Assembly (NCBI GenBank): GCA_041891055.1
Contig: CP169074.1
Span: 1,792,001 to 1,856,000, forward strand
Direction: 5' to 3'
Length of the DNA: 64,000 nucleotides
DNA from: Halorutilales archaeon Cl-col2-1
Lineage (GTDB): Archaea; Halobacteriota; Halobacteria; Halobacteriales; Afararchaeaceae
The translations under genes were made by a program, and so were the position numbers. How positions within the stretch are numbered: the stretch's first letter is position 1; the number at the start of each line of letters is the position of its first letter. The notes below the pieces were generated by a model that did no database searches, had not been told where the DNA came from, and was given only the letters and a program-made list of their open reading frames with translations. This document shows, piece by piece, positions 1 to 64,000 of the stretch.

Positions 1-1
1 T

Positions 2-646
2 ATGCATATAGGGAGCGGAGTCACCCAGCGCGAGCCCTTCGAGAAGGCGGCGGAGAAGATGGGCGAGATAGTCGGAAGGATAGAGGACGCGGGATATAAG
101 ATGGAGTACATAGACGTCGGCGGCGGAATAGGTGTGCCGTACAGACCCGGCGACGACAGACCCGACCTGAGCGGCATAGCCGACGGGATACGTGAAGGAC
201 TCGGAACCGAGTCACGTGACACCGAACTGATAGTCGAGCCGGGACGTTTCTTAGTCGCCGAGTCGACAGTCCTTCTTACGCGGGTCAACACGGTAAAGGA
301 TGGCTTCGTGGGGGTCGATGCGGGCTTCAACACTCTACTCCGTCCCGCGATGTACGACGCCTACCACCATATCACTAACCTGTCACGCGACGCGCCCGAG
401 AGAAAGGTCGATGTCGTAGGTCCGATCTGTGAGACGGGAGACGTCTTAGGGGAGGACAGACGGATCGCCGATCCGAGAGAGGGAGACGTCTTAGCGATCC
501 ACACCGCGGGAGCCTACGGCTTCTCTATGTCTTCACGTTACAACTCACGACGTCTCCCAGCCGAAGTGATGGTCTCGAACGGCGGTCTTGAGCTTATACG
601 TCAACGCGAGACATTCGACGACGTATTCGGGAAGGTCGTCGAGTGA
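2..646 (+). CDS. lysA: Diaminopimelate decarboxylase, 5'-partial
   Basis: Motifs HIGS, DVGGG, EPGR, GPICETGD, GAYGFSMSSRYN. Confidence 0.93.
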   Translation: MHIGSGVTQREPFEKAAEKMGEIVGRIEDAGYKMEYIDVGGGIGVPYRPGDDRPDLSGIADGIREGLGTESRDTELIVEPGRFLVAESTVLLTRVNTVKDGFVGVDAGFNTLLRPAMYDAYHHITNLSRDAPERKVDVVGPICETGDVLGEDRRIADPREGDVLAIHTAGAYGFSMSSRYNSRRLPAEVMVSNGGLELIRQRETFDDVFGKVVE

Positions 647-653
647 AGGACAG

Positions 654-1046
654 TCAACCATGTGCACTGACTGCGTTCTTCCGTGAGATACTGACGTTAA
701 TATCTATGTCGTCGTAGGGCACGACGGGCTTCTTAGCACGTCCTTCCTCACGTAGCTCAACTACACCGTACTCTTCGAGAGTATGTACGTCGTCATGTAC
801 CTCGCTGGGATTACGACCGAGTACCTCGGCTAACTCACGTATGCTTCCGACATCCACAGTCATCAACGTCTGTATGAGCTCTAACCGCTTCGGCGTTAGT
901 AGACGCTGTACGTCAGAAGGTTCTACAAAGATTATACTTGTCTCTGTAACTTCCTCTCCATCGTCGAACTTCCTCGCCTTTTCGAGTGCTTTCTCCTTTG
1001 CGTCTTCCCAAGTCTGTGTTTGTATTTTTAGCGTCTTCTCAGTCAT
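654..1046 (-). CDS. HTH DNA-binding protein, putative antitoxin
   Basis: LLTPKRLELI...SIRELAEVLGRN..VHDDV..LEEYG winged HTH; start reassigned to ATG at 1046, just after the partner gene. Confidence 0.75.
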   Translation of the reverse strand: MTEKTLKIQTQTWEDAKEKALEKARKFDDGEEVTETSIIFVEPSDVQRLLTPKRLELIQTLMTVDVGSIRELAEVLGRNPSEVHDDVHTLEEYGVVELREEGRAKKPVVPYDDIDINVSISRKNAVSAHG

Positions 1047-1048
1047 GG

Positions 1049-1351
1049 TTACACCTCCGTGTCGTCTCGGCTCCTGATCTCTTCGACCTCCTCGAAGAAC
1101 CTCTCCAGATGTTCCTCCACCGATCCCGACCACTCTATGATTTCGGGATCGTTGAGGTCGGCGTAGTGTCGCTCGTGGACTCCGTGACTGTTGTCGTATC
1201 TCAGTATCCTCGTACCGTCGTGTACGTACTGAAAGCCGTACTTCACCCCTCTCGGAAATCTGTCGCTTTTGGGCACCGAGGTGAACCGGTACTCGACAAA
1301 TCCGTCGGGGAATTCGATACGGTTAGGAGTTTCTTCTTCATCTATCTCCAT
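1049..1351 (-). CDS. DUF6516/TumE-like putative toxin
   Basis: FPRGVKY...ILRYDNSHG.HERH motif. Confidence 0.7.
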   Translation of the reverse strand: MEIDEEETPNRIEFPDGFVEYRFTSVPKSDRFPRGVKYGFQYVHDGTRILRYDNSHGVHERHYADLNDPEIIEWSGSVEEHLERFFEEVEEIRSRDDTEV

Positions 1352-1363
1352 CTGACGACACCA

Positions 1364-1428
1364 TTAGGGTCACAGGCTAACAAAGAACCCGTGTCTGGAT
1401 AAGTGTTAGGGTGGGAACCTAACAAAGA
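1364..1428. promoter_or_regulatory. Duplicated operator-like box TTAG-N9-CTAACAAAGA
   Basis: ttagggtcacaggctaacaaaga (1364-1386) and ttagggtgggaacctaacaaaga (1406-1428), upstream of the TA pair. Confidence 0.5.
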
Positions 1429-1499
1429 CGACGCCCGGTCTGGTAAGAGTCTGAAACCTCCCCATACTTTTATATGGGATTCCTCCGTATGGCACAGAT

Positions 1500-1919
1500 A
1501 TGGCACAAAAGAACAGGAACGGGGCGGACGACGCCGTCTCGCCGGTTATCGGTGTGATACTGATGGTAGCTATCACCGTGATACTCGCGGCGGTCATCGG
1601 AACGTTCGTCCTCGGACTCGGTGGACAGGTACAGCAGAACGCTCAGGCAGGAGTGACGTTTGAGCAAGGTGAGGACTCTGTAGATATAACTCTATCATCA
1701 CTACAAAGGGCAGATAATATATATATAATATCACCAAAGGATGGAGAGGGATCTCAGACTTGTGATACGGGATGGGATAGCCAAAGCAATGTGGGCAGCA
1801 CTTACACTGTGCCTGATGATTGTGAAACCACATTCACATTAGCATCAAGTGGGCAAATTAGAGTTGTTGGGGAATATCAGGGATCAAGAAATACTATCCA
1901 GACATATGAGATAAGCTAA
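1500..1919 (+). CDS. pilA: Archaeal type IV pilin
   Basis: [25 protein letters not shown] class III signal and H-domain. Confidence 0.92.
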
Positions 1920-1921
1920 TT

Positions 1922-2353
1922 ATGATACATGAAAAACACACCGAAGAAGATGCTGTATCGCCTGTAATAGGTGTTATATTAATGGTAGCTATCACCGTGA
2001 TACTCGCGGCGGTCATCGGAACGTTCGTCCTCGGACTCGGTGGACAGGTGCAGCAGAACGCGCAGGCGGGAGTGTCGTTTGAGCAAACAGATGATACAAC
2101 AGTGTCAACAGACTGTACTGCTGCTACTTGTGTCAAAATAACCTTAAACTCTTTACAAAGAGCAGATAGTATTCGCATAGAAGGAGACGGAACTGTTCAA
2201 AATAACCCATGGAGTGAAAGTAATGATGGTGTTACTCAGAGTGAAGTAGGAACAACGGCATGGGTAGATGGGCTTTCATCAGATAATCAAATAACTATAG
2301 TCGGTGAGTACCAAGGCAGTTCCAACACTATACAGACGTACACAGTCAAGTAA
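1922..2353 (+). CDS. pilA: Archaeal type IV pilin, tandem paralog
   Basis: Identical H-domain; divergent C-terminal region. Confidence 0.92.
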
Positions 2354-2583
2354 ACTACTCGATAAAATTTTTGTTTTGAAGCGCATCCAACATAAAAACT
2401 GACTATGTTTGAAATTAGAATAGGGGAGTGGAGATGAACAACTCTGGATGACGGGGCTCAACTTAGCATTCTAACACTGATACGTCCACTAAACCATTCT
2501 TCCCAACAAAGGAACGTATCAGAAGGTCGTCGTAGAAAAATTTCTTCTCGACGAGACGTAAGATCCCGAGAGCTTCGAGTCAG

Positions 2584-2619
2584 TAACATATAATAACACA
2601 AGATAACATACTATAACAC
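2584..2619 (+). promoter_or_regulatory. Direct-repeat operator candidate
   Basis: taacatataataacac-aaga-taacatactataacac directly upstream of the HTH gene. Confidence 0.45.
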
Positions 2620-2624
2620 GGATA

Positions 2625-2987
2625 ATGCCGATAGGGATAGACGAGTTCGAACACGCGCCCGAGAAGGCACTCGGCATCGACAGAGACACCAACCAGTGGC
2701 AGGTTGTCGAGTTTCTTCTGGAGAACCGTGACAAGGCTTTCACTCCGAAGGAGATCGAGAGCGAAGTCGGTATACCCCAAGGTAGCGCGGGTGTGATACT
2801 CTCGCGCCTCGAAGAGAAGGGGATAGTTAGACACAAGGGTAAGTACTGGGCTGTAGAACGCGACGACAGGCTCGCGGGTATCACGTCGATGGTTGCGAGC
2901 ACCCGGTCGGCTAACGAAACTTTAGGAGAGGAGGAGATAGACGAATGGACAGAACACGCAGAAGAGGACGTAAAGGATGGTCTTTAG
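2625..2987 (+). CDS. MarR-like winged-helix protein, putative antitoxin
   Basis: AFTPKEI...GSAGVILSRLEEKGIVRHKGKYW. Confidence 0.75.
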   Translation: MPIGIDEFEHAPEKALGIDRDTNQWQVVEFLLENRDKAFTPKEIESEVGIPQGSAGVILSRLEEKGIVRHKGKYWAVERDDRLAGITSMVASTRSANETLGEEEIDEWTEHAEEDVKDGL

Positions 2988-3018
2988 TCGAGGCGACGTC
3001 GTCTGGGCTCCCGACTTC
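2977..3018 (+). pseudogene. N-terminal stub of a PemK/MazF-like toxin
   Basis: MVFSRGDVVWAPDF overlaps the HTH gene end, then runs into the convergent vapC. Confidence 0.55.
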
Positions 3019-3435
3019 TTAATAGCTCGGCTCTAGTCTCTCGACTATCCCGTCGAAGTCGGTGTCGAAGCTCAGAACCCTGTCAATACTTCTCTCGCGC
3101 ATCACGGCGACAGTGACAGCGTCGGTGAAAGACAGATCTTGATCCGAGTACTTCTCGAAGATCTCGACGCCTTGCTCGAAGTCGTTCTTCGAAACGTGTT
3201 CCAGACTTATCCAGTCTCGGTTGAGAATCCTGTCCGAGATCTCCATCGACTCCGAGAACTCTCCGGTTCGTCTGAGTGCGAGAGTAACGGCTTCGTCATA
3301 GACGTAATCAGTCGTGTAGGGCTCTCCGTACTTTCCTTTCAGGACTGTCGTAAGAGATTCCTTGGCTGGTCTGTGACGACTCGAAGACCGGTTCTGGTGA
3401 GCGTAGAACACACCCGTGTCTATCAGAACCGACAT
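3019..3435 (-). CDS. vapC: VapC/PIN-domain toxin
   Basis: VLIDTG...YVYDE...LSFTDA...SFDTDF; start reassigned. Confidence 0.9.
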   Translation of the reverse strand: MSVLIDTGVFYAHQNRSSSRHRPAKESLTTVLKGKYGEPYTTDYVYDEAVTLALRRTGEFSESMEISDRILNRDWISLEHVSKNDFEQGVEIFEKYSDQDLSFTDAVTVAVMRERSIDRVLSFDTDFDGIVERLEPSY

Positions 3436-3436
3436 A

Positions 3437-3718
3437 CTATCCGTAGAGTACTTCGTCGATCTCGTCCTCGCCGAGATCCTCATCCCAGTCGGAGATTCCC
3501 TCGTGGAAGTCGTCTATCTCGTCGTCGCTGAGAGGCACGGATAACTCCTTGAATGACTCTATTATCTCGTCTTCGGTCGACATAGCGTGGCTGACTACCT
3601 TCTCAAGTACCTCTTCCTGTGTGACTTTCTTGCCAGTCTCTATCTTTATTCTAGCTTGTAACTCCTCTATCCTTGATTTTGTTCCCTCGTCTATCTTCAC
3701 CGATGTGCTCATGTTCAT
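3437..3718 (-). CDS. Antitoxin, VapB-like
   Basis: TSVKIDEGTKSRIEEL; acidic tail DEIDEVLYG; directly upstream of vapC. Confidence 0.75.
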   Translation of the reverse strand: MNMSTSVKIDEGTKSRIEELQARIKIETGKKVTQEEVLEKVVSHAMSTEDEIIESFKELSVPLSDDEIDDFHEGISDWDEDLGEDEIDEVLYG

Positions 3719-3818
3719 CGTAGAGGATTCTTCTGTATAAACTCTTCCACGCTTGAATACGACAAAGTCACCGGAATAGTCTCCCACTCACCTCGCCGAC
3801 GAAGAAATAACACGACGA

Positions 3819-4670
3819 CTAAACCAACTTCTCGTAGACGGACACGGCGTCTGAGACCTCGTATCCCGCTGACTCAAGCGAGTTGACGTAGTCGGGGTCG
3901 TCGGGAACGAACGCGAGGACGTCGTCGGCGTCCTCGACACGTGCCTCCGTCCTCATCTGTAGACCGAGGTCGGTTATGTACCGTGTCTTCGCCCACGCAA
4001 ACCCCATCACGAGTTCGTCGCGGTCGTCCTCCTCTGTCGTGTTGACACGGACTCCCGTCGGAAGACACGCTCCGACCGTCTCGCCGTCCTCGTCGCGGAG
4101 GTAGAGAGGGTCGAAGTCGACGTCTTCGAGGCTTCCGTTTCCGAGACTCGCCGCCCGCCAGTCACATACGTAGAGACCACCCATCTCCTCGTGGGCTTCG
4201 GTTCCCTCGACGACGTCGGCGAACTCCTCGTTCTCGTCTCTCTCCAGCCTCGTCGAGTAAGGGAATCCGAAGGCTCTCGCGTGTCTCAGAGACGCGACGT
4301 GTCCGAAGCCGAGATCGTCGAAGAGATCCTGTCCGACGCCGTTCGACCTGAAGACCATACACCGGATGACCTGTCTTCCTCCTTCGCGTGCCCTCTCCTC
4401 GGCTGCCTCAATGAGACGTGTCGCCACACCCTCGCGCCTGTAGTCGGGATCGACCCGTAGCCCCTCTATCCAAGCCTCGTCCTCCGAGACCCCGACGAGA
4501 TGTATCACACCGACGACTGTGCCCTCGACGTCTCCTACGAGTAGGTCGCCTTCTTCGATCCAGTCTTCCCAGACCTCGGGTATGTAGTCCCAGCCGTCCC
4601 AGGTCTCCGAGGCGAATCCGAGTACGTCTTCGCGATCCTCGGGACGAGCGTCTCTGATCCCTATCTCCAT
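3819..4670 (-). CDS. GNAT N-acetyltransferase
   Basis: IEGLRVDPDYRREGVA motif A. Confidence 0.85.
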   Translation of the reverse strand: MEIGIRDARPEDREDVLGFASETWDGWDYIPEVWEDWIEEGDLLVGDVEGTVVGVIHLVGVSEDEAWIEGLRVDPDYRREGVATRLIEAAEERAREGGRQVIRCMVFRSNGVGQDLFDDLGFGHVASLRHARAFGFPYSTRLERDENEEFADVVEGTEAHEEMGGLYVCDWRAASLGNGSLEDVDFDPLYLRDEDGETVGACLPTGVRVNTTEEDDRDELVMGFAWAKTRYITDLGLQMRTEARVEDADDVLAFVPDDPDYVNSLESAGYEVSDAVSVYEKLV

Positions 4671-5926
4671 GGACGTGATGTCTCGGTGATCTCTCCCGCG
4701 AGGCTCTCCTCCATCGCAGACTCGGGGTCGTCTGTGTTAGCCAGAACCCACATCAGCTTGACGTATGCCGTCTCGGGGAGACTGTCGCCCGCCTCGACGA
4801 CTCCCGCGTCCAAGAGGTCGCGTCCCGTGTCGTAGACCCTGTCACAGACACGTCCCTCGATACACTGTGACGTCATAACGAAGACGGGGTCGAGTCCGTC
4901 GATCTTCTCCGCCCAGTCCGACTTGACGTGTCCGAGTCCTGTTCCCTCAAGAACCACACCGTCCTTCTCGGAGTAGAAGTCGAGTATCTCGCCGTCGCTT
5001 CCTGGCGTGTACTTCACGAGTTCGACGTCGGTGTTGAGGTCGTCCTCAAGCCGGAGTTCGTTCTCACCTCTCTCGTCGTACTCCCTCCTCGTGGTTATCT
5101 CACGCGTCTCGTACTCTATTTCGCCGAGCGGCTTTCTCCCGACTGTCTCGAAGGCGTCACGTCGGCTCGTGTGGTTCTTCCTGACCCTCGTCGCCCTGTG
5201 GAGAGCGCATCTGTGGTCGCTCTCGTCGGCGTGCATACAGACGAGAACCTCCGCTATGTCCGACTTCGCCGCCTCGACTGCACAGACTGCGTTGACGACG
5301 TTGTCACTCGAAGGACGGTCAGCCGACCTCTGTGACCCCACGAAGACGACCGGAACCGGGGTGTCGAGCATGAACGCGAGCGCGCTTGCGGTGTGCTGCA
5401 TCGTGTCTGTGCCGTGCATAACCACGACGCCGTCGGCACCCGACTCTATCTCGTCCCTGACAGCACGCGCTAGCTCCTGCCAGTGTTCGGGAGTCATGTT
5501 CTCGCTGAGTATGTTCGAGACGACACTTCCCCTGTAGTTGGCGAGTCCCGCGAGGTCAGGGACGGCTCTCAGGACGTCCTCAGCGTCGAACTGTGCCGTG
5601 ACGGCTCCGGTGCGGTAGTCGACGGTCGAGGCTATCGTACCTCCCGTAGATATTAATGAGACTGTGGGCAGGTCGTCCTCGAATACGACCTCCGTCTCTT
5701 CTTCGTCCTCCGACTTCGACTTCTCTGTCTCTGACTTCTGGCTGACCTCCTCACCCTCGTCTATGACCTCGATCTCCGCATTCTCGCGGTCTATTCCGAC
5801 GTTGTAGCCTCCTTCGATCTTAACCACGAGATGTTCGTCGTCCGACGACGGCAGGAGTATACCCTCGAACTCCTCGCCCTCGCTCTCTACTCTGACCGTG
5901 TCTCCTTCCTTAGCCTTAGCTGTCAT
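4661..5926 (-). CDS. gatD: Glu-tRNA(Gln) amidotransferase subunit D
   Basis: STGGTIAS, HGTDT, GSQRSADRPSSD, KNHTSRRDAF. Confidence 0.96.
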   Translation of the reverse strand: MTAKAKEGDTVRVESEGEEFEGILLPSSDDEHLVVKIEGGYNVGIDRENAEIEVIDEGEEVSQKSETEKSKSEDEEETEVVFEDDLPTVSLISTGGTIASTVDYRTGAVTAQFDAEDVLRAVPDLAGLANYRGSVVSNILSENMTPEHWQELARAVRDEIESGADGVVVMHGTDTMQHTASALAFMLDTPVPVVFVGSQRSADRPSSDNVVNAVCAVEAAKSDIAEVLVCMHADESDHRCALHRATRVRKNHTSRRDAFETVGRKPLGEIEYETREITTRREYDERGENELRLEDDLNTDVELVKYTPGSDGEILDFYSEKDGVVLEGTGLGHVKSDWAEKIDGLDPVFVMTSQCIEGRVCDRVYDTGRDLLDAGVVEAGDSLPETAYVKLMWVLANTDDPESAMEESLAGEITETSRPWR

Positions 5927-7382
5927 TTTTTATCTCCTCGGCTGCGTCTGAGAGGTTTTCTCTGGATGTCTGGAGGTCTTCCTCTGTCTTATTCAATCTG
6001 TCCAAGTCGGAGTCTACAGACCCGCGGAACTCCTCTACCGCGGTCTCTATCTCGCCCGGACCGCCGTACGAGTCACGTGTCTCGACGTTCTTACGCGGGT
6101 CGAGTGCCTCACGTATCTTCTCGTCGTCTACACCGAGTCTCTCTCCCGTAATCTCACGTCCGACCTCCTCGACATCCTCTCCACTCACGTCACCGTCACC
6201 GTACTCCGCGGCTACCTCTCCGACTATGTGGTGTGCGGTACGGAAAGCCATCCCCGTCTCACGAACCAGAAGATCGGCGAGCTCAGTCGCTCCCGTGAAT
6301 CCCTCTCGTGTACTCTCCTCGGCGCGGTCGCGGTCGAACTCGGCGGTCTCTACGGCTCCCGCGATCACCTCTACGCTCTCACGTGTCGTCTCGAACGCCT
6401 CCCAGAGATGCTTGGTCGCCTCCTGGAGGTCACGGTTGTACGCCATCGGGAGTCCCTTGGTTATAGACAGAAGCGAGTCGAGCGCGCCGTGTACCGTTCC
6501 CGTCTTGCCCCTCGCTAGCTCCGCAGTGTCGGGGTTCTTCTTCTGTGGCATTATACTCGAACTACTCGCGTACCTGTCGTCCAACTCGACGAATCCGAAC
6601 TCCGACGAGCTCCAGAGGAAGATATCCTCACAGAGACGTGACAGGTTCGTAGCCGCGTTCGAGGCTGCGCTCGCCGACTCGACCGCGAAGTCACGTGATG
6701 CGACCCCGTCCATCGAGTTACGTGTCGGCGAGTCGAATCCGAGAAGCTCTGTCGTTCTGTGTCTGTCTATCCCGAATCCCGTCCCCGCGAAGGCGGCACT
6801 TCCGAGAGGATTCCGGTTGACCCTTCGGTATACGTCGAGGAGGCGGTCGACGTCCCTCTCGAAAGCCGCGGCGTGGGCGAGGAGATGGTGTCCGACCGTC
6901 GTGGGCTGTGCACGCTGGAGATGTGTGTAACCCGAGACGAGCCAGTCTGAGGTCTCCTCGGCGCGGTCGACGAGAGACTCACGGAGACCGATGAGCGAAG
7001 ACGCAAGACGGAGTATCTCTTCTCTCAGGCGGAGACGGATACACGTCGCGACCTCGTCGTTGCGCGAACGTGCGGTATGGAGACGTCCACCGACGTCCTC
7101 TCCGACTCTGTCTATCACGGCTTCCTCTATCGCGGGATGTACGTCCTCGTGTCCCTCGGGGAGAGCGTCGAACCCCTCTTTTTCGACCTCGTCGAGTGCA
7201 CCGAGTATCGAAGCCGCGTCGTCCTCGTCGAGTATTCCCTGTTCGGCGAGCATCACCACGTGGGCGCGTCCTACGTCTATGTCTGCCTCGAATATCCAGT
7301 CGTCGGAGTCGAAAGACGACAGGAACCGTGTCACGTCCTCGTCAGTCGCAGACAGACGTCCTCGTCTGACTAGATCGGTCAT
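5916..7382 (-). CDS. argH: Argininosuccinate lyase
   Basis: HTARSRND, YTHLQRAQP, SSIMPQKKNPD; start reassigned to MTDLV. Confidence 0.96.
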   Translation of the reverse strand: MTDLVRRGRLSATDEDVTRFLSSFDSDDWIFEADIDVGRAHVVMLAEQGILDEDDAASILGALDEVEKEGFDALPEGHEDVHPAIEEAVIDRVGEDVGGRLHTARSRNDEVATCIRLRLREEILRLASSLIGLRESLVDRAEETSDWLVSGYTHLQRAQPTTVGHHLLAHAAAFERDVDRLLDVYRRVNRNPLGSAAFAGTGFGIDRHRTTELLGFDSPTRNSMDGVASRDFAVESASAASNAATNLSRLCEDIFLWSSSEFGFVELDDRYASSSSIMPQKKNPDTAELARGKTGTVHGALDSLLSITKGLPMAYNRDLQEATKHLWEAFETTRESVEVIAGAVETAEFDRDRAEESTREGFTGATELADLLVRETGMAFRTAHHIVGEVAAEYGDGDVSGEDVEEVGREITGERLGVDDEKIREALDPRKNVETRDSYGGPGEIETAVEEFRGSVDSDLDRLNKTEEDLQTSRENLSDAAEEIKNDS

Positions 7383-7510
7383 ATCCTGAGTACTTCGTCC
7401 AACCACTTGACTTTCGCCTTTCCATAAACCTCCGATCTGTGTTACAGTCAACCGAAGACTGACGTATTTCCGAAGGAGATAAGCAGCACAACTGGTTAGG
7501 TAATGCCGTA

Positions 7511-7583
7511 AGTCCCGTGGTGTAGCGGCCAATCATATGGGCCTTTGGAGCCCATGACGGCGGTTCGAATCCGCCCGGGACTA
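7511..7583 (+). tRNA. tRNA-Gln(TTG)
   Basis: Cloverleaf: acceptor agtcccg/cgggact, anticodon loop CTTTGGA, T arm GGTTCGAATCC. Confidence 0.96.
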
Positions 7584-7831
7584 TCCCCTCTTGCGATTAA
7601 CATCTGGTAAAATCTCTGAAATTAAAGATGTCTTTATCGTCCCTATAATCCCATAGACCCGGTTCCGAGAGGGATTGATAAGGGAATATATCGTCGCTGT
7701 CTGCTAGTATTCTCTTTCTACAGAGTGAAATCAAAGACATCTAACAACCCATTTACTCGGTTAGACTATAGTTTTTCCTAAATATATAAGCGGTCACAAA
7801 ACATATCTTACCGTAGCTGATATACTCAGAC

Positions 7832-8338
7832 ATGCCAGAGGAATCTCTGACGGAAGAATGGCAGAAGTCGTTGGAGGAGCGTTCTGCACGTGAGAGGGTC
7901 TATGACGTAGCTCTACAGCTACACGAGCCTACTAAGGTGTCAGACGTAGCCGAACGGGCAGAAGTCTCGAAAGAGACAGCCAGAAACTACCTTACTTGGT
8001 TCACAGAGATAGGAATACTAACTCAGGACAGCCGAAGTCCAGACACATTCAGCCGTAACGACTCTTATTTCGAGTGGAAACGCATCAACGAGCTTCGGAG
8101 CCTCCCGAAAGACGAACTCACTTCTCGTCTAGAAGAGCTCACTCAGAAAGAGACTGAATACAGAAACAAATACGAGGAAGAGAGTCCTAGCGAAGTCGAA
8201 GCACTCGACTATGCGGATTACGACGAAGTCGAGGAAGTCTGGCTCGAACTCGACGAGTGGGAGACCGTCAGACGTAGAATCAGAGAGTTAGAGAAGGCGA
8301 GAAACAGAAGCGAACCACGGGACGGAGTCAGTGCGTAG
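7832..8338 (+). CDS. HTH protein, antitoxin-like
   Basis: TKVSDVAERAEVSKETARNYL HTH. Confidence 0.75.
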   Translation: MPEESLTEEWQKSLEERSARERVYDVALQLHEPTKVSDVAERAEVSKETARNYLTWFTEIGILTQDSRSPDTFSRNDSYFEWKRINELRSLPKDELTSRLEELTQKETEYRNKYEEESPSEVEALDYADYDEVEEVWLELDEWETVRRRIRELEKARNRSEPRDGVSA

Positions 8339-8750
8339 GAAAGAAAAGATGTCGAAGACAGTCAACGAGTCACTCCTTCGAAGTACTGCGAACAGACTTG
8401 AGAAGGTAGACAGATTCGAGAAAGTAGTACTCTTTCCGGTCGATTACCCCGAGTCTGTGATTGTCGAGACTGACCTCGTGTACTACCCAGAGGATGTCGA
8501 CCGTGCTTTTCTGGACATCCGGACGTACCTAAACGGAGACTTCCACATCTCGTATATTGAGGAGCGGGAGTTAGACAGATGGAGATGTCGTTGGGATCGA
8601 CATGAGAATAACCATAACTCCAGAGACCACTTCCATCCTCCGCCCGACGCTCCTACTCAGGGGGAAGACAGAGAATACCCCGACGACTTCTTCGACGTTT
8701 TAGGAATAGTCCTCGAATACGTCGAGTCTAGGCTGGGCGAGGTATGGTAG
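8331..8750 (+). CDS. Putative toxin partner with RWDRH..HNSRDHFHPP motif
   Basis: His-rich motif; overlaps the upstream HTH gene. Confidence 0.6.
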   Translation: MRRKEKMSKTVNESLLRSTANRLEKVDRFEKVVLFPVDYPESVIVETDLVYYPEDVDRAFLDIRTYLNGDFHISYIEERELDRWRCRWDRHENNHNSRDHFHPPPDAPTQGEDREYPDDFFDVLGIVLEYVESRLGEVW

Positions 8751-8802
8751 ACTCGAGTATGTGGGCTAGCTCAAGGACACACTCTTAGATATTAGCAGTT
8801 GC

Positions 8803-8896
8803 TAAGCCCTCGCCCTCAAGGGGTGTTCAAAAATTTGAGTCCTCAAGTCATAGAGTTTGGGACGAAGGAAGTGTGCAGGTGTGTGGCGTAGTTCAC
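8803..8896 (+). mobile_element. Degenerate IS200/IS605 right-end remnant
   Basis: aagccctcgccctcaagggg...gtagttcac resembles the right end at 33203; contains a decayed hairpin unit at 8824-8862. Confidence 0.5.
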
Positions 8897-9963
8897 GGGC
8901 TTTCTCTCAGATGTAACACAATATCGTTTCCTCTTTCTTCACCCTTCTTTTTGAATTCAACAACTCCTTCACATGACTCTGTTATCCATTTAACGAGCCA
9001 GAGCCCTAGCCCACTTCCGTGCCTGAGTTCATCTGTGTATGAGTCCCCTGTAATCGTCTCTTTTTCCTGTTCGGGGATAATGGGCGCGTTATCGATTACA
9101 TGCAGTTCTATCCAGTTACTACCTTTTGAGCAACAGTCTGTCTTCAACATAACTTCCGGATCGGCTAAATCATTATGCTCAATTGAGTTTTCAACTAGAC
9201 TTTTGATTGCCATATTCACGGCGGGATCGGCTTTAACGCAGACGGGTTCGTCAACAGAGATTTCTATACTCGCTTTCGGATAGAGTTCCGTATACTCGTC
9301 ACGTATGTCCTTAACTATCTCAGCTATATCAACCGGTCTGTTCTCAAAATCTTTCTCTAAAGCACGTTTGATACGGTCTGATTCACGACTGATATGAGAG
9401 AGATATTCAGTCCTTTCGTTGATACTTTGTATGCTTTCAAGGATTTCTTCGTCATCTGAAACGGATTCTATCTTATCGGCGAAACCGGATATTACAGTAA
9501 TGCTGTTTCTAAGGTTATGCCGCAGAATCCTGTGAAGAACCATTAGACGGCTCTCTTTCTGCTTATATGAGTGTATATCTAGATATACTGCAAATCCTCT
9601 TTTATCCTCGCCATCTCCATAAGGTATACCCATATAAACAAACTTCCGTATACCATTAGCAGTCTCACGCTCAACTATTGCGTTATTAACCTTCCCTTCC
9701 TCTGTTCTCTTGTCAAATTTATTTGCCTCCTCTGATAGAAAGTTAGGAACTATTATGTCGTTGATGGACTTATTGAGGACTTCGTCTTTCTCATATCCAA
9801 ATGTTTCAGTAAAAGCAGTATTTACGTCTCTAATCACCGGACGAGAGTTTACTATCTTAAAATCAATAACTGGAGACTGAAACCTATTAAAAAGAGGTCT
9901 GTATTTACCTCTGGAGCTCCAATCAGAGGACTGACCATCTTTTTCAGATCTACCTTTTTCCAT
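8893..9963 (-). CDS. PAS-domain sensor histidine kinase
   Basis: LRHNLRN H-box, ENSIEH N-box, HGSGLGLWLV. Confidence 0.9.
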   Translation of the reverse strand: MEKGRSEKDGQSSDWSSRGKYRPLFNRFQSPVIDFKIVNSRPVIRDVNTAFTETFGYEKDEVLNKSINDIIVPNFLSEEANKFDKRTEEGKVNNAIVERETANGIRKFVYMGIPYGDGEDKRGFAVYLDIHSYKQKESRLMVLHRILRHNLRNSITVISGFADKIESVSDDEEILESIQSINERTEYLSHISRESDRIKRALEKDFENRPVDIAEIVKDIRDEYTELYPKASIEISVDEPVCVKADPAVNMAIKSLVENSIEHNDLADPEVMLKTDCCSKGSNWIELHVIDNAPIIPEQEKETITGDSYTDELRHGSGLGLWLVKWITESCEGVVEFKKKGEERGNDIVLHLRESP

Positions 9964-9965
9964 GT

Positions 9966-11546
9966 TTAGAGATCAACGGAATATTTCTTATCCGTACTGG
10001 ACTTCGCAAAAGGTGTTCTCTCAACGTATAGACTGTGTCCTCTTTCGGCTTCTTCGTTCAGTAAGCTAAAGGCTTGATCTGCGGATCCAAAATAAAATGC
10101 TCCGAGGTCATCTCCAACTTTTTCTCTGTCTATGATGTTCATCACAGTATCATCATCCTCAAAGACACCTTCGTCGTTCTCATAACGTACTTTTCTAGCC
10201 TCTTCCTCTCCTAGAACATTTACTTCTCCCGCTATGTTTCCTATAATCAGAAGAGGGTTCTGACTACGTTGGTATGTGATCCGATTTACTTCTTCGAGAC
10301 TTCTTTTCTTGAGATCGAAGATATTCCTGTTGGAGTCCGAGTTCCAGCCACCAAACGCACTAAGGATAAAAAGACGGTCGTTATTCAGATACTTCTCAAG
10401 CGGCTTACTGAAAGAATTCAACAGAGAGTTTCGAGACAAGCTAGAGGGAGGTGTTAGAGAAATGTCATACCCGTTCTCAAATGCCTCCGAGCACGTCGAG
10501 GATATAAACTGTCCTATATCTGCGTCTTCTCGGTGGCGTACAGCTATTTGACCGCCCTTGACAAGTCCTCCAAGAGCCGAATCAATCTTCTCTATTCCCA
10601 CAGGTATTTGTTCGTTATCTGAGAGTTTGCTGCGGCGTCGGGAACGAGCAGAGGAAAGGGCAGTCTCTACCTCTTCAAGCATCTGTGTTTGTTCATCTCT
10701 CATTTCATTGACGTCTTTTATTGAGTCAGAGACCTGAGATGCTTTGTCTGCTGTCTTCTCACACATAGAGGTTACCTCCTCAACGCTAGAAGCTTGATCA
10801 TCGGTGGCATCAGCTATCTCACTTATTCCATCTGATGTCTCTGAGGCTGAATCAGATATCTTCTCAAGTCGTTTTGTTAGGTTCATTACCATATTAGAGT
10901 TCGATTCTATCCTTTGATTCATATTATCTAGGCTTTTGACAGCTCCATGGGTATTTTCTCTCACTTCTCGAACGATCTCCTCTATCTCAGAAGCTCGTTC
11001 TTGAGACTGCTCAGCGAGATCTTTGACTTCGTTGGCTACAACAGCGAATCCATCTCCCGCTTCACCTGCCCTAGCCGCTTCTATGCTAGCGTTAAGAGCG
11101 AGAAGATTAGTCTGATCAGCTATATCATTTATAACATCGACTATCTCGCCAATTTTGTCAACACTATCCTGCAGACTGTGGATATCCTCAGATACCTTTT
11201 CTGCGGCTTCGACAACCTGTGACATAGATTCAGCAGTTTCTTCGGCAGATTCCCTCCCTTTCTCAGCCATTTCCCTGGTTTTTTGACTTTTCTGACTTAT
11301 TTTATCAGTACTTGCAGCTATCTCTTCTATCGTCGCACTTAAATCCGACATCTCGGTGACCACTGACTCCAGTTCTTGAACCTGGGACTGAGATGATTTA
11401 TTTACTGATCTAAGCTCTGAATCAACTTTTGATGAAACAGCATGAACAACCTCCGCAGCTCCTTGTGCGTTTGCTATTGTTCTACCTGTGTCGTGTATAT
11501 TCTCTTGCCGTGTTTGAGTATCCTTGGACAGAGACGAGTCAGACAT
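9966..11546 (-). CDS. Soluble methyl-accepting transducer fused to a degenerate KaiC/RecA-like domain
   Basis: [30 protein letters not shown]; C-terminal [19 protein letters not shown]. Confidence 0.85.
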
Positions 11547-12464
11547 ATCTAGTTATGCTAATGAATAACTTCGTATAAAAACCTCAGAGAATAAAATACA
11601 TTAAATATATTATATTTTCTTTATTTGGATATGGTGCTTGATGGATCTCACCCATCAAATCCTCAACTAAATGAAGGGAGGTGACCTCAGATTAATCCCT
11701 CTTAGCCATCTACAATCTTCTTCATAAGAGCGTACAGTATATCTGGTAAATGGCTGGGAAGTGTCAGTATTAGATGTGATCAGGTAGGAATTCCTGAGAT
11801 AAACCAATCCAAAACCAGCGTATCTTGGCTGATAACACTGCTTTTGGATAAATAGTTGTGACGACCTATAAAAAACAGAGTGGAAAGGTGGATAGGACGT
11901 TGGCTCGATTCCTTGGGCTTTCTCAACGTGCGGGTGGGATGGGATAGCAAGTAGTGATCCGGTGGGGGGATTATATGTATGACACAGATCCAGTCATGGA
12001 GTATTTACACTTACACATCACTCCTCATTAGTTGGATATTCTCCCATGTATTAAAACTTTATCAAAACGTTCGTGGTATAGATTGAAATAAATATTGAAA
12101 GATAAATAGAATACAACCCTTACATGGTCTAATTACTGTGAATCCCATATGTAAATGGAAGAGACTGTCCCGAGAAGAAGTCTTCAAGATGGTGCCTTGA
12201 GTCTATTGACCCAAACAGTCACAGCAAACTATCGATAAGCATCTCTTCTCTGTCTGCCAAATAGTTACATCCAATCCAGTTAGGCACAGATGCCCACGAA
12301 GCTGGTCTTTATATATCAAGTTACACAATACTTAGTCAGCAGGAGACCAACTCCAAGAATAGAGCTACAGTAATCCGACGCAGTCATGTGGATAGCTGTT
12401 TAGACTGTATTGGGCGAGAAAGAGGCTAGTCGTCCCGTTTCGATGGAGGATGTAAGATGAGTGA

Positions 12465-12508
12465 GCCTTTGGAGCCCATGACGGCGGTTCGAATCCGCCC
12501 GGGACTAT
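12465..12508 (+). repeat. att-like copy of the tRNA-Gln 3' half
   Basis: Identical to 7541-7584. Confidence 0.92.
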
Positions 12509-12766
12509 TTTGCGTCGAATGAACTGTGAGACGCAAATGCCCCCGGCGTTCGAACCAGGGAGTAGTAGCGACCGAGGTTAGGATTACTTGTGCCAATGAT
12601 ATTCCACGACAAGAGAAAGTGCAGTGAATCAGTCGAGAGAAGATACAAAAATGGAGCTATGAAACGGGAGGTTATGTGAAGTCGTCGCCTGTCGTAGTAG
12701 ATGGTATGGTCTATGGAACAGGTTAGCTCAGTAGCACGAAGTTTTCGAGAGCGCATTCTTCCCGCG

Positions 12767-12868
12767 TTCGTCGATCTAAGATTTACGAGTCTTCAGAAAT
12801 CGGAGATTTCTGTGATGCAGAAAACTCCCAGAGTTTTCCAGCACAAGCAAATCGAAGATTTGCCTACG
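12767..12868 (+). repeat. Four-hairpin micro-insertion, 102 bp
   Basis: Near-identical to the reverse complement of 34958-35059; ends TACG. Confidence 0.88.
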
Positions 12869-12878
12869 CCTAAAGGCG

Positions 12879-12935
12879 TCCCCAGAACGCGGAGCGTTCT
12901 GCTGTGCGAACGAATCGCTACGCGATTCGTCAACG
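12879..12935 (+). repeat. Double-hairpin micro-insertion, 57 bp
   Basis: TC...AACG; homolog of 35062-35118. Confidence 0.88.
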
Positions 12936-13043
12936 CGTGTATCCTGCTGTGGAACCTATGATTGAATAGACTGGAGTAATTATCCGAACCCGACTCTACG
13001 TCATCTCAGACTCCTTGCTCCTAAAAAAACTAACGAGGAAATA

Positions 13044-15602
13044 ATGGATAACTCACTGTACAGATCGATCGTTGAAGAGAGTAACGACGGTGTCTTAGTC
13101 GCACGGGACGGCGAGGTGGTCTACGCCAACCGACGTCTACGAGAGATGACCGGGTACTCCGAGGACGAGATAGTTGGATCGTCAAAGACTATGATAGTCG
13201 CCCCTGGGTATATCGACGAAGTCGAGGGATACCACCGAGCACGTATCGAAGGAAAGTCGGCTCCTAACCTGTATGAGGTAGAGATTCAAACACGCGACGG
13301 CGACCCAGTCCCCGTCGAACTTTCGGTCAGCCGAGTTAAACACGAGGGGGAACCGGTGTCAGTCTCTTTCTGGCGTGAAATCACCGAGAGGAAGGAGAAG
13401 AAACGCGAGCTACAAGATCTCAAGCACGAGTACGAGTCAGTATTCGAGAACGTTCAGGACGCCCTCTTCCTACTTGATGTTGACGAGGGCGGTACGGTTC
13501 GGTTCCAGCGGTTTAACGAGCAGGAGGAGGAGTACACGGGGAAGTCGACAGAGGAAGTCCGCGGAAAGACACCTGTCGAGGCTTTCGGAGAGGATATCGG
13601 ATCAGAGCTACGGTCGAACTACCGACAATGTATCGAACGCTGTGAGACGGTAGTCTACGAGGAGGAGCTGACTCTCGGCGGCAAAACCCGTGTCTGGCAG
13701 ACGAAGCTAACACCCGTCGTCGTCGACGGAGAGGTCGAGAAGATTGTCGGTGCGGGACGTGACATCACCGAACTCAAGGAGTACGAGGAAGAGCTCGAAA
13801 GTGCCCGGAAGAGGTTACGTGTACTATTCGATGAGGCACCCGACGCGATGGCTATCCACGACTCCGAGGGTGAGATTCTCGACGTCAACCAGGCAGCCGT
13901 CGAGTATCTCGGCTACTCTAGAGACGGTCTCCTTTCTATGAATATCTCCGATTTCGAGGTGGAAGAGACGAAGGAAGACCTGCGTGAGATGTGGTCGGAT
14001 ATGGAGACCGGAGAAACCGCAAAGCTCAAAACCAAACATGAGCGCAAAGACGGATCAACTTATCCCGTCGAGGTCTGGATATCGAGGATAGAAGTCCATG
14101 GCAAGCCACGGTATTTCGCACTCGCGCGTGACATCACTGAGCGCAGGGAGTACGAGAAGGAGATGGAGGAGAAGAATGCCTTACTCTCGACACTCTTCGA
14201 GGCGTTACCCATCGGGGTGCTGGCTGAGGACGAATCACGCAACGTCCTGGAGATCAACCAACAGCTGTTCAGTATCTTTGGTATTCAGGAGGACTCAGAC
14301 GAAGCCGTCGGAAGGGACTGTGAGAAAATGGCAGAGGAACTCAAAGACATCTTCGTCGACTCTGACGGCTTCGTCGAACGTATCAACAGTATAGTTGAGA
14401 ACCAGAAACCTGTTGACAACGACGAACTCGAACTCGAAGACGGACGTATCCTCGAACGTACCTACCGACCTATCGAGATGCTCGGTGACGACGGACATCT
14501 CTGGATCTACCGTGACATCACTGAGCGAAGGGAGTACGAGAGCGATCTTCGACACGCACGCGAGGAGCTTCGCCAGATCATAGACCTCGTCCCGGACATG
14601 ATATTCGCCAAGGACAGAGAAGGTAAGTATCTCCTCGCCAACAAGAAGACTGCCGAGGTCTACGGACTTACTCCTGAGGAGGTCGAGGGATCGTTCGAGA
14701 AGGATGTGATACCCGATCCCGAGGACTCCGAGGAGTACAGACAGGACGACATAGAAGTCATCGAGTCGGGTGAGCCGAAGGATATTCCCGAGGAGGAGAT
14801 AACCACCGCGGACGGCGAGACACGTCTACTCCAGACTACGAAGATACCCTACAAGGTGCCCGGCACCGGCGAGGACGCTGTTCTCGGATACGCGCGTGAC
14901 GTCACCGAACTCAAGGAGTACGAGACTGAACTCGAAGAGCAGCGTGACAACCTCGAACTCCTCAACCAGGTCGTCCGTCACGACATACGTAACGATCTTC
15001 AGCTCGTCTTAGCTTATGCCGACGCATTAGATATGTACGTCGAAGAAGGAGGACAGGGTTACATAGAGAAGGTTCTAGATGCGGCACGTGACGCCGTCGA
15101 CATCACCACGACTGCACGTGACGTCACCGAGGTGATGCTCAAGTCGGAGTCTGACAGACGTCCGGTGAGTCTGAGATCCACTCTTGAGGACAAGGTTGAC
15201 GACGCGAGGTCGAACCACGAGGACGCCCTTATAACCATAGACGGTTCTGTCCCCGATATCGATGTCCTCGCAGACGACATGCTGGAGTCGGTCTTCAGGA
15301 ACCTCCTAAATAATGCCATACAGCACAACGACAAGGAGGTCGCCGAGGTCAGCGTCTCAGTGGCTGTCGAGGACGGAGACGCCGTGGTAAGGATCGCCGA
15401 CAACGGACCCGGAGTTCCTGACAAACTCAAACAAGAGATATTCGAGGAGGGTGAGATGGGTATCGAAAGCAGAGGAACGGGTCTCGGACTCTATCTTGTC
15501 GACACTCTCGTAGACGGCTACGGTGGCGAGGTCTGGGTCGAGGACAATCCCGACGAGCCTGAGGGATCAGTATTTAAAGTCAGGTTTCAGAAAGCCGAGT
15601 GA
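13044..15602 (+). CDS. Multi-PAS sensor histidine kinase
   Basis: About five PAS/PAC repeats ending RDITE; VRHDIRND; DNGPG; GTGLGLYLV. Confidence 0.93.
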   Translation: MDNSLYRSIVEESNDGVLVARDGEVVYANRRLREMTGYSEDEIVGSSKTMIVAPGYIDEVEGYHRARIEGKSAPNLYEVEIQTRDGDPVPVELSVSRVKHEGEPVSVSFWREITERKEKKRELQDLKHEYESVFENVQDALFLLDVDEGGTVRFQRFNEQEEEYTGKSTEEVRGKTPVEAFGEDIGSELRSNYRQCIERCETVVYEEELTLGGKTRVWQTKLTPVVVDGEVEKIVGAGRDITELKEYEEELESARKRLRVLFDEAPDAMAIHDSEGEILDVNQAAVEYLGYSRDGLLSMNISDFEVEETKEDLREMWSDMETGETAKLKTKHERKDGSTYPVEVWISRIEVHGKPRYFALARDITERREYEKEMEEKNALLSTLFEALPIGVLAEDESRNVLEINQQLFSIFGIQEDSDEAVGRDCEKMAEELKDIFVDSDGFVERINSIVENQKPVDNDELELEDGRILERTYRPIEMLGDDGHLWIYRDITERREYESDLRHAREELRQIIDLVPDMIFAKDREGKYLLANKKTAEVYGLTPEEVEGSFEKDVIPDPEDSEEYRQDDIEVIESGEPKDIPEEEITTADGETRLLQTTKIPYKVPGTGEDAVLGYARDVTELKEYETELEEQRDNLELLNQVVRHDIRNDLQLVLAYADALDMYVEEGGQGYIEKVLDAARDAVDITTTARDVTEVMLKSESDRRPVSLRSTLEDKVDDARSNHEDALITIDGSVPDIDVLADDMLESVFRNLLNNAIQHNDKEVAEVSVSVAVEDGDAVVRIADNGPGVPDKLKQEIFEEGEMGIESRGTGLGLYLVDTLVDGYGGEVWVEDNPDEPEGSVFKVRFQKAE

Positions 15603-15690
15603 ACCCCCTTTGGAGATGACGGAGTTGGATCTCGGTTTACTACATATTTCCGGGACAAGAAATATACGTTAATACTCAGATATTCATCCA

Positions 15691-17175
15691 ATGACTCAGA
15701 GAATATCCACAGGAATTGAAGGTCTCGACGAAGTCATGGGATCGGGGCTTATATCCAACAGAAGCTACATGGTGCGAGGTGTACCTGGAACCGGAAAGAC
15801 CCTCCTCTGCATGGAGTTTCTGACAGCGAACCCCGACTCCTCCTCTCTCTTTGTCAACCTGAGCCAGTCCGAGGAGTCTCTGCGCGAGGACGCCGAGAGC
15901 TTCGGCTTCGATCTCTCTAATGTCGAAATACTTGATCTGAGTCCGTCACGCGACGAGTTCGGGGACGAACAGTACAGCATATTCAGTCCTGGGGAGGTCG
16001 AGACCGACGAGTACACACAGAAGATAATAGATGAGCTCGACGAGAGGTCTCCCGACAGGGTAGTGATAGACCCGCTGACACAGTTCCGTTACCTCTCACA
16101 GGACACCTACCAGTTCAACAAGCTCGTACTCTCGTTCTTCGGCTACCTCAAGGGAATAGACTCGACAGTTCTCTTTACGTCACAGAAGACGGAACAGAGA
16201 CCCGACGACGACCTCCAGTATCTCAGTGACGCCATAATAAGCCTCGACTACTCCGACGAGGGCAGAACAGTTGAGGTGACCAAGTACAGGGGCTCCGACT
16301 TCCGGAGTGGTCGACACTCGATGAAGATAGACGACGAAGGAATGACCGTCTTCCCGCGTCTCGACCTCGGCTTCGAGACACGTGACAGCCTCACAGGAGA
16401 GAAAGTATCGTCGGGAGTGCCCGAGGTCGACACACTTCTCGGCGGCGGAATCGAGAGAGGAACCGTCACGATAATATCGGGTCCTAGCGGCGTAGGTAAG
16501 ACGACTTCGGGTGCACAGTTCATGAAGGAGGCGGCTGGAAGAGGAGAGAAAGCCGTGATATACATGTTCGAGGAGAGGAAAGCATCGTTCCTACACAGGG
16601 CGGAGTCGATAAACATGCCCCTGCGTGAGATGGTCGAGAACGGTAGCCTCGAACTCAAGGAAGTCGAGGCTATGGAGACTACACCTGACGAGTTCGCTAA
16701 CCAGGTCAGAACCGATGTCGAGGAAGGTGCCGAGTTCGTGATGATCGACGGCGTAACGGGTTACAAGAGGATGATGACGAGAAGTAACAAATCGACAGAC
16801 TTGATCGACGAGATGCATAAACTCGGGAGGTTCCTCTCTAACAGGGACGTCACGACCTTCCTGATAAGTGAGATCAAGGATGTTACGGGCGATTTCAGTG
16901 CTACTGCCGAACACGTGAGTTACATAGCTGACAACATAATCTTCTTGAGATATCTGGAGATGAGTGGCGAGATGAGGAAGGCGATAGGAGTCCTCAAGAA
17001 ACGAGCCGGCAGCTTCGAGAGGATGCTCCGTGAGTTCATGATAACCGAGTACGGGGTAAAGGTCGGTGAGCCTCTCACGGGTCTCAGAGGAATCCTCACC
17101 GGCACGCCCGAGTTCGTGTCTCAGGAAGATCTAAACCTTCTTACCAACCCAGATGGAGGTGACGGCGGTAGATAG
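15691..17175 (+). CDS. KaiC-like double-domain ATPase
   Basis: Two Walker A motifs, GVPGTGKT and GPSGVGKT. Confidence 0.9.
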   Translation: MTQRISTGIEGLDEVMGSGLISNRSYMVRGVPGTGKTLLCMEFLTANPDSSSLFVNLSQSEESLREDAESFGFDLSNVEILDLSPSRDEFGDEQYSIFSPGEVETDEYTQKIIDELDERSPDRVVIDPLTQFRYLSQDTYQFNKLVLSFFGYLKGIDSTVLFTSQKTEQRPDDDLQYLSDAIISLDYSDEGRTVEVTKYRGSDFRSGRHSMKIDDEGMTVFPRLDLGFETRDSLTGEKVSSGVPEVDTLLGGGIERGTVTIISGPSGVGKTTSGAQFMKEAAGRGEKAVIYMFEERKASFLHRAESINMPLREMVENGSLELKEVEAMETTPDEFANQVRTDVEEGAEFVMIDGVTGYKRMMTRSNKSTDLIDEMHKLGRFLSNRDVTTFLISEIKDVTGDFSATAEHVSYIADNIIFLRYLEMSGEMRKAIGVLKKRAGSFERMLREFMITEYGVKVGEPLTGLRGILTGTPEFVSQEDLNLLTNPDGGDGGR

Positions 17176-17407
17176 TATGCTAAATGTTACTCGTGAATAC
17201 ATCGGTTATCAGGAAAAGATTCCCGACAACGCCATATACTAGGCATCTGGCGGATTCGAGTCAGAAGAGGCAGCCCAAACCGGATGGGAGAACCGCAAGG
17301 GCTATCGACATACACGGGAAAAACCTGACACTCCGTCGAGTAACACCTCCGGCAAGCCCCGGGATGTAGCCTCTCGCGGTGAATAGTAGTAGATAACCCG
17401 CTTAGTC

Positions 17408-17914
17408 TCAGGCGACGTCTCTCTCCTCTGTGAATACCACTGTTTTCTCGTCGGACTCTATCTTAGTCTCGATAGTTATCAGACCGTCGTTCGATCTTAT
17501 CTTCATTCCTCCTCCAAAACCTACGTCGACCTCCTGCGTCTGTGTATAGCTCTCTCCGGCTTCCAGGTCGCCTATTCTCTTGCTCCCCTCCCAGATAAGA
17601 TCACCGCCAGAGTAGATCTTCGTGCTGACCTCTACGTTGTGGGCGTCGGCGTCGCCCGTGTTATACAGTGTCGAGGTCACGTCTCTGCACGTAGTTCCAC
17701 AGCTCTCTATACTGACTGTCTCGATTCTGAAACCGACGCTCGACGACTCGGAGTCCGCTTCTACATCGCCGTTCCCTGTCTGAGTCTCCGTGGTTCCCTC
17801 GGGACTTAACTGCGTGTCTTCCCTAGGAGACTCGGACGGTATCATCAGAAGACCCCCCACGACTACTACGACTCCCACAACCGTTATCAGTGCTCGTTTT
17901 GTGTTTTGGTTCAT
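17408..17914 (-). CDS. Membrane-anchored exported hypothetical protein
   Basis: N-terminal hydrophobic helix; CGTTC motif; beta-rich domain. Confidence 0.7.
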   Translation of the reverse strand: MNQNTKRALITVVGVVVVVGGLLMIPSESPREDTQLSPEGTTETQTGNGDVEADSESSSVGFRIETVSIESCGTTCRDVTSTLYNTGDADAHNVEVSTKIYSGGDLIWEGSKRIGDLEAGESYTQTQEVDVGFGGGMKIRSNDGLITIETKIESDEKTVVFTEERDVA

Positions 17915-18131
17915 GTTTGATCTCCCGCGACGAATCCAACCATACCTGCTGTTAGAGTTCCCATATCTCTAATTAAGCTCGGGGCACTTCAACCCTCCAA
18001 GTAGTTGTACCCAGTTCGAGTCCTTTTCGGAGTTTTTCGGACGACTATGACTGGCAACAGAGTTTAGAGATGTCGATCCGTAGTCGAAGACTGATCCGTA
18101 CCATACCCAAACCAATACCCGAAACTGAGAC

Positions 18132-19076
18132 ATGTCACTTAGAAATATAGCCCTCCTCGGATCTCTATGTCTGATCGTGGTATCTGCAGCACTGCTTACC
18201 TTGTACGTTGACCCGAAAACCGGTTCGAAACCCGTGTCAGGCTCCTCTGTCGAGGACTCGGACGGGATCGATTACATAGTAGACCAGCCACGTGATCCAA
18301 CCCTCCGAGGTCTCGTCGTCCACCGCGAGGTCAAGAATGGAGAGCCACGTCTCTATGTCTATCTGAGGGGAAGAGGTGCTAAGGTTACGGGGAGCCTGAA
18401 TCTGAGAGACGCACGTATAACCAGACTGGAGAACGCCGACGGTAACATGGGACTCGAAAACCCACACAACTCGAAGCCGAACCTCGAAACATCGACACCA
18501 GCTGAGACTCAGTCCGTCTACGAAGATGAGATACATCTGTCACGTGACTCCGAGGGTCTGAGATACGTGATGAATACGGGAAGGTTAGTCGACGCTTTCT
18601 GGGTCTACTACGAGCCCACGGGATCCCATCCATCGTTCTCAGTCGATCTCCGATCCTCCGAAAATATATCCTCGTGGATCTACATAGGCGGATCTAACCC
18701 GGCGCGTGTTCCTCAGTCGACCCGCGTTCCTCTCGGATTCACTCACGAGGACGACACCGACGGCGATGGGATACCTGACTCCGACGAGGAAGACGGAATA
18801 ATAACTGCTGGTGGAGACGTGTACGTGACCAACCCCAGCCGACGTGACACCGATGGGGATGGACTCGGTGACGGGGATGAGATCGGAAAACGTGCGGGCG
18901 GTGTCTACTACGGAACTGTCTCCGACCCCACACGTAAAGACACCGACGGCGACGGTCTGATCGACCCCGAGGAGCTTAATACCGGGACTGACCCCTTCGA
19001 GATAGATACCGACGGTGACGGGGTTTCCGACAGCTTAGACGCGCGACCCACTGTCGAGAACCCTGACCCGGCTTAG
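18132..19076 (+). CDS. Exported protein with DTDGDG calcium-binding repeats
   Basis: N-terminal TM helix; four DTDGDG motifs. Confidence 0.7.
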   Translation: MSLRNIALLGSLCLIVVSAALLTLYVDPKTGSKPVSGSSVEDSDGIDYIVDQPRDPTLRGLVVHREVKNGEPRLYVYLRGRGAKVTGSLNLRDARITRLENADGNMGLENPHNSKPNLETSTPAETQSVYEDEIHLSRDSEGLRYVMNTGRLVDAFWVYYEPTGSHPSFSVDLRSSENISSWIYIGGSNPARVPQSTRVPLGFTHEDDTDGDGIPDSDEEDGIITAGGDVYVTNPSRRDTDGDGLGDGDEIGKRAGGVYYGTVSDPTRKDTDGDGLIDPEELNTGTDPFEIDTDGDGVSDSLDARPTVENPDPA

Positions 19077-19257
19077 CCTCACGTACGTAGATGTCGCCTC
19101 CATCCATTGGCTCGACTTTCGGGGCAAGAAATATATGTTGGTACTGTGATACGTTATCAAACTCCATCCCTCCCTCGACAGGGGGTCACGCTCCGAGCAC
19201 TCGAGTATTCAGGCACTATTCCATCACGATGTGGTGTAGAAAACTCAAAGGACGAAG

Positions 19258-19800
19258 ATGAACGAATCCTACTCGGTACTCACGTTACTCTCGAACGAGA
19301 GAGACAGACAGTTACTCGAAGACTGGATAGAGACAGAGACGACCCACGAGGTCTGTTCGGCTGAGGTAGATCAGGTCAGGAGCCGAGACGCCGAGTTCGA
19401 CCTGTGTGTACTCGACGTCGATTCGTTCGAGAGACACAGCGACTGGCTAATAGACCTAAAGGAGAAGACAGAGCCCGTAATACTCCCGTACCTTCTCCTA
19501 GTCGAGGAGGAAAACAGGGATGTTCTCGAAGGTGAACGGCTTGAGTACGCCGACGGATCTCTTTGGGGGAGCGTAGACGACATTATAAATGTCCCCCTGC
19601 GTAAACACGAGTTCCGAATCCGTCTCGACAGCCTACTCAGACTCAGGAGTCAGTCTCTCGAAATAAAGGAGGCTCGGGACGAGTACAGAAATCTGAGTCA
19701 GAGGCTTGAGAGGGAGAAGACGAAGCTTCAGAAGTACCTCGATGTCTCAGAGGCTATCGTGGTAGGACTCAACTCAGACCACACAGTAAGAGAGATAAGC
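19258..19800 (+). pseudogene. Truncated receiver-like/PAS signalling gene
   Basis: REC-like region and coiled coil, then a PAS start (YLDVSEAIVVGLN) that runs into non-acidic out-of-character sequence to 20007. Confidence 0.55.
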
Positions 19801-19834
19801 CTCTCGGTTCTGTTCTGGGGCTGTGAGACAGCTA

Positions 19835-20005
19835 CTCCTCACTGCCAGAGCCCGAAACCGCGTCCACAGACATCTCGACGTACATCGTGTGCCAGTTCCG
19901 TAGATGGTATCTCACGAGACCGACCGCACGTTTCAGCGCTCCAGACACCGAGCGCGAGCCTCTACGTCCGGACGAACCTTCTCTTCCCTTCTGTCCCAGA
20001 CTCAT
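19835..20005 (-). CDS. Possible small protein, 56 aa
   Basis: Hand-read ORF MSLGQKGRE...SGSEE divergent from the archaeosortase gene. Confidence 0.3.
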
Positions 20006-20105
20006 AACTGTCTACTTTGGCTCGACATCCTATAAGTCTTGGGAAGAGTTAACACGACACCTACCGCGCCAGTAAGCTTTTATCCGTACGTGTTAAGTCT
20101 TCTAT

Positions 20106-20939
20106 ATGGTCGGTCCTCTGATATGGATCTCGATAGGTCTCTTCCTAGCCGGCATGGTACTCGAAGACTGGTCCGACGAGCTAGCCGCCGGAGGATGGAT
20201 CGCCTTCGGAGCCTACTGGATGATGCGGTTTCCCGTCTACTACCAGGAGACACACAGCTTCATAAAGAGCATACTCGTCTTAGTCGCACTCCCAGTCTCG
20301 GTCTATGTCGCCTACGAGATATACACGAACCAACGTGACTCGCTCGTGAAGCTAAGCCACGCAGTCGCCGCTATGGGTCTCATATACCTGCCGTTCGCCT
20401 TCGTCGACCCTCTCAGGGCGGCACTCATAGAACACACTGCGCGACAGTCGTACCGTCTCCTCCAGATACTCGGAGTCGAGACGACACTCACTACACGTGA
20501 CGGAGTTCTCAACACATTCGTGACCACGAACCCCGCGACCGGAGAGACCTACGTCACCTACATAATACTCGCGTGTACCGGAATAGGAAGCATGTCGATC
20601 TTCGGAGGAGTCGTAGCCGCAGTCGACGCTCCGCTCGACAAGAAGATAAAGGCACTCGGTGTCTCGATACCCTCTATATACGTCCTCAACCTCATAAGGA
20701 ACGCCTTCATCACGACCTCGTACGGCTACCAGTGGTTCCCTCTCGCAGAGGAGACTATAAGCGGCATGATGGGCGAGCCCTACGGATACGCGAGCTTCTT
20801 CTGGGCTGACAAGGTCATCTCGCAGTCTCTGAGCGTCGTCGTCCTAGTCATCCTCACGATGGCGGTCGTCCGTCTGATGCCCGAGGTTCACGACCTCCTC
20901 ACTGACGTCTTAGACGTACTCGCGGGGAAGTCGGCGTAA
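20106..20939 (+). CDS. artA: Archaeosortase A
   Basis: IILACTGIGS, LNLIRN; multi-TM. Confidence 0.9.
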   Translation: MVGPLIWISIGLFLAGMVLEDWSDELAAGGWIAFGAYWMMRFPVYYQETHSFIKSILVLVALPVSVYVAYEIYTNQRDSLVKLSHAVAAMGLIYLPFAFVDPLRAALIEHTARQSYRLLQILGVETTLTTRDGVLNTFVTTNPATGETYVTYIILACTGIGSMSIFGGVVAAVDAPLDKKIKALGVSIPSIYVLNLIRNAFITTSYGYQWFPLAEETISGMMGEPYGYASFFWADKVISQSLSVVVLVILTMAVVRLMPEVHDLLTDVLDVLAGKSA

Positions 20940-20993
20940 CGTAACCCTAACGCGGAAGACGGATACGTACACAGATCTTAGAGACGTCCGAGA

Positions 20994-21695
20994 ATGAGAA
21001 TCGGAGACGTCGAAGTCGAGTTCTATAATGACTCCGTCTATCTCCCCGAGACTCAGACTGTCGGAGTCAGCGACCTCCATGTCGGAAGGGAAGCGGAGGC
21101 ACACGACGAAGGGGTCTCTATGCCTCTCTACGAGTCGGAGACACTCGAAGACAAGCTGAGGGACGTACTCGCCGAGTTCGAACCCGAGACTGTCGTATTC
21201 AACGGCGATGTCCTCCACTCTTTCGGGAAGATACGAGACAACGCCGAGACGGTCGAACGTCTCGCGGCTGTCGTAGAGTCATACGACTCCGAGTCAGTCT
21301 TCGTTGAGGGGAACCACGACAGCATGCTCGACTCCGTAGTAGAGACACGCAGGTTCTACGAGGCAGACTCCGGGGTCGTATTCACCCACGGTGACACGAT
21401 TCCTGCCGACCTCCCCCCAGCAGACCTCTATGTCGTGGGGCACGACCATCCGACAGTCGAGATAGAGATGGAGAAGACCAACTGCTACATCTACGGCGAC
21501 TTCGAGTCGTCGAAGGTGCTGATGCTCCCCGCTTTCAGCCCTCTCTTCTCGGGGGTCGCCATAAACGAGATGTCTTCTGCCGACTTAATGAGTCCCTTCG
21601 TGCGCAACCTCGATGAGTTCCAGGTCGCAGTAGAGAAGGAGAAGGGCGAAGTCTTGGAGTTCCCTCGTCTGAGGGAGTTCCGGCGTATGCTGTAG
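20994..21695 (+). CDS. Metallophosphoesterase
   Basis: SDLH, NGD, GNHD, GHDHP. Confidence 0.88.
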   Translation: MRIGDVEVEFYNDSVYLPETQTVGVSDLHVGREAEAHDEGVSMPLYESETLEDKLRDVLAEFEPETVVFNGDVLHSFGKIRDNAETVERLAAVVESYDSESVFVEGNHDSMLDSVVETRRFYEADSGVVFTHGDTIPADLPPADLYVVGHDHPTVEIEMEKTNCYIYGDFESSKVLMLPAFSPLFSGVAINEMSSADLMSPFVRNLDEFQVAVEKEKGEVLEFPRLREFRRML

Positions 21696-21741
21696 AAATT
21701 AGAACCCTTATGTGACTGGGACGGGAAGTTGTGGTTAATAG

Positions 21742-22332
21742 GTGACTAACTCGATGGGCTCCTCAGATACTGACACTGATGCTGATACTGAAACTGAACC
21801 CGGTACTACTGACACAGACATCGACTTAGAAGAGGCTGACGCCGACGAACTCAGGCAGGAACTCCAGAAGAAGGAGGAGACCGTAGAGGATCTTTCGTCG
21901 AAGCTCGACGAGAGGCAGAAGGAGATCGAGGATCTCGAAAGCCGTCTCAAGAGGGTACAGGCGGACTTCCAGAACTACAAGAAGAGGGCGGAGAAGAAGA
22001 AGGAGGAGTTCTCTAAGTACGCCACAGTCGACCTCGTCTCGGAGCTTCTGACTGTGAAGTCGAACCTCGAAAGGGCTCTCGACGAGGAGGGCGACATACG
22101 TGAGGGCGTCGAGATGGTCAACAACGAACTCGACCGTATACTCGAATCCGAGGGCGTCGAGAGGATAGACACAGAGGAGTTCGACCCCGAGGTACACGAG
22201 GCGATGATGCGTGTCGACTCCGACGAACACGAGGAGGGCGAGATAGTCGACGTCTACGAGGACGGCTACGTTATGGAGGACAGGGTAGTCCGTCCCGCGA
22301 AGGTTACAGTCGCGAAGGGCGACGACGAGTAG
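21742..22332 (+). CDS. grpE: Nucleotide exchange factor GrpE
   Basis: ADFQNYKKR, FDPEVHEA, RPAKV. Confidence 0.95.
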   Translation: MTNSMGSSDTDTDADTETEPGTTDTDIDLEEADADELRQELQKKEETVEDLSSKLDERQKEIEDLESRLKRVQADFQNYKKRAEKKKEEFSKYATVDLVSELLTVKSNLERALDEEGDIREGVEMVNNELDRILESEGVERIDTEEFDPEVHEAMMRVDSDEHEEGEIVDVYEDGYVMEDRVVRPAKVTVAKGDDE

Positions 22333-22387
22333 AAGAAACTGCCAAAGTTTTTAAATAACGGGAGTAATAACTTGAGGTAAGTACAAC

Positions 22388-24313
22388 ATGACAACCGAGA
22401 AGATCGTAGGAATTGATTTAGGTACGACGAACAGTGCGATGGCTATCATGGAGGGTGGCGACCCCGAGATAATCGAGAACGCCGAGGGCGAACGTACTAC
22501 TCCTTCAGTCGTGGCTTTCTCCGACGACGGCGAACGTCTCATAGGGAAGCCCGCGAAGAACCAGGCGGTTCAGAACCCCGACAAGACCGTACAGAGTATC
22601 AAACGTCACATGGGTGAGGACTACGAGGTCGAGATAGACGACGACACCTACACCCCCGAACAGATCTCGGCGATGACTCTCCAGAAGCTCAAACGCGATA
22701 CCGAGGACTACCTCGGAGAGGAAGTCGAGAAGGCTGTCATCACCGTCCCCGCTTACTTCTCAGACGCACAGAGACAGGCTACTAAGGACGCGGGCAAGAT
22801 CGCTGGCTTAGAGGTCGAGAGGATCGTCAACGAGCCGACTGCGGCGGCGATGGCTTACGGACTCGACGACGAGAGCGACCAGACCGTCCTCGTATACGAC
22901 CTCGGAGGAGGAACCTTCGACGTCTCGATACTCGACCTCGGAGGAGGAGTCTATGAGGTCGTCTCGACGAGCGGTGACAACGAACTCGGAGGAGACGACT
23001 TCGACCAGGCTATCATAGACTGGCTAGCTGACGACTTCGAGGAAGAGCACGGAATCGACCTACGTGACGACAAGATGGCTCTCCAGCGTCTCAAGGACGC
23101 CGCCGAGGAGGCGAAGATAGAGCTTTCGAGCCGTAAGGAGACGACGATCAACCTCCCGTTCGTCGCCTCGGACGACTCGGGTCCCCTACACATAGAGAAG
23201 GATCTCTCACGTGCGAAGTTCGAGTCGATGACAGAGGATCTCGTCGAGAGGACGATGGGACCTGTCGACCAGGCGATAGAGGACGCCGGCGTTGGAGTCG
23301 ACGGAATAGACGAGATAATACTCGTCGGAGGATCGACACGTATCCCGGCTGTGAGGGAAGCCGTAAAGGACAAGATAGGAATGGAGCCGCGTAAGGACGT
23401 CAACCCCGACGAGGCAGTCGCACTCGGTGCCGCGATACAGGGTGGAGTCCTCTCGGGAGAGGTCGACGACCTCGTTCTCCTCGATGTTACTCCACTCTCG
23501 CTCGGCATAGAGACGAAGGGTGGAGTCTTCACACGTCTCATAGACAGGAACACTACGATTCCGACCGAGGAGTCGAAGGTCTTCACGACCGCTGTCGACA
23601 ACCAGACGAGCGTCAACGTCCGTGTCTTTCAGGGAGAACGTGAGATGGCAGAGGACAACGAGCTACTCGATGAGTTCGTTCTTTCGGGTATCCCGCCCGC
23701 ACCCGCCGGAACCCCCCAGATTGAGGTCTCTTTCTCGATAGACGAGAACGGAATCGTCAACGTCGAGGCTGAGGACAAGGGAAGCGGAGAGTCGAAGTCG
23801 GTCACGATAGAGGGCGGCACCGGACTCACAGACGAGGAGATAGAGGATATGGTCAACGAGGCGGAGAAACACGCCGAGGAGGACAAGAAGCGCAGGGAGC
23901 GTATAGAGGCGCGCAACGCCGCCGAGAGCGCTGTCAACAACGCCGAGAGCATGCTCGAGGACAACGAGGAGGATGTCAGCGATGAGACAGTCGAGAAGGT
24001 CGAAAGTGCCGTAGACGACGTCGAGGAAGTCCTCGAAGACGAAGACGCCGACAAGGACGAGATCGAGTCCGTCACCGAGGATCTCCAGGAGGCTATACAG
24101 GAGATAGGAAAGGAGATCTACGGCGGGCAGGAGGCTCAGGCAGGCGCAGGTCCTGGTGCGGGTGCCGCTGGTGCTGGCGCGGGTGCAGGACCTAACCCCG
24201 GCGCTGGCGCAGGACCCGGTGCGAGCGCAGGCGGTGCCGGAGCCGGAGACGCCGACTTCAACGACGTCGACTTCGAGGACGTAGACTCAGACGCCGACGA
24301 AGAAGACGAGTAA
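22388..24313 (+). CDS. dnaK: Chaperone DnaK
   Basis: [27 protein letters not shown]. Confidence 0.98.
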
Positions 24314-24319
24314 AACTAG

Positions 24320-25519
24320 GTGAGACAGGTGACCCAGAGCTACTACGACGTACTCGGCGTCTCGAAGGACGCCTCGGACGACGAGATCAAGGAGGCGTAC
24401 CGTGAGAAGGCGCGTGAGTACCACCCCGACATAAGCGACCACGACGACGCCGAGGAGAGGTTCAAGAAGGTACAGGAAGCATACGACGTACTCGGTGACG
24501 ACGACGCCCGTCAGGCTTACGACCAGATGGGTCACCAGAGGTTCGAACAGGCGAAGAAACAGGGCTTCGATCCCTCCGAGGACGGCTTCCAGGGTGCAGG
24601 TGCGGGTGCGGGTGCAGGAGCCGGTGGATTCGGCGGCGGTGCTGGAGCCTCCGGAATGGGAGGCTTCGAGGATCTCTTCAACGACCTCTTCGGATTCGGC
24701 GGAGGTCGTGGACGTGGCAGAGGCTCCGACAGGGGCTCCGACGTCGAGACGACGGTGACGATAAGCCTCGAAGACGCATTCGAGGGGATCGAACGCGAGG
24801 TGACCTACTCCCACGACGTGACGTGTCAGACTTGTGGAGGAACCGGAGCGAAGGATGACTCAAGCGTCCACACGTGTGAGACGTGTGGCGGACGCGGAGA
24901 GGTACGTCAGCAGCAGCAGACTCCGTTCGGCACGACGACCTCAGTACGTCCGTGTCCCGACTGTGGCGGATCGGGGCAGATAATCGAGGAAGAATGCCCC
25001 GACTGTAACGGACGCGGGAAGAAGACCAAGACTGAGACGACGAGGGTACGTATACCCTCGGGAGTCGAGGACGGCACCACTCTGAGAGTCTCGGGCGGAG
25101 GAAACGCCGGAGAAGCCGGGTCACGTGACGGCGACCTCTACATACAGGTCGAGGTCGAGGATCACGACAGGTTCGACCGTGAGGGCGACGACATCTACTA
25201 CACACATCCCGTGAGCTTCCCGAGGGCGGTCTTCGGGGGCGAAGTCAGAGTCCCGACACTCGACGGCGAGGTCGAGATGGAGGTACCGTCGGGTACACAG
25301 AGCGGAGAGAGATTCCGACTGCGCGACAAGGGTATGCCTCGTATGAGGGGACGCGGACGTGGAGACGAGTACGTCGACATACAGGTCGTGACCCCCGATC
25401 CGTCCGACCTCAACGACGAGGAGACCGAAGCCCTGAGACAGTTCGCCGAGGCTGGCGGCGACGAAATCGAGGTCGACGAGGGCTTCTTCGACAAGATCAA
25501 GAAGATGAGCGGGCTTTAG
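24320..25519 (+). CDS. dnaJ: Chaperone DnaJ
   Basis: HPD J-domain, G/F region, four CxxCxGxG. Confidence 0.97.
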   Translation: MRQVTQSYYDVLGVSKDASDDEIKEAYREKAREYHPDISDHDDAEERFKKVQEAYDVLGDDDARQAYDQMGHQRFEQAKKQGFDPSEDGFQGAGAGAGAGAGGFGGGAGASGMGGFEDLFNDLFGFGGGRGRGRGSDRGSDVETTVTISLEDAFEGIEREVTYSHDVTCQTCGGTGAKDDSSVHTCETCGGRGEVRQQQQTPFGTTTSVRPCPDCGGSGQIIEEECPDCNGRGKKTKTETTRVRIPSGVEDGTTLRVSGGGNAGEAGSRDGDLYIQVEVEDHDRFDREGDDIYYTHPVSFPRAVFGGEVRVPTLDGEVEMEVPSGTQSGERFRLRDKGMPRMRGRGRGDEYVDIQVVTPDPSDLNDEETEALRQFAEAGGDEIEVDEGFFDKIKKMSGL

Positions 25520-25530
25520 CTTAGACGTAT

Positions 25531-25951
25531 CTATCCATCTCCCGACACGACTTCCTCTAAGAACTCGTCGGGCGTGACTATCTCTATCCCATCGAACTTG
25601 TGTAGACTCAGAAGATGTGAGTCGCCTGATATGATATAATCCGCGTCGGCACTGACTGCGGCTTCGATAAAGATGTTGTCTGAGGGATCGTCTTCTATCT
25701 CGTTAATCTCAACGTCCGGGAGTACGAAATCCGCGAAGTACTCGATGGTCTCCTTCTCAGAGGTCACTTCGTCAGACTCCATTCCAAACTTGTCCTCGTA
25801 TTTCAGAAGGGTCTCCTCGAACTCCTCTGACCGTCTCGGGTGAGACTATCAACGTGTACTCTCCTTTAAACCCCGCTACCACGACATCGTGGCTCGTACC
25901 TGTGGATATGACAGCCGATATAAGTACATTAGTGTCGACGACAGCCTTCAT
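25531..25951 (-). pseudogene. Frameshifted PIN-domain toxin
   Basis: MKAVVDTNVLISA starts at 25951; one extra base near 25828 separates it from EEFEETL...DDPSDN...ISGDSHLL. Confidence 0.8.
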
Positions 25952-26208
25952 ACTCCTCTCTTTTCGTGCACGAGATCCTCTATCTCGCTGAGAGGTATCT
26001 CGGTTTCTTTCTCACGTTCTTCGACCCGCCTCTCGAACTCCTCTATAGAGGGTAGGTCTATCTTCTTGAGTACTATTCCGTGCTGTGTTGGAACTGCGAG
26101 AAGCCTGTCACCCTCATCTATTTCGTACCTCTCGCGTAACGAACTCGGTATAGTTATCTGACCCTTTGAACTGACTGTGGCTATCTCCGTCTCGTTATCG
26201 GCGCTCAT
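25948..26208 (-). CDS. AbrB/MazE-family antitoxin
   Basis: VSSKGQITIPSSLRERYEI; ATGA overlap with the PIN gene. Confidence 0.88.
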   Translation of the reverse strand: MSADNETEIATVSSKGQITIPSSLRERYEIDEGDRLLAVPTQHGIVLKKIDLPSIEEFERRVEEREKETEIPLSEIEDLVHEKRGV

Positions 26209-26249
26209 GGGTAAGAATTCCTTACTTGTCTGGATAACTCTTGCGGCGG

Positions 26250-27083
26250 TCAGACCCCCATACGTCCCAACACGAACGCCCCCATCGCCGCGAACATTCC
26301 CACTTTGAGTAGCTTCTGACCCTTCGACGGGTTCTTCCAAGAGATGAGGCTTCCGGCTAAGAGAATCAGGTCGCCGGGCACTACACCCACGAGGTAAGCG
26401 AAGCCGAAGATACCCTCTATGTACGGAAGAGGGCTAAGACCCACTGCGACTAAGACTGAGAACGACGCGAGTATTAGTGACTTCTTTTCCCCCCAGATTA
26501 TCGGAAGAGTCCTCGCACCCTCCTCGCGGTCGCCCTCTATGTCCTCAACGTCCTTGACTATCTCTCTGCCGAGAGTCGCGAGAAGACCCAGTACGAAGAG
26601 GACTGCTGTGTACTCGACTCCTCCGACGGCTGCGCCACCGAAGAGAAACGCACTTCCCGTGAGGTAGGCTACGACGAGGTTTCCGACGAGGGGGACGCGT
26701 TTGAGATGTGACGAGTAGGTCACGAGCGCGGTCAGGTTGAGAACACCTATCCCTATCGCGAGGGGCGGAAGAGACAGTACGACGAAGAACGCGAGTAAGA
26801 ACAGAGACGACGCAGCCCCGAGAGCCTCCCTCTCCGAGAGACGTCCGCTGGGTATCGGACGGTCGGGACGGTTCACGGCGTCTATCTCGGCGTCGAAGTA
26901 GTCGTTGACTGCGTTTCCCGCCCCGGTTGCGAAGACTGTCACCGTCGCCGCGGCTACTGCGGGCACTAACGAGAAGCCGCCTATAAAGCTTCCTATCACA
27001 GCGGCGAAGCCCGCGAAGACCGAGTTGGCGGGACGTGTTATCTCGATGGCAGCCTTCGCCTTCTCTTTCGGTATGGATCTCAC
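26250..27083 (-). CDS. Digeranylgeranylglyceryl phosphate synthase (UbiA family)
   Basis: NDYFDAEIDAVNRPDRPIPSG, REIVKDVEDIEGD; GTG start inferred. Confidence 0.9.
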   Translation of the reverse strand: MRSIPKEKAKAAIEITRPANSVFAGFAAVIGSFIGGFSLVPAVAAATVTVFATGAGNAVNDYFDAEIDAVNRPDRPIPSGRLSEREALGAASSLFLLAFFVVLSLPPLAIGIGVLNLTALVTYSSHLKRVPLVGNLVVAYLTGSAFLFGGAAVGGVEYTAVLFVLGLLATLGREIVKDVEDIEGDREEGARTLPIIWGEKKSLILASFSVLVAVGLSPLPYIEGIFGFAYLVGVVPGDLILLAGSLISWKNPSKGQKLLKVGMFAAMGAFVLGRMGV

Positions 27084-27176
27084 TGGTGTTGGGACTTCGT
27101 CGAGACGTCCCTTTTTAGCTTCGTTTCCACTACGTTGTACCGTAAGTAGTAATAAGTCTGTTTGCAAGTATGTAAC

Positions 27177-28103
27177 ATGGCATTCGGAGATGTCGACAAG
27201 ATATGGATGGACGGAGATCTCAAGGACTGGGAAGACGCTCAGATACACGTCCTTTCACACGTAGTCCACTACGGAAGCGGCGTCTTCGAGGGAATCCGGT
27301 GTTACGACACAGTCCGAGGACCCGCTGTCTTCCGACACCGTGACCATTATGAGAGGTTCCATAACAGTGCCGACGCACTCGGTATAGACCTCGACTACTC
27401 GGTCGAGGAACTCGTCGATGCGACCCACGAGGTCATAGAAGAAAATGGCTTAGAGTCGTGTTACATACGTCCCGTCGCATTCTACGGCTATAACTCTCTC
27501 GGAGTCGATCCCTCCGACTGTCCCGTTCGGACAGCGATCGCTGCCTGGCCCTGGGGAGCCTACCTCGGTGAGGACGCCATAAAGAACGGCGTCGAGGTTC
27601 AGGTCTCATCGTGGAGGCGGTACCACTCGTCACAGATGCCCACCACAGCGAAGATCAACGGCGGCTACGTCAACTCGCTCCTCTCGAAGACAGAGGCTCT
27701 CGAACGTGGATACGAGGAGTCGATAATGCTCAACAAGGAGGGTGACGTCGCAGAGGGAAGCGGGGAGAACCTCTTCATGGTCGACGACGGAACTATCTAC
27801 ACTCCGGGTCTCGGATCGAGCGTCCTCAACGGCATAACACGCAGGAGCGTCGTCCAGATAGCGAACGACCTAGGATACGAGGTCGTCGAGAAGAGTATCT
27901 CACGTGGAGAGCTCTACAACGCCGACGAGCTTTTCTTCACGGGAACCGCGGCGGAGGTCACTCCTATACGTAAGGTCGACGACGTCGTCGTAGGCGAGGG
28001 TACACGTGGTTCTATCACCGAGGAGATACAGAGTACCTTCTTCGACGTCGTCGAGGGAGAACGTCCCGAGTACGACGCCTGGCTAGACTTCGTCGACGAG
28101 TAA
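27177..28103 (+). CDS. ilvE: Branched-chain amino acid aminotransferase
   Basis: HYGSGVFEG, EGSGENLF, GITR, GTAAEVTP. Confidence 0.95.
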   Translation: MAFGDVDKIWMDGDLKDWEDAQIHVLSHVVHYGSGVFEGIRCYDTVRGPAVFRHRDHYERFHNSADALGIDLDYSVEELVDATHEVIEENGLESCYIRPVAFYGYNSLGVDPSDCPVRTAIAAWPWGAYLGEDAIKNGVEVQVSSWRRYHSSQMPTTAKINGGYVNSLLSKTEALERGYEESIMLNKEGDVAEGSGENLFMVDDGTIYTPGLGSSVLNGITRRSVVQIANDLGYEVVEKSISRGELYNADELFFTGTAAEVTPIRKVDDVVVGEGTRGSITEEIQSTFFDVVEGERPEYDAWLDFVDE

Positions 28104-28217
28104 AGATCCATCTATTCTGTCTTCTGTCTCGTCTTAGTAGCTGCTCCGCTACTCTCTTTCAGCTAAAAAATAAAAACAAAACGAAAAACGGAAAGCTGTC
28201 TGTTCTACTGTTCTACT

Positions 28218-29681
28218 CTACGACGCTGAGCCGTTCTGAGCCTGCTCGATTGCAGCCTGTGTACCTTCTTCCTGTATCGTCTCTAGACTTATGCCCATCT
28301 CTTCCCACCACGTCTGGTCGGGTCTGGGCGGATTGTGGTCTATCCAGGCTGAGACGTTCGAGTCAGGTACCTGACTCTCGTTGAGCCAGTCGGGGTACTC
28401 GTCAGAGACGTCTTCGTCTCTGAGAGGCTGGTCGTACCTCGACACGTTGAGGTCTTCGAGCATGCTCTCATTGATCGGCTGATCCGACCCGACCGGTATT
28501 CCGGCGACGAGTAGCTTCTTCGTCATCGGGTTGATGTCGTAGCCGAGCTTGTGCTGGAGACGGTCGTAGTAGAGCGCCTCGTTCCTTATTCCAGAGGAGT
28601 CGTTCATGGGCGTCGATGTGGGCCAGTCCGCAGGGTGACGGTCTAGGTGCGGACGGTTGTGAGCATTCACGAAGCCAGCGACGTCCTGGGCGTCGCTCCA
28701 GTTGGTGAGGTCATGCGGCGAGTCGTACGGCATAGCCTCACGTATGAATGCTGTCGACGTGTAGAGACGGCTCATACCCGCTCCGTCGCTGTAAGATCCA
28801 CTTCCCCATATGGGTGGGTACTGTGATCCACCGAGTAGTCCCTGTCCGTCGTTGCCGTGACATCTCGAACAGTGTTCGAGGTAGAGCTTCGCACCTCTGA
28901 CAGGGTTTGTGTTCTGAACGGGCTTGCGCTCCTCTGCTTCCTGCTTCTTGAGATGTCTCCAGTAGGGCTCTGTCTCAGCAGGTGTTCCCTTGCCGAGCCA
29001 GATCATGTAGCTCTCCATCGCCTGTATCTCCTTGCTCTTCAGTGCAGGAAGTTCGCCAGCAGGCGAGTTGGGTCCTCCATCCATGCTACGGAGGAAACAT
29101 CCCGTGATACGGAGACGCATGTTACGCATTCTGTAAGTACGTCCCGTCCACTCGGGGTAGCCCGCCGAGGTTCCGACGAACGGAATCAGGTTGATGTCCT
29201 GTCCCACCATTCCGGTGGTAGTCGGAAGGTCACCTCCACCGTGGCAGTTAGCACACGAGAGGTTGTTTCCGACGTACTGAGGCATCTCCTCCGAAGTGTT
29301 TGCCATGAGGCTACGTCCGTACCTGATGAGCTCTCCACGTCTGCCGCCAGGCATCGTGGAGTCGTTCATCTCCTTGGGAACGAACTTGTACTCTGCCCCT
29401 TCTACGCTCGCGTTTCTGTGCTTGAGCCCGCCGGCGTTCCTGATGTCCTCATCTAACCACTTGTATCCCGTCCACGTTCCGGGAAGTGACGTCGGCTCAG
29501 CCTCCATGCCGCCGTTCATGTCCTGCCCGTCATCAGGGGTGTCGTCAGGTGCGCCGTCCCCTCCGGTATCACCGTCGGGCGCGCCACCGTTTCCTCCGCC
29601 CCCCATACATCCTGCTAATACCAACACTGCAGCCAGACCGGCTATAATAGCTATCTGTTTGCGTCTTGACGATCTACTCAT
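28218..29681 (-). CDS. Diheme c-type cytochrome lipoprotein, TsdA-like
   Basis: LAGC lipobox; CANCH and CSRCH; RITGCFLRSMDG; YPPIWG..SY.DGAGM. Confidence 0.8.
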   Translation of the reverse strand: MSRSSRRKQIAIIAGLAAVLVLAGCMGGGGNGGAPDGDTGGDGAPDDTPDDGQDMNGGMEAEPTSLPGTWTGYKWLDEDIRNAGGLKHRNASVEGAEYKFVPKEMNDSTMPGGRRGELIRYGRSLMANTSEEMPQYVGNNLSCANCHGGGDLPTTTGMVGQDINLIPFVGTSAGYPEWTGRTYRMRNMRLRITGCFLRSMDGGPNSPAGELPALKSKEIQAMESYMIWLGKGTPAETEPYWRHLKKQEAEERKPVQNTNPVRGAKLYLEHCSRCHGNDGQGLLGGSQYPPIWGSGSYSDGAGMSRLYTSTAFIREAMPYDSPHDLTNWSDAQDVAGFVNAHNRPHLDRHPADWPTSTPMNDSSGIRNEALYYDRLQHKLGYDINPMTKKLLVAGIPVGSDQPINESMLEDLNVSRYDQPLRDEDVSDEYPDWLNESQVPDSNVSAWIDHNPPRPDQTWWEEMGISLETIQEEGTQAAIEQAQNGSAS

Positions 29682-29871
29682 CTGTTATACCACTACGGTG
29701 TGGCTTCTTCTTCCTTTAACATAAATACTTTGACTAATACCCGTACAACCACGTGGTATTTATGTGCAATTTGCATATAAGTCGGGTGGGTTACGGGCTG
29801 AAACCGGCGCGTAAATACAATACGTTAGTTATAACCCTGTCGAAGACCCCGTCTACATAAGTGACAGAAGA

Positions 29872-31137
29872 ATGAGGAAATTACGAGTTCTAGTTCTCGT
29901 AGTACTCGGTCTAGCTCTGACGGCTTCTGCGGCTTCTGCGGCGGAGCTCAGGGGTGAGGTGAGTATAGAGAACGACGTGAATTCGGGGTATAACGTGACT
30001 GTGACTCCTCTCGACGAGAACTTCCAGAGCGTAGCCAACTCGTCGACGACACAGGTTGAGAACGGAAGCTACGTCTTTGAGGACATAGCCGACGCTGAGA
30101 GCTACTTCCTGCGTCTCAGCTATCTGAGGATGTCACATTACAAGCTGATAAACTCGACCGACCAGGGTGACTTCGTTCTCAACGAGACGGTTAGCGGTGA
30201 GGTAGTGAGACCCAACGGCTCGAACGTCACTGGACGTGCTATTAACATCATGAATAGCCAGGGTCTGATGGTAGGAGCGAGCCTGACACGTCTCGACGGC
30301 AGCTTCTCCTTCGAGCCTCTCCAGCCCGACAAGACCTACACTGTCGAGGTCATAGCTGACCAGGTTCCGTATAGGAAGAAGGTGACTACGGGGGTCAACT
30401 CGACGAATATCTCGATAGAGGTGACACCACCTACCGACGACATAGGCGTTATAGAGTCGAGTGGTGGACAGCTCGCTGATCACGTCATACAGGTCTCGAA
30501 TACACCGCCTGCGAATATGACCGACGCTTCCGATGACGCGTCTCTGTATGTAATAGAGACGATGAACGTCATCAACACGGCTGACAGACCCTTCCAGGGA
30601 CGTCTTGAGATAGGTGTTCCTGAGGATTCGCAGCCCAGTGCCGCGATGCTCAATAACCAGAGGGTTCCCTACGAGCGTGAGGGCGACACAGCTTACATAA
30701 ATACGACTATCGCCGCGGGACAGACTGCACAGATAGGTATCGCTTACAGCATACCGAGTTACAGCCTGTCGAAGGCGATAAAGTACGACACGGGAACCGT
30801 CGCAGTCGTACCGAGAGGAGGATACACGACCGATAACCTCGACTACTCCGCAAATCTCGTCGTCGGAAACGCTCCGATTCCGATGCTCACGAGTTCGCGT
30901 GAGATCAGTAGCGGCGAGGAAATCTCGGTGACATTCCCCGAGACACCCAACGGCACCGCCTCAGGTGACACCGGAGATACTGGAACCGGTGGAGACACAG
31001 GTGCAGGCGCAGGCACAGGAGGAGACGGATCGGGACAGAACGGCGGAGACGGGGGATCGAGCCTTCCCCTAACCACGATAGGTATAGCAGTCGTGGCTCT
31101 GATCGTCGCAGGAGTAGTCGTCTACAAGGTTCTTTAG
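29872..31137 (+). CDS. Exported surface glycoprotein with C-terminal TM anchor
   Basis: Signal peptide, many N-x-S/T sites, Gly/Thr linker, terminal TM. Confidence 0.75.
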   Translation: MRKLRVLVLVVLGLALTASAASAAELRGEVSIENDVNSGYNVTVTPLDENFQSVANSSTTQVENGSYVFEDIADAESYFLRLSYLRMSHYKLINSTDQGDFVLNETVSGEVVRPNGSNVTGRAINIMNSQGLMVGASLTRLDGSFSFEPLQPDKTYTVEVIADQVPYRKKVTTGVNSTNISIEVTPPTDDIGVIESSGGQLADHVIQVSNTPPANMTDASDDASLYVIETMNVINTADRPFQGRLEIGVPEDSQPSAAMLNNQRVPYEREGDTAYINTTIAAGQTAQIGIAYSIPSYSLSKAIKYDTGTVAVVPRGGYTTDNLDYSANLVVGNAPIPMLTSSREISSGEEISVTFPETPNGTASGDTGDTGTGGDTGAGAGTGGDGSGQNGGDGGSSLPLTTIGIAVVALIVAGVVVYKVL

Positions 31138-31165
31138 ACGGGGATAGGCTACTTTTTTCTATGGT

Positions 31166-31669
31166 ATGACAGACACCGTACGTGAGACTGTCGAGGAGAT
31201 ACGTAAGAGTCTCAGCCGGAGAGACGAGACCCTCGCAGTCGCCGAGTCGTGTACGGGAGGTCTCGTCTCGTCAAGACTGACTGACTACCCCGGCTCATCG
31301 TCTTTCTTCGAGAGAGGATACGTCGTCTACTCGTACGGTTCACAGCTTGAACTCGGTGTGAGAAGGGAGACACTCGACGAGTACGGTGCTGTGAGTAAAG
31401 AGACAGCGCGCGAACTCGCACAGTCAGTGCGTGACTCGTCAGGGTCGACGTGGGGAATCGCAGTCACGGGAATCACAGGTCCTTCGGGCGGTACCCACGA
31501 CAAGCCCGTCGGGACTGTCTATACCGCCGTCGCCTACTCGGGCGACTGGGGAACCTGCGACTCCTTCACGTCGGTCAGAAGAGACGAGTACGACGGCGAC
31601 AGGAGACAGATCAAGAAGAAGATGGCGGAGGGCTGTCTCAGACATCTCCTCGACGAGATTGAGATCTGA
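31166..31669 (+). CDS. CinA/PncC-family protein
   Basis: AESCTGG, GSS.FF, TGITGP.GG..KPVGTV. Confidence 0.9.
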   Translation: MTDTVRETVEEIRKSLSRRDETLAVAESCTGGLVSSRLTDYPGSSSFFERGYVVYSYGSQLELGVRRETLDEYGAVSKETARELAQSVRDSSGSTWGIAVTGITGPSGGTHDKPVGTVYTAVAYSGDWGTCDSFTSVRRDEYDGDRRQIKKKMAEGCLRHLLDEIEI

Positions 31670-32069
31670 GGACTTTCCTGACCCCGGCACCCAAGCCGTA
31701 GCTCAGACTTCCAACTCCTACTCCGATAACCACACCCCAGACGACGCCTCTCGTGACGAAGAATACGCGACTCGGGTCACGTCTCACCATTCCCTCCGAG
31801 AAGACTGCCGTCCAGTACGAGAGAAGCGGAGACATAGTAAACAGCCACGAAGACACCAGACCCGCTCGGAGAAACCCCGCCGTAGCTCCGCCAACGACGA
31901 GAACTACCGCGACTACGTTGACCAAGACGAGACTACTGTCGGGTATCAGATTCGCTTCGGTTTTGAGTTCGAGGAGTAGAACCGACGTAACCCCGAGAAA
32001 CCAGACTAAAGAGACGAGGAGGTACTTCCTGCGTAGACTGTCTCGGGTGCCGAGTAGAACATCTCTCAT
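31638..32069 (-). CDS. Membrane hypothetical protein
   Basis: Several hydrophobic segments; start uncertain. Confidence 0.5.
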   Translation of the reverse strand: MRDVLLGTRDSLRRKYLLVSLVWFLGVTSVLLLELKTEANLIPDSSLVLVNVVAVVLVVGGATAGFLRAGLVSSWLFTMSPLLSYWTAVFSEGMVRRDPSRVFFVTRGVVWGVVIGVGVGSLSYGLGAGVRKVLRSQSRRGDV

Positions 32070-32112
32070 GCTGTCATACTCCGAGGGGGTGAAGCGAGGC
32101 AGTTCTGTGAGT

Positions 32113-33093
32113 CTACTCCTTAAACGCGCTAGCAACGAGAAGCGGGAATACGAGTGTCGCCTCTGCTTCGACCTGTGTGTAGTTGGTCTGTTCCTCCTTT
32201 ATCTTGCCCCAAGAGACAGCCTCGTTGGGTGGTGCTCCCGACAGTGACCCGTCGCCCTCCATTCCCGTGGATATGTAGACGACGTAGTCGGCTCCGCCTC
32301 TGAAGAGGTTGGTCATTATGGCGTGGTGTTTCGGGACTCCGCCGCCGACCGCGATCAGACCCGTCTTTTCAGCGAGTAAGCCGTCCTCGATTAGCGAGTC
32401 GTAGTCGTCGAGTATCTCGATTCCGACCTCTGAGTCGTAGCTCTGCCGGTAGAAGTAGAGGAAGTTGCCGACCTCGGCGTCGGTCAGAGCGGGACAGTAG
32501 ACGGGGACGTCGTTGTCGGCGGCTTGTTTGAGAACCGAGTCCTCGTCGTCGAGAGTCTCGCCGAGTTCACGTGCGAACTCGGTGGGTGTCCTGATCTTCT
32601 CCTCGGCGAAGAAGTCGTCGAAGAAGTCGTAGAGGTACTCCTCCAGCCAGACGTACCGATCCGACGGGACGAAGATGTTTCCCAGACGGTTGATGCCCTT
32701 TTCACGTAGCTCCTCCTCGTCTGTCTCCCACTCTCCCATCTTGAACGGCATCTCGGTCTTGATGACGTCCTCGGTCAGCGATCCCGAAGTCGTGATAACG
32801 ACGTCGACGTATCCCTCTCGGACGAGATAAGCGACTGTCTCACGTAGCCCCGACGAGATGATGTTCGAGGTAAACGTGAGATAGACCGTCGCGTCCTCTT
32901 CCTGCATACGTTCGACGATATCGATTGCTTCTGCTAGCTGGGTTGCCTGGAACCCCGTCGTAGCGTAAGCATCGAGCATCTCACGGAAGTCGAACTCGCC
33001 ACGGAAGTCGTATCCACGTACGTCGGGGGTACCGATCTCCTCGTCAGTCCCGGGAAGGACGTGTTCGCGGGAATCAGAGTCGTCTTTATCCAT
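32113..33093 (-). CDS. dhs: Deoxyhypusine synthase
   Basis: TGFQAT, TSNIISSGLRE, GGGVPKHH, DGSLSGA..EAVSWGK. Confidence 0.95.
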   Translation of the reverse strand: MDKDDSDSREHVLPGTDEEIGTPDVRGYDFRGEFDFREMLDAYATTGFQATQLAEAIDIVERMQEEDATVYLTFTSNIISSGLRETVAYLVREGYVDVVITTSGSLTEDVIKTEMPFKMGEWETDEEELREKGINRLGNIFVPSDRYVWLEEYLYDFFDDFFAEEKIRTPTEFARELGETLDDEDSVLKQAADNDVPVYCPALTDAEVGNFLYFYRQSYDSEVGIEILDDYDSLIEDGLLAEKTGLIAVGGGVPKHHAIMTNLFRGGADYVVYISTGMEGDGSLSGAPPNEAVSWGKIKEEQTNYTQVEAEATLVFPLLVASAFKE

Positions 33094-33145
33094 GTAGGCG
33101 GTACGTCGCCGAGCGGTTTGAATATCTCGAAATGGATGGAGTAAG

Positions 33146-33193
33146 TCTCCAGAACTTGTTCTGGATGGCACGTCAATCGAAGATTGACATACG
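33146..33193 (+). repeat. Double-hairpin micro-insertion, 48 bp
   Basis: TC-tccagaac/gttctgga-tggca-cgtcaatc gaa gattgaca-TACG. Confidence 0.75.
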
Positions 33194-33244
33194 TCTCAGA
33201 TAGTGAACTACCCCACCCTACTCGCTCACGGCTAACGCCGTTCG

Positions 33245-33464
33245 TCTCAAAATCTACGAGTTTGAGGGCTCGCTAATCGGAGATTGGCGAACGCTCCTTG
33301 AGGGTGTCGTCAGAAGTGGAGCTTCTGACTGCTCACAAATCGTAGATTTGTGATGTCTCTGAGGAGACCTCAGAGGCTCGTGAACTTTCGTTCACGATGG
33401 GGCTTCCTGTTTCAACGACGTTGTCAGACTACGTCTGACAGCCTGTCGAGGTTACCTCGACAAA
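33245..33464. repeat. Four double-hairpin micro-insertions in the IS right end
   Basis: 33245-33293 (+, 49 bp), 33307-33355 (+, 49), 33356-33399 (+, 44), 33419-33464 (-, 46). Confidence 0.88.
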
Positions 33465-34665
33465 CGCACTTTGCATCCACGACGGTGGACGACCCACCAG
33501 TCGCGGACGTAGGGAGTGCAGTCTCCGCAGGCGTGACTTCGGCGTGTCCCACGCCTAACTCTGAAAGACCGCGTTGTAGCACGTTGTAGGCGGCGTTCTC
33601 GTCGCGGTCGGTCTCGAACCCACAGGTCGGGCAGGAATGTTCGCGCACCCACAGTTCTTTCTCAACCTCAACCCCGCACTCGGCACACTCTTGGGTCGTG
33701 CCCTCGGGTTCGACTTTCACGAAGTGCGTGTCCTCGCGGTCGCACTTGTATTCGAGGAAGTCGATGAACGTCCGCCACGACGCCGACGCTCTGTTGCGAC
33801 TATTCGACGGCAGTTGCATCATCTCGTGAACGTCAAGGTCTTCCACGGCTACGAGGTCGTACTCACGAGCGTAGTACGCTGAGAGTTTGTGCAGGAAGTC
33901 GCGACGCTTCCGTACAATACGAGCGTGGATGCGGGTCACGCGGCGGCGTTGCTCGTGCCAGTTCTTCGACCCCTTCACCTTGCGACTCAGCGCTCGTTGC
34001 TCGCGTTCGAGCCGTTCGTACTCGTCTTCGAGGTTGAGACTTCCGACCATCGTGCTGTCGGTGTCGTGAGCGTACTTGATGATGCCCACGTCGATACCAA
34101 CCATATCCTCGCGGTCAACCTCATCCAGAGCGGGTTTCTCGGACGCGCCGTCTTCGGTTTCGATGCCGAAGGTGGCGTACCACTCACCCGTTTTCTCTTG
34201 TTTGACCGTGACCTGTTTCACGCGGGCGTCGTCGGGGATGTCGCGGTGGAGGTGTATCGGCATCTCACCAATCTTGGAAAGGGAAAGCACGGTCTGGTCA
34301 CTCGTGTTCTTGAGTTCGAAACCAGACTGGTTGTAGGTGAGGCTCCGATACTCTCGCGGACTCTTCCACTTGAGCATCCCAACCTTGTGCCCATTCTCCT
34401 TCTTTTCTTTGAGGCGGTCGAGGTTGTCGCTGACGCGGCGGGCAACCATTTGCAACACTTTCGAGTACACGTCGGTGAGGTCGTCCCACCAATCTTTCAG
34501 GTCGGGAAGCATATTCTGCATCGCGGTGTACGATAGGTACTCGTCCGTGTTGCGGAGTTCGTACAAGTAGTGGTTGTAGAGTTGCCTACAGGCATCTATA
34601 TGCCGTTCTAGTTCAGATTGAACGGCTTCGTCGGGGTCGATGCGATATCTGTAGTTGTAGTTCAT
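33424..34665 (-). CDS. tnpB: RNA-guided endonuclease TnpB
   Basis: RuvC GIDVG / VEDL / DRDENAA; CxxC...CxxC zinc finger. Confidence 0.95.
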   Translation of the reverse strand: MNYNYRYRIDPDEAVQSELERHIDACRQLYNHYLYELRNTDEYLSYTAMQNMLPDLKDWWDDLTDVYSKVLQMVARRVSDNLDRLKEKKENGHKVGMLKWKSPREYRSLTYNQSGFELKNTSDQTVLSLSKIGEMPIHLHRDIPDDARVKQVTVKQEKTGEWYATFGIETEDGASEKPALDEVDREDMVGIDVGIIKYAHDTDSTMVGSLNLEDEYERLEREQRALSRKVKGSKNWHEQRRRVTRIHARIVRKRRDFLHKLSAYYAREYDLVAVEDLDVHEMMQLPSNSRNRASASWRTFIDFLEYKCDREDTHFVKVEPEGTTQECAECGVEVEKELWVREHSCPTCGFETDRDENAAYNVLQRGLSELGVGHAEVTPAETALPTSATGGSSTVVDAKCVCRGNLDRLSDVV

Positions 34666-34669
34666 CGTG

Positions 34670-34828
34670 TTACTCGTCTTGGTCGTCGGTTTCGTCGGGG
34701 TCGCTGACGCGGATGACTTTCACGTCTGCGCCGCGCCAGTCTTTGGGAACTGTAACGTGGGCACTCCCGCCGAACTCCTTCGCTTCACGGTCAATGATTT
34801 CTTCGCCTTCTAGTTCGAATGTGCCCAT
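34670..34828 (-). CDS. DUF2080-like transposon-associated small protein, 52 aa
   Basis: Hand-read MGTFELEGEEIIDREAKEFGGSAHVTVPKDWRGADVKVIR. Confidence 0.8.
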   Translation of the reverse strand: MGTFELEGEEIIDREAKEFGGSAHVTVPKDWRGADVKVIRVSDPDETDDQDE

Positions 34829-34888
34829 ACACAAATATATATTGGGCATATATTATATGTTTCGGTGGAGAATGACGATAGCTTACGG

Positions 34889-35251
34889 CTGTTGCAAGAT
34901 CTACGATCTTGCTATCCACAAATTCGGAGAATTTGTGACTGTATCCCCGACCTACTGCGTATGAAAATCGAAGATTTACTTGTGCTAGAAAACTCTACGA
35001 GTTTTCTGCATCACAGAAATCTCTGATTTCTGAAGACCCGTGAATCTTAGATTCACGGACGTCCTCAGAACGCGAAGCGTTCTGATGTGCGAACGAGACG
35101 CGAAGCGTCTCGTCAACGCTACTCACTCGCTTCGCTCGTTGTGTTGCCGTCCGAAAATCTTCGATTTTCGTGATCTCGGAAATCTACGATTTCCGACGGT
35201 ACGCGAATCCTTGATTCGCTCGATCACGAGAGAGCGAAGCTCTCTCGAACG
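34889..35251. repeat. Four hairpin micro-insertions in the IS left end
   Basis: 34889-34938 (-, 50 bp), 34958-35059 (-, 102), 35062-35118 (+, 57), 35150-35251 (+, 102). Confidence 0.88.
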
Positions 35252-35297
35252 ACTCCTTAAGGACGGGGACTTAGCCTGTAAGAGTGAAAATCAGAAG

Positions 35298-36359
35298 CTA
35301 CGCCAGGTTCCCCACGACGTTCTCTATCACGTCGACTGCGTTCCTGAACTCGGAGATCTCTATGTGTTCGTCGGGGGTGTGGTCAAGGTTCGAGTCGCCG
35401 GGTCCGTAGGTCACCATCGGACAGTCCCACGACTCGGCGAAGACGTTCATGTCACTCGTCCCCGTCTTGACCGAGAGACCCATGTCGCCGTCCTCGTCAC
35501 GTATCGACCGCGTAAAGGCACGCACGACGGGGTTCGATCTGTCAGCCATAACGGGCTCCGTCGACTCTCCGAAGTAGAGGTCGCCGTCTCCGACGTGTTC
35601 CCTGACTTCGCTCTTGAGCTCGTCGACAGAGTGGCTCGGGGGTATACGTATGTTGCCACGGAGCTCCGACCTGAGTTCGAAGCCGTCGGAGTCGGACTCT
35701 ATGTTGGTGGGCTTAGCCTGTAAACTCCGGAAGCCGTCCTCGTCGTCGGCGACTGTCTTGACGGCGTTCCAGAAGTCTATGACGTCCTCTATCGCATTAA
35801 CACCCGGACGTGCTGTATGTATAACCTCCCCGGTGACACGGTAACGCAGACGGAGTATGCCACGGTATCCGAGTGTGACCGTGTCCCAGCCCGACGGCTC
35901 GCCGTTTATGAGGAACTCGGGCTCTTCGCGGTTCTGTGACAGGTACCGCGCTCCGCGTCCCGACTTCTCCTCCTCGACGACCGCCGCGACGGTGATACGT
36001 CTGTCCGTATCAGTCTCGGCGTGGCGCGCCGCTCCGAGTATCATCGAGGAGAGTGGACCCTTGGCATCGACAGTCCCGCGTCCGTACATCTTACCACCCT
36101 CTATGCTCACGGGAATCTCTCCCGGAACTGTGTCCATGTGGCTCGTGAGGAGTATCTCGTCGGAACTCTCGTCTTCTGTGTTTCCGACACTCGCTATTAC
36201 GTTTCCTACCGAGTCAGTCTCGACCTCGAACCCCATCTCGGGAAGCTCTTCGAGTAGGTAGTCACGTGCCTCGCCCTCGTTCTCTGACGGGCTGTACCTC
36301 TCTACGAATCCCTTGAAGAACTCAATCTCCTCGTCGGAAGATAATGAGACGGATGTCAT
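35298..36359 (-). CDS. argE: [ArgW/LysW]-ornithine/lysine hydrolase (ArgE/LysK)
   Basis: [27 protein letters not shown]; operon context. Confidence 0.88.
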
Positions 36360-36374
36360 CTTCTTGTATTTATA

Positions 36375-37544
36375 TTACAGAACTTCGTCGATCGTCTCGA
36401 CTACCCTGTCGACGTGTTCTTCCTCGACTGTAAGGGGCGGAAGGAACCGTATCACGTTGACACCCGCCGAGAGTGCGAGTATGCCGTTCTTCGCAAGCTG
36501 AGACAGGTACCGTCCGCTTCTTCCTCTGACCTGGACGCCGACCATCAGACCCTTCCCACGTACATCGACTATCCTGTCTGAGTCGAGTCCTTCTATCCCC
36601 GAGGTGAGACGTTCCCCCATCTTCTTCGCGTTCTCGGCGAGGTCGTTCTCGACTATGTAGTCGAGAGACGCACGTGCCGCCGCCGATGTCACGGGGTTTC
36701 CACAGTAGGTTCCGCCGTGGCTTCCCTTCGGTATCTCTGCCATCTCTTCTGTGTAGACGACCGCGCTTATCGGAGTGCCTCCCCCAAGAGACTTCGCCGT
36801 CGTGAGAGCGTCGGGGGTGACGTCGTAATGCTCGTGGCTCCAGATCTCACCCGTCCTTCCGAGACCCGCCTGTATCTCGTCGAAGACGAGGTAAGCGCCG
36901 TGGTCATCACACAGGTCACGCGCCGCTTCTAAGTAGTCCTCGTTGGCGGGGTATATTCCCCCCTCGCCCTGTATGGGTTCGAGGAGTACCATCGCAGTCT
37001 CGTCGTCGACAGTCTCCTTGAGGTCGTCTACGTCGTTGTAAGACGAGAACTCGAACTCGGGGACGACGGGCTCGAAGGGCTCCCTGTACTTCGACTTCCA
37101 CGTCGCCGATATAGAGCCGTAAGTACGTCCGTGGAAACCTCTCTTTGCGGCGACTACCTTCCGGCTGTCGTCGTCAGTCGACCCCCTCGCGAACTTGATA
37201 GCAGTCTCGTTCGCCTCGGTTCCTGCGTTCGTGAGGAAGACCTTGTCGAGAGCCTCGGGTGTGATCTCGACGAGACGTTCCATCAGCTTTCCTCTCTCGG
37301 GGGTGGCGTACGACGCCTGTGCGTAGGTGAATTTCTCAGCCTGTTCTTTTATCGCATCGACTACCTCGGGGTTCGAGTGTCCGACCGCCATCACTCCGTA
37401 CGACGCTCCGAAGTCGAGGTACTCGTTCCCGTCGTGGTCGTAGACGTAGACGCCGTCACCCGACTCCACGGTTATGGGCTTCTTCGAGAAGACTTCCTCG
37501 TACCTCTTTTCCCTCTGAATTATGTCCTGGCTGTCCTCAGTCAT
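36375..37544 (-). CDS. argD: Class III aminotransferase (ArgD/LysJ)
   Basis: FHGRT, EPIQGEGG, DEIQAGLGRTG, AKSLGGG. Confidence 0.9.
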   Translation of the reverse strand: MTEDSQDIIQREKRYEEVFSKKPITVESGDGVYVYDHDGNEYLDFGASYGVMAVGHSNPEVVDAIKEQAEKFTYAQASYATPERGKLMERLVEITPEALDKVFLTNAGTEANETAIKFARGSTDDDSRKVVAAKRGFHGRTYGSISATWKSKYREPFEPVVPEFEFSSYNDVDDLKETVDDETAMVLLEPIQGEGGIYPANEDYLEAARDLCDDHGAYLVFDEIQAGLGRTGEIWSHEHYDVTPDALTTAKSLGGGTPISAVVYTEEMAEIPKGSHGGTYCGNPVTSAAARASLDYIVENDLAENAKKMGERLTSGIEGLDSDRIVDVRGKGLMVGVQVRGRSGRYLSQLAKNGILALSAGVNVIRFLPPLTVEEEHVDRVVETIDEVL

Positions 37545-38349
37545 TCTTATTAGTGAATACAGTTCCGTTTCCTTCGAGTGCTTGAGTCACGGGTGACTTT
37601 ACGTTCGCCGACGCGAATACGACTTCGGTCGCTCCCTTGTCGAGAGCCTCACGCGCCGCCATGACCTTCTTCTTCATCTTGCCCTCGGCGTACTTCTCTA
37701 TGACGTCGTCTATCTCGTCGTAGCCGACCTTCTCGATTAAGCTGTCTTCGTCGTCGGGGTCACGCAGAAGACCCGGGACGTCGGAAAGTATGGCGAGACG
37801 GCTTCCGAGTGCTCCCGCGACTGCCGCTGCCGACCGGTCGGCGTCTGTGTTGACAGCCGTACCCTCGTACGAGATCATGGGCACCGAGACTACTGGGGTG
37901 TAGCCGGCGTCGAGATGCATAGAGAGGAGTTCGTCGTTGACCTTCTCTATCTTGCCCGAGTGATCCCCTCTCATGACCTTCTTCCTGCCGTCTTCCTTGA
38001 CTATCACGGTGTCCTTTCTCTCTCCCTCTAGGAGACGTCCGTCGACTCCCGAGAGACCGACTGCGTCGACACCGCGTGACTGGAGCCCCTCGACGAGGTC
38101 GGTGTTTACGAGACCGGGCATAGCCATCTTGAAGATCTCCATCGAGTCCTCGTCTGTGAAACGTCCCTTGACTCCCGACGCGCTCGTGACATACGTCGGC
38201 TCGGTTCCGAGCCTCTCGTGGAGCCCGTCGACTACACCGCTTCCACCGTGGACGACTACGAAGCTGTCTTCTTCTATACCGGCTAAGTCGTCGAGGACGT
38301 TCTCGGGATCTACTCCGCTCGTGCCGCCTATCTTGACTACGAATGTCAT
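37537..38349 (-). CDS. argB: [ArgW]-glutamate kinase (ArgB/LysZ)
   Basis: VVKIGG, VHGG, NTDAD. Confidence 0.9.
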   Translation of the reverse strand: MTFVVKIGGTSGVDPENVLDDLAGIEEDSFVVVHGGSGVVDGLHERLGTEPTYVTSASGVKGRFTDEDSMEIFKMAMPGLVNTDLVEGLQSRGVDAVGLSGVDGRLLEGERKDTVIVKEDGRKKVMRGDHSGKIEKVNDELLSMHLDAGYTPVVSVPMISYEGTAVNTDADRSAAAVAGALGSRLAILSDVPGLLRDPDDEDSLIEKVGYDEIDDVIEKYAEGKMKKKVMAAREALDKGATEVVFASANVKSPVTQALEGNGTVFTNKND

Positions 38350-39368
38350 ACTGGATGTAGTCCCGTGTGTTCTAACCCGGCTGTCTCGTCGAATCCGAAC
38401 GCAATGTTCATGTCCTGCACAGCGGTTCCCGCGCTTCCCTTCATCATGTTGTCTATCGCGGAGAACGCCACCACGCGACCGTCTCCGATCTCGAATCCGA
38501 CGTCACAGTAGTTGGTTCCCTCGACTATCTTCGGCTCGGGGTATCTGTAGACCCCCCGGCGCGAGTTGGCTATACGTACGAAGGGCTCGTCGGAGTAGGT
38601 CGACTTGTAGGCTCTCTTGAGGTCAGCCTTCGATACGTCTTCCTCGGGGAAGACGTGTGCCGTCGACGCTATTCCACGCACTAGCTCTATGGCGTGGACG
38701 GTCATGCTCACGTCGAGCCCTGTCTCCTGGGTGATCTCCGCCTGGTGTCTGTGGCTCGTCGGAGCGTACGGACGCACTGTCCTCGACCTCTCGGCGTGGT
38801 GCGACGCCTTGTTCGCGCTCGCTCCTCCCGCGCTCGAACTCGTCTTGACGTCTAGTACGACGTTGTCGTTTTCGTCCACGATATCCTCCTCGACGAGAGG
38901 ATAGAGACCGAGTATCGCCGCGGTCGCGTTACAGCCTGGAGCGGCGATGAGGTCGGCGTCCCGGATGTCTTCCCTGTAGAGCTCGGGCACCCCGTATACG
39001 GCGTCGTCGAGAAGATCCGTGTTGGGATGCGGGTCGTACCATCTGTCGTAGTCGGCGGGGTCGTCGAGACGGTAGTCGCCGCTGAGGTCTATTATCTTCT
39101 CGCCGTATTCGAGAAGGTCGGGAAGCTCCTCCATCGTGTAGCCGTGGGGAGTTGCCGTAAAGAGGACATCTACCTCTTCGAGGTCGTCCGGACTCGTGAA
39201 CCTCAGGTTAGTCTTCCCCCTGAGGTTGGGATGTAGAGTCTCGACTGTCGCCCTCTCGTAAGACCGTGACGTGACCTGGCTGACCTCTACCTCGGGATGC
39301 TCTACGAGAAGGCGGAGAAGCTCTCCGCCCGTGTATCCGCTTCCGCCTATGATGCTAGCTTGAATCAT
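38346..39368 (-). CDS. argC: [ArgW]-glutamyl-phosphate reductase (ArgC/LysY)
   Basis: GGSGYTGGE, PGCNAT, IDNMMKGSAG. Confidence 0.92.
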   Translation of the reverse strand: MIQASIIGGSGYTGGELLRLLVEHPEVEVSQVTSRSYERATVETLHPNLRGKTNLRFTSPDDLEEVDVLFTATPHGYTMEELPDLLEYGEKIIDLSGDYRLDDPADYDRWYDPHPNTDLLDDAVYGVPELYREDIRDADLIAAPGCNATAAILGLYPLVEEDIVDENDNVVLDVKTSSSAGGASANKASHHAERSRTVRPYAPTSHRHQAEITQETGLDVSMTVHAIELVRGIASTAHVFPEEDVSKADLKRAYKSTYSDEPFVRIANSRRGVYRYPEPKIVEGTNYCDVGFEIGDGRVVAFSAIDNMMKGSAGTAVQDMNIAFGFDETAGLEHTGLHPV

Positions 39369-40224
39369 AATTCTCCTCTATGTAGTCGACGTACTCCGAC
39401 GCGACGTCTATTCCGGTCGCCTCGGTGAGTGCCTTGAACTCTAAGCTGTGGTTGACCTCGTGTACGGTGTATCCGTCGTCGGTCTCCATTACGTCGACCC
39501 CTAAGACGCCTCCACCGACTGCTTCGGCTGCGTCGAGGGCGACTTCTTCGAGTTCGTCGGTAACATCGCAGTTCGACGCCTCGCCCCCTCTCGCGGCGTT
39601 CGTGATCCATTCGTCGCTCGAACGGTAGATCGCTCCTACGATATCGTCTCCGGCTACAATCACACGTATGTCACGTCCGGGCTTGTCGACGTAGTTCTGT
39701 ATGTAGAAGACAGAGTGCTCGTAATGACCAAGGACGTCCTTATGTTCGAGGACTGCCTCCGCCGACTCGGGGTCGTTTATCTTCGCCAAGAGACGTGCCC
39801 ACGAGCCTATAACGGGCTTGACTACGACGGGGTATCCCATCTCGTCTATAGTATCGAGTGCCGAGTCGATGGTGAACGCCACTCTTGTCTTGGGGGTCGG
39901 CACGCCGTTCTCAGTCAGAGCGAGCGAAGTCTCTACCTTGTTCCCACAGACGCGTGAGACCTCATATCCGTTGAGGGTCGGCACTCCGTACGACTCGAAG
40001 AACCTCACCGAGTAGAGCCCGCGCGAGTAACTTATCGCACGGTTGACGACGACATCGAGGTCTTCTACGTCTACGTCAGCTCCCTCGATCCCCGATGCTC
40101 CACTCAGTCCCAGAGAGACGTCGCGTGTGTCTATCTTGACGACGTCGTGTCCTCTGTCCCTCAGCTCGTTGAGGAGTAGCTTCTCGTCCTTACGTATACG
40201 GGAATAAAGGAAGCCGACCTTCAT
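39355..40224 (-). CDS. argX: ATP-grasp ligase ArgX/LysX
   Basis: KPVIGSWARL, KPGRDIR, WITNAARG. Confidence 0.9.
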   Translation of the reverse strand: MKVGFLYSRIRKDEKLLLNELRDRGHDVVKIDTRDVSLGLSGASGIEGADVDVEDLDVVVNRAISYSRGLYSVRFFESYGVPTLNGYEVSRVCGNKVETSLALTENGVPTPKTRVAFTIDSALDTIDEMGYPVVVKPVIGSWARLLAKINDPESAEAVLEHKDVLGHYEHSVFYIQNYVDKPGRDIRVIVAGDDIVGAIYRSSDEWITNAARGGEASNCDVTDELEEVALDAAEAVGGGVLGVDVMETDDGYTVHEVNHSLEFKALTEATGIDVASEYVDYIEENYDSS

Positions 40225-40228
40225 CTAA

Positions 40229-40411
40229 CTACTCTCCCCAGTCCTCTTCGAGTTCGGGTGCCTCTATGAGGTCGAGAGGATCTGTGTCTGCGACCTCAAG
40301 CTCAGCACCGCACTCGGTACAGTCTATTATCTCTCCGCGCTCTACTTCCCATTCTGGCTCTACCTCTGCTCCACATACGGGGCATTCTGCTTTCTGTGTC
40401 ATTCTTGTCAC
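40229..40411 (-). CDS. argW: Amino-group carrier protein ArgW/LysW
   Basis: Two CxxC motifs and C-terminal EEDWGE. Confidence 0.95.
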   Translation of the reverse strand: MTRMTQKAECPVCGAEVEPEWEVERGEIIDCTECGAELEVADTDPLDLIEAPELEEDWGE

Positions 40412-40419
40412 CTGTATAT

Positions 40420-40830
40420 CTATATTTTCTCGTCTAGTATAAGACGTGTTCGTGTCGAGACGGTCTCGTCGAGCTTACGCAGACGCGTCACGAGGTCGTT
40501 GACCTCCGAGGTATCTGAGACGTCGACTACGACTATGAGATCCTCGTTTCCGCTGATCTCCCAGACGAAGTCTACGCCCTCCCAGTCAACTATCTCGTCC
40601 GAGACCTTCGAAGTCTCGACGTCTATGTCGACCTCGACCTCTATCATAGCGCGTACGTTTCCGACACTCGTCGAGACCGTGAAACGGCGTATCACGTCTT
40701 CTTCTCTGAGGCTCCGGACGCGGTTGCGCACTGTACCCTCCGAGGTTCCGACCTCCTCGGCTACCTCTGTGAAGGGCTTGCGTGCGTCGTGTTTGAGTAC
40801 TTCGAGTATCTTACGGTCAGTCGCGTCCAT
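40420..40830 (-). CDS. Lrp/AsnC regulator (LysM-like)
   Basis: DARKPFTEVA...SEGTVRNRV. Confidence 0.9.
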   Translation of the reverse strand: MDATDRKILEVLKHDARKPFTEVAEEVGTSEGTVRNRVRSLREEDVIRRFTVSTSVGNVRAMIEVEVDIDVETSKVSDEIVDWEGVDFVWEISGNEDLIVVVDVSDTSEVNDLVTRLRKLDETVSTRTRLILDEKI

Positions 40831-40869
40831 CGTCTCTTACAGACGAGACGTCGGCTTAGAACATGAAGC

Positions 40870-40884
40870 TTACGAACTTCGTAA
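40870..40884. promoter_or_regulatory. Palindrome TTACGAA-C-TTCGTAA, candidate operator
   Basis: Perfect inverted repeat about 40 bp upstream of the lrp-arg operon. Confidence 0.45.
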
Positions 40885-40999
40885 AGTCTTCTACGAAGAC
40901 GAAAACGCGGTACGTAGACCAAACTCTTCTGACTTACCCACTCTTAACTGAAACAGTGACAACATACTGAACTATATATTTCACTCAGTTTCATAGACA

Positions 41000-41935
41000 T
41001 CAGTCAGTCTCAGACTCCTTTTCGATGTTCGAAGGCGACACACTAGTCCCTACTTTTCCGCCTTCGATAGCCGCCGAGAGACCCTCCGGGGTTGTTATCA
41101 CACCTTTCTCTCCGCCCTTCTCTACGAAGTCGGCACACGCTTCTACCTTGGGCATCATGCTTCCTTCTCCGAACTCCCTTTCTCGTATATGTCGTCTGGC
41201 TTCCTCGGGAGTCATCTCCTCTATACGTCTCTCGTCGTCGGTTCCGTATCCGAGATAGGCGTACTCGACGTCTGTGACCGACACGAATACCTCGGCGTCG
41301 AGACACGTAGCCATAAGACTCGACGTCTTGTCCTTGTCGACCACAGCCTCGACGCCTCTCAGACCTCCGTCCCTCACGACTGGTACTCCACCACCTCCAC
41401 AGCAGATGACGTGCGTGCCGGCTTCGACGGCTCTCGCAATCTCGTCTGACTCGACTATCTTGACCGGGTCGGGGGACGGAACCACCCTTCTGTAGGTTTC
41501 TCCCGTCTTCACGGTATCGAACTCCTTCTCACGTGCTTCTTCCTCGGTGTAATCTGGTCCCACGGGCTTCGTGGGGCTGTCGAAGGCGGTGTCGTCGGGA
41601 TCTACGACAGTCTGTGTGAGAAACGTCACGAACTCCGAGTCGGTCTCAACTGCGTTGTCGAGCTCCTGCTGAAGGAGGTAGCCTATCTGTGCCTGTGTCT
41701 CTGCCACCAACACGTCGAGGGGTATCCTGGGACTCTCAGACCCCTCCTGCTGGAGCATCAGTCTCCCCACCTGTGGACCGTTTCCGTGTGTCACTACGGC
41801 TCTGTGCCCTTCTTCTATCAGACTCGCTATCTCGGACGCAGTCTTCCTAATCTCCTCCCTCTGTTCCTCGACAGTCCCCTCCGCTCCTTTTCTGAGAACT
41901 GCGTTTCCACCTAGTCCTACTACGACTGTTTTCAT
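41000..41935 (-). CDS. arcC: Carbamate kinase
   Basis: LGGNA, THGNGPQVG, PTKPVGP, VVPSP, GSMMPKV. Confidence 0.94.
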   Translation of the reverse strand: MKTVVVGLGGNAVLRKGAEGTVEEQREEIRKTASEIASLIEEGHRAVVTHGNGPQVGRLMLQQEGSESPRIPLDVLVAETQAQIGYLLQQELDNAVETDSEFVTFLTQTVVDPDDTAFDSPTKPVGPDYTEEEAREKEFDTVKTGETYRRVVPSPDPVKIVESDEIARAVEAGTHVICCGGGGVPVVRDGGLRGVEAVVDKDKTSSLMATCLDAEVFVSVTDVEYAYLGYGTDDERRIEEMTPEEARRHIREREFGEGSMMPKVEACADFVEKGGEKGVITTPEGLSAAIEGGKVGTSVSPSNIEKESETD

Positions 41936-41950
41936 ATAGCGTTATTTAAT

Positions 41951-42343
41951 TTAAACGACGGCTTTTACTGATGTCGACGAGACTTCTGCGGCTTTCTCGC
42001 CCTTCTCGGGGAACTCGACCCTGAACTCCCACGTCTCTCCCGCTTCGAGCGTAGACCTCGATGTCTCGGACTCCCCGAGCACAGTACCTCTGCTGTTGGT
42101 GAACTCGACTACGATACTCACGTCGTTGAGTCTACCCCCGCTCACGTTCTCGGCGACACCCGTGACTGCCATAGTCTCGTTGGGTGTTCCCTCGTTCTCG
42201 TGTACGTACTCTATGTCTCCGATGTCTATCCTCTTCTGACCTCCACCGCCCGAACTGCACCCCGCAACCGAGACTGTGGCTGATGTGGCTACTACTCCGA
42301 CGAAACGTCTTCTCGTTATATGTCGTGTCACTGTGTAACGCAC
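41951..42343 (-). CDS. Tat lipoprotein with FxLYD-like domain
   Basis: TRRRFV twin-arginine, VAGC lipobox. Confidence 0.75.
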   Translation of the reverse strand: MRYTVTRHITRRRFVGVVATSATVSVAGCSSGGGGQKRIDIGDIEYVHENEGTPNETMAVTGVAENVSGGRLNDVSIVVEFTNSRGTVLGESETSRSTLEAGETWEFRVEFPEKGEKAAEVSSTSVKAVV

Positions 42344-42502
42344 CGGTTTCCACCGCGGACTCTGAGGTTATATATCTAAGTCAGACGCGTGTCGTATCTC
42401 TGTGTTACCGAAGCCCGTTTCTATATAGCGACATAGGATTTAAACGAGCCACAGCCGTCGTCTTTCCGAACTCTCTATACGGTTCGACGAATAAATTCGG
42501 CT

Positions 42503-43372
42503 GTGGCTCGTAACATAGCACCCGTATTCACTCAGCTTGAGGACAAGGACATACGCGTTCTCAACGCAGTCGAGAGAGGCATGAAGTCCTCGGAGTGGGT
42601 TCCTGAGTCCGAGATCGCGGGTCTCGCGCGTCTTCCACCCGAGGAGACCGAGTACCGTATCAGCAGACTTGAGGACAGAGAGTTAATAACGGGTGAGACG
42701 GTTCAGTACAGGGGATACCAGCTTCTCTTCGCGGGATACGACGTACTCGCTCTCAACAGCTTCGTAAAAGCCGATCAGCTTACTGCGATGGGTGCGAAGG
42801 TCGGCGAGGGGAAGGAGAGCGTCGTCTACGAGTGCAAGAACGACGACACTAACCTCGTGGTCAAGCTCCACCGTGAGGGCTACTCGAGTTTCCGTGAGGT
42901 CGACCGTCACAGGGAGTACACAGCCGACAAACACCACGTAAGCTGGATGTACACCGCGAGGAAGGCAGCCGAGAAGGAGTACGACGCACTCGTCGACCTC
43001 CACCCCGATGTCTCTGTTCCTAAGCCAGTCGACCACAGCAGACACGCCGTTCTCCTCGAACGTATGGATGGCATCGAACTCAGGAGAGCCGACCTCGACA
43101 AGCCACGTGTCGTCTTCGACACCGTCGTAACAGAGCTGTCCAAGGCTTGGGAGAGAGGCTACGTACACGCAGACATAAGCGAGTACAATATCTTTGTCTC
43201 GGGGAGTCAGATATGGATCTTCGACTGGCCTCAGAGTGTCGAGACACAGCATCCACACGCCGAAGAGCTTCTGAGACGAGACCTCAACAACCTCGTAAGC
43301 TACTTCTCACGTACCTACCCGAAGACGGAGTTCCCTGCCGTCGAAGACGTTATAGAGACTGTACGTGGCTGA
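42503..43372 (+). CDS. rio2: RIO2 kinase
   Basis: wHTH N-terminus, GEGKES, HADISEYN, FDWPQ. Confidence 0.93.
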   Translation: MARNIAPVFTQLEDKDIRVLNAVERGMKSSEWVPESEIAGLARLPPEETEYRISRLEDRELITGETVQYRGYQLLFAGYDVLALNSFVKADQLTAMGAKVGEGKESVVYECKNDDTNLVVKLHREGYSSFREVDRHREYTADKHHVSWMYTARKAAEKEYDALVDLHPDVSVPKPVDHSRHAVLLERMDGIELRRADLDKPRVVFDTVVTELSKAWERGYVHADISEYNIFVSGSQIWIFDWPQSVETQHPHAEELLRRDLNNLVSYFSRTYPKTEFPAVEDVIETVRG

Positions 43373-43914
43373 TACAGTTCGCGTTCCCCTCTAACTCCTT
43401 TCTGACCTCTAACCTTCTGACTCTGAACCTCTTTCTCCACCCATGTCTAAAACGTACTTTGTGCTGTTTAACTGTGATATCTAATATTAGGGGATTATCT
43501 TAGGACACTAAGTACTGGTTTAATCTAATTTCTAATATTAGACTGGGATTTGTGTCGGAGAACTTCTGAGATCCGCGACTCCTGGGGTCTCGTGAACCGA
43601 GGATTCACGACCAGGTACGTAGATCTTTGATTTGCTTTACCGTGAAGCCTCGGAAACACCCAACTTCGAGGTACTAATCCTCTGAATCTGCCCGGTCTCG
43701 GAAAACCCGTTTCCGACCCCTCTAATGTAGGGGGTTCGACGGTATTAGAGTAATAATCCGTATCTGTAGACTACTGTATCTCTGTCTCAAACTCTCTGAT
43801 ATACCCCTATACACGGCAGATAGACACTACATAAATCTTATTCCGCTATACAGTCACCCGGTATTTCCCAACTACTTACTGTATAGAGAAGATACGTGTA
43901 TACGGTGAAAACAG

Positions 43915-44082
43915 ATGGGATTTGGATCTTATGACGAGAGTGAACAGGAGAACCAGCAGGAAGATATTGAGACCGACGAGGATGAGATAATCACCACGGA
44001 GTCGTACGACGGCGAAGAGACCGTAGAGGCGGAGAGTGCCGACGAGCTCCTCGAAACCTACAAGCAGAACAAGGACGACTGA
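43915..44082 (+). CDS. Small acidic haloarchaeal protein (DUF5786-like), 55 aa
   Basis: Hand-read MGFGSYDESEQENQ...KQNKDD. Confidence 0.75.
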   Translation: MGFGSYDESEQENQQEDIETDEDEIITTESYDGEETVEAESADELLETYKQNKDD

Positions 44083-44154
44083 GACTCTTTTTCTTCTGTC
44101 TTCTACCTAACGTCTGACAAAGATATATTAACTGCCTAATGTTAGATATGTCTG

Positions 44155-44616
44155 ATGTCAGACTCCTCGAAGTCGAACGAAAAGGACTGGGAGAACGGTC
44201 TCAAGAGTGAGCCCGTGACGACGTATGTGAGTTACGAGACGAAGGAGATCTGGAAACAACACGCCGAAAACCTCGATACCACACTCAGCCGGTTCGTCGA
44301 GATGATGGTAAACGCGGGAAGATCGATGTACGACGACACCGCTCCTGAGGGATACGAGGACTCGGATCTCGTCTCGGCGAACCGTGAGATTCAGGCTCTC
44401 AGAGACCGGATCGAGGAGATAGAGTCACATCCTGAGTCGGCTGATCCCATAGATGTCTATACGTCTCTCGGCGAGGGCTATGTCACCGTAGACGAGATAT
44501 CCGAGTCGATGGAGTACTCCGAGTCGGAGGTCTACGAGGCACTTCAAACTCTTCTCGACGAGGAGGTCGTCGAGTACGACCCCATGAGGAACGCATACAG
44601 GAGGACGGATGCGTAG
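44155..44616 (+). CDS. RHH plus wHTH protein (DUF5805-like) coupled to the recombinase
   Basis: VTTYVS...W..HA..L.TTLSRFV; overlaps the next gene. Confidence 0.7.
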   Translation: MSDSSKSNEKDWENGLKSEPVTTYVSYETKEIWKQHAENLDTTLSRFVEMMVNAGRSMYDDTAPEGYEDSDLVSANREIQALRDRIEEIESHPESADPIDVYTSLGEGYVTVDEISESMEYSESEVYEALQTLLDEEVVEYDPMRNAYRRTDA

Positions 44617-45721
44617 GATAGGTGCTCAAGACCCACTCGACGAGGTCGAGGATCTCGAAGATCACGACTTCATCTCTTACTTCATCGAGGACATGGAAGC
44701 GTATGGCAAATCTTCCTCAACGCTCTACGAGTACGAACGTGTTCTGCGTGACTTCGACGACTTCACTGACACCCACCACGCGCGCGCCTCGAGACGTGAC
44801 TGCATGGGCTATATCTCCGACCTCCGTAGTCGGGGACTCTCAGCGTCGACGGTCTCGACCTATGCCTCCTATCTCCACAGATTCTACTCGTACCTCGTCA
44901 AGGCGGACGAGTTCCCCCACTCTAACAACCCGATGGCTCTCGTCACTGAGGAGATGAGCGAGGGAATAGACAAGAATCCCCAGAGACGTGAACTCTCGGT
45001 CACCGACGTCACTGAGTTCCTCAAGACTGTGAATCACCCGAGGGACAGATGTATACTCGTCACCCTCTTCAAGACGGGGATGCGCGCGGGTGAGCTTTCG
45101 AACCTCAAACTCGAAGACATCTCACTGACTACTGACCTCGACGATGAGTTCGGTCTCGGTGGAAACGCGCGTCTGAGTCGGAACTCACTCCTCGTCGTTA
45201 GCGACAGAGACGGAAACAAACGTCTGCGTGACACTCTGATCCCCATCGACGACGAGCTCAGGAAAGAGCTCGTGAGATGGCTGCGTGTGCGTCCCGAGAA
45301 TGGTAGTTCTCGTGGGCGCGTGAATCAGAAGATTCACGAACGTCTCGAAGCGGAAGCTTCGATGGCTCGGAAATCAGAGATTTCCGAACGTCCCGAGACT
45401 GACTCGGACGCCGTCTTCGTCTCTCTCAGCAGAGCGTCCGAGACGGGAAGTCTCAGCCCTGAGGCGGTCTCTTCCCTGATGAGGAAGTACACTCAGCCTT
45501 ACGGCTGGTGGGAGGAGGGAAGAGGTCTTGAGGAAAACGTCACCCCGCATTACTGCCGCCATTTCTTCACGACCCATCTCAGAGAGGCTTCGGGAGACGA
45601 CGCCCTCGTCAAGTACCTAAGAGGCGATGTCGGCGGAGACGTGATCGAGACCTACACCCATCAGTGGGGTGACAACGTCCGTGAGAGCTATGAGAAGTAC
45701 ATATACCGTCTCGTTTCCTGA
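44609..45721 (+). CDS. XerA-like tyrosine recombinase with a 33-aa insertion
   Basis: TGMRAGEL, TPHYCRHFFTT, terminal catalytic Tyr (ETYTH). Confidence 0.9.
   Translation: MRRIGAQDPLDEVEDLEDHDFISYFIEDMEAYGKSSSTLYEYERVLRDFDDFTDTHHARASRRDCMGYISDLRSRGLSASTVSTYASYLHRFYSYLVKADEFPHSNNPMALVTEEMSEGIDKNPQRRELSVTDVTEFLKTVNHPRDRCILVTLFKTGMRAGELSNLKLEDISLTTDLDDEFGLGGNARLSRNSLLVVSDRDGNKRLRDTLIPIDDELRKELVRWLRVRPENGSSRGRVNQKIHERLEAEASMARKSEISERPETDSDAVFVSLSRASETGSLSPEAVSSLMRKYTQPYGWWEEGRGLEENVTPHYCRHFFTTHLREASGDDALVKYLRGDVGGDVIETYTHQWGDNVRESYEKYIYRLVS
45292..45390 (+). repeat. Two tandem double-hairpin micro-insertions (51 + 48 bp), in frame
   Basis: Each unit TC...AACG; removal restores WLRVRPETDSD. Confidence 0.9.
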
Positions 45722-45742
45722 GGTATATGTCCCTCATAAACT

Positions 45743-46075
45743 CTATTTCGCTATACTGAACACGGTGACTGTGACGAGACAGACGACGTATCCCACGACG
45801 AAGCCGACGGCAGCCGGTACCAGAGACCCCGAGAGACTGAGAGAGAGTCCTGAGAAGAGACGTCTCAGACCCACGAGAATCCAGACGACCTCGAAGACGA
45901 CACCGATTCCGACGAGGGCTACGACTCCGTAGACGGCGTATCTCACGAGACGGAGGACTTTCTTTATGTCTTGGTACTCCTCCGAGACTTCCTCCAGAGA
46001 TCCGAGTAAGTGTTCTGTGATGATGAGGGCGAGCCTGTACACAGTCGACCGCGAGCCTGAGCCGTCTTGGGTCAT
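45743..46075 (-). CDS. Small membrane protein
   Basis: Two hydrophobic helices. Confidence 0.55.
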   Translation of the reverse strand: MTQDGSGSRSTVYRLALIITEHLLGSLEEVSEEYQDIKKVLRLVRYAVYGVVALVGIGVVFEVVWILVGLRRLFSGLSLSLSGSLVPAAVGFVVGYVVCLVTVTVFSIAK

Positions 46076-46153
46076 GGTTCCGGTGTATAAAGACTCGGGT
46101 GACTTCTACCTTTCGTCCGTATATTTATGTTCTGCCGACACGAGTTACAGCCG

Positions 46154-48319
46154 ATGGGTAATCTCTCGAAGCTCTTCTCGCCTTCACGTGTCGCAGTAAT
46201 TGGAGCGACCGATAGGGAGGGGTCTGTCGGACGTGTGGTGACACAGAACCTCGTCTCGGGGTTCGAGGGAGAGGTGATCGCTGTCAATCCCAACAGGGAC
46301 GAGGTTCTCGGACTTCCGACTTACACCGACGTCGGCTCCGTTCCGGGTGAGATAGACCTGGGCGTCGTAATAGTGCCGGCTCCCGTGGTTCTGGAGGTTC
46401 TCGAAGAGATGGGGAAAGCTGGCGTCACGAACGCCGTCGTCATAACCGCGGGGTTCTCGGAGGCGGGCGACGAGGGGAAGGCGAGAGAGGAGAGGCTGAA
46501 GGAGATCGCCGACGAGTACGGAATCAGCCTCGTAGGTCCCAACTGTATAGGAATAGTAAGTAGTGATTCGGGTCTCAACACGACCTTCACGACCGTGAAA
46601 TACTCGAAGGGAGCCACGTCTTTCATGAGCCAGTCGGGGGCTCTCATAGGTGCAGTCCTCGAATGGGCACCCTCTCACAACATGGGTTTCAACCAAGTCG
46701 TCTCTCTCGGCAACAAGGCTGTACTCGACGAGACCGACTTCATCGAGGACTGGAGTGACGACCCCGACACCGACGTAGTGATGGCATATCTCGAAAGCAT
46801 TGAGGACGGGAGACGTTTCATCAAGAAGACACGTGAGGCTGTGACTGAGACTCCCGTAGTCGCTCTCAAGGCGGGTAGGTCCGAGAAAGGATCGAGGGCG
46901 GCGTCTTCACACACGGGGGCTCTCGCTGGGAGCGACGAGGCGTACGACTCCGCCTTCAGACAGTCAGGCGTCATAAGAGCTGAGACACTTCTCGAACTCT
47001 TCGACTACAGTGACACGCTCGCTGATCAGCCGGTTCCCGAGAAGGACGGCTTAGCAGTGGTCACCAACGGTGGAGGACCCGGGGTCATAGCTACCGACGC
47101 GGTCAGTGACTCGATCGTCTCGTTCGCGGATCTGAGCCACGAGACCGTCGACTACCTCGAAGACCGTCTCCCCGAATCGGCTGTCGTTGAGAATCCTCTC
47201 GACATAATAGGAGACGCAGACGTCGACAGGCTGTCTGACTCACTCGATGCAGTTCTTGGAGATCCTGACGTCGGCGGTGCTCTCGTCATAGTCACTCCGA
47301 ACGGAGTCCTCGACTACAGAGAAGCCGTCGATCCGATAGAGGAAATCCAGAGACGTCACTCGAAGCCCGTAGTGACTTGTATGATGGGCTCCAACGACGA
47401 GACGAGCCAGAGGCTGAGTCAAGCAAACCTACCCGACTTCTTCGATCCTGAGAGGGCGGTCGGGAGCTACGAGGCTCTTGAGAGGTACAGACGTATAAGA
47501 CAGAGATCCCGGGAAGAGAGACACGTCACGGAGTTCGACGTCGACGAGGGGAGGGCACGCGGGATAATCCGAGAAGCCGTCGAAGAGGGTCGTAACCGTC
47601 TCGGCGTCGAGTCGATGGAGATACTCGATGCCTACGGGATACCCACTCCCGACGGCACTGTCGTCGAGACAGCCGACGAAGCCGACGAGGCGGCACGCAG
47701 TATCGACTCCGAAACCGGTACTGTCGTCCTCAAGATAGTCAGCCCCGACATAAGCCACAAGACAGACGTCGGCGGTGTCAGAACGCGTGTCTCCCCAGAC
47801 GACGTCAGAGACGTCTTCTCGGAGATGGTCGAGGAGGTTCGAGACAGACGTCCCGAAGCCGAGATAGAAGGTATTCTCGTACAGGAATCTGTCGACGTCT
47901 CGAAGGGCGAGGAGGTCATAGTCGGTGCGAGAAGCGATCCTCAGTTCGGTCATCTCCTCGTGTTCGGTCTCGGAGGTGTATTCGTCGAGGTCTTCAAGGA
48001 CGTCTCTTTCCGTGTCCCACCTGTCACTCAGCGAGAGGCGGAGGAGATGACCCGCGAGATAGAGTCGGCACCTCTCCTCCGAGGTGCGAGAGGACGTGAC
48101 CCCCTCGATACCGACGGTGTCACTGAAGTCATACAGAGGCTGTCGCAGATGGTGACCGAGATAGATGCGATCGAAGAAGTCGAGGCTAATCCTGTCTTCG
48201 TGGGAACTGGCGGCGTTCAGAAATCTTCTATTTCTGATTCTGAGGACGTCAACCGAAGATTGACGGATGTCGTTGCGCTTGACTTCCGTATGACGGTCGA
48301 CGAGAGCCGGGTCGGTTAA
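46154..48319 (+). CDS. Acetate-CoA ligase (ADP-forming), fused subunits
   Basis: VGPNCIG, SQSGA, SHTGALAG, HKTDVGGV. Confidence 0.92.
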   Translation: MGNLSKLFSPSRVAVIGATDREGSVGRVVTQNLVSGFEGEVIAVNPNRDEVLGLPTYTDVGSVPGEIDLGVVIVPAPVVLEVLEEMGKAGVTNAVVITAGFSEAGDEGKAREERLKEIADEYGISLVGPNCIGIVSSDSGLNTTFTTVKYSKGATSFMSQSGALIGAVLEWAPSHNMGFNQVVSLGNKAVLDETDFIEDWSDDPDTDVVMAYLESIEDGRRFIKKTREAVTETPVVALKAGRSEKGSRAASSHTGALAGSDEAYDSAFRQSGVIRAETLLELFDYSDTLADQPVPEKDGLAVVTNGGGPGVIATDAVSDSIVSFADLSHETVDYLEDRLPESAVVENPLDIIGDADVDRLSDSLDAVLGDPDVGGALVIVTPNGVLDYREAVDPIEEIQRRHSKPVVTCMMGSNDETSQRLSQANLPDFFDPERAVGSYEALERYRRIRQRSREERHVTEFDVDEGRARGIIREAVEEGRNRLGVESMEILDAYGIPTPDGTVVETADEADEAARSIDSETGTVVLKIVSPDISHKTDVGGVRTRVSPDDVRDVFSEMVEEVRDRRPEAEIEGILVQESVDVSKGEEVIVGARSDPQFGHLLVFGLGGVFVEVFKDVSFRVPPVTQREAEEMTREIESAPLLRGARGRDPLDTDGVTEVIQRLSQMVTEIDAIEEVEANPVFVGTGGVQKSSISDSEDVNRRLTDVVALDFRMTVDESRVG
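48214..48267 (-). repeat. Double-hairpin micro-insertion, 54 bp, in frame
   Basis: Minus strand TC-cgtcaatc/ggttgacg...cagaaat/atttctg-AACG. Confidence 0.8.
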
Positions 48320-48324
48320 GATAT

Positions 48325-50061
48325 TTAGTCCTTAGACGACGGTACTGGTGTCAGAGGTTTGTTTTTCCCGTCCCTGAGGCGCACCGTGACAACGGTTCCT
48401 CGCGGCTCCCTGTCTTCGAACTCCAGGTCTCCACCTGATCTCTTGACTATCCAGTGGACGAGCCAGAGTCCGAGACCGCTTCCGTGGTATAAGGGCTCTA
48501 TCTCCCGTTCGTCGCCGAGAACCCCGATGTCCGAATCGGGTATCCTTGATCCGTTGTCCGAGACTCTTATCTCGACCGAGGTGTCGGATTTCTCGACCTC
48601 GACAGACACACGTGGCGTCTCCGTGTCGTTGTGCTCGACAGCGTTGTTGACTAACTCGTCTACTGCACGCGGTATCTGAGGGACTACGTAGGCTGTCGTC
48701 TCTGAGTCTGGGGTGTGAACCTCTATCTCAGCTTCGGGGTATCTCTCCTCATACTCCGAGAGTCTCCTCTCGACTGTCTCGGCGATGTCGACCTCCTCGG
48801 GCGGCGACCTGTCGGAGATTATCTCGACTAACTCGCGTTCCTTGTCAGTGGTGTCGAGCAGACGGTTGCCGACCTCACGTATCTTCTCGGCATATCTTCT
48901 CTCGTCGTCTGTCAGGGACTCCGACTCAGAAAGTTCCTCCGAGTAGCCGAGTATTATGTTCATCTTGTTATGCATGTTGTGGCGGAGGACACGGTCGAAG
49001 ACCTCGAGGTGCTTCTGTCTCTCCTTGAGTTCGCTGTTGAGGACTCGAAGCTCCTTCTCTCTCTTAATACGGTCGAGTGTCGCCTTTGCGTTTCTCGCGA
49101 GTGTCTCGACGAAACGCACGTCTGAGTCGTCGAAAGCTGCCTTGTGTGTCTCACCGACGCTCACGGTTCCGTACCCCTCTATCGGGACGTACATCACCGA
49201 TCTAACGTCTTTCCTGTCGTACTCCGTCTCGACTTCACGTATGTCGTCGAAGACGTATGTCTCCGACTCCCTGTACGCTTTCCCAGCAAGGCTGTCGTGT
49301 ACAGGATACGTCGGCGTTCCGCCTCTGACTTCCTCCGTCTCTGACGTTGACGACACAATAACGAGCTCTTCACTGTCGTCGTCTGTGAAACGCACTCCGT
49401 TTGCGGGGAACCCGAGTACATTCTTCGTCGCCTTGACGATTCTCTGAGCCACCTCGTCGGCGTCGTCGGCGTCTATTAGCTCACGTGTCGTCTCGTGTAG
49501 GCTAGTGAGTATCTCTTCGCTCCTCTGTAGTCTCTCGACGTTCTTCCTCTGGTCTATGGCAAGCTTGAGAAGAGACGCGACTGTCTTTCCTGCGTTTACG
49601 GCGTGGTCGTCGTACTCAGTCTCCTCGCTCGACTCGGGTGCTCCTGTTCCTATGAGTCCGTGCTCACCCACGGGAATCATTATCCCAGACCCCACCGGGA
49701 GTTCGGGATGAACTTCGCTGACATCGTAGATGCTTATGCCGTCACTCTCGAACTGATCCCATTCCAGGTCGTGTCTTCTAATCTCCGTAGGAGCGAACTC
49801 GTCTGCCGACTCGGTTGCTTTTACGAGATTCAGACGTTCTTCCTCCTCATCACGTATCCAGCAAGCCCCGAACGGCAGATCGACTATGTCTGTGAGAGAA
49901 TCCACGGCGATCTCACACAGCCTGTCGATATCTTTCACCCTGTCGTCCTGGAGCCTCCGCGCTGCCTCGTAGACAGACCTGACGGTCTTACCCGGGTCTG
50001 CGTCGAAGTCTGTGCCGGAGTCAGAGCCTGAGGACTGTCCCTCCGAGCCTTTATCCCTCAT
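48325..50061 (-). CDS. GAF-domain sensor histidine kinase
   Basis: Two GAF-like domains, LRHNMHN, HGSGLGLWLV. Confidence 0.9.
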   Translation of the reverse strand: MRDKGSEGQSSGSDSGTDFDADPGKTVRSVYEAARRLQDDRVKDIDRLCEIAVDSLTDIVDLPFGACWIRDEEEERLNLVKATESADEFAPTEIRRHDLEWDQFESDGISIYDVSEVHPELPVGSGIMIPVGEHGLIGTGAPESSEETEYDDHAVNAGKTVASLLKLAIDQRKNVERLQRSEEILTSLHETTRELIDADDADEVAQRIVKATKNVLGFPANGVRFTDDDSEELVIVSSTSETEEVRGGTPTYPVHDSLAGKAYRESETYVFDDIREVETEYDRKDVRSVMYVPIEGYGTVSVGETHKAAFDDSDVRFVETLARNAKATLDRIKREKELRVLNSELKERQKHLEVFDRVLRHNMHNKMNIILGYSEELSESESLTDDERRYAEKIREVGNRLLDTTDKERELVEIISDRSPPEEVDIAETVERRLSEYEERYPEAEIEVHTPDSETTAYVVPQIPRAVDELVNNAVEHNDTETPRVSVEVEKSDTSVEIRVSDNGSRIPDSDIGVLGDEREIEPLYHGSGLGLWLVHWIVKRSGGDLEFEDREPRGTVVTVRLRDGKNKPLTPVPSSKD

Positions 50062-50127
50062 ATGACACCGTTCCTACAACCCTACACGACTGAGGATAAT
50101 AGATTTTTGGGAGGTTTATAAGGAGCC

Positions 50128-50310
50128 TCAGGCAATCTCGCCGAAGGAGCCGAAGTACCTGTCGAGTGCTGCCTCAACTGCTTCGTCTTCGTCGTCGAAC
50201 TCGTCGAGTGCCTCACTCAGAAGCTCCAGGAAGTAGGAGTCGTTGACGAGACGGCTCGCGTTACGTCTCGTGAGTCTGCGTCCGTCGTCGGAATCTGTGT
50301 TCTTCCTCAT
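50128..50310 (-). CDS. Small hypothetical protein
   Basis: Acidic 60-aa ORF in frame with host codon style. Confidence 0.5.
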   Translation of the reverse strand: MRKNTDSDDGRRLTRRNASRLVNDSYFLELLSEALDEFDDEDEAVEAALDRYFGSFGEIA

Positions 50311-50354
50311 CCTCTGCGCCCTAAGTCTTCCTCGTTGAAGAAACTGTCTGTGGT

Positions 50355-50711
50355 TTACACGAGATCGGCTTCTGGGTCGCCTTTAGTTTTGTAGAGATCG
50401 TCCCAGGCGGTTATGCCGCCTTGAAGGTTGTAGATCTCGTCGAAGTCGTCGAGGTTGGAGAGGAAGTCGCAGGCGTCCTGACTTCTCGATCCGCTGTGGC
50501 AGTAGACGAGGAGTTTGTCGCCTTCTATCTCGTCGACCCTGTCCGGGAGTATTTCGACCGGTATCAGATGGTCGACGCCGGGTACTCTCTTCCACTCGTA
50601 CTCGTCGGGATTCCTCACATCGAGGAGAGTATAATCGCCGCCCTCTACCATCTCCTTTGCTTCGTCAGGTGTTACGTCGTTGAAGTTCTGATTCTGTGTT
50701 ATCTCTTTCAT
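50355..50711 (-). CDS. Rhodanese-domain protein
   Basis: LDVRNPDEY, YCHSGSRS, NLQGGITAW. Confidence 0.9.
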   Translation of the reverse strand: MKEITQNQNFNDVTPDEAKEMVEGGDYTLLDVRNPDEYEWKRVPGVDHLIPVEILPDRVDEIEGDKLLVYCHSGSRSQDACDFLSNLDDFDEIYNLQGGITAWDDLYKTKGDPEADLV

Positions 50712-50768
50712 ATTACAACTGTAGTACCACAGCCATATAAGTCTTACCACCACTGAAGAATGGTGGTG

Positions 50769-51371
50769 TTATTTCAGCGCAAGGATCGACTCGCCTGCTC
50801 TAACTGTGTCACCCTCATCGACTTCGAGGTCGTCACGTGAGTATCCGCTAGGAAAGACGATGTCGACGCGTGAACTGAACGCAATCATTCCTATGCGTTC
50901 GCCCCTTTCTACGGAGTCACCTTCATCGAGGTAGGACGTCACTCGTCTCGCGACTGTGCCCGCTATCTGTACCGTCTCTAACTCTCCGTCCGGGGTCTCG
51001 AACCGTGTTACCACGCGCTCGTTTCTCTCGCTTGACTTCGAGAAGGCAGGGAGATGACTTCCGTCTATATGTGTCTGTGATACGACCTTTCCGTCGAGAG
51101 GAGCTCTGTTGACGTGGACGTTGTGGAGGTTCATGAAGACGCCGACGCGGAGCCCTCCCTCCTCCTGCCTTACGACTGAGACACGTCCGTCGGCGGGAGA
51201 GACGACGCCCTCGTCAGGCACGTCACGGTCGGGGTCTCTGAAGAAGGCGGCGATGAGTACGGGAACGCCTAGAAGAGACAGGCTTAGGGGGGAGTCCCAG
51301 AACGGCACTGCGACGAGTGGGAGACAGCCCAGTAGAATCCATCCCAGGGAGCCTTCTGCTAGTCTCGGCAT
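50769..51371 (-). CDS. psd: Archaetidylserine/phosphatidylserine decarboxylase
   Basis: FFRDPDR, SPADG, HVNRAP, FSSRVD. Confidence 0.9.
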   Translation of the reverse strand: MPRLAEGSLGWILLGCLPLVAVPFWDSPLSLSLLGVPVLIAAFFRDPDRDVPDEGVVSPADGRVSVVRQEEGGLRVGVFMNLHNVHVNRAPLDGKVVSQTHIDGSHLPAFSKSSERNERVVTRFETPDGELETVQIAGTVARRVTSYLDEGDSVERGERIGMIAFSSRVDIVFPSGYSRDDLEVDEGDTVRAGESILALK

Positions 51372-51460
51372 TTAACGTTGAGACGCCGACTTGACGGTTA
51401 AGGATTTCCGTCCACTAGTGTCAACTACCCCACCCTACTTCGCTCGGTCTGACGACCTCA

Positions 51461-51557
51461 TCTGTAAATCTTTGATTTACAGGCACGCGAATCGAAGATT
51501 CGCGAACGTCTCAAACTCTACGAGTTTGAGGGCTCGGAAATCAGAGATTTCCGAACG
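51461..51557 (+). repeat. Two tandem double-hairpin micro-insertions (48 + 49 bp)
   Basis: 51461-51508 and 51509-51557, each TC...AACG. Confidence 0.9.
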
Positions 51558-52899
51558 CTCGTTGAGAATGGGGCTTGTCCATGTACTCAACCTCTAACCT
51601 CTCGGTGGAGGAACTACCCTCACTCGGTTTCAGTGTACCGGACTTAAGGGCAAGTTGACACGTTGCCCGTCCGTCCTGTGACTTTTGCACACGACGGACG
51701 TGTTGCGAATCGTTAGATTCGCATACGTCTGCAAAGCTTTGCTTTGTAACATAACGAAGACCGACATTCTTAGAAGCGTTGTAGTCTGCGTCTACCGAAT
51801 ACCCACACTCTCGACACTCAAAGTCGTGTTTCGTCCTGCGGTTACTTCGGTCGGTGTGTCCACAGCGAGAACAAGTCTGACTCGTGTACTCTGGATTCAC
51901 CGACTCGACAGAAACGCCGTACTCTTCGGCTTTGTACTCCACGAACGCGACGAACTGATTGAACGCCCACTGCTGAAACTCTTTGTTGTTCGAGATACGC
52001 TCACGGATGCCGTCAAGCTCCTCGAACACAATAGTAGAACAGTCGTAGCGTACAGCCTCTTCTACGATTTCGTTAGCCCACTTGTGGTACTTCTGATTAC
52101 TCCACTGGCTGAAACGGTCGCCCATACGTTCTATGACCTCGTGAGCGCGACGCGAGCCGTTTCGTTGGAGTGACGCACGCCTACTCTCGTATTCGTCACG
52201 TTCGTGGTTGATATGGTCGCTTGAACCTACGAACCGCCCCGTAGAGGTGACGGCGAAGCTACCTGTGCTGTTCAGGTCTACACCGAGAACCGTTCGCAAA
52301 TCTTCAATCTGCGAGCCATCGAAGCTCCCGCTTCGAGACGTTCCGCTCTCGGTTTCTCCTACGTCCTCTTCTTTCACGACTGAGATATGCAGGTAGTAGT
52401 CGCCGCCCCTGTGGTGTAGCGTCGCCTCTTTCCGTCCCCACTCTTCGGAAAGGTACTCTGTCTGGGGGTTGTCGCCCGTTTCGTCAATCACGAAGTCGGC
52501 TTGTACACGCCCGTCCACGGTTGCGAGAGTACAGCCTTCGTCGGTATACGTGACGGTTCGGTAGTCGTAGGCGACGAACCAACTCTGGAACGTGGGTTTG
52601 GTGGCTTGTTCGCCTTCTTTCCACCGGTTGATTACCTGTTGTAGGCTGTCTACGGCGTAGTCACGCGCCTTCTGTATCAGTCCGGTGTTGAGTCCGGTCT
52701 GTTCCTTGATGTCATCGTAGGTCTGTTCGTGTAGCCACGTCTTGCGCGTGTCTATGTGACCGCCGTCAGTTCGGTTGTTCCATGCGTAGTCTACGGTGTA
52801 CTGACATGCTTCTCGGAACGCCCTGAACGTCTCTCGTAGGCGTTCCTCGTCGGAGCCGTCAACGTCAAGCTTGACCTGTACAGTACGCCGTAGCTCCAT
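51541..52899 (-). CDS. tnpB: RNA-guided endonuclease TnpB with two in-frame insertions
   Basis: LGVDLN / VFEEL / DADYNAS; zinc finger; insertions at 51701-51751 and 52291-52338. Confidence 0.93.
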   Translation of the reverse strand: MELRRTVQVKLDVDGSDEERLRETFRAFREACQYTVDYAWNNRTDGGHIDTRKTWLHEQTYDDIKEQTGLNTGLIQKARDYAVDSLQQVINRWKEGEQATKPTFQSWFVAYDYRTVTYTDEGCTLATVDGRVQADFVIDETGDNPQTEYLSEEWGRKEATLHHRGGDYYLHISVVKEEDVGETESGTSRSGSFDGSQIEDLRTVLGVDLNSTGSFAVTSTGRFVGSSDHINHERDEYESRRASLQRNGSRRAHEVIERMGDRFSQWSNQKYHKWANEIVEEAVRYDCSTIVFEELDGIRERISNNKEFQQWAFNQFVAFVEYKAEEYGVSVESVNPEYTSQTCSRCGHTDRSNRRTKHDFECRECGYSVDADYNASKNVGLRYVTKQSFADVCESNDSQHVRRVQKSQDGRATCQLALKSGTLKPSEGSSSTERLEVEYMDKPHSQRAFGNL

Positions 52900-52994
52900 G
52901 CTTATATATTATATCTATACTTACTTAGTTCTTGTGGGGTAATTTACCCACTCAAAGCACTAAGGCTTAAGTAGTGGTGGTCTATATCACCACC

Positions 52995-53138
52995 ATGGCA
53001 GAAGTCAGAGTACAAAATCCAGACATACACGAAGAGAAGACAGCAGATGGAAAGGGACGTGTATATTTGGGCAAAGATTATGAGAACAGGAAGGTCAGAA
53101 TAGTGGTGGAAGTAGTTGACGACGAACCGGAAGAGTAG
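52995..53138 (+). CDS. Small transposon-associated AbrB-like protein, 47 aa
   Basis: Hand-read MAEVRVQNPDIHEEKTADGKGRVYLGKDYENRKVRIVVEVV. Confidence 0.6.
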   Translation: MAEVRVQNPDIHEEKTADGKGRVYLGKDYENRKVRIVVEVVDDEPEE

Positions 53139-53152
53139 GAGTTGACGGGCTG

Positions 53153-53224
53153 TCACAAAATCTCCGATCTTGTTGGCTCGCTAATCTATGATTAGCGGGC
53201 ACGTAAATCTTAGATTTACGAACG
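53153..53224 (+). repeat. Triple-hairpin micro-insertion, 72 bp
   Basis: TC-hairpin-tggct-hairpin-ggca-hairpin-AACG. Confidence 0.85.
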
Positions 53225-53290
53225 GTTCGTAGAGGGTGGAGTCTTAGCCCTGCCAAAAGATAAAATACTCTTACCGAGTATATGGAATAG

Positions 53291-54160
53291 ATGATCGAGG
53301 CAGACGGGCTCCGGAAGGAGTACGGCGGGTTCGTAGCTGTCGACGGTATCTCGTTCTCGGTCGACGACGGCGAGATATTTGGGATAATAGGTCCCAACGG
53401 CGCGGGGAAGACTACGACCTTAAAGATGGTCTCGGGTCTCGTCGAGCCTACGGCTGGGAGTGCGAGGGTCGCTGGATACGACTCCGAGTCGCTCGACATG
53501 AGGTACCATCTCGGCTACCTCCCCGAAGAGTCGCCGCTCTACGAGGACATGACAGCGGTCTCGTACCTCAAGTTCTTCGCCGACCTCTACGACGTTCCGA
53601 GCCACGTCGCCGAGGAGAGGATACACGAGACACTCGACCGTCTCGACCTCGAACACCGCGACAGGAAGATAGGCGACATGTCTAAGGGTATGAAGAGGAA
53701 GGTCGCCATAACACGGTCACTTGTCAACGACCCCGACGTTCTGATATACGACGAGCCGGCGAGCGGTCTCGATCCCCTCACGACTAACTACATAATCGAG
53801 TTCATGCGTGACCTCCGCGACGAGGGAATGACCATGATCTTCAGCGCGCACAACCTCTTCCATGTCGAGGAGATCTGTGACCGAGTCGTAATACTCAACG
53901 AAGGTGATGTAGTCGCACGTGGCACACTCGACGAGATACGTGACGACTACGGCGGAACCGAGTACCACGTCTACTCGACCGTCGACGTCGAGGGACGCGA
54001 GACGGAGAGGGAGGACGGCAGGTACAGGATAGTCCTCGACTCGATGGACGGCGTCGAGGCACTCCGCGACGAGATCCACGCCGAGGGCGGCGAGATAGAC
54101 GACATACGTACACACGAGCCGAGCCTCGAAGAGATATTCCTCAACGTAGCGAGGAGGTAA
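53291..54160 (+). CDS. ABC exporter ATP-binding protein
   Basis: GPNGAGKTT, MSKGMKRK, YDEP. Confidence 0.93.
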   Translation: MIEADGLRKEYGGFVAVDGISFSVDDGEIFGIIGPNGAGKTTTLKMVSGLVEPTAGSARVAGYDSESLDMRYHLGYLPEESPLYEDMTAVSYLKFFADLYDVPSHVAEERIHETLDRLDLEHRDRKIGDMSKGMKRKVAITRSLVNDPDVLIYDEPASGLDPLTTNYIIEFMRDLRDEGMTMIFSAHNLFHVEEICDRVVILNEGDVVARGTLDEIRDDYGGTEYHVYSTVDVEGRETEREDGRYRIVLDSMDGVEALRDEIHAEGGEIDDIRTHEPSLEEIFLNVARR

Positions 54161-54161
54161 T

Positions 54162-55955
54162 GTGAGGCTCTCGAAGATACTCCGTATATCCAAGTGGGAG
54201 GTCACGAAGTCGACTGGCGACATCGACAGACGCACCGGTGTTCTCGTTCTAGTCGGTGTCTTAGCCGTCGGGGCTCTCGTCCTCGGATACGTCCAGGCGG
54301 GAGCCGTTCTCGATCAGGGAATATACCGTGTCGGAGTCTCGGAGGAGTCGGAGTACTACGACGCCGTCGAAGTCTCCGATCGTCTTGTCGCACGCGAGCC
54401 GAGTATCGAGGACGTCAGGAACGGTGACCTCGACGTCTCTATAGACGACGACATCATACGTTACCACGACTCGAAGAAGGGGAAGGCTGCGGTGTCGGAG
54501 CTCAGGAGCGCGGTACAGGACTACAACGGCTTACTCATGTCGAGGGAGGCAGACGAGGGGAGAGGAGTAGCCGCTTTTCCCGTGAGGGTGAACCTCCTCT
54601 ATGTCAACCAGAATATCACAGTCGGCGGAGGTGACACAGGAGACGGAGCCAGTGGCGGTGGCGGGGGAGCCGGCGGAGGAACGGGTGGTGGAACAGGTGG
54701 TACGGGCAGTGACACGGGTCAGACACCTGTGCCACCCGTCTCGGGCGGCGGCGGTTCGAATATATTTGACTCGAACGAAGGAGCCACGACGCCCTCGGGA
54801 ATATCGCCTCCGTTCCCGTTCGAGTCACTCATACTCGCGTTCGCCTTCATAGTCCCGATGAACTTCATCGTACAGGCTTACGCGAGTAGCATGATCGACG
54901 AGAGGATAAACAGACGCGGTGAGCTACTCCTGATCTCTCCCGTCACGAGGTTCGACGTGATAGCGGGGAAGACTCTTCCCTACTTCGTCGGCATGCTCGG
55001 AGTTGCCTCGCTCACTGCGGGAGGTATAGGCTACGTGTCGGGCGAACTATCGGCTCGGTCGGTGGCTGTGATGGTCTCAGCCGTCGTCCCGGTTATGCTT
55101 GCCTTCCTCTCGACTTCGTTCGTAGGAGCGATGTTCTCCCGGTCGTTCAAGGAGCTCACATTCGTGACAGTCTCTATAAGTGTCTTCCTCACCGCATACG
55201 TCTTCATACCCGCTATATTCACCGACGTCCATCCCATCGCCGTGATATCGCCCATAACACTCGTCGTGCAGGTCTTAGAAGGGAGTCGGGTCGCTGTCTC
55301 CGACTACGTCTTCTCGACACTTCCGCTCTACCTCACCTCGGGAGTCCTCTTCGCACTCGGAGGTGGGGTCTACCGCGAGGAGGACATGTTCACTCAGCGT
55401 CCCGTGCCTCTCAAGGCACTCGACTCGGTGGCGAGCCTCATCTACCGACGTCTCAGCGTCTTCAAGCTGAGTATACTCCTCATACCCTTCGTCTTCGGAG
55501 CCGAGCTACTCGGAATTGCTACACTCTTCGCGCTCCCCGTCGGTGTCTCCGTTCCCGCACTCATGGTTATGATAGCCGTGATCGAGGAGGTCGCAAAGAG
55601 CGTCCATATCTACGCGGGCTTCGAGAAGTCCTACTTCGAGAGAACGCGGCGCGAGGCGGTCGTACTCGGAAGTCTGAGCGGCTTCGGCTTCTTCGTCGGC
55701 GAGAAGATAACTCTCGTGTCCCAGTTAGTTGGACTCCCACAGCTCGAACTCGGACGTGCAGCCTTCGGAGGACATCCCGGACTTCCGACTGCACTCGGTC
55801 TACTCCTCGCGCCGCTCGTCCTCCACGTCGTAACTGCGTCAGTCTCGTCGCTCGGTGCGTCGCGGGGAAGACGTGGATACGCGATAGGTCTCGCGGGAGC
55901 CGTCGTGATACACGCAGTCTACAACATAACGGTGGTGACTACACTTGGGATTTAA
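54162..55955 (+). CDS. ABC-2 permease fused to a PrsW-like intramembrane protease domain
   Basis: ABC-2 TMs; IEEVAK, GFFVGEK, LH..., IHAVYN. Confidence 0.8.
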   Translation: MRLSKILRISKWEVTKSTGDIDRRTGVLVLVGVLAVGALVLGYVQAGAVLDQGIYRVGVSEESEYYDAVEVSDRLVAREPSIEDVRNGDLDVSIDDDIIRYHDSKKGKAAVSELRSAVQDYNGLLMSREADEGRGVAAFPVRVNLLYVNQNITVGGGDTGDGASGGGGGAGGGTGGGTGGTGSDTGQTPVPPVSGGGGSNIFDSNEGATTPSGISPPFPFESLILAFAFIVPMNFIVQAYASSMIDERINRRGELLLISPVTRFDVIAGKTLPYFVGMLGVASLTAGGIGYVSGELSARSVAVMVSAVVPVMLAFLSTSFVGAMFSRSFKELTFVTVSISVFLTAYVFIPAIFTDVHPIAVISPITLVVQVLEGSRVAVSDYVFSTLPLYLTSGVLFALGGGVYREEDMFTQRPVPLKALDSVASLIYRRLSVFKLSILLIPFVFGAELLGIATLFALPVGVSVPALMVMIAVIEEVAKSVHIYAGFEKSYFERTRREAVVLGSLSGFGFFVGEKITLVSQLVGLPQLELGRAAFGGHPGLPTALGLLLAPLVLHVVTASVSSLGASRGRRGYAIGLAGAVVIHAVYNITVVTTLGI

Positions 55956-57015
55956 ACAGGTACTCACGGTCACTCGACGCGAACTCTCGTCGCTGAGGAG
56001 CGAGAAGACAGTCGTCCTCGCCCTCATGATACAGCTCTTCATAGCCGCTTTCTCGTCTTTCCTCGTCGTGGGTCTCGTCTCGATGTACAGCCCCGACGCC
56101 GTCGGGGACAGCGGCTTCACGGTCGACTACGGGGTCACAGGGGATGCTGCCGACGACGTAGCGCGTGCGATAGACGACGAGGACGGCTGGAGGGTCTCGG
56201 AGTACGAAAGCTACGAGGCGGCTATGTCGGAGTTCAGTGGGGGTGGTCTCGACGTAGTACTCGACACCTCACGTCTCGAAAACGGACGTATCGAAATAAC
56301 GGCTGTCGTCCCCGACTCGAGTATACGTACGACCCTCATCGTCGTACAGGCGAAACAGGCTCTCCAGACCGTCGAGAGGAGCCAGAGAGCCGAGATGAGT
56401 TCGACCCTCGAACGTCAGCCTGTTCCCCTTCCTGAGAAGGTCGGGTCGAGCCCCTACTTCGGCTTCACCTACACGGTTCTAATACCACTCCTGATGTTTC
56501 TCCCAGTCTTCATAAGCGGGAGCATCTCGTCCGACTCTATCACGGAGGAGTTCGAGAGGGGAACATTCGATCTACTTAGGACGGCTCCGATCTCCGAGAA
56601 CGAGATAATCGACGGCAAGATGGCGGCTATGGCTGTCCTCTCGCCCGTACAGGCGGCGGTCTGGCTCGGACTCCTGCGTTTCAACGGCACTGCGGTAGAA
56701 CGTCCCTTCCTACTCGTCGCCGTCGTCGCCGCCTTCTCCGTGATAACCGTGACCGCGGGCTCGACGGTCGCGCTCCGGTTTAGAGACAGGAAGAAGGCAC
56801 AGTTCATCTACTCCGTGAGCCTCATGCTTATATTCGGCGCGCTCCATCTCGACCTCGGCGTCATACCCGAGTCACCCACCAACACCGTCGCGAAGCTAGC
56901 TATAGGTAGTTCGACCCCCGAGACGTATCTCATGGTCGCCGTCTACGCCGTTCTCGCGGTCGTGGGCTATCTCGCCGTCAGACGCGGGTTCGTCCCCTCG
57001 CTCTCGGATTCGTAA
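55945..57015 (+). CDS. ABC-2 permease
   Basis: EEFERGTFDLLRTAP..IIDGK. Confidence 0.85.
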   Translation: MGFKQVLTVTRRELSSLRSEKTVVLALMIQLFIAAFSSFLVVGLVSMYSPDAVGDSGFTVDYGVTGDAADDVARAIDDEDGWRVSEYESYEAAMSEFSGGGLDVVLDTSRLENGRIEITAVVPDSSIRTTLIVVQAKQALQTVERSQRAEMSSTLERQPVPLPEKVGSSPYFGFTYTVLIPLLMFLPVFISGSISSDSITEEFERGTFDLLRTAPISENEIIDGKMAAMAVLSPVQAAVWLGLLRFNGTAVERPFLLVAVVAAFSVITVTAGSTVALRFRDRKKAQFIYSVSLMLIFGALHLDLGVIPESPTNTVAKLAIGSSTPETYLMVAVYAVLAVVGYLAVRRGFVPSLSDS

Positions 57016-57058
57016 CGTAACAAATAGATACTTATCCGAGGAGGACGACCTACGGAGT

Positions 57059-57238
57059 ATGCAGGAAACCTGGGTAAACGTCGAATGTAACAGCTGTGGA
57101 GAGACTTGGGAGGTAAAGGTCTCGGAGCTCCCGGTCGACAACGGAACGTTCAGGTGTAAGGAGTGTGGCAACGAGTCTCCCGTCAAGGAGTTCCTCAAGA
57201 CTGAGAAGGATCTCGAAGTCTACGACGAACTCAAGTAG
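57059..57238 (+). CDS. Small zinc-finger protein, 59 aa
   Basis: Hand-read CNSCG...CKECG. Confidence 0.75.
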   Translation: MQETWVNVECNSCGETWEVKVSELPVDNGTFRCKECGNESPVKEFLKTEKDLEVYDELK

Positions 57239-57250
57239 TACCGACTCATA

Positions 57251-57883
57251 TCACACCGCGTCGACTGCGGTCTCAAGTAGGTCAAGTGCACGTACGGCGT
57301 CGTCTCTCTCTACGACTATTATCGTCTCGGTGTAACACGAGGTGATGTCGACTATGTTTATCTCCTCCGACGTGAAACGTGATATCATGTACGACAGAAC
57401 ACCCGAGACATCGGTGATCTCCTCGGGCGACTCGACGACGATACCCGTGAGGTCGTGTCTCTCCTCGACTACCTCGCCCTCGCCGTCCTCGATACCCTCC
57501 CTGACCTCGTCGGCGTAGGTGTCGTCTGTGACTACCGTGGTGTAACTCCTCCCACGAACGAGATGGAAGAAGCCCGACTCTATACCTAAGTCTCCCACAC
57601 GTGTCGCCGTGAAAGAGACGACGTTTCCCCTCAGAGAGACCCTCGAACCGCCGAGCACCTCCCTTACCCTCTCGACGTTCTCGACACCGTCTTCGAGCTC
57701 GTCGCCGTACCTTCTCAGTGCCGTCGTCACCGCCTCTATGTTGACGTCTCCGCCGACCTCCTCTTCGACCTCGGGCTTTATCTTCCTCGCTAAAGCGCGG
57801 TAGTTGACGACGCCCTCACGGAGACAGTCGAGCATATACGGATAACGAGATACGACATCGCGGCAGTCCTGTGCGAGTGACAT
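57251..57883 (-). CDS. ACT-domain putative regulator
   Basis: GVVNYRALARKI N-terminus, ACT-like C-terminus; divergent from argG. Confidence 0.7.
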   Translation of the reverse strand: MSLAQDCRDVVSRYPYMLDCLREGVVNYRALARKIKPEVEEEVGGDVNIEAVTTALRRYGDELEDGVENVERVREVLGGSRVSLRGNVVSFTATRVGDLGIESGFFHLVRGRSYTTVVTDDTYADEVREGIEDGEGEVVEERHDLTGIVVESPEEITDVSGVLSYMISRFTSEEINIVDITSCYTETIIVVERDDAVRALDLLETAVDAV

Positions 57884-57989
57884 ACATGTAGTACGTCATA
57901 ACAGACTAAAATACTGTGGTTTTGAACTATATAAGTCATTAACGACCCAAATACAAAGACTTTAGTTCTTTTACGTCTTAGACTGAGGT

Positions 57990-59243
57990 ATGACAGAGAC
58001 AGATACACGTAAAGCAGTCCTCGCCTTCTCGGGAGGTCTCGACACGAGCGTCTGTGTTCCCCTTCTCAAGGAGGAGTACGGATACGACGAGGTCATTCCC
58101 GTAGTCGTCGACGTCGGACAGCCCGAGGAGGACATGGAGGAAGCCTACGAACGCGCTGAGGAGCTTGACCTCGATCTCCGTGTCGTCGAGGCGAGCGAGG
58201 AGTACGCCGAGGAGTACATACTCCCCCTCATAAAGGCAAACGGAAGCTACGAGGGTTACCCGATGGGCACGAGCATAGCGCGTCCCGTCATAGCGCGCCA
58301 CTGTCTCGACATAGCCCTCGAAGAGGACGCCGACGGTCTCGCACACGGCTGTACGGGAAAGGGCAACGACCAGCTCAGATTCGAGGCGGTCTGGCGTGAG
58401 TCCGACCTGGAGATAATTGCTCCGATGCGTGAGAAGAACCTCACTCGTGAGTGGGAAATAGAGTACGCACAGGATCACGGCATGAGCGTCCGAGCGACGA
58501 AGGAGGAGCCGTGGTCGATAGACTCGAACCTCTGGAGCCGTTCGATAGAGGGAGGAGACCTCGAAAACCCGTCGAACGAGCCTCCTGAGGAGATCTTCGA
58601 GTGGACGGCGTCTCCCGTCGATGCCCCCGACGAACCCGAGGTAGTCGAGATAGAGTTCGAGGAGGGCAGACCCGTCGCTCTAAACGTCGTCGAGGGAACC
58701 TCGACTGGCTCTCAGACTCCGTCTGGGAATGGAAACGAGATGGATCTTCTCGAACTCATAAGGGAGCTACACGACGTCGCGGGGAAACACGGCGTCGGAA
58801 GAAACGACATGATGGAGGATCGCGTCTTAGGTCTCAAGGTGCGCGAGGTCTACGAGCACCCTGCGGCGACAGTCCTCCTCAAGGCACACGAGGATCTCGA
58901 GAGCCTCGTCCTCACACGTTCACAGCTCAAGTTCAAGTCGGGGGTCGAGGAAGAATGGAGCGAACTCGCCTACAAGGGACTCGTCAACGAGCCTCTCTAC
59001 GACGACCTCAACGCCTTCATAGAGTCGACACAGGAGAACGTCACCGGAACCGTGAGGGTCAAGCTCCACAAGGGAACCGCACGCGTCGTCGGACGTGAGA
59101 GTCCCTACGGTCTCTACGGCGAGGAGATGGTCTCGTTCGACACGGGAAGCGTGACACAGGACATAGACCAGACCGACGCCGTCGGCTTCTCGAAGTACCA
59201 CGGCATACAGGGACGGTTCAGGAAGAAGTTCAAGGATCAGTAG
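57990..59243 (+). CDS. argG: Argininosuccinate synthase with a 15-aa insertion
   Basis: AFSGGLDTS, HGCTGKGNDQLRFE, SIDSNLW. Confidence 0.97.
   Translation: MTETDTRKAVLAFSGGLDTSVCVPLLKEEYGYDEVIPVVVDVGQPEEDMEEAYERAEELDLDLRVVEASEEYAEEYILPLIKANGSYEGYPMGTSIARPVIARHCLDIALEEDADGLAHGCTGKGNDQLRFEAVWRESDLEIIAPMREKNLTREWEIEYAQDHGMSVRATKEEPWSIDSNLWSRSIEGGDLENPSNEPPEEIFEWTASPVDAPDEPEVVEIEFEEGRPVALNVVEGTSTGSQTPSGNGNEMDLLELIRELHDVAGKHGVGRNDMMEDRVLGLKVREVYEHPAATVLLKAHEDLESLVLTRSQLKFKSGVEEEWSELAYKGLVNEPLYDDLNAFIESTQENVTGTVRVKLHKGTARVVGRESPYGLYGEEMVSFDTGSVTQDIDQTDAVGFSKYHGIQGRFRKKFKDQ
58687..58731 (+). repeat. Double-hairpin micro-insertion, 45 bp, in frame
   Basis: TC-gtcgagg gaa cctcgac-tggct-ctcagac tcc gtctggg-AATG. 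Confidence 0.85.
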
Positions 59244-59344
59244 TCACCGCCCTTCGTAGAGGCGGTCTCGTAGATCCAGTAACGTAACTGCTTTGCGCAA
59301 ACCCACCCAAAGGCACAATATTCTGTGTATACATACTTTTCTGT

Positions 59345-59575
59345 ATGCCCAGCATCACGGTCAACGTAGACGCCGACCTCAAAGAGAGAATGGAAGAGCA
59401 TCCCGAGATCAACTGGAGTGAGGTAACACGCCAAGCCATACAGGAGAAAGTAGAGACACTTGAAGTAATGGACGAACTCACAAGTGAGAGCGAGCTTACC
59501 GAAACTGACGTTCAGGAGATTGCCGAGAAGATCAACGAATCCGGACGTAATCGCGTCGACAAGGATTTAGCCTAG
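59345..59575 (+). CDS. RHH antitoxin
   Basis: MPSITVNVD...HPEINWSEVTRQAI. Confidence 0.85.
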   Translation: MPSITVNVDADLKERMEEHPEINWSEVTRQAIQEKVETLEVMDELTSESELTETDVQEIAEKINESGRNRVDKDLA

Positions 59576-59584
59576 ACTCGAAAG

Positions 59585-60049
59585 ATGAAGCTGGTTATCG
59601 ACGCCAACGTCTTCAGATCTATGATCTGAAGGCTCATCAATCTCCGATTGAGGAACGTTGTTATCTCTGCACTTATCGCCGATTCAAAAACACGTGAACT
59701 CATCGTCACACTCGAACCCGATCTCCTGACACCTGAGTTTGTCCACGACGAAGTCGAGAATTACGAAGACATGATTGCAGTGAAGTCGGGCATGGAACCG
59801 GATCGAGTAGAACAGTTCATGGATCTCCTGTTCCAGTACATCGAGACGGCTCCTGCTGACGAATTCTATCCGTCGATTGAGACAGCGAAAGAAGCAATCG
59901 GATATACCGACCCGGACGATGTGCTCTACTTAGCCTGCGCGATCGAAAGAAATGCTGCTATCTGGAGCGATGACTCTGACTTCGACAGACAGGACTTAGT
60001 CGACACTTACTCGACGAGTGACGTAATCAACTCGTTTGATACAGTCTAA
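59585..60049 (+). pseudogene. PIN toxin interrupted by a 48-bp micro-insertion with an in-frame TGA
   Basis: MKLVIDAN|insert 59610-59657|VVISALIAD; TGA at 59627-59629. Confidence 0.85.
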
Positions 60050-60071
60050 TGCCTCTGTCTTTCAGTATTAC

Positions 60072-60734
60072 TCACCGCCCCTCGTAGAGGCGGTTCCCTA
60101 GCTCCGGCGGCAGACCCACGTCTTCTATCCTCTCGTCGACTTCTTCTATCGGATACTCGACACGTCTCAGATCGACCTCGACCTCCTCGGTGTCGAGTAT
60201 GGCATATGCCGCCCGCGGATCTCCGTCACGCGGCTGTCCCACGCTCCCCGGGTTGACTATGGTACCTTCGTCGAAGGTCTCTGAGTGCTGTACGTGTGTG
60301 TGTCCGAGTACGAGAACGTCCTCGTCCCCTATCAGATTGGGCGAGAACTCGTGGGGTCTCGTGTACCTGTCGGGAGCGTCGGGGGCACCGTGTGCGATAT
60401 GTATATTAACACCGTCGTTCTCGATGTCTTTCTCGACGGGGAGTGACTCGATGTACTCGAGGTCGTCGTCGGAGAGTCTGTCGCGTGTCCAGTCGACTGC
60501 ACGTCCCGCTACTGAGTGAAATCCGAAAGACGACCCACCGGCTACGGCGCGGTCGTGGTTGCCCTTTATCGACTTCACCCCTCTCTCCCTGAAGACGTCG
60601 ATCACCTCAGTCGGGTAGGGGTTGTATCCGACTACGTCTCCTGCGTGTATCACACGGTCGACTTCCATGTCTCGGAGTACCGATTCGAGTGCGGGAGCGT
60701 TACCGTGGACGTCGCTTATGATGCCTACTCTCAT
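60072..60734 (-). CDS. Metallophosphoesterase
   Basis: SDVHGN, GDVVGY, GNHD, GHTH, NPGSVGQPRD. Confidence 0.9.
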   Translation of the reverse strand: MRVGIISDVHGNAPALESVLRDMEVDRVIHAGDVVGYNPYPTEVIDVFRERGVKSIKGNHDRAVAGGSSFGFHSVAGRAVDWTRDRLSDDDLEYIESLPVEKDIENDGVNIHIAHGAPDAPDRYTRPHEFSPNLIGDEDVLVLGHTHVQHSETFDEGTIVNPGSVGQPRDGDPRAAYAILDTEEVEVDLRRVEYPIEEVDERIEDVGLPPELGNRLYEGR

Positions 60735-60812
60735 GTCTTCAAATACGTTCCCGATCCCCAAGTCTCTGTTCAATAGCCGTCTTCAAATACTGCGGGTTCC
60801 TGAATCTATATT

Positions 60813-61412
60813 ATGTTCACGGGAATAATAGAGGAGACGGGCGAGATAGACTCGGTCGACGAGACCGACGACGGCGTACGTATCAGAATACGTGGCGACG
60901 AGGTTCTCGGAGACGTCGAGGAAGGCGCGAGCATAAGCGTGAGCGGCGTCTGTCTCACGGTCGAGGAGTACGCAGACTCGTGGTTCGAGGTCTTCCTCGC
61001 TCAGGAGACAGTCGAGAAGACCTACCTCGGAGACCTCTCCGAGGGCGACGTCGTCAACCTAGAACGTGCACTCCGCGCCGACGACAGACTTGATGGACAT
61101 TTCGTACAGGGACACGTCGACACGACGACCCAGCTAACCGATGTGAGACGCGTAGGTGACGACTGGGAGTACGACTTCGCTCTTCCCGACGACTACTCGG
61201 ATTACATAGTCTCGAAGGGATCGGTCTCATTGGACGGAATAAGCCTCACAGTCGCCGAAGTCGAAGAGGAGACCTTCACCGTCGCTGTGATACCCACGAC
61301 ACACGACCTCACAAATCTCTCGGAGAAAGAAGTCGGGGACAGCGTCAACATCGAGGTCGACGTCATAGCCAAGTACGTCGAGAGTCTCGTATCAGACTTC
61401 GGACAGACGTAG
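60813..61412 (+). CDS. ribE: Riboflavin synthase
   Basis: MFTGII, GVCLTV, GHFVQGHVD. Confidence 0.95.
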   Translation: MFTGIIEETGEIDSVDETDDGVRIRIRGDEVLGDVEEGASISVSGVCLTVEEYADSWFEVFLAQETVEKTYLGDLSEGDVVNLERALRADDRLDGHFVQGHVDTTTQLTDVRRVGDDWEYDFALPDDYSDYIVSKGSVSLDGISLTVAEVEEETFTVAVIPTTHDLTNLSEKEVGDSVNIEVDVIAKYVESLVSDFGQT

Positions 61413-62069
61413 GTAATGTCCGTCGGGGTCACCGAGTACGGTGGAGTCGGATTCCTCGGAGACCCAACAAGCCTTTTCTTCTGTCTCTTCGAGCCCGTCG
61501 AGGCTCTCGACCTCTATACCCATCTCGACGTGTATACCGCCTCTCGCGTCGGCGATTCCGAGATGGGGCTCCCAGAGTTCGAGGTCGAATCCCCCCGCGT
61601 CGAGACGAACCCTCCGTCGCGCGTCACCTCTGTCGTAGACCTCCATGCCGAGCGACTCGTAGAACTCCTCCGACCTTTCGAGGTCTTCGACTTCGAGGAC
61701 GACCTCGAAGATACCGGTTATTCCCTCTCCCTCGCTGTCTTTCGCTCCTATCTCGACACAGTGCCCGTCGGGGTCGTAGAAGTAGGCTGACTTCGCCTCG
61801 CCGAAGGAGTACTCCGAGACCGAGAGTCCGAGGTCTAAGAGACGTGACAGCCACGATCCGTACTCCTCTGTCGGAGTCGAGAGTGCGAAATGCGTGTGTA
61901 CTCCTCCTCTCGGAAGACCCGACGGTCTCCTCAGTACGACTTCGGTACCCCCCGCGTTGAGACTCACGGCTCGGTCGGTCTCGGCGTCGACTTCGAGACC
62001 CAGGTTCGTGTAGAACTCCCTCGCCCTCCTCAGATACTTGACTTCGAGACCCAGCCGACTTAGCTCCAT
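61392..62069 (-). CDS. VOC/glyoxalase-family protein
   Basis: Duplicated VOC motifs, YFYDPDGHCVE. Confidence 0.85.
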   Translation of the reverse strand: MELSRLGLEVKYLRRAREFYTNLGLEVDAETDRAVSLNAGGTEVVLRRPSGLPRGGVHTHFALSTPTEEYGSWLSRLLDLGLSVSEYSFGEAKSAYFYDPDGHCVEIGAKDSEGEGITGIFEVVLEVEDLERSEEFYESLGMEVYDRGDARRRVRLDAGGFDLELWEPHLGIADARGGIHVEMGIEVESLDGLEETEEKACWVSEESDSTVLGDPDGHYLRLSEV

Positions 62070-62131
62070 ACCTGCGTTATGCAGCACTAACACTAAAACT
62101 AAAGGTAACGCGGCTCGTCTGAGAAAGTAGA

Positions 62132-63382
62132 TTGCGACTCGACGACTACATAGAGATAGAGATCGACTCCGACGAGTCCTACGAGAGACGGAGACTCGCG
62201 AAAGAGAAGTCGTACGAGATCCTCGACTACCTCACCGAGTCGAAGAACCGTTTCGAGGAGGTAGAACAGAGCGGCTCGCTCTTCGGAAGTACGTCTCCTT
62301 CGGTCTTCGTCGGCAGGTCGAACTACCCGCGTGTCTCGGCGGGTCTCCTCTCTCCGGTCGCCGAGGAAGAAGACGCCTCGGAGTTCTCCGAGAGCCAGGA
62401 CTGGTACGAACGCGGTCTGGGTATCGATAACGTCCTACAGTACCGCACCGGACTCCTCAACTCCGATACCAGACTCGACGTAGAGGCGAGAGGAGGATTC
62501 GTCGACGTACAGCAGGAGGTCGCACTCGCCGACCGTCCCGTCGATGTCGAGATACAGCTCGACGACACCCCTGACTTCGACGTCTCACTCGACCAGATTG
62601 CGACTCCCACGGGACCCAGAGCGACAGCCGACGAGGCGGAGCTTACCGAGAACCCTCACGTGCCCCGGAGCGTCGAGAAGGTATTCGGAGACGACGACTG
62701 GAAGGCGGAGGACGCGATGACGTATCTCTACGACAAGGGCTTCGACGTCTACGAGATAGACGACATACTCTCGGCGGGTGCTCTCGGACAGTCTGACGAG
62801 AGGAAACTCGTCCCTACGAGATGGTCGATAACCGCGGTCGACGACGCCGTCGGCAGCCACATACGACACGAGATCAAGACCAACCCGTCGGTCGACTCCA
62901 CGTATGTCTGGGAGAACACTTACATGGGAAACCGTTACTGGGTGATACTCTCGCCGGGGCAGTGGGAGTTCGAGCTAGTCGAGATAAAGAGTCCCGGGAG
63001 CATCTGGAACCCGTCCCCCGACGGCGACGTCTATATGGCGAGCGCACACGAGGGATACGACGGAAGGACGACCTACGTCGCCGAGACCGCGGGGGCGTAC
63101 TACGCCTCACGCATCGGGGCTCTCGACTATCTCCGGTCGGTCGGACGACAGGCGAAATGTCTCGTGATACGTGAGGTCACCGACGAATACTGGGCTCCCG
63201 TCGGAGTCTGGCAGATACGAGAAAGCGTCCGGAATGCTTTCGAGGGCGAGAGTGGAGTCGCTGAGACCTTCCCCGAAGCAATAGATAAGGTCGTCTCGCG
63301 TCTCCCCGTCTCGACCGACCGTCTCAGACGTAAGTCGACTATGGTCTCGGGGCTCCAGACGAGCCTGGACGACTTCTTCTAG
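62132..63382 (+). CDS. nreA: DNA repair protein NreA
   Basis: PSVFVGR.NYP, LVPTRWSITAVD, C-terminal PIP box QTSLDDFF. Confidence 0.9.
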   Translation: MRLDDYIEIEIDSDESYERRRLAKEKSYEILDYLTESKNRFEEVEQSGSLFGSTSPSVFVGRSNYPRVSAGLLSPVAEEEDASEFSESQDWYERGLGIDNVLQYRTGLLNSDTRLDVEARGGFVDVQQEVALADRPVDVEIQLDDTPDFDVSLDQIATPTGPRATADEAELTENPHVPRSVEKVFGDDDWKAEDAMTYLYDKGFDVYEIDDILSAGALGQSDERKLVPTRWSITAVDDAVGSHIRHEIKTNPSVDSTYVWENTYMGNRYWVILSPGQWEFELVEIKSPGSIWNPSPDGDVYMASAHEGYDGRTTYVAETAGAYYASRIGALDYLRSVGRQAKCLVIREVTDEYWAPVGVWQIRESVRNAFEGESGVAETFPEAIDKVVSRLPVSTDRLRRKSTMVSGLQTSLDDFF

Positions 63383-63384
63383 TT

Positions 63385-64000
63385 TTAGATGATCGCGTCT
63401 ACTGCGTCGCTCAGGGAGTCGAGCCCTCTCTTGAAGTCCCACTCCCCTTCGTCGCCCGTGTAGTTCGAGACCGCGATCACCGCCGAGACTTCGACGTCTC
63501 TGAGGTAACAGACCTGTGCGACACCGGCGGTCTCCATGTCCTCGACGACAGCGCCCGTCCTCTCACGTATCTCGCGCGCAGTCCCGTCGTTCGCCGAGAC
63601 TGACGAGACGGTGGCTACGCCTCCCGATGCGTCTGTCTCGACGTTGACGGGCGAGAGGTCGTACTCGTTGTATCTCCCCGGTGCTGTCTCGAAACCGAGG
63701 TCTTCCATGCCGTGGAACTCGTCGCTTGTGAGACCCAGGTCGGCGTGTACTGCACGCGTTCCCATAACTACGTCGCCGACCTCGACAGCCGTGTCTCGGA
63801 AGGCACCACCTATACCTGCGTCTACGACCTTCTCGATGTCGTACCTTTCGAGAGCCAACGATACCGACGCCGCGGCGTTACTCCTCCCTATTCCCGTTAC
63901 GACGACCAGGCTGTCGCCACACGAGTAGACCGGACGTCCGAGCACCTCGCCGACGGCTTCGGCTTCGGCTTCTCTTTCTCCTAAGACCGCCTCGGCTTCC
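63385..64000 (-). CDS. Futalosine hydrolase-like nucleosidase (PNP/UDP family), 5'-partial
   Basis: TGIG..NAA, GIGGAF, HADLG, EDME.AG, SNYTG...WD. Confidence 0.7.
   Translation of the reverse strand, partial: EAEAVLGEREAEAEAVGEVLGRPVYSCGDSLVVVTGIGRSNAAASVSLALERYDIEKVVDAGIGGAFRDTAVEVGDVVMGTRAVHADLGLTSDEFHGMEDLGFETAPGRYNEYDLSPVNVETDASGGVATVSSVSANDGTAREIRERTGAVVEDMETAGVAQVCYLRDVEVSAVIAVSNYTGDEGEWDFKRGLDSLSDAVDAII

Follow-up and report, generated by a model that had tools for sequence, protein, structure and literature searches.

In a window of 64,000 nucleotides, as elsewhere in the small haloarchaeal genome to which it belongs, we found a scattered hairpin element of about 48 nt that consists of two hairpins and is mobile, being gained or lost between close strains. 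The architecture of the unit is that of an inverted pair of tagged hairpins and resembles a REPIN. The reading that we prefer, with about even confidence, is that the units are REP/REPIN-like, CGTC-tagged single-stranded DNA (ssDNA) elements that would be moved in trans. An initial annotation of the window had reported 21 such units and proposed that they were mobile and non-autonomous; its observation is confirmed and its interpretation is partly supported, mobility being borne out by empty alleles at paralogous sites, in a genome of the same genus and in contigs from metagenomes.

The consensus unit is (Y)G|TC-[stem 8-9 bp, loop 3 nt]-(T)GGC-[TCGnnAATC-loop3-GATTnnCGA]-ACG|, so that it reads CGTY-hairpin...hairpin-RACG on either strand, which makes it an inverted dimer of tagged hairpins. 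Unit length is 43-57 nt, with a mode of 48-49 nt, and longer versions of 72 and 102 nt (the latter ~85% identical to each other) and tandem arrays occur besides the basic unit. The two orientations are about equally common, 31 of the 65 canonical units in the genome lying on the plus strand and 34 on the minus strand. The commonest 6-mers preceding hairpin 1 are ACGTCC (11/62) and AACGTC (10/62), with TGATGT and TAGTGT variants also present, and hairpin 1 types are paired with hairpin 2 types in numerous combinations. Most loops have 3 nt, (T)GGC forms the tail, outer stem pairs span all four pair types, and mean column identity among 49 units is 38%. Conserved sequence is nevertheless considerable: the C-G pair that closes the loop, AATC/GATT beside it, a TCG..CGA foot in hairpin 2, a linker of GGC and ends of CGTY/RACG. 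The earlier proposal that the units are recognised by shape and not by sequence is overstated.

On re-reading, every one of the 21 cited starts has one to four hairpins, and the end motifs are as had been described, the unit following (C/T)G, opening with TC or TT and closing with AACG, TACG or GATG (Table 1). Small corrections concern the acetyl-CoA synthetase unit, which occupies 48216-48269 and does not begin at 48214, and three units (33419, 34958 and 52291) that are canonical in the minus-strand sense. Several of the listed units are fixed parts of insertion sequence (IS) copies and not independent insertions; that at 34889 is a hairpin pair conserved in the left end of an IS family and no free unit.

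Table 1. Hairpin units, host genes and tnpB genes in the window (E, covariance model E value)
Feature	Position	Strand	Remarks
Four-hairpin element, 102 nt	12767-12868	+	TT...TACG after CG; homologue of 34958-35059; E 1e-9
Two-hairpin unit, 57 nt, long-stem subfamily (CAGAACGC / ACGAATCGC)	12879-12935	+	TC...CAACG; subfamily shared with 35062; weak match, E 0.025
Unit, 48 nt	33146-33193	+	Outside right end of tnpB IS; E 1.5e-17
Unit, 49 nt	33245-33293	+	IS right-end region, between ...ctccttgaggg and ...aactaccccaccctact; E 5e-22
Unit, 49 nt	33307-33355	+	After TG, ends GATG; E 6.6e-6
Unit, 44 nt	33356-33399	+	TC...GATG; 4-nt GATG repeat at junction; E 0.19
Unit, 46 nt	33419-33464	-	tnpB 3' end; E 3e-4
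tnpB, IS1341-type	33424-34665	-	OrfB_IS605 + Cas12f1-like TNB; host IS
Hairpin pair	34889-34940	+	IS-family left end; also conserved at C1:13672 and 1509713
Four-hairpin element, 102 nt	34958-35059	-	~85% identical to 12767-12868; E 6e-15
Long-stem unit, 57 nt	35062-35118	+	Paralogue of 12879 with compensatory stem changes; E 0.11
Four-hairpin array, 102 nt	35150-35251	+	TC...AACG; E 9e-14
XerA-like tyrosine recombinase gene	44609-45721	+	Two in-frame units
Unit, 51 nt	45292-45342	+	In frame in recombinase gene
Unit, 48 nt	45343-45390	+	In frame in recombinase gene; missing jointly with 45292; E 1e-19
Decayed unit, 54 nt	48216-48269	+	In frame near C-terminus of ADP-forming acetyl-CoA synthetase (46127-48319); also in G001
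Unit, 48 nt	51461-51508	+	Missing from G001, X2 and X3
Canonical unit, 49 nt	51509-51557	+	IS right end; also in G001; E 1e-25
tnpB (Cas12f1-like TNB)	51541-52899	-	Intragenic units
Two short hairpins, 27 + 29 nt	51701-51756	.	Within tnpB; also in G001; E 1e-3
Unit, 48 nt	52291-52338	-	In frame in tnpB, sense strand; also in G001; E 1e-15
Three-hairpin array, 72 nt	53153-53224	+	IS left side; G001 carries ~160-180 nt of extra units there
argG (argininosuccinate synthase)	57990-59243	+	Hosts in-frame unit
Decayed unit, 45 nt	58687-58731	+	15 extra ArgG residues; in G001; missing from 5/5 more distant relatives; E 0.053
PIN-domain-like ORF	59585-60049	+	Interrupted after codon 9 by 59610 unit
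Unit, 48 nt	59610-59657	+	Brings in-frame TGA; E 4e-16

Hairpin clusters, defined as at least two hairpins with stems of at least 7 bp, loops of 3-5 nt, at most one mismatch and gaps of at most 12 nt, number 12 in the window, where five block shuffles gave 0, 0, 1, 0 and 0. On contig C1 there are 109, where shuffling gave 6-12. The window holds 34 perfect hairpins with a stem of at least 7 bp and a 3-nt loop, and in 27 of these the stem is at least 8 bp. The whole genome has 139, 141 and 3 hairpins with a 3-nt loop and stems of 8, 9 and 10 bp, respectively, against 33-43, 8-12 and 1-10 in three dinucleotide shuffles of C1, and the abrupt ceiling at 9 bp is non-random in itself. A covariance model built from 16 units, 15 of them outside the window, recovers 17 of the 21 cited places at E<=0.001, the four weaker places being 12879, 33356, 35062 and 58687.

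The claim that structure is kept while stem sequence varies holds as well. Where the pattern TCG-NN-AATC-nnn-GATT-NN-CGA was searched for with the pairing of NN left free, 41 of the 43 copies had complementary NN, and 7 different paired dinucleotide combinations were represented. Among 72 distinct model-aligned copies, pairing was found in 95.9% of stem cells against 69.0% when shuffled (0/500 shuffles as high), changes on both sides in 297 cells against 68 in shuffles, and one-sided changes in 4, while slid-alignment controls gave pairing of at most 52.9%. The covariation is thus strong and confined to Watson-Crick pairs, and the near absence of G-U type cells (4 of 1192 in model-aligned stems) suggests palindromic DNA and not a folded RNA.

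A syntenic contig, 91-96% identical, of G001, a genome of the same genus, is without the 99 nt at 45292-45390 and the 48 nt at each of 51461-51508 and 59610-59657, and the block 33144-35279 is missing from G001 entirely. The empty joint is also found in metagenome contigs: that of 45292-45390 in X2, X3 and X4 (45300->45400 skips 99), that of 51461 in X2 and X3, and that of 59610 in X1, X2 and X3, of which X1 (2597 nt) shows 36 differences in 2522 nt and is thus 98.6% alike. Inside the genome there are 46 filled/empty paralogue pairs; the IS copy at C2:39440 is an empty site matching the unit at 33245, and C2:39498 is the empty paralogous site for that at 33356. Wherever this was tested (argG, the PIN ORF, G001 and paralogous sites), the host gene or hairpin is restored when a unit is deleted, as had been proposed, the PIN-domain ORF being whole again once the 59610 unit is removed.

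At the junctions, the final 2-4 nt of the unit repeat the 2-4 nt preceding the insertion (CG/ACG, GATG, ACA, GC, AAAG), as expected under an IS200/IS605-like rule by which the target is similar to the cleavage site at the right end. In 35 pairs, counts being inflated by paralogue copies, the overlap was 0 nt in 10, 1 nt in 2, 2 nt in 4, 3 nt in 3, 4 nt in 6, 5 nt in 7, 7 nt in 1 and 8 nt in 2, and the flanks match perfectly in 3 of the 10 zero-overlap junctions. A 13-nt direct repeat flanks the insertion in the recombinase gene, and the host sequence there equals the unit's first 11 nt. Overlap as variable as this (0-8 nt, with 13-nt homology at the integrase site) is no less compatible with annealing or template switching than with a site-specific nuclease.

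The preferred reading of REP/REPIN-like elements moved in trans would have the unit travel as ssDNA folded into its two hairpins, with an HUH/Y1 enzyme cutting and rejoining it at the CG|TC and ACG| junctions. Insertion after an (N)CG that resembles the unit's 3' end would recreate a target, which would explain the tandem arrays. The only candidate enzyme found is an IS200-type TnpA, which would also have to mobilise about 30 tnpA-less tnpB elements. There are 33 TNB-domain matches, and only one of the 29 full-length tnpB ORFs examined has an adjacent tnpA. The search for HUH/Y1 transposases called up in the initial annotation did yield this one intact tnpA (C1:979012-979418; 159.5 bits against a cut-off of 55), ~50 nt from a six-hairpin block, but in the IS that carries it the hairpins at the ends are G+C-rich (CCCCGCCC.., CCTCGGGC..), and the probable ends of this IS are not CG|TC or AACG|. 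RAYT (NF047646) was above the cut-off of 80 in neither G000 nor G001 (best 25-32 bits), and neither the tnpA-bearing IS nor the tnpB IS families compared included an autonomous element whose ends are of the unit type. G001 has four Y1_Tnp matches, and there were none in the element-bearing G035, G020, G010, G026 and G027, genomes that are only 78-91% complete. As for origin, haloarchaeal IS1341-type elements may carry the family class-wide in their non-coding ends, and it may have escaped from these ends and amplified in the present genus.

A lesser but real possibility is that the units move with no dedicated transposase at all, through template switching guided by microhomology, gene conversion or end-joining while DNA is replicated or repaired. 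The ...(A)CG end of a nascent strand would jump to a donor unit, copy it to its ...ACG and jump back, and the hairpin arms would stay perfect because one arm templates the other. The variable length of the overlap, at least 3 nt in 19 of the 35 pairs (a count again inflated by paralogue copies), the 13-nt repeat at the integrase insertion, the near absence of G-U or mismatch intermediates beside 297 double changes, the many combinations of hairpin types and the failure to find either a RAYT or an enzyme with matching ends are all consistent with such a route, and the bacterial CGTC-REPs are likewise reported without a dedicated transposase (PMC3733652). Against it, 10 of the 35 junctions have no overlap, 3 of them with perfectly matching flanks, and the unit boundaries, TC at the start and ACG at the end, are sharply kept at unrelated targets, which suggests defined cleavage and not arbitrary switch points.

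The units are strongly tied to insertion sequences: 46 of the 122 clusters are no more than 500 nt away from tnpB ORFs, whose share of the genome is 3.2%. This ~12-fold enrichment could reflect survivorship, 84% of the genome being coding, and not targeting. It could be argued from this that the units are structural modules of IS1341-type ends, either end hairpins or guide-RNA scaffold, and that free copies are PATE remnants left after internal IS deletion, as with the seemingly mobile, terminal-only 52-bp PATE described in Haloquadratum (PMC3119063). The IS copies of other genera have a two-hairpin module at the equivalent place, adjoining ...ctccttgagg; of five model matches inspected there, three are beside tnpB and two have IS-end motifs. 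We nevertheless consider this improbable. The unit termini are unlike the IS termini, and the IS right ends comprise both filled and empty sites, one copy being empty at the exact module site and others having different units or two in tandem. Clean insertions of 45-51 nt with no surrounding IS are found in the genes for ArgG, the recombinase, the PIN protein, SAM synthetase, a helicase and an aminotransferase, and a DDE-type IS (PF01609) has also been targeted 4-5 times. There are 33 TNB-domain matches, and only one of the 29 full-length tnpB ORFs examined has an adjacent tnpA.

Further in-frame copies lie in acetyl-CoA synthetase, tnpB, PolB, phosphodiesterase and thioredoxin-like genes; units inside genes persist only if the frame is kept, and otherwise the gene is broken. 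That the hairpins are merely host-selected motifs (terminators, protein-binding or supercoiling sites) of only apparent mobility is highly improbable and was already disfavoured, for although 105 of the 122 clusters lie outside likely coding ORFs and bacterial REPs have such secondary roles (PMC3733652), units are present or absent between strains 98.6% alike, are inserted within essential genes and disrupt the PIN ORF, occur about equally in both orientations, pair by Watson-Crick rules only, and have no T-run after the hairpins that were re-read.

Judged by analogy, the closest precedents are the bacterial CGTC-REPs and Rickettsia palindromic elements (RPEs) and the Haloquadratum SMR-A and PATE elements, and REP/REPIN and the Haloquadratum small repeats had been rightly named in the initial annotation. 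The CGTC-tagged REPs and RPEs are described by Di Nocera et al. 2013 (PMC3733652) from bacteria only. As far as that account goes, they share with our units an unpaired CGTC tag (TGTC variant) beside a hairpin with an 8-9 bp stem, inverted dimers and clusters, a mostly extragenic location with some in-frame housekeeping copies, and the lack of a dedicated transposase gene between flanking repeats. In contrast, the haloarchaeal loops are 3 nt and not 4-5 nt, the tag-proximal stem positions are variable where the bacterial ones have A/T at the first two, the tail is (T)GGC and not CCA, the partner hairpin has a TCG..CGA foot and carries CGTT, the host is archaeal, and the units are concentrated at tnpB insertion sequences. 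Like proteobacterial REP/REPIN-RAYT systems, the family has a short hairpin with a 5' tetranucleotide tag, an inverted doublet that replicates as one unit, mostly extragenic copies that number from tens to hundreds and whose structure is preserved by compensatory change, and a proposed ssDNA movement via an HUH/Y1 enzyme; unlike them, its tag is CGTY (CGTC/CGTT) and not GTAG, it has no RAYT in G000 or G001, and the sole Y1 protein found, a TnpA of the IS200 type, is encoded within an IS605-type element.

SMR-A of Haloquadratum walsbyi (HqIRS42/43/55), whose mechanism Dyall-Smith et al. 2011 (PMC3119063) term enigmatic, is likewise haloarchaeal and transposase-free, differs in its insertions by strain, and is, in their description, strongly associated with IS605-type transposons near terminal palindromes. 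SMR-A is described without clear target duplication, and the 0-8 nt of overlap at our 35 junctions would be compatible with no duplication plus a target similar to the end of the unit. However, SMR-A is ~110 bp long, has prominent inverted repeats at its termini and is >95% identical among copies of a type, whereas our core unit is ~48 nt with widely varying stems, a distinction that is drawn by description. PATE palindromes are reported to resemble the ends of the parent IS, and those of our units do not; in-frame housekeeping copies go unmentioned for SMR-A and PATE in the text of that paper available to us. Membership in PATE was rejected, as no terminal match to an IS605-type element was found: the tnpB IS families terminate in ...GGGGTAGTTnAC or ...AGGATGTCA, or the IS has G+C-rich hairpins, where the units have AACG, and only the 9/3/9 geometry, seen in the IS left-end hairpins, is common to both. 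A MITE of a DDE transposon was also rejected, as the overlap length is variable and the PF01609 IS is a target, not a relative.

A broader and rather unlikely proposal is that a class-wide, REPIN-like but RAYT-less twin-hairpin family spreads by a structure-guided single-strand process in which stem arms are regenerated from each other, and that it is a hyperparasite of mobile DNA, occupying guide-RNA-encoding TnpB ends, shredding DDE transposase genes and placing 15-33-residue inserts into essential proteins. Mutual regeneration of the arms would explain why the stems covary by Watson-Crick pairs only and why hairpin modules mix freely, and such a family, if real, would be the first tractable system for how orphan CGTC-type REPs, RPEs and SMR-A move. 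In the class sample, more than two pattern matches were found in no genome besides G000, G001 and G011; the covariance model gives 29 matches in G035. Sorted by GC-skew arm, unit orientation is 10+/22- on one arm and 16+/4- on the other, tandem and paralogous copies being included so that the counts are not independent; a lagging-strand ssDNA mechanism would predict such a bias.

The family of mobile twin-hairpin elements proposed for this DNA is real and well supported. In the 2.06-Mb genome of Halorutilales archaeon Cl-col2-1 (G000; four contigs, 55.4% G+C), whose ArgG is 74-77% identical in amino-acid sequence to that of its closest named relatives, Halorutilus salinus F3-133 and several MAGs labelled Halobacteriales or 'Euryarchaeota archaeon', hairpins with a 3-nt loop and a stem of 8, 9 or 10 bp occur 139, 141 and 3 times, against 33-43, 8-12 and 1-10 in three dinucleotide shuffles of contig C1, so that the excess ends sharply at 9 bp. 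Judging from the counts of stems and loops, another 184 hairpins with 8-bp stems and 5-nt loops are probably hairpins of a 9-bp stem and 3-nt loop whose closing pair is open. The window (C1:1792001-1856000) holds 34 perfect hairpins with a 3-nt loop and a stem of at least 7 bp, 27 of them with at least 8 bp. Clusters of two or more hairpins no more than 12 nt apart are far commoner in the real sequence than in five block shuffles, both in the window (12 vs 0-1) and on C1 (109 vs 6-12). When read again, each of the 21 places listed in the initial annotation had one to four hairpins, and a covariance model trained on 16 units, of which 15 lie outside the window, found 17 of the 21 at E<=0.001 and the remaining four at E 0.025-0.19. 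At gathering thresholds the only Rfam match in the window was a tRNA, and thus the units are covered by no described RNA family.

There are 65 canonical units in the genome (31 on the + strand and 34 on the - strand), 62 of them distinct, with a length of 43-57 nt and a mode of 48-49 nt. They share the plan nCG|TC-stem(7-9)-loop(3, sometimes 4-5)-stem'-(T)GGC-(T/A)CG-nn-AATC-loop-GATT-nn-CG-A-ACG|. The opposite strand of such a unit starts with CGTT and ends with GACG, and the unit is therefore a quasi-symmetric inverted pair of tagged hairpins. The 5'-proximal hairpin of each strand can be extended past its perfect core via a T.G pair; this holds for hairpin 1 in 39 of the 62, and at the equivalent position of hairpin 2 the same strand has C.A in 41 and then G-C in 42. 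Chains of unit-type hairpins make up the 72- and 102-nt forms as well as the longer arrays, and the long-stem units, among them 12879, 35062 and others outside the window, form a subfamily with paired changes in the second stem between its copies.

The units had been proposed to be recognised by shape rather than by sequence. When the pattern TCG-NN-AATC-nnn-GATT-NN-CGA was searched with the complementarity of the Ns left free, they were complementary in 41 of 43 occurrences, in seven dinucleotide combinations, a count without the bias of the alignment that follows. Among 72 distinct model-aligned copies from several genomes, an alignment biased to structure since it was fitted by the model and some loci contribute matches on both strands, 95.9% of cells were paired (69.0% when shuffled, 0 of 500 shuffles as high; at most 52.9% when the partners were slid), 297 cells were altered on both sides (68 when shuffled), and 15 of 17 pairs had compensatory changes (12.0 when shuffled, 3 of 500 as high). 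Only 4 of 1192 cells were of the G-U type, and since pairing is Watson-Crick only on either strand, a DNA palindrome is indicated rather than an RNA fold. The stems thus vary while pairing is kept, but much sequence is also conserved, namely the closing C-G pair, AATC/GATT, the TCG..CGA foot, the GGC linker and the end tags.

Defined units of 45-51 nt, with conserved ends and DNA-level palindromy, are gained and lost. Contig C15 of the same-genus genome G001 shares synteny with window 32033-60500 (identity 91-98%), and empty alleles were found there at three sites, in Logan contigs of four metagenome runs (X1-X4) from three studies, of which X2 and X3 resemble a G001-type strain and are possibly not independent of G001, in 46 filled/empty pairs of paralogous sites inside the genome (inserts mostly 43-51 nt), and in argG, where a unit of 45 nt adds 15 residues that are absent in all five relatives compared (61-80% identity). 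The X1 contig empty at 59610 measures 2597 nt, with 36 differences over 2522 nt. The expectation that relatives would show empty sites is thereby borne out. We read no meaning into the differences flanking the junctions (AATG vs AACG; ACG vs TCG/TCA), for which the divergence of 3-8% suffices.

Coordinates of the features discussed (window positions unless a contig or locus is named; G000 unless another genome is named)
Position	Feature	Comparison
7511-7583	tRNA	Rfam
8820-8866	Intergenic weak model match (E 1.3e-3), absent from the initial annotation; may be a decayed unit	
33144-35279	2.1-kb block: tnpB IS and all its hairpin clusters	About 23 nt instead in G001
45292-45390	99 nt, both units of the recombinase gene; 13-nt host string duplicated on its two sides	Absent from G001; joint 45300->45400 (99 nt skipped) in X2, X3, X4
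48216, 51509, 51701, 52291, 58687	Five units	Common to window and G001
48576-48788	About 200 nt in GAF histidine-kinase gene (48325-50061, minus strand); hairpin units not involved	16 nt in G001 and in X2/X3 contigs
51461-51508	48 nt	Absent from G001; joint 51457->51506 (48 nt skipped) in X2, X3; weak joint with 25-nt side in X1
53174-53195	Site of additional units	About 160-180 nt more in G001
59230-59241	argG stop codon/next gene	1.86-kb A+T-rich insertion in G001 (L051 15480-17343), absent from window
59345-59575	76-residue ORF	
59585-60049	Interrupted putative PIN-domain ORF	
59610-59657	48 nt	Absent from G001; joint 59607->59657 (49 nt skipped, T between) in X1, X2, X3
61672-61705	Additional model match; ordinary coding palindrome, not a unit	
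C1:304610-305461 (L068)	Intact, unit-free DDE IS (PF01609), 283 residues	
C1:368.5k, 1016k, 1299k; C2:71k	Four other copies of this DDE IS; 4-5 units each, ORF truncated	
C1:641670-646688 (L062)	Family-B DNA polymerase gene with Hint/intein and LAGLIDADG domains; unit in intein region	
C1:979411-979620, C1:533432-533642, C2:51514-51724	210-nt element at tnpA-proximal end of the only tnpA+tnpB IS	
C2:69929-70035, C1:113559-113639	Short forms of the 210-nt element	
C2:58001-58223	Nine-hairpin array	
L067 818-1552	PCNA homologue on C2	
G011:C17 (L059 ~2190-2248)	Canonical unit in ORF directly downstream of tnpA, putative tnpB of a tnpA-tnpB IS; genome of another family	

That the deletion of a unit restores its host gene is seen at 59610, where removal of the unit gives back a 138-residue PIN-domain-like ORF (window, MKLVIDANVFRSMI followed by a stop) that is intact in G001 (MKLVIDANVVISAL...). 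With the 76-residue ORF that precedes it, the interrupted gene looks like a putative VapBC-type pair, as judged from sequence, in which the toxin gene would have been knocked out by the unit. Other units lie in frame, in the window within genes for a XerA-like recombinase, acetyl-CoA synthetase, two TnpB proteins and ArgG, and in the rest of the genome within those for SAM synthetase, PolB (intein region), a Hel308-like helicase, an aminotransferase, a phosphodiesterase and a thioredoxin-like protein. Only 17 of 122 clusters, a few of which look like chance hairpins, are in likely coding ORFs, though such ORFs make up 84% of the genome. A preference for the sense strand of genes, at which the window copies hinted, was dropped, as canonical intragenic units genome-wide are 3 sense vs 6 antisense. 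In the AlphaFold model of ArgG, which was built on a 6-row alignment and has a mean pLDDT of 61.3, the insert at about residues 234-248 is coil with pLDDT below 50 between a strand (227-234) and a helix (253-266), a model too weak for us to claim a surface loop.

In Proteobacteria, REP-like hairpin elements are well studied and are accounted for by a domesticated Y1 transposase (RAYT); for CGTC-tagged REPs, Rickettsia RPEs and Haloquadratum SMR-A we know of no mobilising enzyme. According to PMC3733652, the CGTC-tagged REPs and RPEs are closest to our units in form, in that they carry the tag, have 8-9-bp stems, form dimers, also occur in frame within genes and lack a dedicated transposase, but they have 4-5-nt loops and are reported there from bacteria only. 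In host and behaviour the closest are the SMR-A and PATEs of Haloquadratum, which PMC3119063 presents as without transposase, strain-specific and directed at IS605-type ends, by a mechanism termed 'enigmatic'; compared with the units by description only, SMR-A differ in their length of about 110 bp and in the likeness of over 95% among members of a type. In the Halorutilus description (PMC10134839) none of the words repeat, palindrom-, transpos- and mobile occurs, and searches of the open-access literature on palindrome-associated elements, REP/RAYT in (halo)archaea, archaeal in-frame palindromic elements and SMR/HqIRS brought up no account of this family. The units are a new archaeal form of the REP/REPIN/RPE kind, and are probably related in biology to the Haloquadratum SMR-A and PATEs. 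They show an RPE-like phenomenon in an archaeon, in which argG, the genes for SAM synthetase and a helicase, and other genes tolerate in-frame palindromic DNA.

The fixed pattern has 43 copies in G000, 36 in G001 and 1-8 in 6 of 39 other relatives; the reversed-pattern control gave zero occurrences. In a 401-genome sample of the class, 35 genomes had a match, with one or two each except G000, G001 and G011 (five). Among the 150 candidates scored per genome, model matches at E<=0.01, both strands included, numbered 135 in G000, 140 in G001, 44 in G011, 29 in G035 and 7 in G020. In a 151-genome class sample, with 37 candidates scored in each genome, 1-7 matches at E<=1e-7 were found in 64 genomes, which represent 36 of 57 genera. 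Neighbouring ORFs were checked against Pfam at five such loci; three adjoin tnpB, and two have IS-end motifs by unrelated genes. Thus the module occurs widely at low copy alongside IS1341-type elements, and this genus has amplified it strongly. Since a unit lies within a putative tnpB of G011, insertion behaviour may not be limited to this genus.

Within the genome, 46 of the 122 clusters are in or no more than 500 nt from the 29 full-length tnpB ORFs, which make up 3.2% of it. In one IS family a unit lies some 40 nt from the right end, in a region that presumably encodes the TnpB guide RNA, and depending on the copy this site holds no unit, one unit, another unit in its place, or two. The heavy colonisation of non-coding ends of TnpB elements, which probably encode their guide RNAs, bears on how these nucleases and transposons are held in check. 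Between cluster pairs, tnpB lies in 12 of 22 cases and elsewhere a PCNA homologue, a few unannotated ORFs and, where Pfam was checked, one DDE transposase ORF. These ORFs yielded no candidate new enzyme, and the idea that units flank a single-copy gene in the manner of a REPtron was set aside.

Units insert after (N)CG or TG, and their last 2-4 nt (ACG/CG, GATG, ACA, GC or AAAG) equal those preceding the insertion. Single-strand 'peel and paste' of the IS200/IS605 type, with a target similar to the right-end cleavage site, would give the observed junctions, and insertion behind a target resembling the unit end would recreate the target and so build arrays. The candidate enzyme, acting in trans, would be the single intact IS200-type TnpA (C1:979012-979418), which must also serve the tnpA-less tnpB elements. 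The suggested search for HUH/Y1 transposases returned this enzyme (NF033573, 159.5 bits) and no RAYT, the RAYT model giving 26 bits against a cut-off of 80. Its gene adjoins a six-hairpin block, the left-end hairpins of the tnpA-less tnpB elements are of 9/3/9 form like the units, and unit orientation follows the GC-skew arms (10+/22- at 200-1500 kb, 16+/4- beyond 1600 kb), which is a hint, and only that, in favour of such a TnpA. Counting against it, IS ends are unlike unit ends and some unit-bearing, incomplete genomes showed no Y1 gene, and we give movement by a Y1 enzyme in trans a roughly even chance. A transposase-free route through microhomology is distinctly less probable; template switching or annealing suits variable overlaps, once of 13 nt, as well as Y1 cleavage does, and the overlaps in 35 junction pairs, which include paralogous copies and hence are not independent, were 0 (10 pairs), 1 (2), 2 (4), 3 (3), 4 (6), 5 (7), 7 (1) and 8 nt (2). 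The 13-nt repeat at the integrase site hinted that hairpin 1 arises de novo from host sequence, but other overlaps do not exceed 8 nt and TCCCGAGA-type stems are common among family members, and such an origin was rejected as a general rule. The case is an unusually clean one in which the mechanism can be tested directly, because the genome is small and has a single IS200-type TnpA, about 30 tnpA-less TnpB elements, at least 65 canonical units, and filled and empty alleles between near-identical strains.

The 210-nt element found with the tnpA+tnpB IS consists of a G+C-rich outer hairpin (CCCCGCCC/GGGCGGGG) around two AATC-type hairpins, and its long form has two more units, ending in AAAG, nested inside. 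Contig C2 (116 kb, 49.6% G+C) is plasmid-like and carries, besides its PCNA homologue, several tnpB copies and many units.

Follow-up and report, generated by a model that had tools for sequence, protein, structure and literature searches.

The window, that is, the whole stretch of 64,000 nucleotides that was analysed, contains a TnpB insertion sequence (IS) and several arrays of short DNA hairpins, some of which are missing from the corresponding sites of a congeneric genome, G001. Its features are the following:

12740..12945, no strand assigned: solo array of six 21-nt hairpins with no tnpB nearby and with flanks resembling IS-end sequence; within it, a four-hairpin block (approximately 12765-12868, originally described as a 102-bp unit) is followed by a 57-nt double hairpin (approximately 12876-12937)
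33144..35279, minus strand: 2.1-kb block made up of a TnpB insertion sequence and its hairpin-laden non-coding ends (tnpB and about 18 hairpins), absent from the orthologous site of G001
33161..33376, no strand assigned: six hairpins 3′ of tnpB
33424..34665, minus strand: tnpB of the IS200/IS605 type, with OrfB_IS605 and Cas12f1-like TNB domains (PF01385, 6e-25; PF07282, 2e-21)
34893..35247, no strand assigned: twelve hairpins 5′ of tnpB, including the inverted four-hairpin block (34957-35074) and a 57-nt double hairpin (approximately 35057-35122)
45303..45390, no strand assigned: hairpin insertion of about 99 nt that G001 lacks, containing four hairpins (loops of 4 nt in two)
51458..51505, no strand assigned: 48-nt double hairpin, absent in G001, adjoining a double hairpin at 51510-51554 that is common to both genomes
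53154..53221, no strand assigned: three-hairpin array; the same site of G001 has a different, longer array (230 nt versus 68 nt)
59608..59655, no strand assigned: 48-nt double hairpin after codon 8 of a PIN_2-domain gene that is uninterrupted in G001

The two long copies, one in the solo array and the other upstream of tnpB, form an inverted repeat (12752-12869 versus 34957-35074; 118 nt, 82% complementary). Both are mosaics of one basic unit, a 21-nt hairpin with a 9-bp stem and a 3-nt loop. The original prediction had drawn attention to the hairpins acgaatcgc-tac-gcgattcgt and acgagacgc-gaa-gcgtctcgt, and these were found where it placed them, at 12910-12930 and 35093-35113. Its description of the four-hairpin block was also accurate: the linkers (gagtct/gggtct, gatgc, agcac) are near-identical in an alignment of all five genomic copies, and the loops differ as claimed (gga/aga, cca/gta, gaa/ttc). 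The copy at 34957-35118 sits in the 5′ non-coding end of the TnpB insertion sequence missing from the congener site, where G001 C15 positions 1160 to 1172 join window positions 33143 to 35280. What remains at 12752-12935 would be a TnpB IS end of this kind, now standing alone; no congener orthologue was found for the region upstream of 13038. The triple gtcagaag/tcacaaatc/tctctgagg of the array 3′ of tnpB recurs 3′ of four other tnpB copies. Metagenome contigs over window positions 32900-35400 are short pieces from other organisms, and none spans the stretch. The summed metagenome depth there is very high on the hairpin parts and almost nil on the unique flanks, and these contigs were given no weight for the organism studied. 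No RNA record was listed over window positions 32900-35400.

Approximately 427 hairpin units were found at 201 loci of this 2.06-Mb haloarchaeal genome. The 5′ arm of the stem is A-rich, the closing pair is usually C-G, the apex AATC-NNN-GATT is conserved, the great majority of the hairpins have 3-nt loops, and the linkers between units are mostly 2-5 nt long. The abundance of the hairpins is far above chance. The main contig contains 125 perfect 3-nt-loop hairpins with an 8-bp stem, 114 with a 9-bp stem and only one with a 10-bp stem, and the same search in the block-shuffled main contig gave 18 and 4 for the 8-bp and 9-bp stems, respectively. A 9+3+9 scan of the whole genome returned 146 units with all nine pairs formed versus six in the shuffled main contig. 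According to the rough, ORF-based gene calls made in this analysis, 107 of the 146 are intergenic and 39 lie in called ORFs (0.44 versus 0.02 per kb).

Even numbers of units per locus are favoured (two units at 58 loci versus three at 12; four at 16 versus five at four), and arrays reach 12 units. The module that is gained or lost is a double hairpin of approximately 48-57 nt, which occurs in two forms. One is CGT-hairpin-GC/GGC/GCC-hairpin-ACG, and the other, ACGTCC-hairpin-TGTGCGA-hairpin-CAACG, corresponds to the 57-bp unit of the original prediction. In canonical modules, which have GC, GGC or GCC as linker, CGT precedes 37 of 40 and ACG follows 35 of 40, and the tag has C or T as its fourth base. 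Computed folding gives a T-shaped three-way DNA fold on both strands (z-scores of -4.8 and -5.1).

Covariation between the arms persists when many copies are aligned and is significant in four tests, one of which used a metagenome sample picked irrespective of pairing, so the proposal of compensatory stem changes withstands the multi-copy alignment. Among the instances anchored only on ATCNNNGAT, at least five of six outer pairs are formed in 160 of 242 intergenic copies versus 31 of 372 coding ones. The pairs with the highest mutual information are mirror pairs (0.36-0.75), the maximum of 200 column shuffles being 0.164. For the 34 units of the window, the share of paired cells is 93.6% versus 59.9% after shuffling and the covariation score is 0.823 versus 0.179, with none of 500 shuffles as high; most unit sets were selected by pairing, which gives such values an ascertainment bias. 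For 98 metagenome copies taken together with two window copies, the score is 0.241 versus 0.102, and again none of 500 shuffles was as high. The first hairpin of the 57-nt unit, left free in the search pattern, has nine of nine pairs in 59 of the 98 metagenome copies, and this share drops to 22% when the arms are drawn from different copies. At outer stem position 4/18, all four Watson-Crick pairs are in use (CG 70, TA 42, AT 37, GC 35).

The joint difference of the arms in acgaAT/acgaGA is real, but it is not a change that arose between these two loci. It is an old two-allele split, common to both congeners and to metagenomes. The compensated stem alleles are only AT or GA, always complementary, in 17 of 17 copies from the two genomes, and among 76 distinct copies from metagenomes, 74 have one of the same two alleles and intermediates do not occur.

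The loop triplets are R-N-A or T-N-Y in 294 of the 427 units, and canonical double hairpins are two-fold symmetric including the loop class, with T-N-Y in the 5′ hairpin and R-N-A in the 3′ hairpin in 45 of 64. This strong polarity indicates that the loops of canonical modules are not wholly free. Loops of one stem type occur as reverse-complement pairs. In 1248 aligned hairpin pairs of paralogous arrays, the loops were reverse-complementary in 40, identical in 426 and of other kinds in 782, the chance expectation for reverse-complement pairs being approximately 5% by arithmetic from the loop frequencies. Since all units are alike, this test is confounded, and the orthologous comparison was used instead. 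It confirmed that loops flip in place, as had been suspected: in at least two of 50 orthologous hairpins, the only difference is an exactly reverse-complemented loop (tct/aga and aaa/ttt). A further loop pair, taa/tta, is visible in the printed orthologue alignment. A BIME-like strict alternation of loop orientation along the arrays was considered and rejected, as there is only a weak excess (YR 61, RY 49, YY 45, RR 36).

The comparison with the congener covered 1.15 of approximately 1.9 Mb. Array length differs in 18 of the 21 multi-hairpin arrays placeable in the congeneric genome. The net hairpin-indel sizes are 45, 48 (four times), -48, 49, 50, 51, -51, 54, -54, 91, 97, 99, -155, 194 and -303 nt, insertion and imprecise excision being indistinguishable in a two-genome comparison without an outgroup. 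The changes come as steps of approximately 48 nt, each a double hairpin (CGT-hairpin-GC-hairpin-ACG), with empty G001 sites at window positions 51458 and 59608; the empty site matching 45303..45390 forms a small hairpin in its own right. At the junctions read, neither a target duplication nor a target motif was consistent, and 1-6 target bases are replaced in about half of them. Base replacement without a target signature fits no textbook mechanism.

Resident stems decay roughly neutrally. Between the two genomes, resident copies differ at 35 of 900 stem positions (3.9%), 55 of 1500 flank positions (3.7%) and 17 of 150 loop positions, the comparison of stems with flanks being biased towards copies intact in the studied genome, and the units overall diverge by 5.2% versus 6.2% for other intergenic DNA. 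Eight of the 50 gap-free orthologous hairpins carry an uncorrected single-arm change, and none has a clear in-place compensated pair. The mismatches comprise 57 G-T/T-G and 80 A-C/C-A, so G-T is not favoured. Selection on RNA or single-stranded DNA structure at these loci, as was originally suggested, is therefore not seen: most arrays differ in length between the congeners, stems diverge approximately as much as flanks, and G-T pairs have no advantage over A-C.

Of the 427 units, 107 are located in the flanks of 25 tnpB genes. For eight of the TnpB insertion sequences found here, the orthologous site of G001 has none. The IS ends, as defined by empty sites, are GC-rich palindromes, e.g., CCCCGTCG-TTTA-CGACGGGG, unlike the 9-3-9 hairpins. 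Modules are nested within larger IS-end palindromes (CCCCGACC..GGTCGGGG, CCCCGCCC..GGGCGGGG and CAAGCCTCGT..ACGGGGCTTG), with LE/RE nesting at C1:154.6k, 682.5k and 979.4k. They also lie in frame inside housekeeping genes. Modules break or lengthen the PIN-domain gene of the window and, elsewhere, six housekeeping or replication genes in which this was confirmed. The single Y1_Tnp gene (tnpA; C1:979011-979418) lies between a six-hairpin array and a divergent tnpB, an arrangement resembling an ordinary IS200/IS605 element. No clear link between the Y1 transposase and the hairpin motif was found across 41 genomes, related genomes not being independent samples; two near-complete genomes, with 11 and 14 copies of the motif, gave no Y1 transposase match, and hairpins without such a match are seen in G034 and G036.

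It is likely that the long copies are built as mosaics from very small palindromic mobile elements, REP-like or SMR-like, and that folding is selected on the element. The matching hairpin blocks look like selfish repeats and not like conserved regulatory structure. In TnpB insertion sequences of the IS200/IS605 type, the modules would insert into the non-coding ends and the palindromes at the termini; they would also insert beside earlier modules, so that arrays build up, and would occasionally enter genes in frame, in each case with no consistent target duplication. New copies would have arisen only from copies that can fold, probably while the DNA is single-stranded during transfer, and the stems would stay complementary for this reason; both arms of a stem would differ together because folding is probably needed for spread. 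Such a filter at copying would place selection at the level of the element rather than the host locus, and would produce discrete stem subfamilies with loops free to vary.

Some of the same observations could be accounted for by other means. If the arrays were host elements (terminators, RNA stabilisers, small RNAs or single-stranded DNA signals) with stems kept paired by purifying selection at each locus, the strong covariation, the limited set of loop triplets and the mostly intergenic position of the units would fit, but this explanation is very improbable in view of the length differences between congeners, the flank-like divergence of the stems and the mismatch counts; besides, the units are found in spacers of every kind (divergent, tandem, convergent) as often as the length of the spacers predicts, and inside genes as well, and no Rfam family matches the arrays, only a tRNA having reached gathering score in the window. 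The two-fold symmetry, which extends to the loop class, and the conserved apex might also point to double-stranded sites for a dimeric protein, such as palindromic operators or nucleoid sites, where palindromy would serve recognition and not folding. The use of all four Watson-Crick pairs in the outer stem fits recognition of structure, not of sequence, and together with the turnover of arrays and the copies in genes it makes this idea scarcely credible.

Intrastrand template switching or repair in quasi-palindromes could make and keep the stems and invert a loop, leaving mobility secondary. The exact loop inversions at orthologous hairpins, along with taa/tta, the reverse-complement loop pairs on the same stem and the lack of intermediates between the AT and GA alleles agree with such a process, yet ongoing conversion of random mutations should give many alleles and not just two, single-arm changes remain uncorrected and no clear compensated pair has appeared in place, stem divergence equals that of the flanks, and new perfect hairpins arrive as whole 48-nt modules; it is unlikely to be the main cause. 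It is also quite unlikely that the hairpins belong to the IS200/IS605 ends themselves, as transposase-binding hairpins or guide-RNA scaffold, and that the solo arrays are PATE-like remnants of such ends. The units adjoining tnpB genes, the four-hairpin block 5′ of tnpB in three of five copies, the triple hairpin 3′ of five tnpB copies and the array beside the only tnpA argue for it; the 48-nt modules, however, are gained or lost independently, far from any IS and inside genes, hairpin number varies among IS copies of one family, and the hairpins are nested in larger GC-rich end palindromes.

If the long copies are indeed mosaics of mobile elements, the mover would be an enzyme acting on single-stranded hairpins. 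The first candidate, put forward tentatively and plausible though somewhat doubtful, is TnpA, the Y1 (HUH) transposase of IS200/IS605. A joint reading, possible but on the whole unlikely, is that the T-shaped double hairpin of 48-57 nt is a self-contained single-stranded DNA transposon, the two-fold symmetric three-way junction of which is read by an HUH-type mover. The fixed loop polarity, with T-N-Y in the 5′ hairpin and R-N-A in the 3′ hairpin, would then be recognised, the loops would flip after insertion, like the small arms of the parvoviral terminal repeat, and modules could come to lie in frame in essential genes, that of methionyl-tRNA synthetase being one example.

Bacterial CGTC-tagged REPs have 8-9 bp stems, a CGT(C) end tag and complementary base changes within families; they are mostly dimers with short spacers, some of them inside larger palindromes, and have no linked transposase gene (Di Nocera et al. 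2013, PMC3733652). The paper also describes intragenic in-frame copies, Rickettsia RPE-4 and RPE-6, and contains the word “archaea” in the reference list only. The modules share with these REPs the CGT tag, the 8-9 bp stems, the complementary base changes, the dimers with short spacers, the nesting in palindromes, the in-frame copies and the lack of a linked transposase gene. They differ in having loops of 3 nt, versus 4-5 nt in the REPs, in lacking the 3-nt CCA-like tail of the REPs, and in the arrays of up to 12 units, the archaeal host and the turnover between congeners found here.

In Haloquadratum walsbyi, SMR-A and PATEs are repeats without a transposase or target duplication; SMR-A is approximately 110 bp long with prominent terminal inverted repeats (families HqIRS42, HqIRS43 and HqIRS55), and PATEs have near-terminal palindromes of approximately 22 bp resembling those of the parent IS, as reported by Dyall-Smith et al. 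(2011, PMC3119063). Like SMR-A, which also enters PATEs, the modules are inserted into near-terminal palindromes of IS605-type elements with no target duplication. They are unlike it in their length of 48-57 nt, versus approximately 110 bp with terminal inverted repeats, the comparison being by published description. Like the PATEs described, the modules are too short for a transposase gene and have neither terminal inverted repeats nor a consistent target duplication; the IS end palindromes, in contrast, do not resemble the hairpins, and no common target oligonucleotide was found at the empty sites that would match the PATE-type conserved terminal oligonucleotide and targeting sequence of 4-6 nt. 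A search of the literature, with the supplementary repeat sequences of PMC3119063 outside the comparison, found no description of double-hairpin elements of approximately 48 nt in haloarchaea. An assignment to MITEs was rejected, as the junctions have no consistent target-site duplication and no transposon ends matching the module ends were identified.

In the REPIN-RAYT system, short palindromic repeats replicate as doublets, and a Y1 transposase present in one copy is proposed to move them (Bertels and Rainey 2011, PMC3116915). The genome studied here also has a single Y1 gene, flanked by an array on one side only. The repeats of a REPIN pair with each other, whereas each hairpin of a module is self-complementary.

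The inverted terminal repeat of adeno-associated virus has a T-shaped fold with two arms, each a 9-bp stem with a 3-nt loop, and exists in flip and flop forms. It is the viral replication origin at the end of the linear genome and is resolved by the Rep nickase. The module resembles it in the T shape, the opposite purine and pyrimidine loop classes and the presence of both arm orientations. This is a likeness of shape only: the viral repeat stands at a linear genome end, whereas the modules are interspersed chromosomal repeats. In plastid DNA, small inversions are known in which the loop of a hairpin is inverted in situ and the two short inverted arms around it remain as they were. The plastid hairpins are single resident structures, whereas the hairpins described here are members of a mobile family.

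The core motif was found in 23 of 41 genomes of the order Halobacteriales, and nothing matched a reversed version of the pattern that served as control. Matches to the 57-nt unit, with 84-91% identity, occur in 50 plasmid records of haloarchaea, and of the 15 plasmid records listed, 14 have no annotation for the modules. The modules are abundant in haloarchaea, and their turnover is fast enough for use as strain markers. For structure screens, the results call for caution: textbook covariation need not mean a functional host RNA, and selection on a mobile element, which better explains the compensated stems, variable loops and conserved linkers, can mislead screens for covariation among paralogues. 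The modules would be minimal natural substrates for archaeal single-strand transposition, provided that a Y1/HUH enzyme moves them. If the reading of the double hairpin as a single-stranded DNA transposon is true, they would be an archaeal counterpart of the bacterial CGTC-REP dimers and would rank among the smallest known mobile DNAs.

The hairpins on which the original prediction was built are present in the window, where acgaatcgc-tac-gcgattcgt (12910-12930) and acgagacgc-gaa-gcgtctcgt (35093-35113) are the second hairpins of the two copies of the 57-bp unit, and 12752-12869 and 34957-35074 make up a 118-nt inverted repeat whose arms are 82% complementary. The alignment of five genomic copies of the four-hairpin block bears out its constant linkers and differing loops: the linkers are nearly invariant, two stems are identical, and across the five copies the loops are gga/aga/aga/aga/ttc, cca/gta/gta/gta/taa and gaa/gaa/gaa/ttc/gaa.

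The surrounding genome (2.06 Mb, 55% GC, four contigs) is that of a haloarchaeon, as indicated by a DnaK 77% identical to the Halorientalis protein. Its main contig contains 125 perfect hairpins with a 3-nt loop and an 8-bp stem, 114 with a 9-bp stem and one with a 10-bp stem, compared with 18 (8 bp) and 4 (9 bp) in the shuffled contig. The collapse of the counts at 10 bp defines the unit as a fixed 21 nt, with the consensus TCGNAAATC-NNN-GATTTNCGA. The catalogue comprises 427 units distributed over 201 loci; most linkers measure 2-5 nt, and an array can have up to 12 units. The density of units paired at all nine positions is about 20-fold higher in intergenic DNA than within ORFs, the split being based on our own ORF calls. 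The numbers of units in divergent (106 in 72 kb), tandem (197 in 122 kb) and convergent (71 in 46 kb) spacers are proportional to spacer length, which argues against a function tied to gene ends or promoters.

Covariation among copies is real, and the predicted joint change of the two arms was upheld when many copies were aligned, with significance in four separate tests. In the first, where instances were picked by the apex ATCNNNGAT alone, at least five of the six outer pairs were formed in 160 of 242 intergenic instances versus 31 of 372 coding ones, and position 4/18 took all four Watson-Crick pairs (CG 70, TA 42, AT 37, GC 35). Mismatches in apex-picked instances demonstrated no excess of G-T (57) over A-C (80), and thus no sign of RNA-level tolerance. 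In the second, mutual information over 219 distinct apex-picked 29-mers was highest for the mirror pairs 4-18, 3-19, 5-17, 6-16 and 2-20 (0.36-0.75), the highest value over 200 column shuffles being 0.164. The third used 34 family units of the window, themselves selected by pairing, and gave 93.6% paired cells versus 59.9% in shuffled data and a covariation score of 0.823 versus 0.179, equalled in 0 of 500 shuffles (slid controls, 0.08-0.13). The fourth searched public metagenome contigs with a pattern that specified the linker of the 57-bp unit and its unchanging stem positions, both variable dinucleotides and the loop being left free. The 76 distinct copies obtained comprised 44 GA/TC, 30 AT/AT and 2 unpaired. 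Of 98 distinct copies, 59 had the neighbouring hairpin, which the pattern did not constrain, paired at 9/9 positions and 79 had it paired at 8/9 or more, compared with 22% and 38% when arms were taken from different copies; in a 100-row alignment the covariation score was 0.241 versus 0.102, and 0 of 500 shuffles equalled it.

The arms of the second hairpin of the 57-bp unit do differ together, as was originally noticed, but the difference is a single old split into two subfamilies and not repeated compensation. The stem ACGA-NN-CGC was seen with AT or GA only, the other arm always matching, in 7/7 copies of this genome (G000) and 10/10 in the sampled part of the congeneric genome G001, and with a matching arm in 74 of the 76 metagenome copies; both alleles share one linker context in the two species. 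The neighbouring hairpin is more varied, with nine perfect stem types and two-sided changes at seven of nine pairs.

Two-unit loci recurrently have the form CGT-[hairpin]-GC/GGC/GCC-[hairpin]-ACG. Canonical modules of 50-51 nt, sought by a direct scan, number 40 in G000 and 24 in the G001 sample, and DNA folding of the module predicts a T-shaped three-way structure on each strand (z-scores -4.8 and -5.1). In the 57-bp unit, a variant of this module, the linker has 7 nt: ACGTCC-H-TGTGCGA-H-CAACG, where H is a hairpin.

The comparison with G001, a genome of the same genus at about 6% substitution divergence (1.15 of ~1.9 Mb taken, 1.02 Mb aligned), revealed turnover of these modules and not conservation. 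Among arrays of at least two units with both flanks placeable in G001, 18 of 21 differ in length (12 longer in G000, 6 longer in G001) and three are equal. About 20 of 42 clean small indels read as built of family hairpins, with net sizes of 45, 48 (four times), -48, 49, 50, 51, -51, 54, -54, 91, 97, 99, -155, 194 and -303 nt; these may be insertions or imprecise excisions alike, as two genomes were compared without an outgroup. At the junctions the element ends are CGT...ACG, about half of the cases replace 1-6 target bases, and no consistent target duplication was seen.

Stretches of the window that differ in G001
33144-35279, entire stretch, missing from G001
45303-45390, hairpin stretch of about 99 nt, not in G001
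51458-51505, 48-nt module, not in G001
53154-53221, hairpin array, a different array at the G001 site
59608-59655, 48-nt module, not in G001

Several other features of the window and of the two genomes were recorded. Two tRNA-Gln(ttg) genes were called at 7511-7583 and 12430-12508, and over a 47-nt 3′ portion the second is 98% identical to the first; the 4.9-kb segment between them has a lower GC content (43-45%), carries genes for a methyl-accepting chemotaxis protein and a PAS histidine kinase, and looks like an element integrated at a tRNA gene. Five copies of a 42-nt segment, 369-384 nt apart at 13374-14936, lie within the gene of an 852-residue sensor kinase and mirror its tandem PAS domains. 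Within the aligned 1.02 Mb, 167 indels measure 15 nt or more, and many of these are insertions of 1.2-2.4 kb; a 1.86-kb AT-rich insertion in G001 (C15:24979-26842) lies opposite window positions 59230-59241, where G000 has none. A separate 113-nt repeat, ATCCCTCCC...TTCTCGTGA, which contains one hairpin of the 9-3-9 type, shows presence/absence at G000 C1:100868-100970 and G001 C1:34581-34685.

The original prediction offered selection on ssDNA or RNA structure, or template-switch homogenisation that also inverts loops. Selection on structure is not visible at resident copies, whose array lengths differ as described: in 50 gap-free orthologous hairpins the divergence was 35/900 in stems, a value biased low since units were picked as intact in G000, versus 55/1500 in the 15-nt flanks and 17/150 in loops. 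Eight of these hairpins had a single-arm change, and none of the 50 had a clear compensated pair arisen in place. A few aligned hairpin pairs resemble the wholesale swap of one double hairpin for another and may be paralogous insertion sequence copies. As to template switching, two orthologous hairpins differing solely by an exactly reverse-complemented loop (tct/aga at C1:748637, aaa/ttt at C1:1509547) show that loops are flipped in place; a third inversion, taa/tta, is visible in the printed alignment of the two genomes. Loop flipping explains part of the excess divergence of loops, and the support for template switching in place is confined to loop inversion.

The loops themselves are variable and biased. 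Five triplets and their complements (GAA/TTC, GGA/TCC, AAA/TTT, AGA/TCT, GTA/TAC) account for 294 of 427, and a single stem type can bear many loops, for example 11 on 18 copies of CGTGAATC; in the metagenome sample, 24 loops of the second hairpin sit on two invariant stems, and the loop columns have the highest entropy of the unit. In canonical modules the 5′ hairpin has T-N-Y and the 3′ hairpin R-N-A in 45 of 64 cases (27/40 in G000, 18/24 in the G001 sample) and the reverse order in two (1/40 and 1/24), a rule identical on either strand. In DNA, triloops of the type C-GNA-G are exceptionally stable.

According to our ORF calls, 13 arrays lie wholly within ORFs, six of which were confirmed as real genes.

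Confirmed array-bearing genes (G000, contig C1)
641670-646688, family B DNA polymerase (array in the intein)
1620734-1621957, M24 peptidase
1725262-1727559, Hel308-like helicase
1751592-1753667, methionyl-tRNA synthetase
1773749-1774960, aminotransferase
1918476-1919432, ThiN

Their in-frame inserts add 16-26 residues, and five share a reading frame, giving a peptide like VHQSxIDEPVNQRLTD. The M24 peptidase insert is missing from G001, the G000 frame remaining open; that of methionyl-tRNA synthetase is equal in length in G001. In a PIN_2-domain gene (59345-60049), intact in G001, a 48-nt double hairpin after codon 8 introduces an in-frame TGA; judging by the sequence, a TTG in its second hairpin could restart translation, minus the conserved N-terminal aspartate.

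In G000, OrfB_IS605 (tnpB) gave 24 hits, and a further tnpB adjoins the single Y1 transposase gene; the flanks of these 25 tnpB genes contain 107 of the 427 units. Eight TnpB elements are missing at orthologous G001 sites, which fixes their boundaries. Since eight G000 insertions of 1.2-2.4 kb hold tnpB, these elements appear to have been recently active or recently lost in the genus, despite the single Y1 transposase gene of G000. Their true end palindromes are GC-rich, and the 9-3-9 hairpins are nested within or beside them in numbers varying among copies. A TnpB element missing from G001 contains the copy at 34957-35118 in its 5′ part, which is 615 nt long, and three of the five four-hairpin blocks are located 5′ of tnpB. 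A 59-residue ORF (34670-34849, minus strand) lies directly upstream of tnpB within the block missing from G001.

Of 41 genomes of the order, 23 contain the core motif (control pattern, 0 matches), and 9-3-9 hairpin pairs and arrays occur in five further genera, two of them with no Y1 transposase hit. Matches to the 57-nt unit occur in 50 haloarchaeal plasmid records, with identities of 84-91%; for 14 of 15 listed records the matching stretch bears no annotated feature. Judging from the available text of their descriptions, the closest described kin are bacterial CGTC-tagged REP dimers (PMC3733652) and the SMR-A and PATE repeats of Haloquadratum (PMC3119063), each having several features of the module and missing at least one defining feature. 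A literature search found no description of such double-hairpin modules for haloarchaea.

These observations are best accounted for by miniature mobile double hairpins that form one family, with selection for folding ability acting on the element itself. Copies able to fold would spread, while resident copies, which show no visible constraint, would decay or be deleted. This account explains the discrete compensated subfamilies, the conserved linkers, the free loops, the arrays at insertion-prone sites and the lack of orthologous conservation. We infer that the modules would be transferred by a single-strand route, with the Y1 transposase as a candidate mover.

Follow-up and report, generated by a model that had tools for sequence, protein, structure and literature searches.

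A Family of 48-nt Inverted Hairpin Doublets in Halorutilales Archaeon Cl-col2-1: Gain and Loss of Whole Units and Probable Re-pairing of Their Halves

REPs, REPINs, and BIMEs are well studied in bacteria. The last of these are mosaic arrays of palindromes in alternating orientation, joined by a few kinds of linker; they are named as the bacterial interspersed mosaic elements of enterobacteria in PMC2817692. High-copy palindromes of 20-40 bp and a cognate single-copy RAYT transposase mark REP and REPIN systems. The tagged bacterial REPs (GTAG/CGTC) carry their tetranucleotide at one end and have stems of 8-9 bp and loops of 4-5 nt (Di Nocera et al. 2013, PMC3733652; the comparison paper named for REPINs is Bertels and Rainey 2011, PMC3116915). 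They occur mostly as inverted dimers with the tags outside, among them "heterodimers" whose partners differ in stem or loop and whose frequency is described as unexplained; some copies are intragenic and are read in frame, and abundance varies among close relatives. In that paper, archaea appear in the reference list only.

The related archaeal elements described in the papers that our literature searches returned were only the PATEs and SMRs of Haloquadratum. PATEs are haloarchaeal, transposase-free elements of about 50 bp with near-terminal IS605-type palindromes; they are strain-polymorphic and suspected to be mobile, repeat-mediated deletions are documented for them, and those described from Haloquadratum walsbyi include 52-bp "terminal-only" forms (HqIRS46, an ISHwa23 remnant) (Dyall-Smith et al. 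2011, PMC3119063). The SMR-A elements of Haloquadratum, also transposase-free and with inverted ends, are about 110 bp long, commonly more than 95% identical within a type, and strongly prefer to insert into the palindromes near the ends of PATEs and IS605-type elements (PMC3119063).

The hairpin doublets described here resemble REPs and REPINs in being short, high-copy palindromes with 8-9-bp stems, mainly arranged as inverted dimers with tags outside and differing partners, some copies of which lie in frame within genes. They differ from REPs in their 3-nt loops, 1-4-nt spacer, and archaeal host, in a tag that is CGTC on one unit and CGTT on the other, in stacking head to tail and favouring the ends of TnpB elements, and perhaps also in the associated transposase, the one gene found looking like an ordinary IS200/IS605 Y1 gene and none being identified as RAYT-type. 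With PATEs, compared by description only, they have in common that 48 nt is too short to encode a transposase and that the same hairpin types occur at tnpB ends and beside tnpA; unlike PATEs as far as that description goes, they show re-assorted halves, stacking, and a fixed 48-nt grammar (PMC3119063). Unlike SMR-A they are 48 nt long with highly polymorphic stems, and they agree with SMR-A in target preference alone, 46 of the 132 arrays being at or in tnpB elements. Like BIMEs, their arrays are mosaics of alternating units with a few linker types, whereas sequence, host domain, and unit size differ and the period of the array is a fixed dimer.

Build and abundance of the doublets

All coordinates are positions in the window, the whole 64,000-nt stretch of DNA that was analysed (Halorutilales archaeon Cl-col2-1, GCA_041891055.1 CP169074.1:1792001-1856000); the features are listed in Table 1. 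Repetition of the hairpins far exceeds chance. The pattern AATCNNNGATT occurred 194 times in the 2.06-Mb genome as compared with 8-62 times for six control patterns, and 280 perfect hairpins (loop 3 nt, stem 8-9 bp) were counted genome-wide as compared with 22 in the shuffled main contig. The 111-nt segment 51455-51565 folds into four hairpins with −32 kcal/mol (z = −7.9), a value matched by 0 of 200 shuffles. The genome contained 350 hairpin modules and 132 arrays of at least two hairpins, with a peak of centre-to-centre spacing at 23-25 nt (135 of 218 spacings). A search of the whole window with Rfam at gathering thresholds gave one tRNA and nothing else.

On its sense strand the doublet of about 48 nt reads CG^TTC-(N3-AATC-loop-GATT-N3')-G(A/T)GC-C(n)-(second hairpin)-(n)GACG^, where the carets mark its ends. 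Both hairpins are built as CGTYC-stem-loop-stem-KRG, one on each strand, and the doublet is therefore a head-out inverted dimer of REP-like units. The consensus flanks are CGTTC 5' of the left unit and, 3' of the right unit, GGACG, whose reverse complement is CGTCC, so that the tetranucleotide tag is CGTC on one unit and CGTT on the other. Stems are 8-9 bp long and the loop is 3 nt in 294 of the 350 modules; the loops of the two units have opposite polarity (n = 61), with 32 pyrimidine versus 12 purine loops in unit I and 13 versus 22 in unit II. A T·G pair recurs in one orientation at the foot of the left hairpin, and single compensated steps (GCA-GCG-GCT, GTG-GCG, GGA-AGA) connect the alleles of that hairpin into a network.

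Tagged left hairpins were never solitary (0 of 109): a partner was found by script for 105, and by eye, in decayed form, for the remaining 4. Orientation could be assigned to 78 arrays, 54 of the 132 being without orientation signal, and among these 78 the solitary doublet was the most frequent grammar (20 arrays). In longer canonical arrays the two linker types alternate (aba or ababa), consecutive internal linkers occurred in just 1 of the 78, and doublets stack head to tail at a GACG^TTC junction.

Table 1. Doublets, hairpin arrays, and host genes in the window
Feature	Position	Strand	Remarks
Arrays of 3 and 2 hairpins	12794..12930	.	Type seen at tnpB left ends
Solitary doublet GTCAATC.ttc / TCCAGAA.caag	33148..33190	-	Directly outside right end of tnpB element
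IS right-end terminal segment	33203..33242	-	…GAGCGAGTAGGGTGGGGTAGTTCAC; own small hairpin; by-eye comparison with 3' ends of the genome's other tnpB copies
Doublet GCCAATC.tcc.GATTAGC / CAAACTC.gta.GATTTTG	33243..33293	-	Unit 33245; "slot 2" of IS right end; one arm mismatch in each hairpin
Two doublets (four hairpins)	33308..33397	-	"Slot 1" of IS right end, immediately behind tnpB stop region
IS1341-type tnpB ORF	33424..34665	-	413 aa
Three arrays (2, 5, and 4 hairpins)	34892..35247	.	5' (left-end) side of 413-aa tnpB
Tyrosine integrase ORF	44609..45721	+	370 aa; Phage_integrase and SAM-like domains; hosts hairpin array
In-frame 99-nt block, about two doublets	45301..45399	-	Within integrase
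Right-end terminal segment of second tnpB element	51422..51458	-	
Outer doublet GCGAATC.ttc / GTAAATC.aaa	51459..51506	-	48 nt
Inner doublet GGAAATC.tct / CAAACTC.gta	51507..51557	-	Unit 51509
IS1341-type tnpB ORF	51541..52899	-	452 aa; Cas12f1-like TNB domain
Doublet GCAAATC.ttc (decayed) / TCGAAGC.tccc	52291..52343	+	Translated in frame within tnpB
Three-hairpin array GTAAATC.taa, GCTAATC.ata, CAAGATC.gga (decayed)	53151..53226	-	
Doublet CTCAATC.gga / TCAGATC.ata	59606..59653	-	48 nt; PIN-like gene

Gain and loss of whole doublets between congeners

A comparison of Cl-col2-1 with a congener showed that doublets had been gained or lost whole, at exact sites, and that stacks grow and shrink by two-hairpin units, not by single-hairpin swaps. 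The congener is a draft genome; the comparison used 66 of its 120 contigs (1.757 of about 1.9 Mb) and gave a strict set of 28 positional orthologues with unique flanks at 7.2% background divergence and a wider set of 44 loci with 34 mapped indels. Twenty of the 28 positional orthologues differed by at least 38 nt. In the strict set, 13 of 23 indels measured 48-51 nt and 3 measured 92-99 nt; in the wider set, 22 of 34 measured 46-57 nt and 5 measured 92-105 nt. A script search of the orthologous loci for indels of 20-30 nt found none; the one single-hairpin (23-nt) difference between orthologues was found by eye at 53151..53226, where the congener is without the GTAAATC hairpin and, just after the AGCC linker, contains an insertion of about 162 nt made up of other modules. 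The additional sequence was present in Cl-col2-1 in 27 of the wider-set indels and in the congener in 7, a count biased by the choice of loci from Cl-col2-1 arrays, and gain or loss could be polarised in few cases (the PIN gene, the chimeric hairpin described below, and IS copies without doublets).

The congener shares the inner doublet of the second tnpB element; the outer one occurs neither at the orthologous congener site nor in metagenome contigs. The 99-nt block of the integrase lies in the loop of a native hairpin, has the 10-nt repeat CGTCCCGAGA at its flanks, and is missing from the congener and two metagenome contigs, and the doublet at 59606..59653, also missing from the congener, splits a PIN-like gene after codon 8. 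The congener copy of the doublet within the 452-aa tnpB is identical; a native CCGAGAAC/GTTCTCGG hairpin carries this doublet in its loop, and the sense strand of the doublet is opposite to that of the gene.

Once in place, doublets only decay, loop flips aside. Stem changes at the 28 positional orthologues were uncompensated in 13 cases and compensated in 1 (17 and 1 in the wider set), and in-place loop flips between strands were also seen. Self-templated correction, in which copying a mutated arm onto the other arm would create new perfect stems in place, was rejected on these counts. The idea that hairpins are "born perfect" was likewise dropped, as perfect 8-bp stems were found in 64 of 97 species-specific versus 77 of 142 shared cases, just a weak trend. 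An apparent whole-doublet replacement at C1 1161010 relative to congener contig C16 was also set aside: the IS is missing at the syntenic congener site (C46), and C16 holds another IS copy, 95.5% identical over 1513 nt, so that the difference is one between two close IS copies.

Pairing of the two hairpins and its origin

The original prediction held that hairpin modules are shuffled between units by recombination at the GGCT linker, building 2-, 3-, and 4-hairpin variants combinatorially. The shared hairpins from which it started were all recovered. Unit 51509 has hairpin 1 in common with unit 33245 (tctcaaa(c/a)tctacgagtttgagggct, at 51507-51535 and 33243-33271) and hairpin 2 in common with unit 45343 (cggaaatcagagatttccgaacg, at 51534-51557 and 45367-45390); units 45343 and 52291 share the tcgaagc hairpin and differ in their partner hairpins, 45338-45390 and 52291-52343 being 53-nt inverted copies that are 87% complementary; and the cgctaatc hairpin is terminal at 33271-33293 and the middle one of three at 53151-53226.

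A test of congruence between the hairpin halves, as the prediction had proposed, gave incongruent pairing. In 95 non-redundant clusters, drawn from 133 doublets of the Cl-col2-1 genome and the congener, left and right stems were nearly unlinked (Mantel r = 0.047, p = 0.17). Among 125 doublet pairs with an identical 17-nt second-hairpin allele, the first-hairpin stem was shared in 23 and different in 102, and seven complete four-combination quartets of halves were found. Excess mutual information was 0.62 for stem II and loop II, 0.59 for stem II and the 3' linker, and 0.79 for stem II and the foot, as compared with 0.21 for stem I and stem II; one tight linkage block comprises the second hairpin with its loop and foot together with the 3' portion of the linker, and the position map sets its boundary in the invariant G(A/T)GC (the GGCT linker of the prediction, read from the opposite strand). 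The left stem was unlinked even to its own loop, and some residual linkage between the halves remained (z = 5.3). These results support an almost random pairing of hairpin halves within a genome-wide pool of doublets. The A/C site of the linker, found in all six combinations with three left-hairpin types, was dropped as proof of recombination: it also adds one stem pair and, as it alters pairing, may mutate recurrently.

Two deletions demonstrated by orthology record exchanges outside the linker. At C1 246233, a 49-nt deletion runs between the AATCTC of successive left hairpins and leaves the congener with a chimeric hairpin; at C1 78731, a 51-nt indel lies between 22-nt repeats of the second hairpin. 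In addition, 5 of 10 hairpins with at least two arm mismatches had both arms equal to common alleles (expected frequency 0.125, binomial p = 0.0045). The chimeric-arm hairpins and the two deletions together show that units exchange sequence at invariant microhomologies, the process that we prefer as the source of the shuffling; exchange in the linker itself we infer from the linkage boundary only. We put the probability at roughly 0.6 that the units of the original prediction are members of a family of doublets of about 48 nt, gained and lost whole, whose halves are re-paired by microhomology exchange. Slippage, unequal recombination, or copy-choice would bring about such exchange, whether the doublets involved are neighbouring or ectopic, with breakpoints in the invariant stretches TTC, AATC/GATT, G(A/T)GC, and GACG; a breakpoint in the linker would give an intact doublet with a new partner, which could then spread.

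The mechanism originally predicted, taken in a strict form in which reciprocal recombination at the linker joins single hairpins, shares with this reading the re-assortment, the seven quartets, and the boundary within the linker, and on re-assortment the prediction stood; the congener modules directly behind the AGCC linker at 53151, with the extra 23-nt hairpin in Cl-col2-1, also fit it. The building of 2-, 3-, and 4-hairpin variants did not stand, as array length shifts by whole doublets of about 48 nt (13 of 23 strict and 22 of 34 wider indels) with no 20-30-nt indel found by script, none of the 109 tagged left hairpins lacks a partner, and two internal linkers in a row occur in one oriented array only. 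Nor was any junction mapped to the linker: none of the 34 indels could be placed inside it, and the exchanges that were caught lie in the AATC core or the repeated second hairpin. We regard linker joining of single hairpins as unlikely.

Less probable again is that there is no exchange, the re-assortment being due to compensated stepwise mutation with convergence in the small state space of the left hairpin (three stem positions and the loop). The single compensated steps that link left-hairpin alleles and the independence of left stem and loop are as expected from such a process. At 7.2% divergence, however, stems in place decay, with 13 uncompensated changes to 1 compensated, so that point mutation alone is insufficient; the left stem differs in 102 of the 125 pairs with identical second-hairpin alleles, and chimeric arms equal to common alleles are enriched.

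If single hairpins were mobile and dimers formed anew on landing side by side, partners would be independent and, as observed, alike in build on opposite strands, and the 23-nt difference at 53151 would fit such a movement; the doublet-sized indels and the lack of solitary hairpins among the 109 tagged ones make this improbable. Lastly, the hairpins could be under selection as elements of a structured RNA, such as decorations of the TnpB guide (omega) RNA varying by covariation. This is suggested by the many arrays in the interval from the tnpB stop to the right end, the region that encodes guide RNAs (PMC4615843), and by the recurrent T·G pair at the foot of the left hairpin, and is the least probable of these explanations given 0 to 8 hairpins among related IS copies, uncompensated stem decay, loops that flip strand, copies in either orientation within ORFs and between genes, and an Rfam result of one tRNA in the window.

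Insertion sites, mobility, and implications

Doublets were located in two fixed right-end slots and at the left end of IS1341-type tnpB elements, in native hairpin loops, and in ORFs, and related IS copies carried 0, 2, 4, 6, or 8 hairpins in the right-end slots. Minimal IS200/IS605 elements moved by TnpA are marked by subterminal hairpins at left and right, insertion 3' of a short fixed target, a single-stranded intermediate, and dependence on a Y1 transposase, and PATEs by the lack of a target duplication. The doublet termini do not vary (TTC…GACG). Insertion occurs after CG, in many cases within the loop of a hairpin or following the GACG of another doublet. CG is present on both sides of the doublet in Cl-col2-1; the empty sites of the congener are mostly TG, CA, or AG, and two insertions share 8-10 nt with the target, both of which argue against a site-specific transposase. 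The genome has one Y1 transposase (PF01797) gene, beside tnpB as in an ordinary IS200/IS605 tnpA, and a six-hairpin array of the doublet-family kind adjoins it. The congener gave four Y1 matches, and a search of two unit-bearing genomes from another genus, only 78% complete, gave none. The likeliest engine, and the weakest step of the proposed mechanism, would be an IS200/IS605 Y1 transposase that mobilises doublets in trans on single-stranded DNA.

A more far-reaching version of the preferred microhomology reading, which we offer tentatively, is that the doublets are an archaeal counterpart of REPINs and behave as a recombining population: 48-nt mini-transposons that would colonise the guide-RNA ends of TnpB elements and the hairpin loops of genes, with halves re-paired by copy-choice at invariant microhomologies during single-strand-based copying, within transposition itself and not by later accidents.

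The genus pair is a natural experiment: with the two genomes diverged by about 7%, clean 48-nt steps separate them at most doublet loci, so that the unit of movement, its target, and its rate become measurable; the sharp linkage boundary between the halves makes exchange between mini-elements testable. To judge from their sequence positions in the TnpB guide-RNA region and their translation within the integrase and tnpB, the doublets also bear on the tolerance of RNA-guided nucleases and proteins for such insertions.

Doublet structure and hairpin sharing

The genome that holds the window, that of a halophile-like archaeon (2.06 Mb in four contigs, 55% G+C), contained 194 occurrences of AATCNNNGATT, compared with 8–62 for six control patterns, and 280 perfect hairpins with an 8–9-bp stem and a 3-nt loop, compared with 22 in the shuffled main contig. 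A scan allowing one mismatch gave 132 arrays with at least two hairpins: 91 had two, 16 had three and 17 had four, and larger arrays, of at most nine, were represented by one or a few cases each. Hairpin spacing within arrays peaked at 23–25 nt, and the fold of window positions 51455–51565 consisted of four hairpins (z = −7.9). The sharing of hairpin modules between units of the window, from which the original prediction started, was confirmed, and all the sequences it named were found in place. One hairpin of unit 51507–51557 is common to unit 33243–33293 and the other to unit 45343–45390; 45338–45390 is an inverted copy of 52291–52343 (87% over 53 nt); and the cgctaatc hairpin is terminal at 33271–33293 and central at 53151–53226.

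Once arrays were oriented by their linkers, which was possible for 78 of the 132 (the other 54 gave no signal), the repeating unit was a doublet of about 48 nt, CG^TTC-(N3-AATC-loop-GATT-N3')-G(A/T)GC-C(n)-(second hairpin)-(n)GACG^, where ^ marks its ends. Pattern searching yielded 87 candidates, of which 76 passed the end criteria; a TTC start was present in 69. Solitary doublets made up 20 of the 78 oriented arrays, the two linkers alternated in longer canonical arrays, and only the array at 53180 had two successive internal linkers. Of 109 tagged left units (first hairpins), 105 had a partner by script and the remaining 4 had a decayed partner by eye. Column consensus gave the same build, CGTYC-stem-loop-stem-KRG, for the left unit and for the right unit (second hairpin) read on the reverse strand, and loop polarity was opposite, with 32 pyrimidine and 12 purine loops on the left and 13 and 22 on the right (61 loops each). 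The same build on opposite strands, with the loop polarity in line, indicates that the doublet is, by its sequence, a head-out inverted dimer with G(A/T)GC, or GGCT on the other strand, as its tail-to-tail joint. Further sub-families with other linkers were present; one of 49–51 nt, (T)TAAGCNAATC…GTAC…TCGTGAATC…GAGA-like, showed clean presence or absence relative to the congener at positions 552710, 645162, 906659 and 928591 of the main contig (C1).

Re-assortment of left and right hairpins

Shuffling of hairpin modules at the GGCT linker had been predicted to generate 2-, 3- and 4-hairpin variants, with incongruent pairing of hairpins 1 and 2. We clustered doublets by their flanks, removing copies with shared descent, and scored association against shuffles, using 61 clusters from 76 doublets for this genome and 95 from 133 for this genome and the congener. 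The right stem was tightly linked to its own loop, its own foot and the 3' section of the linker (excess 0.62 with z = 16, 0.79 and 0.59, respectively); the left stem showed weak links, at 0.21 (z = 5.3) for the right stem and 0.30 for its own loop. Pairing of the two hairpins was indeed incongruent, as left- and right-stem distances were uncorrelated (Mantel r = 0.047, p = 0.17) and seven quartets contained all four combinations. Pairs with an identical right allele had the left stem in common in 23 of 125 cases (background 9%), and those with an identical left allele shared the right stem in 19 of 92 (background 4%). A column-by-column map of 82 doublets with 3-nt loops resolved three blocks: one formed by the two variable positions of the left stem and the bases they pair with, a small one comprising left loop and foot, and a large one that spans the 3' linker, the right hairpin and the five bases after it. 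The block boundaries were the invariant AATC/GATT and G(A/T)GC. The main boundary is thus at the predicted linker. The prediction is partly supported: the halves are re-assorted, with their boundary at the linker, but arrays consist of entire doublets, and the mechanism of exchange is one that we infer.

Length change, decay and context

The congener G001, a draft of 120 contigs from the same genus, carried the same units (23 matches to the strict pattern and 24 here), and window positions 40001–60000 were in synteny with a congener contig (91–96% identity). Flanks of 100 array regions were matched to 66 congener contigs, which together cover 1.757 Mb of roughly 1.9 Mb; both flanks fell in one place for 44, of which 28, with unique flanks aligned over at least 200 nt, were taken as positional orthologues. 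Lengths differed by at least 38 nt at 20 of the 28. Among the 23 indels of at least 20 nt at these loci, 13 were of 48–51 nt, 3 of 92–99 nt and the others of 38, 69, 155, 162, 171, 207 and 254 nt; in a wider set of 34 indels, 22 were of 46–57 nt and 5 of 92–105 nt.

Hairpin features and insertion sites (window positions unless marked C1, the main contig)
Feature	Position	Structure	Congener
Right end of tnpB element 1	33243–33397	slots 1 and 2 with 4+2 hairpins	
Integrase block	45301–45399	99 nt, in frame; flanked by 10-nt repeats; in loop of native hairpin	absent
Right end of tnpB element 2	51459–51557	slots 1 and 2 with 0+4 hairpins	
Outer tnpB-end doublet	51459–51506		absent; inner doublet identical
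tnpB-internal doublet	52291–52343		identical
Three-hairpin array	53151		lacks one 23-nt hairpin; other modules (about 162 nt) follow AGCC linker immediately
Doublet in PIN-like gene	59606–59653		absent
Sites flanked by CG	C1 1774567, 1851609 (window 59606), 1621355, 219449, 1374314		TG, CA or AG

Contigs from public metagenome runs likewise lacked the 99-nt integrase block and the 48-nt outer doublet; they may stem from the congener's population and are therefore not independent evidence. The 48-nt doublet in the PIN-like gene (59582–60049) follows codon 8 (MKLVIDAN^VVISALI…) and introduces a stop codon in frame (…VFRSMI*). In the congener the gene has no interruption. A small upstream ORF at 59345–59575 may be the antitoxin partner of the PIN-like gene.

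Change in place was followed for 99 hairpins at the 28 positional orthologues. In the congener 48 were absent and 27 identical; 13 had uncompensated stem changes and 1 a compensated one, 3 had loop point changes, in 3 the loop alone was reverse-complemented, stem and flanks being unaltered, 3 had differences in at least four arm positions, and 1 lay in a gap. As 13 uncompensated changes stood against 1 compensated change at a background divergence of 7.2% (217 of 3030 columns), inserted hairpins decay like neutral DNA, and the variety of perfect stems is not generated in place. Flipped 3-nt loops were at C1 1421088, 1509358 and 1726797 relative to the congener, with a further case between C1 1656124 and C2 61986 (gta/tac twice, aaa/ttt and tga/tca, stem and flanks identical); this loop replacement resembles flip-flop inversion inside the palindrome.

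A single Y1 transposase gene and 33 matches to the TnpB nuclease domain were found in the genome. Relative to tnpB genes, the 132 arrays divided into 22 located behind a gene at a distance of up to 450 nt, 18 in front of one, 6 inside one and 86 elsewhere. Side-by-side comparison of tnpB 3' ends gave a bare right end of AAGCCCC-(slot 1)-…CCTCAACGAGCG-(slot 2)-small hairpin-GAGCGAAGTAGGGTGGGGTAGTT, with both fixed insertion slots inside the right end of IS1341-type elements; related copies carried 0 to 8 hairpins there, as 0+0, 2+0, 0+2, 2+2, 4+2, 0+4 or 4+4 in slots 1+2. In characterised TnpB systems the right-end region encodes the guide RNA. Unit 45343 lies within an integrase ORF and unit 52291 within a tnpB ORF, and both are translated through in frame. 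Hairpin pairs also stood directly behind tRNA genes (C1 1671524–1671570, 182120–182189 and 1656349–1656393); the first (50 nt) is absent in the congener. A whole tnpB element (C1 1161133–1162422) was absent at the syntenic congener site (contig C46), and a 95.5% identical copy occurred elsewhere in the congener (C16), which suggests recent movement of the IS itself.

Possible routes of exchange and mobility

At C1 246233 the congener had a 49-nt deletion between the AATCTC motifs of two successive left hairpins, leaving a hairpin whose arms are two different alleles, and at C1 78731 a 51-nt indel lay between 22-nt repeats of the right hairpin. At least two arm mismatches occurred in 10 of 189 left-type hairpins from both genomes; in 5 of these 10 both arms were common alleles (expected share 0.125, binomial p = 0.0045). 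Two close copies of one IS at different loci (95.5% over 1513 nt) carried wholly different slot-2 doublets between identical flanks. From these chimeras, indels and slot-2 differences we infer that units are re-paired at invariant microhomologies, by slippage, unequal recombination or copy-choice. A junction in AATC would leave a visibly broken hairpin, one at GACG^TTC would remove a whole doublet, and one in G(A/T)GC would give a normal-looking doublet with a new partner, seen only as lost linkage. No junction among the 34 indels could be assigned to the linker, and the direct exchanges seen lie outside it.

Of 301 genomes sampled across the order, representing 91 genera, 9 genomes from 3 genera carried the tagged AATC-type left unit (controls, 0). 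The two genomes of this genus had 38 and 31 copies and the others 1–7. At least 10 stem alleles circulate in this genus; in another (G020, G035, G050) nearly all copies among those listed had one stem allele (GAA). The doublets are REP/PATE-like mini-palindromes. Among the published elements found, those nearest to the doublets by description were bacterial tagged REPs, which form dimers and 'heterodimers' (PMC3733652), and, from Haloquadratum, SMR-A and the PATEs with their 52-bp terminal-only forms (PMC3119063). No description of REP-like doublets or their re-assortment in archaea was found in the literature searched, most subscription journals lying outside it.

Mobilisation of the doublets could proceed in trans by a single-strand-specific, hairpin-recognising enzyme, for example the Y1 transposase of IS200/IS605 elements. 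Action of Y1 transposases in trans has been proposed for REPs and PATEs. At sites where an inserted doublet is bordered by CG left and right in this genome, the empty congener site was mostly TG, CA or AG, so that either two bases were replaced upon insertion or only newly arisen CG sites were targeted, and two insertions had 8–10 nt in common with their target. These observations argue against a simple Y1 version and would also fit templated, microhomology-primed copying. Several features point to a Y1-like transposase acting in trans as the likeliest candidate engine of the doublets: their ends are constant, they insert behind CG and favour hairpin loops and the GACG ends of other doublets as targets, and hairpins of the same type lie next to tnpA genes in three genomes.
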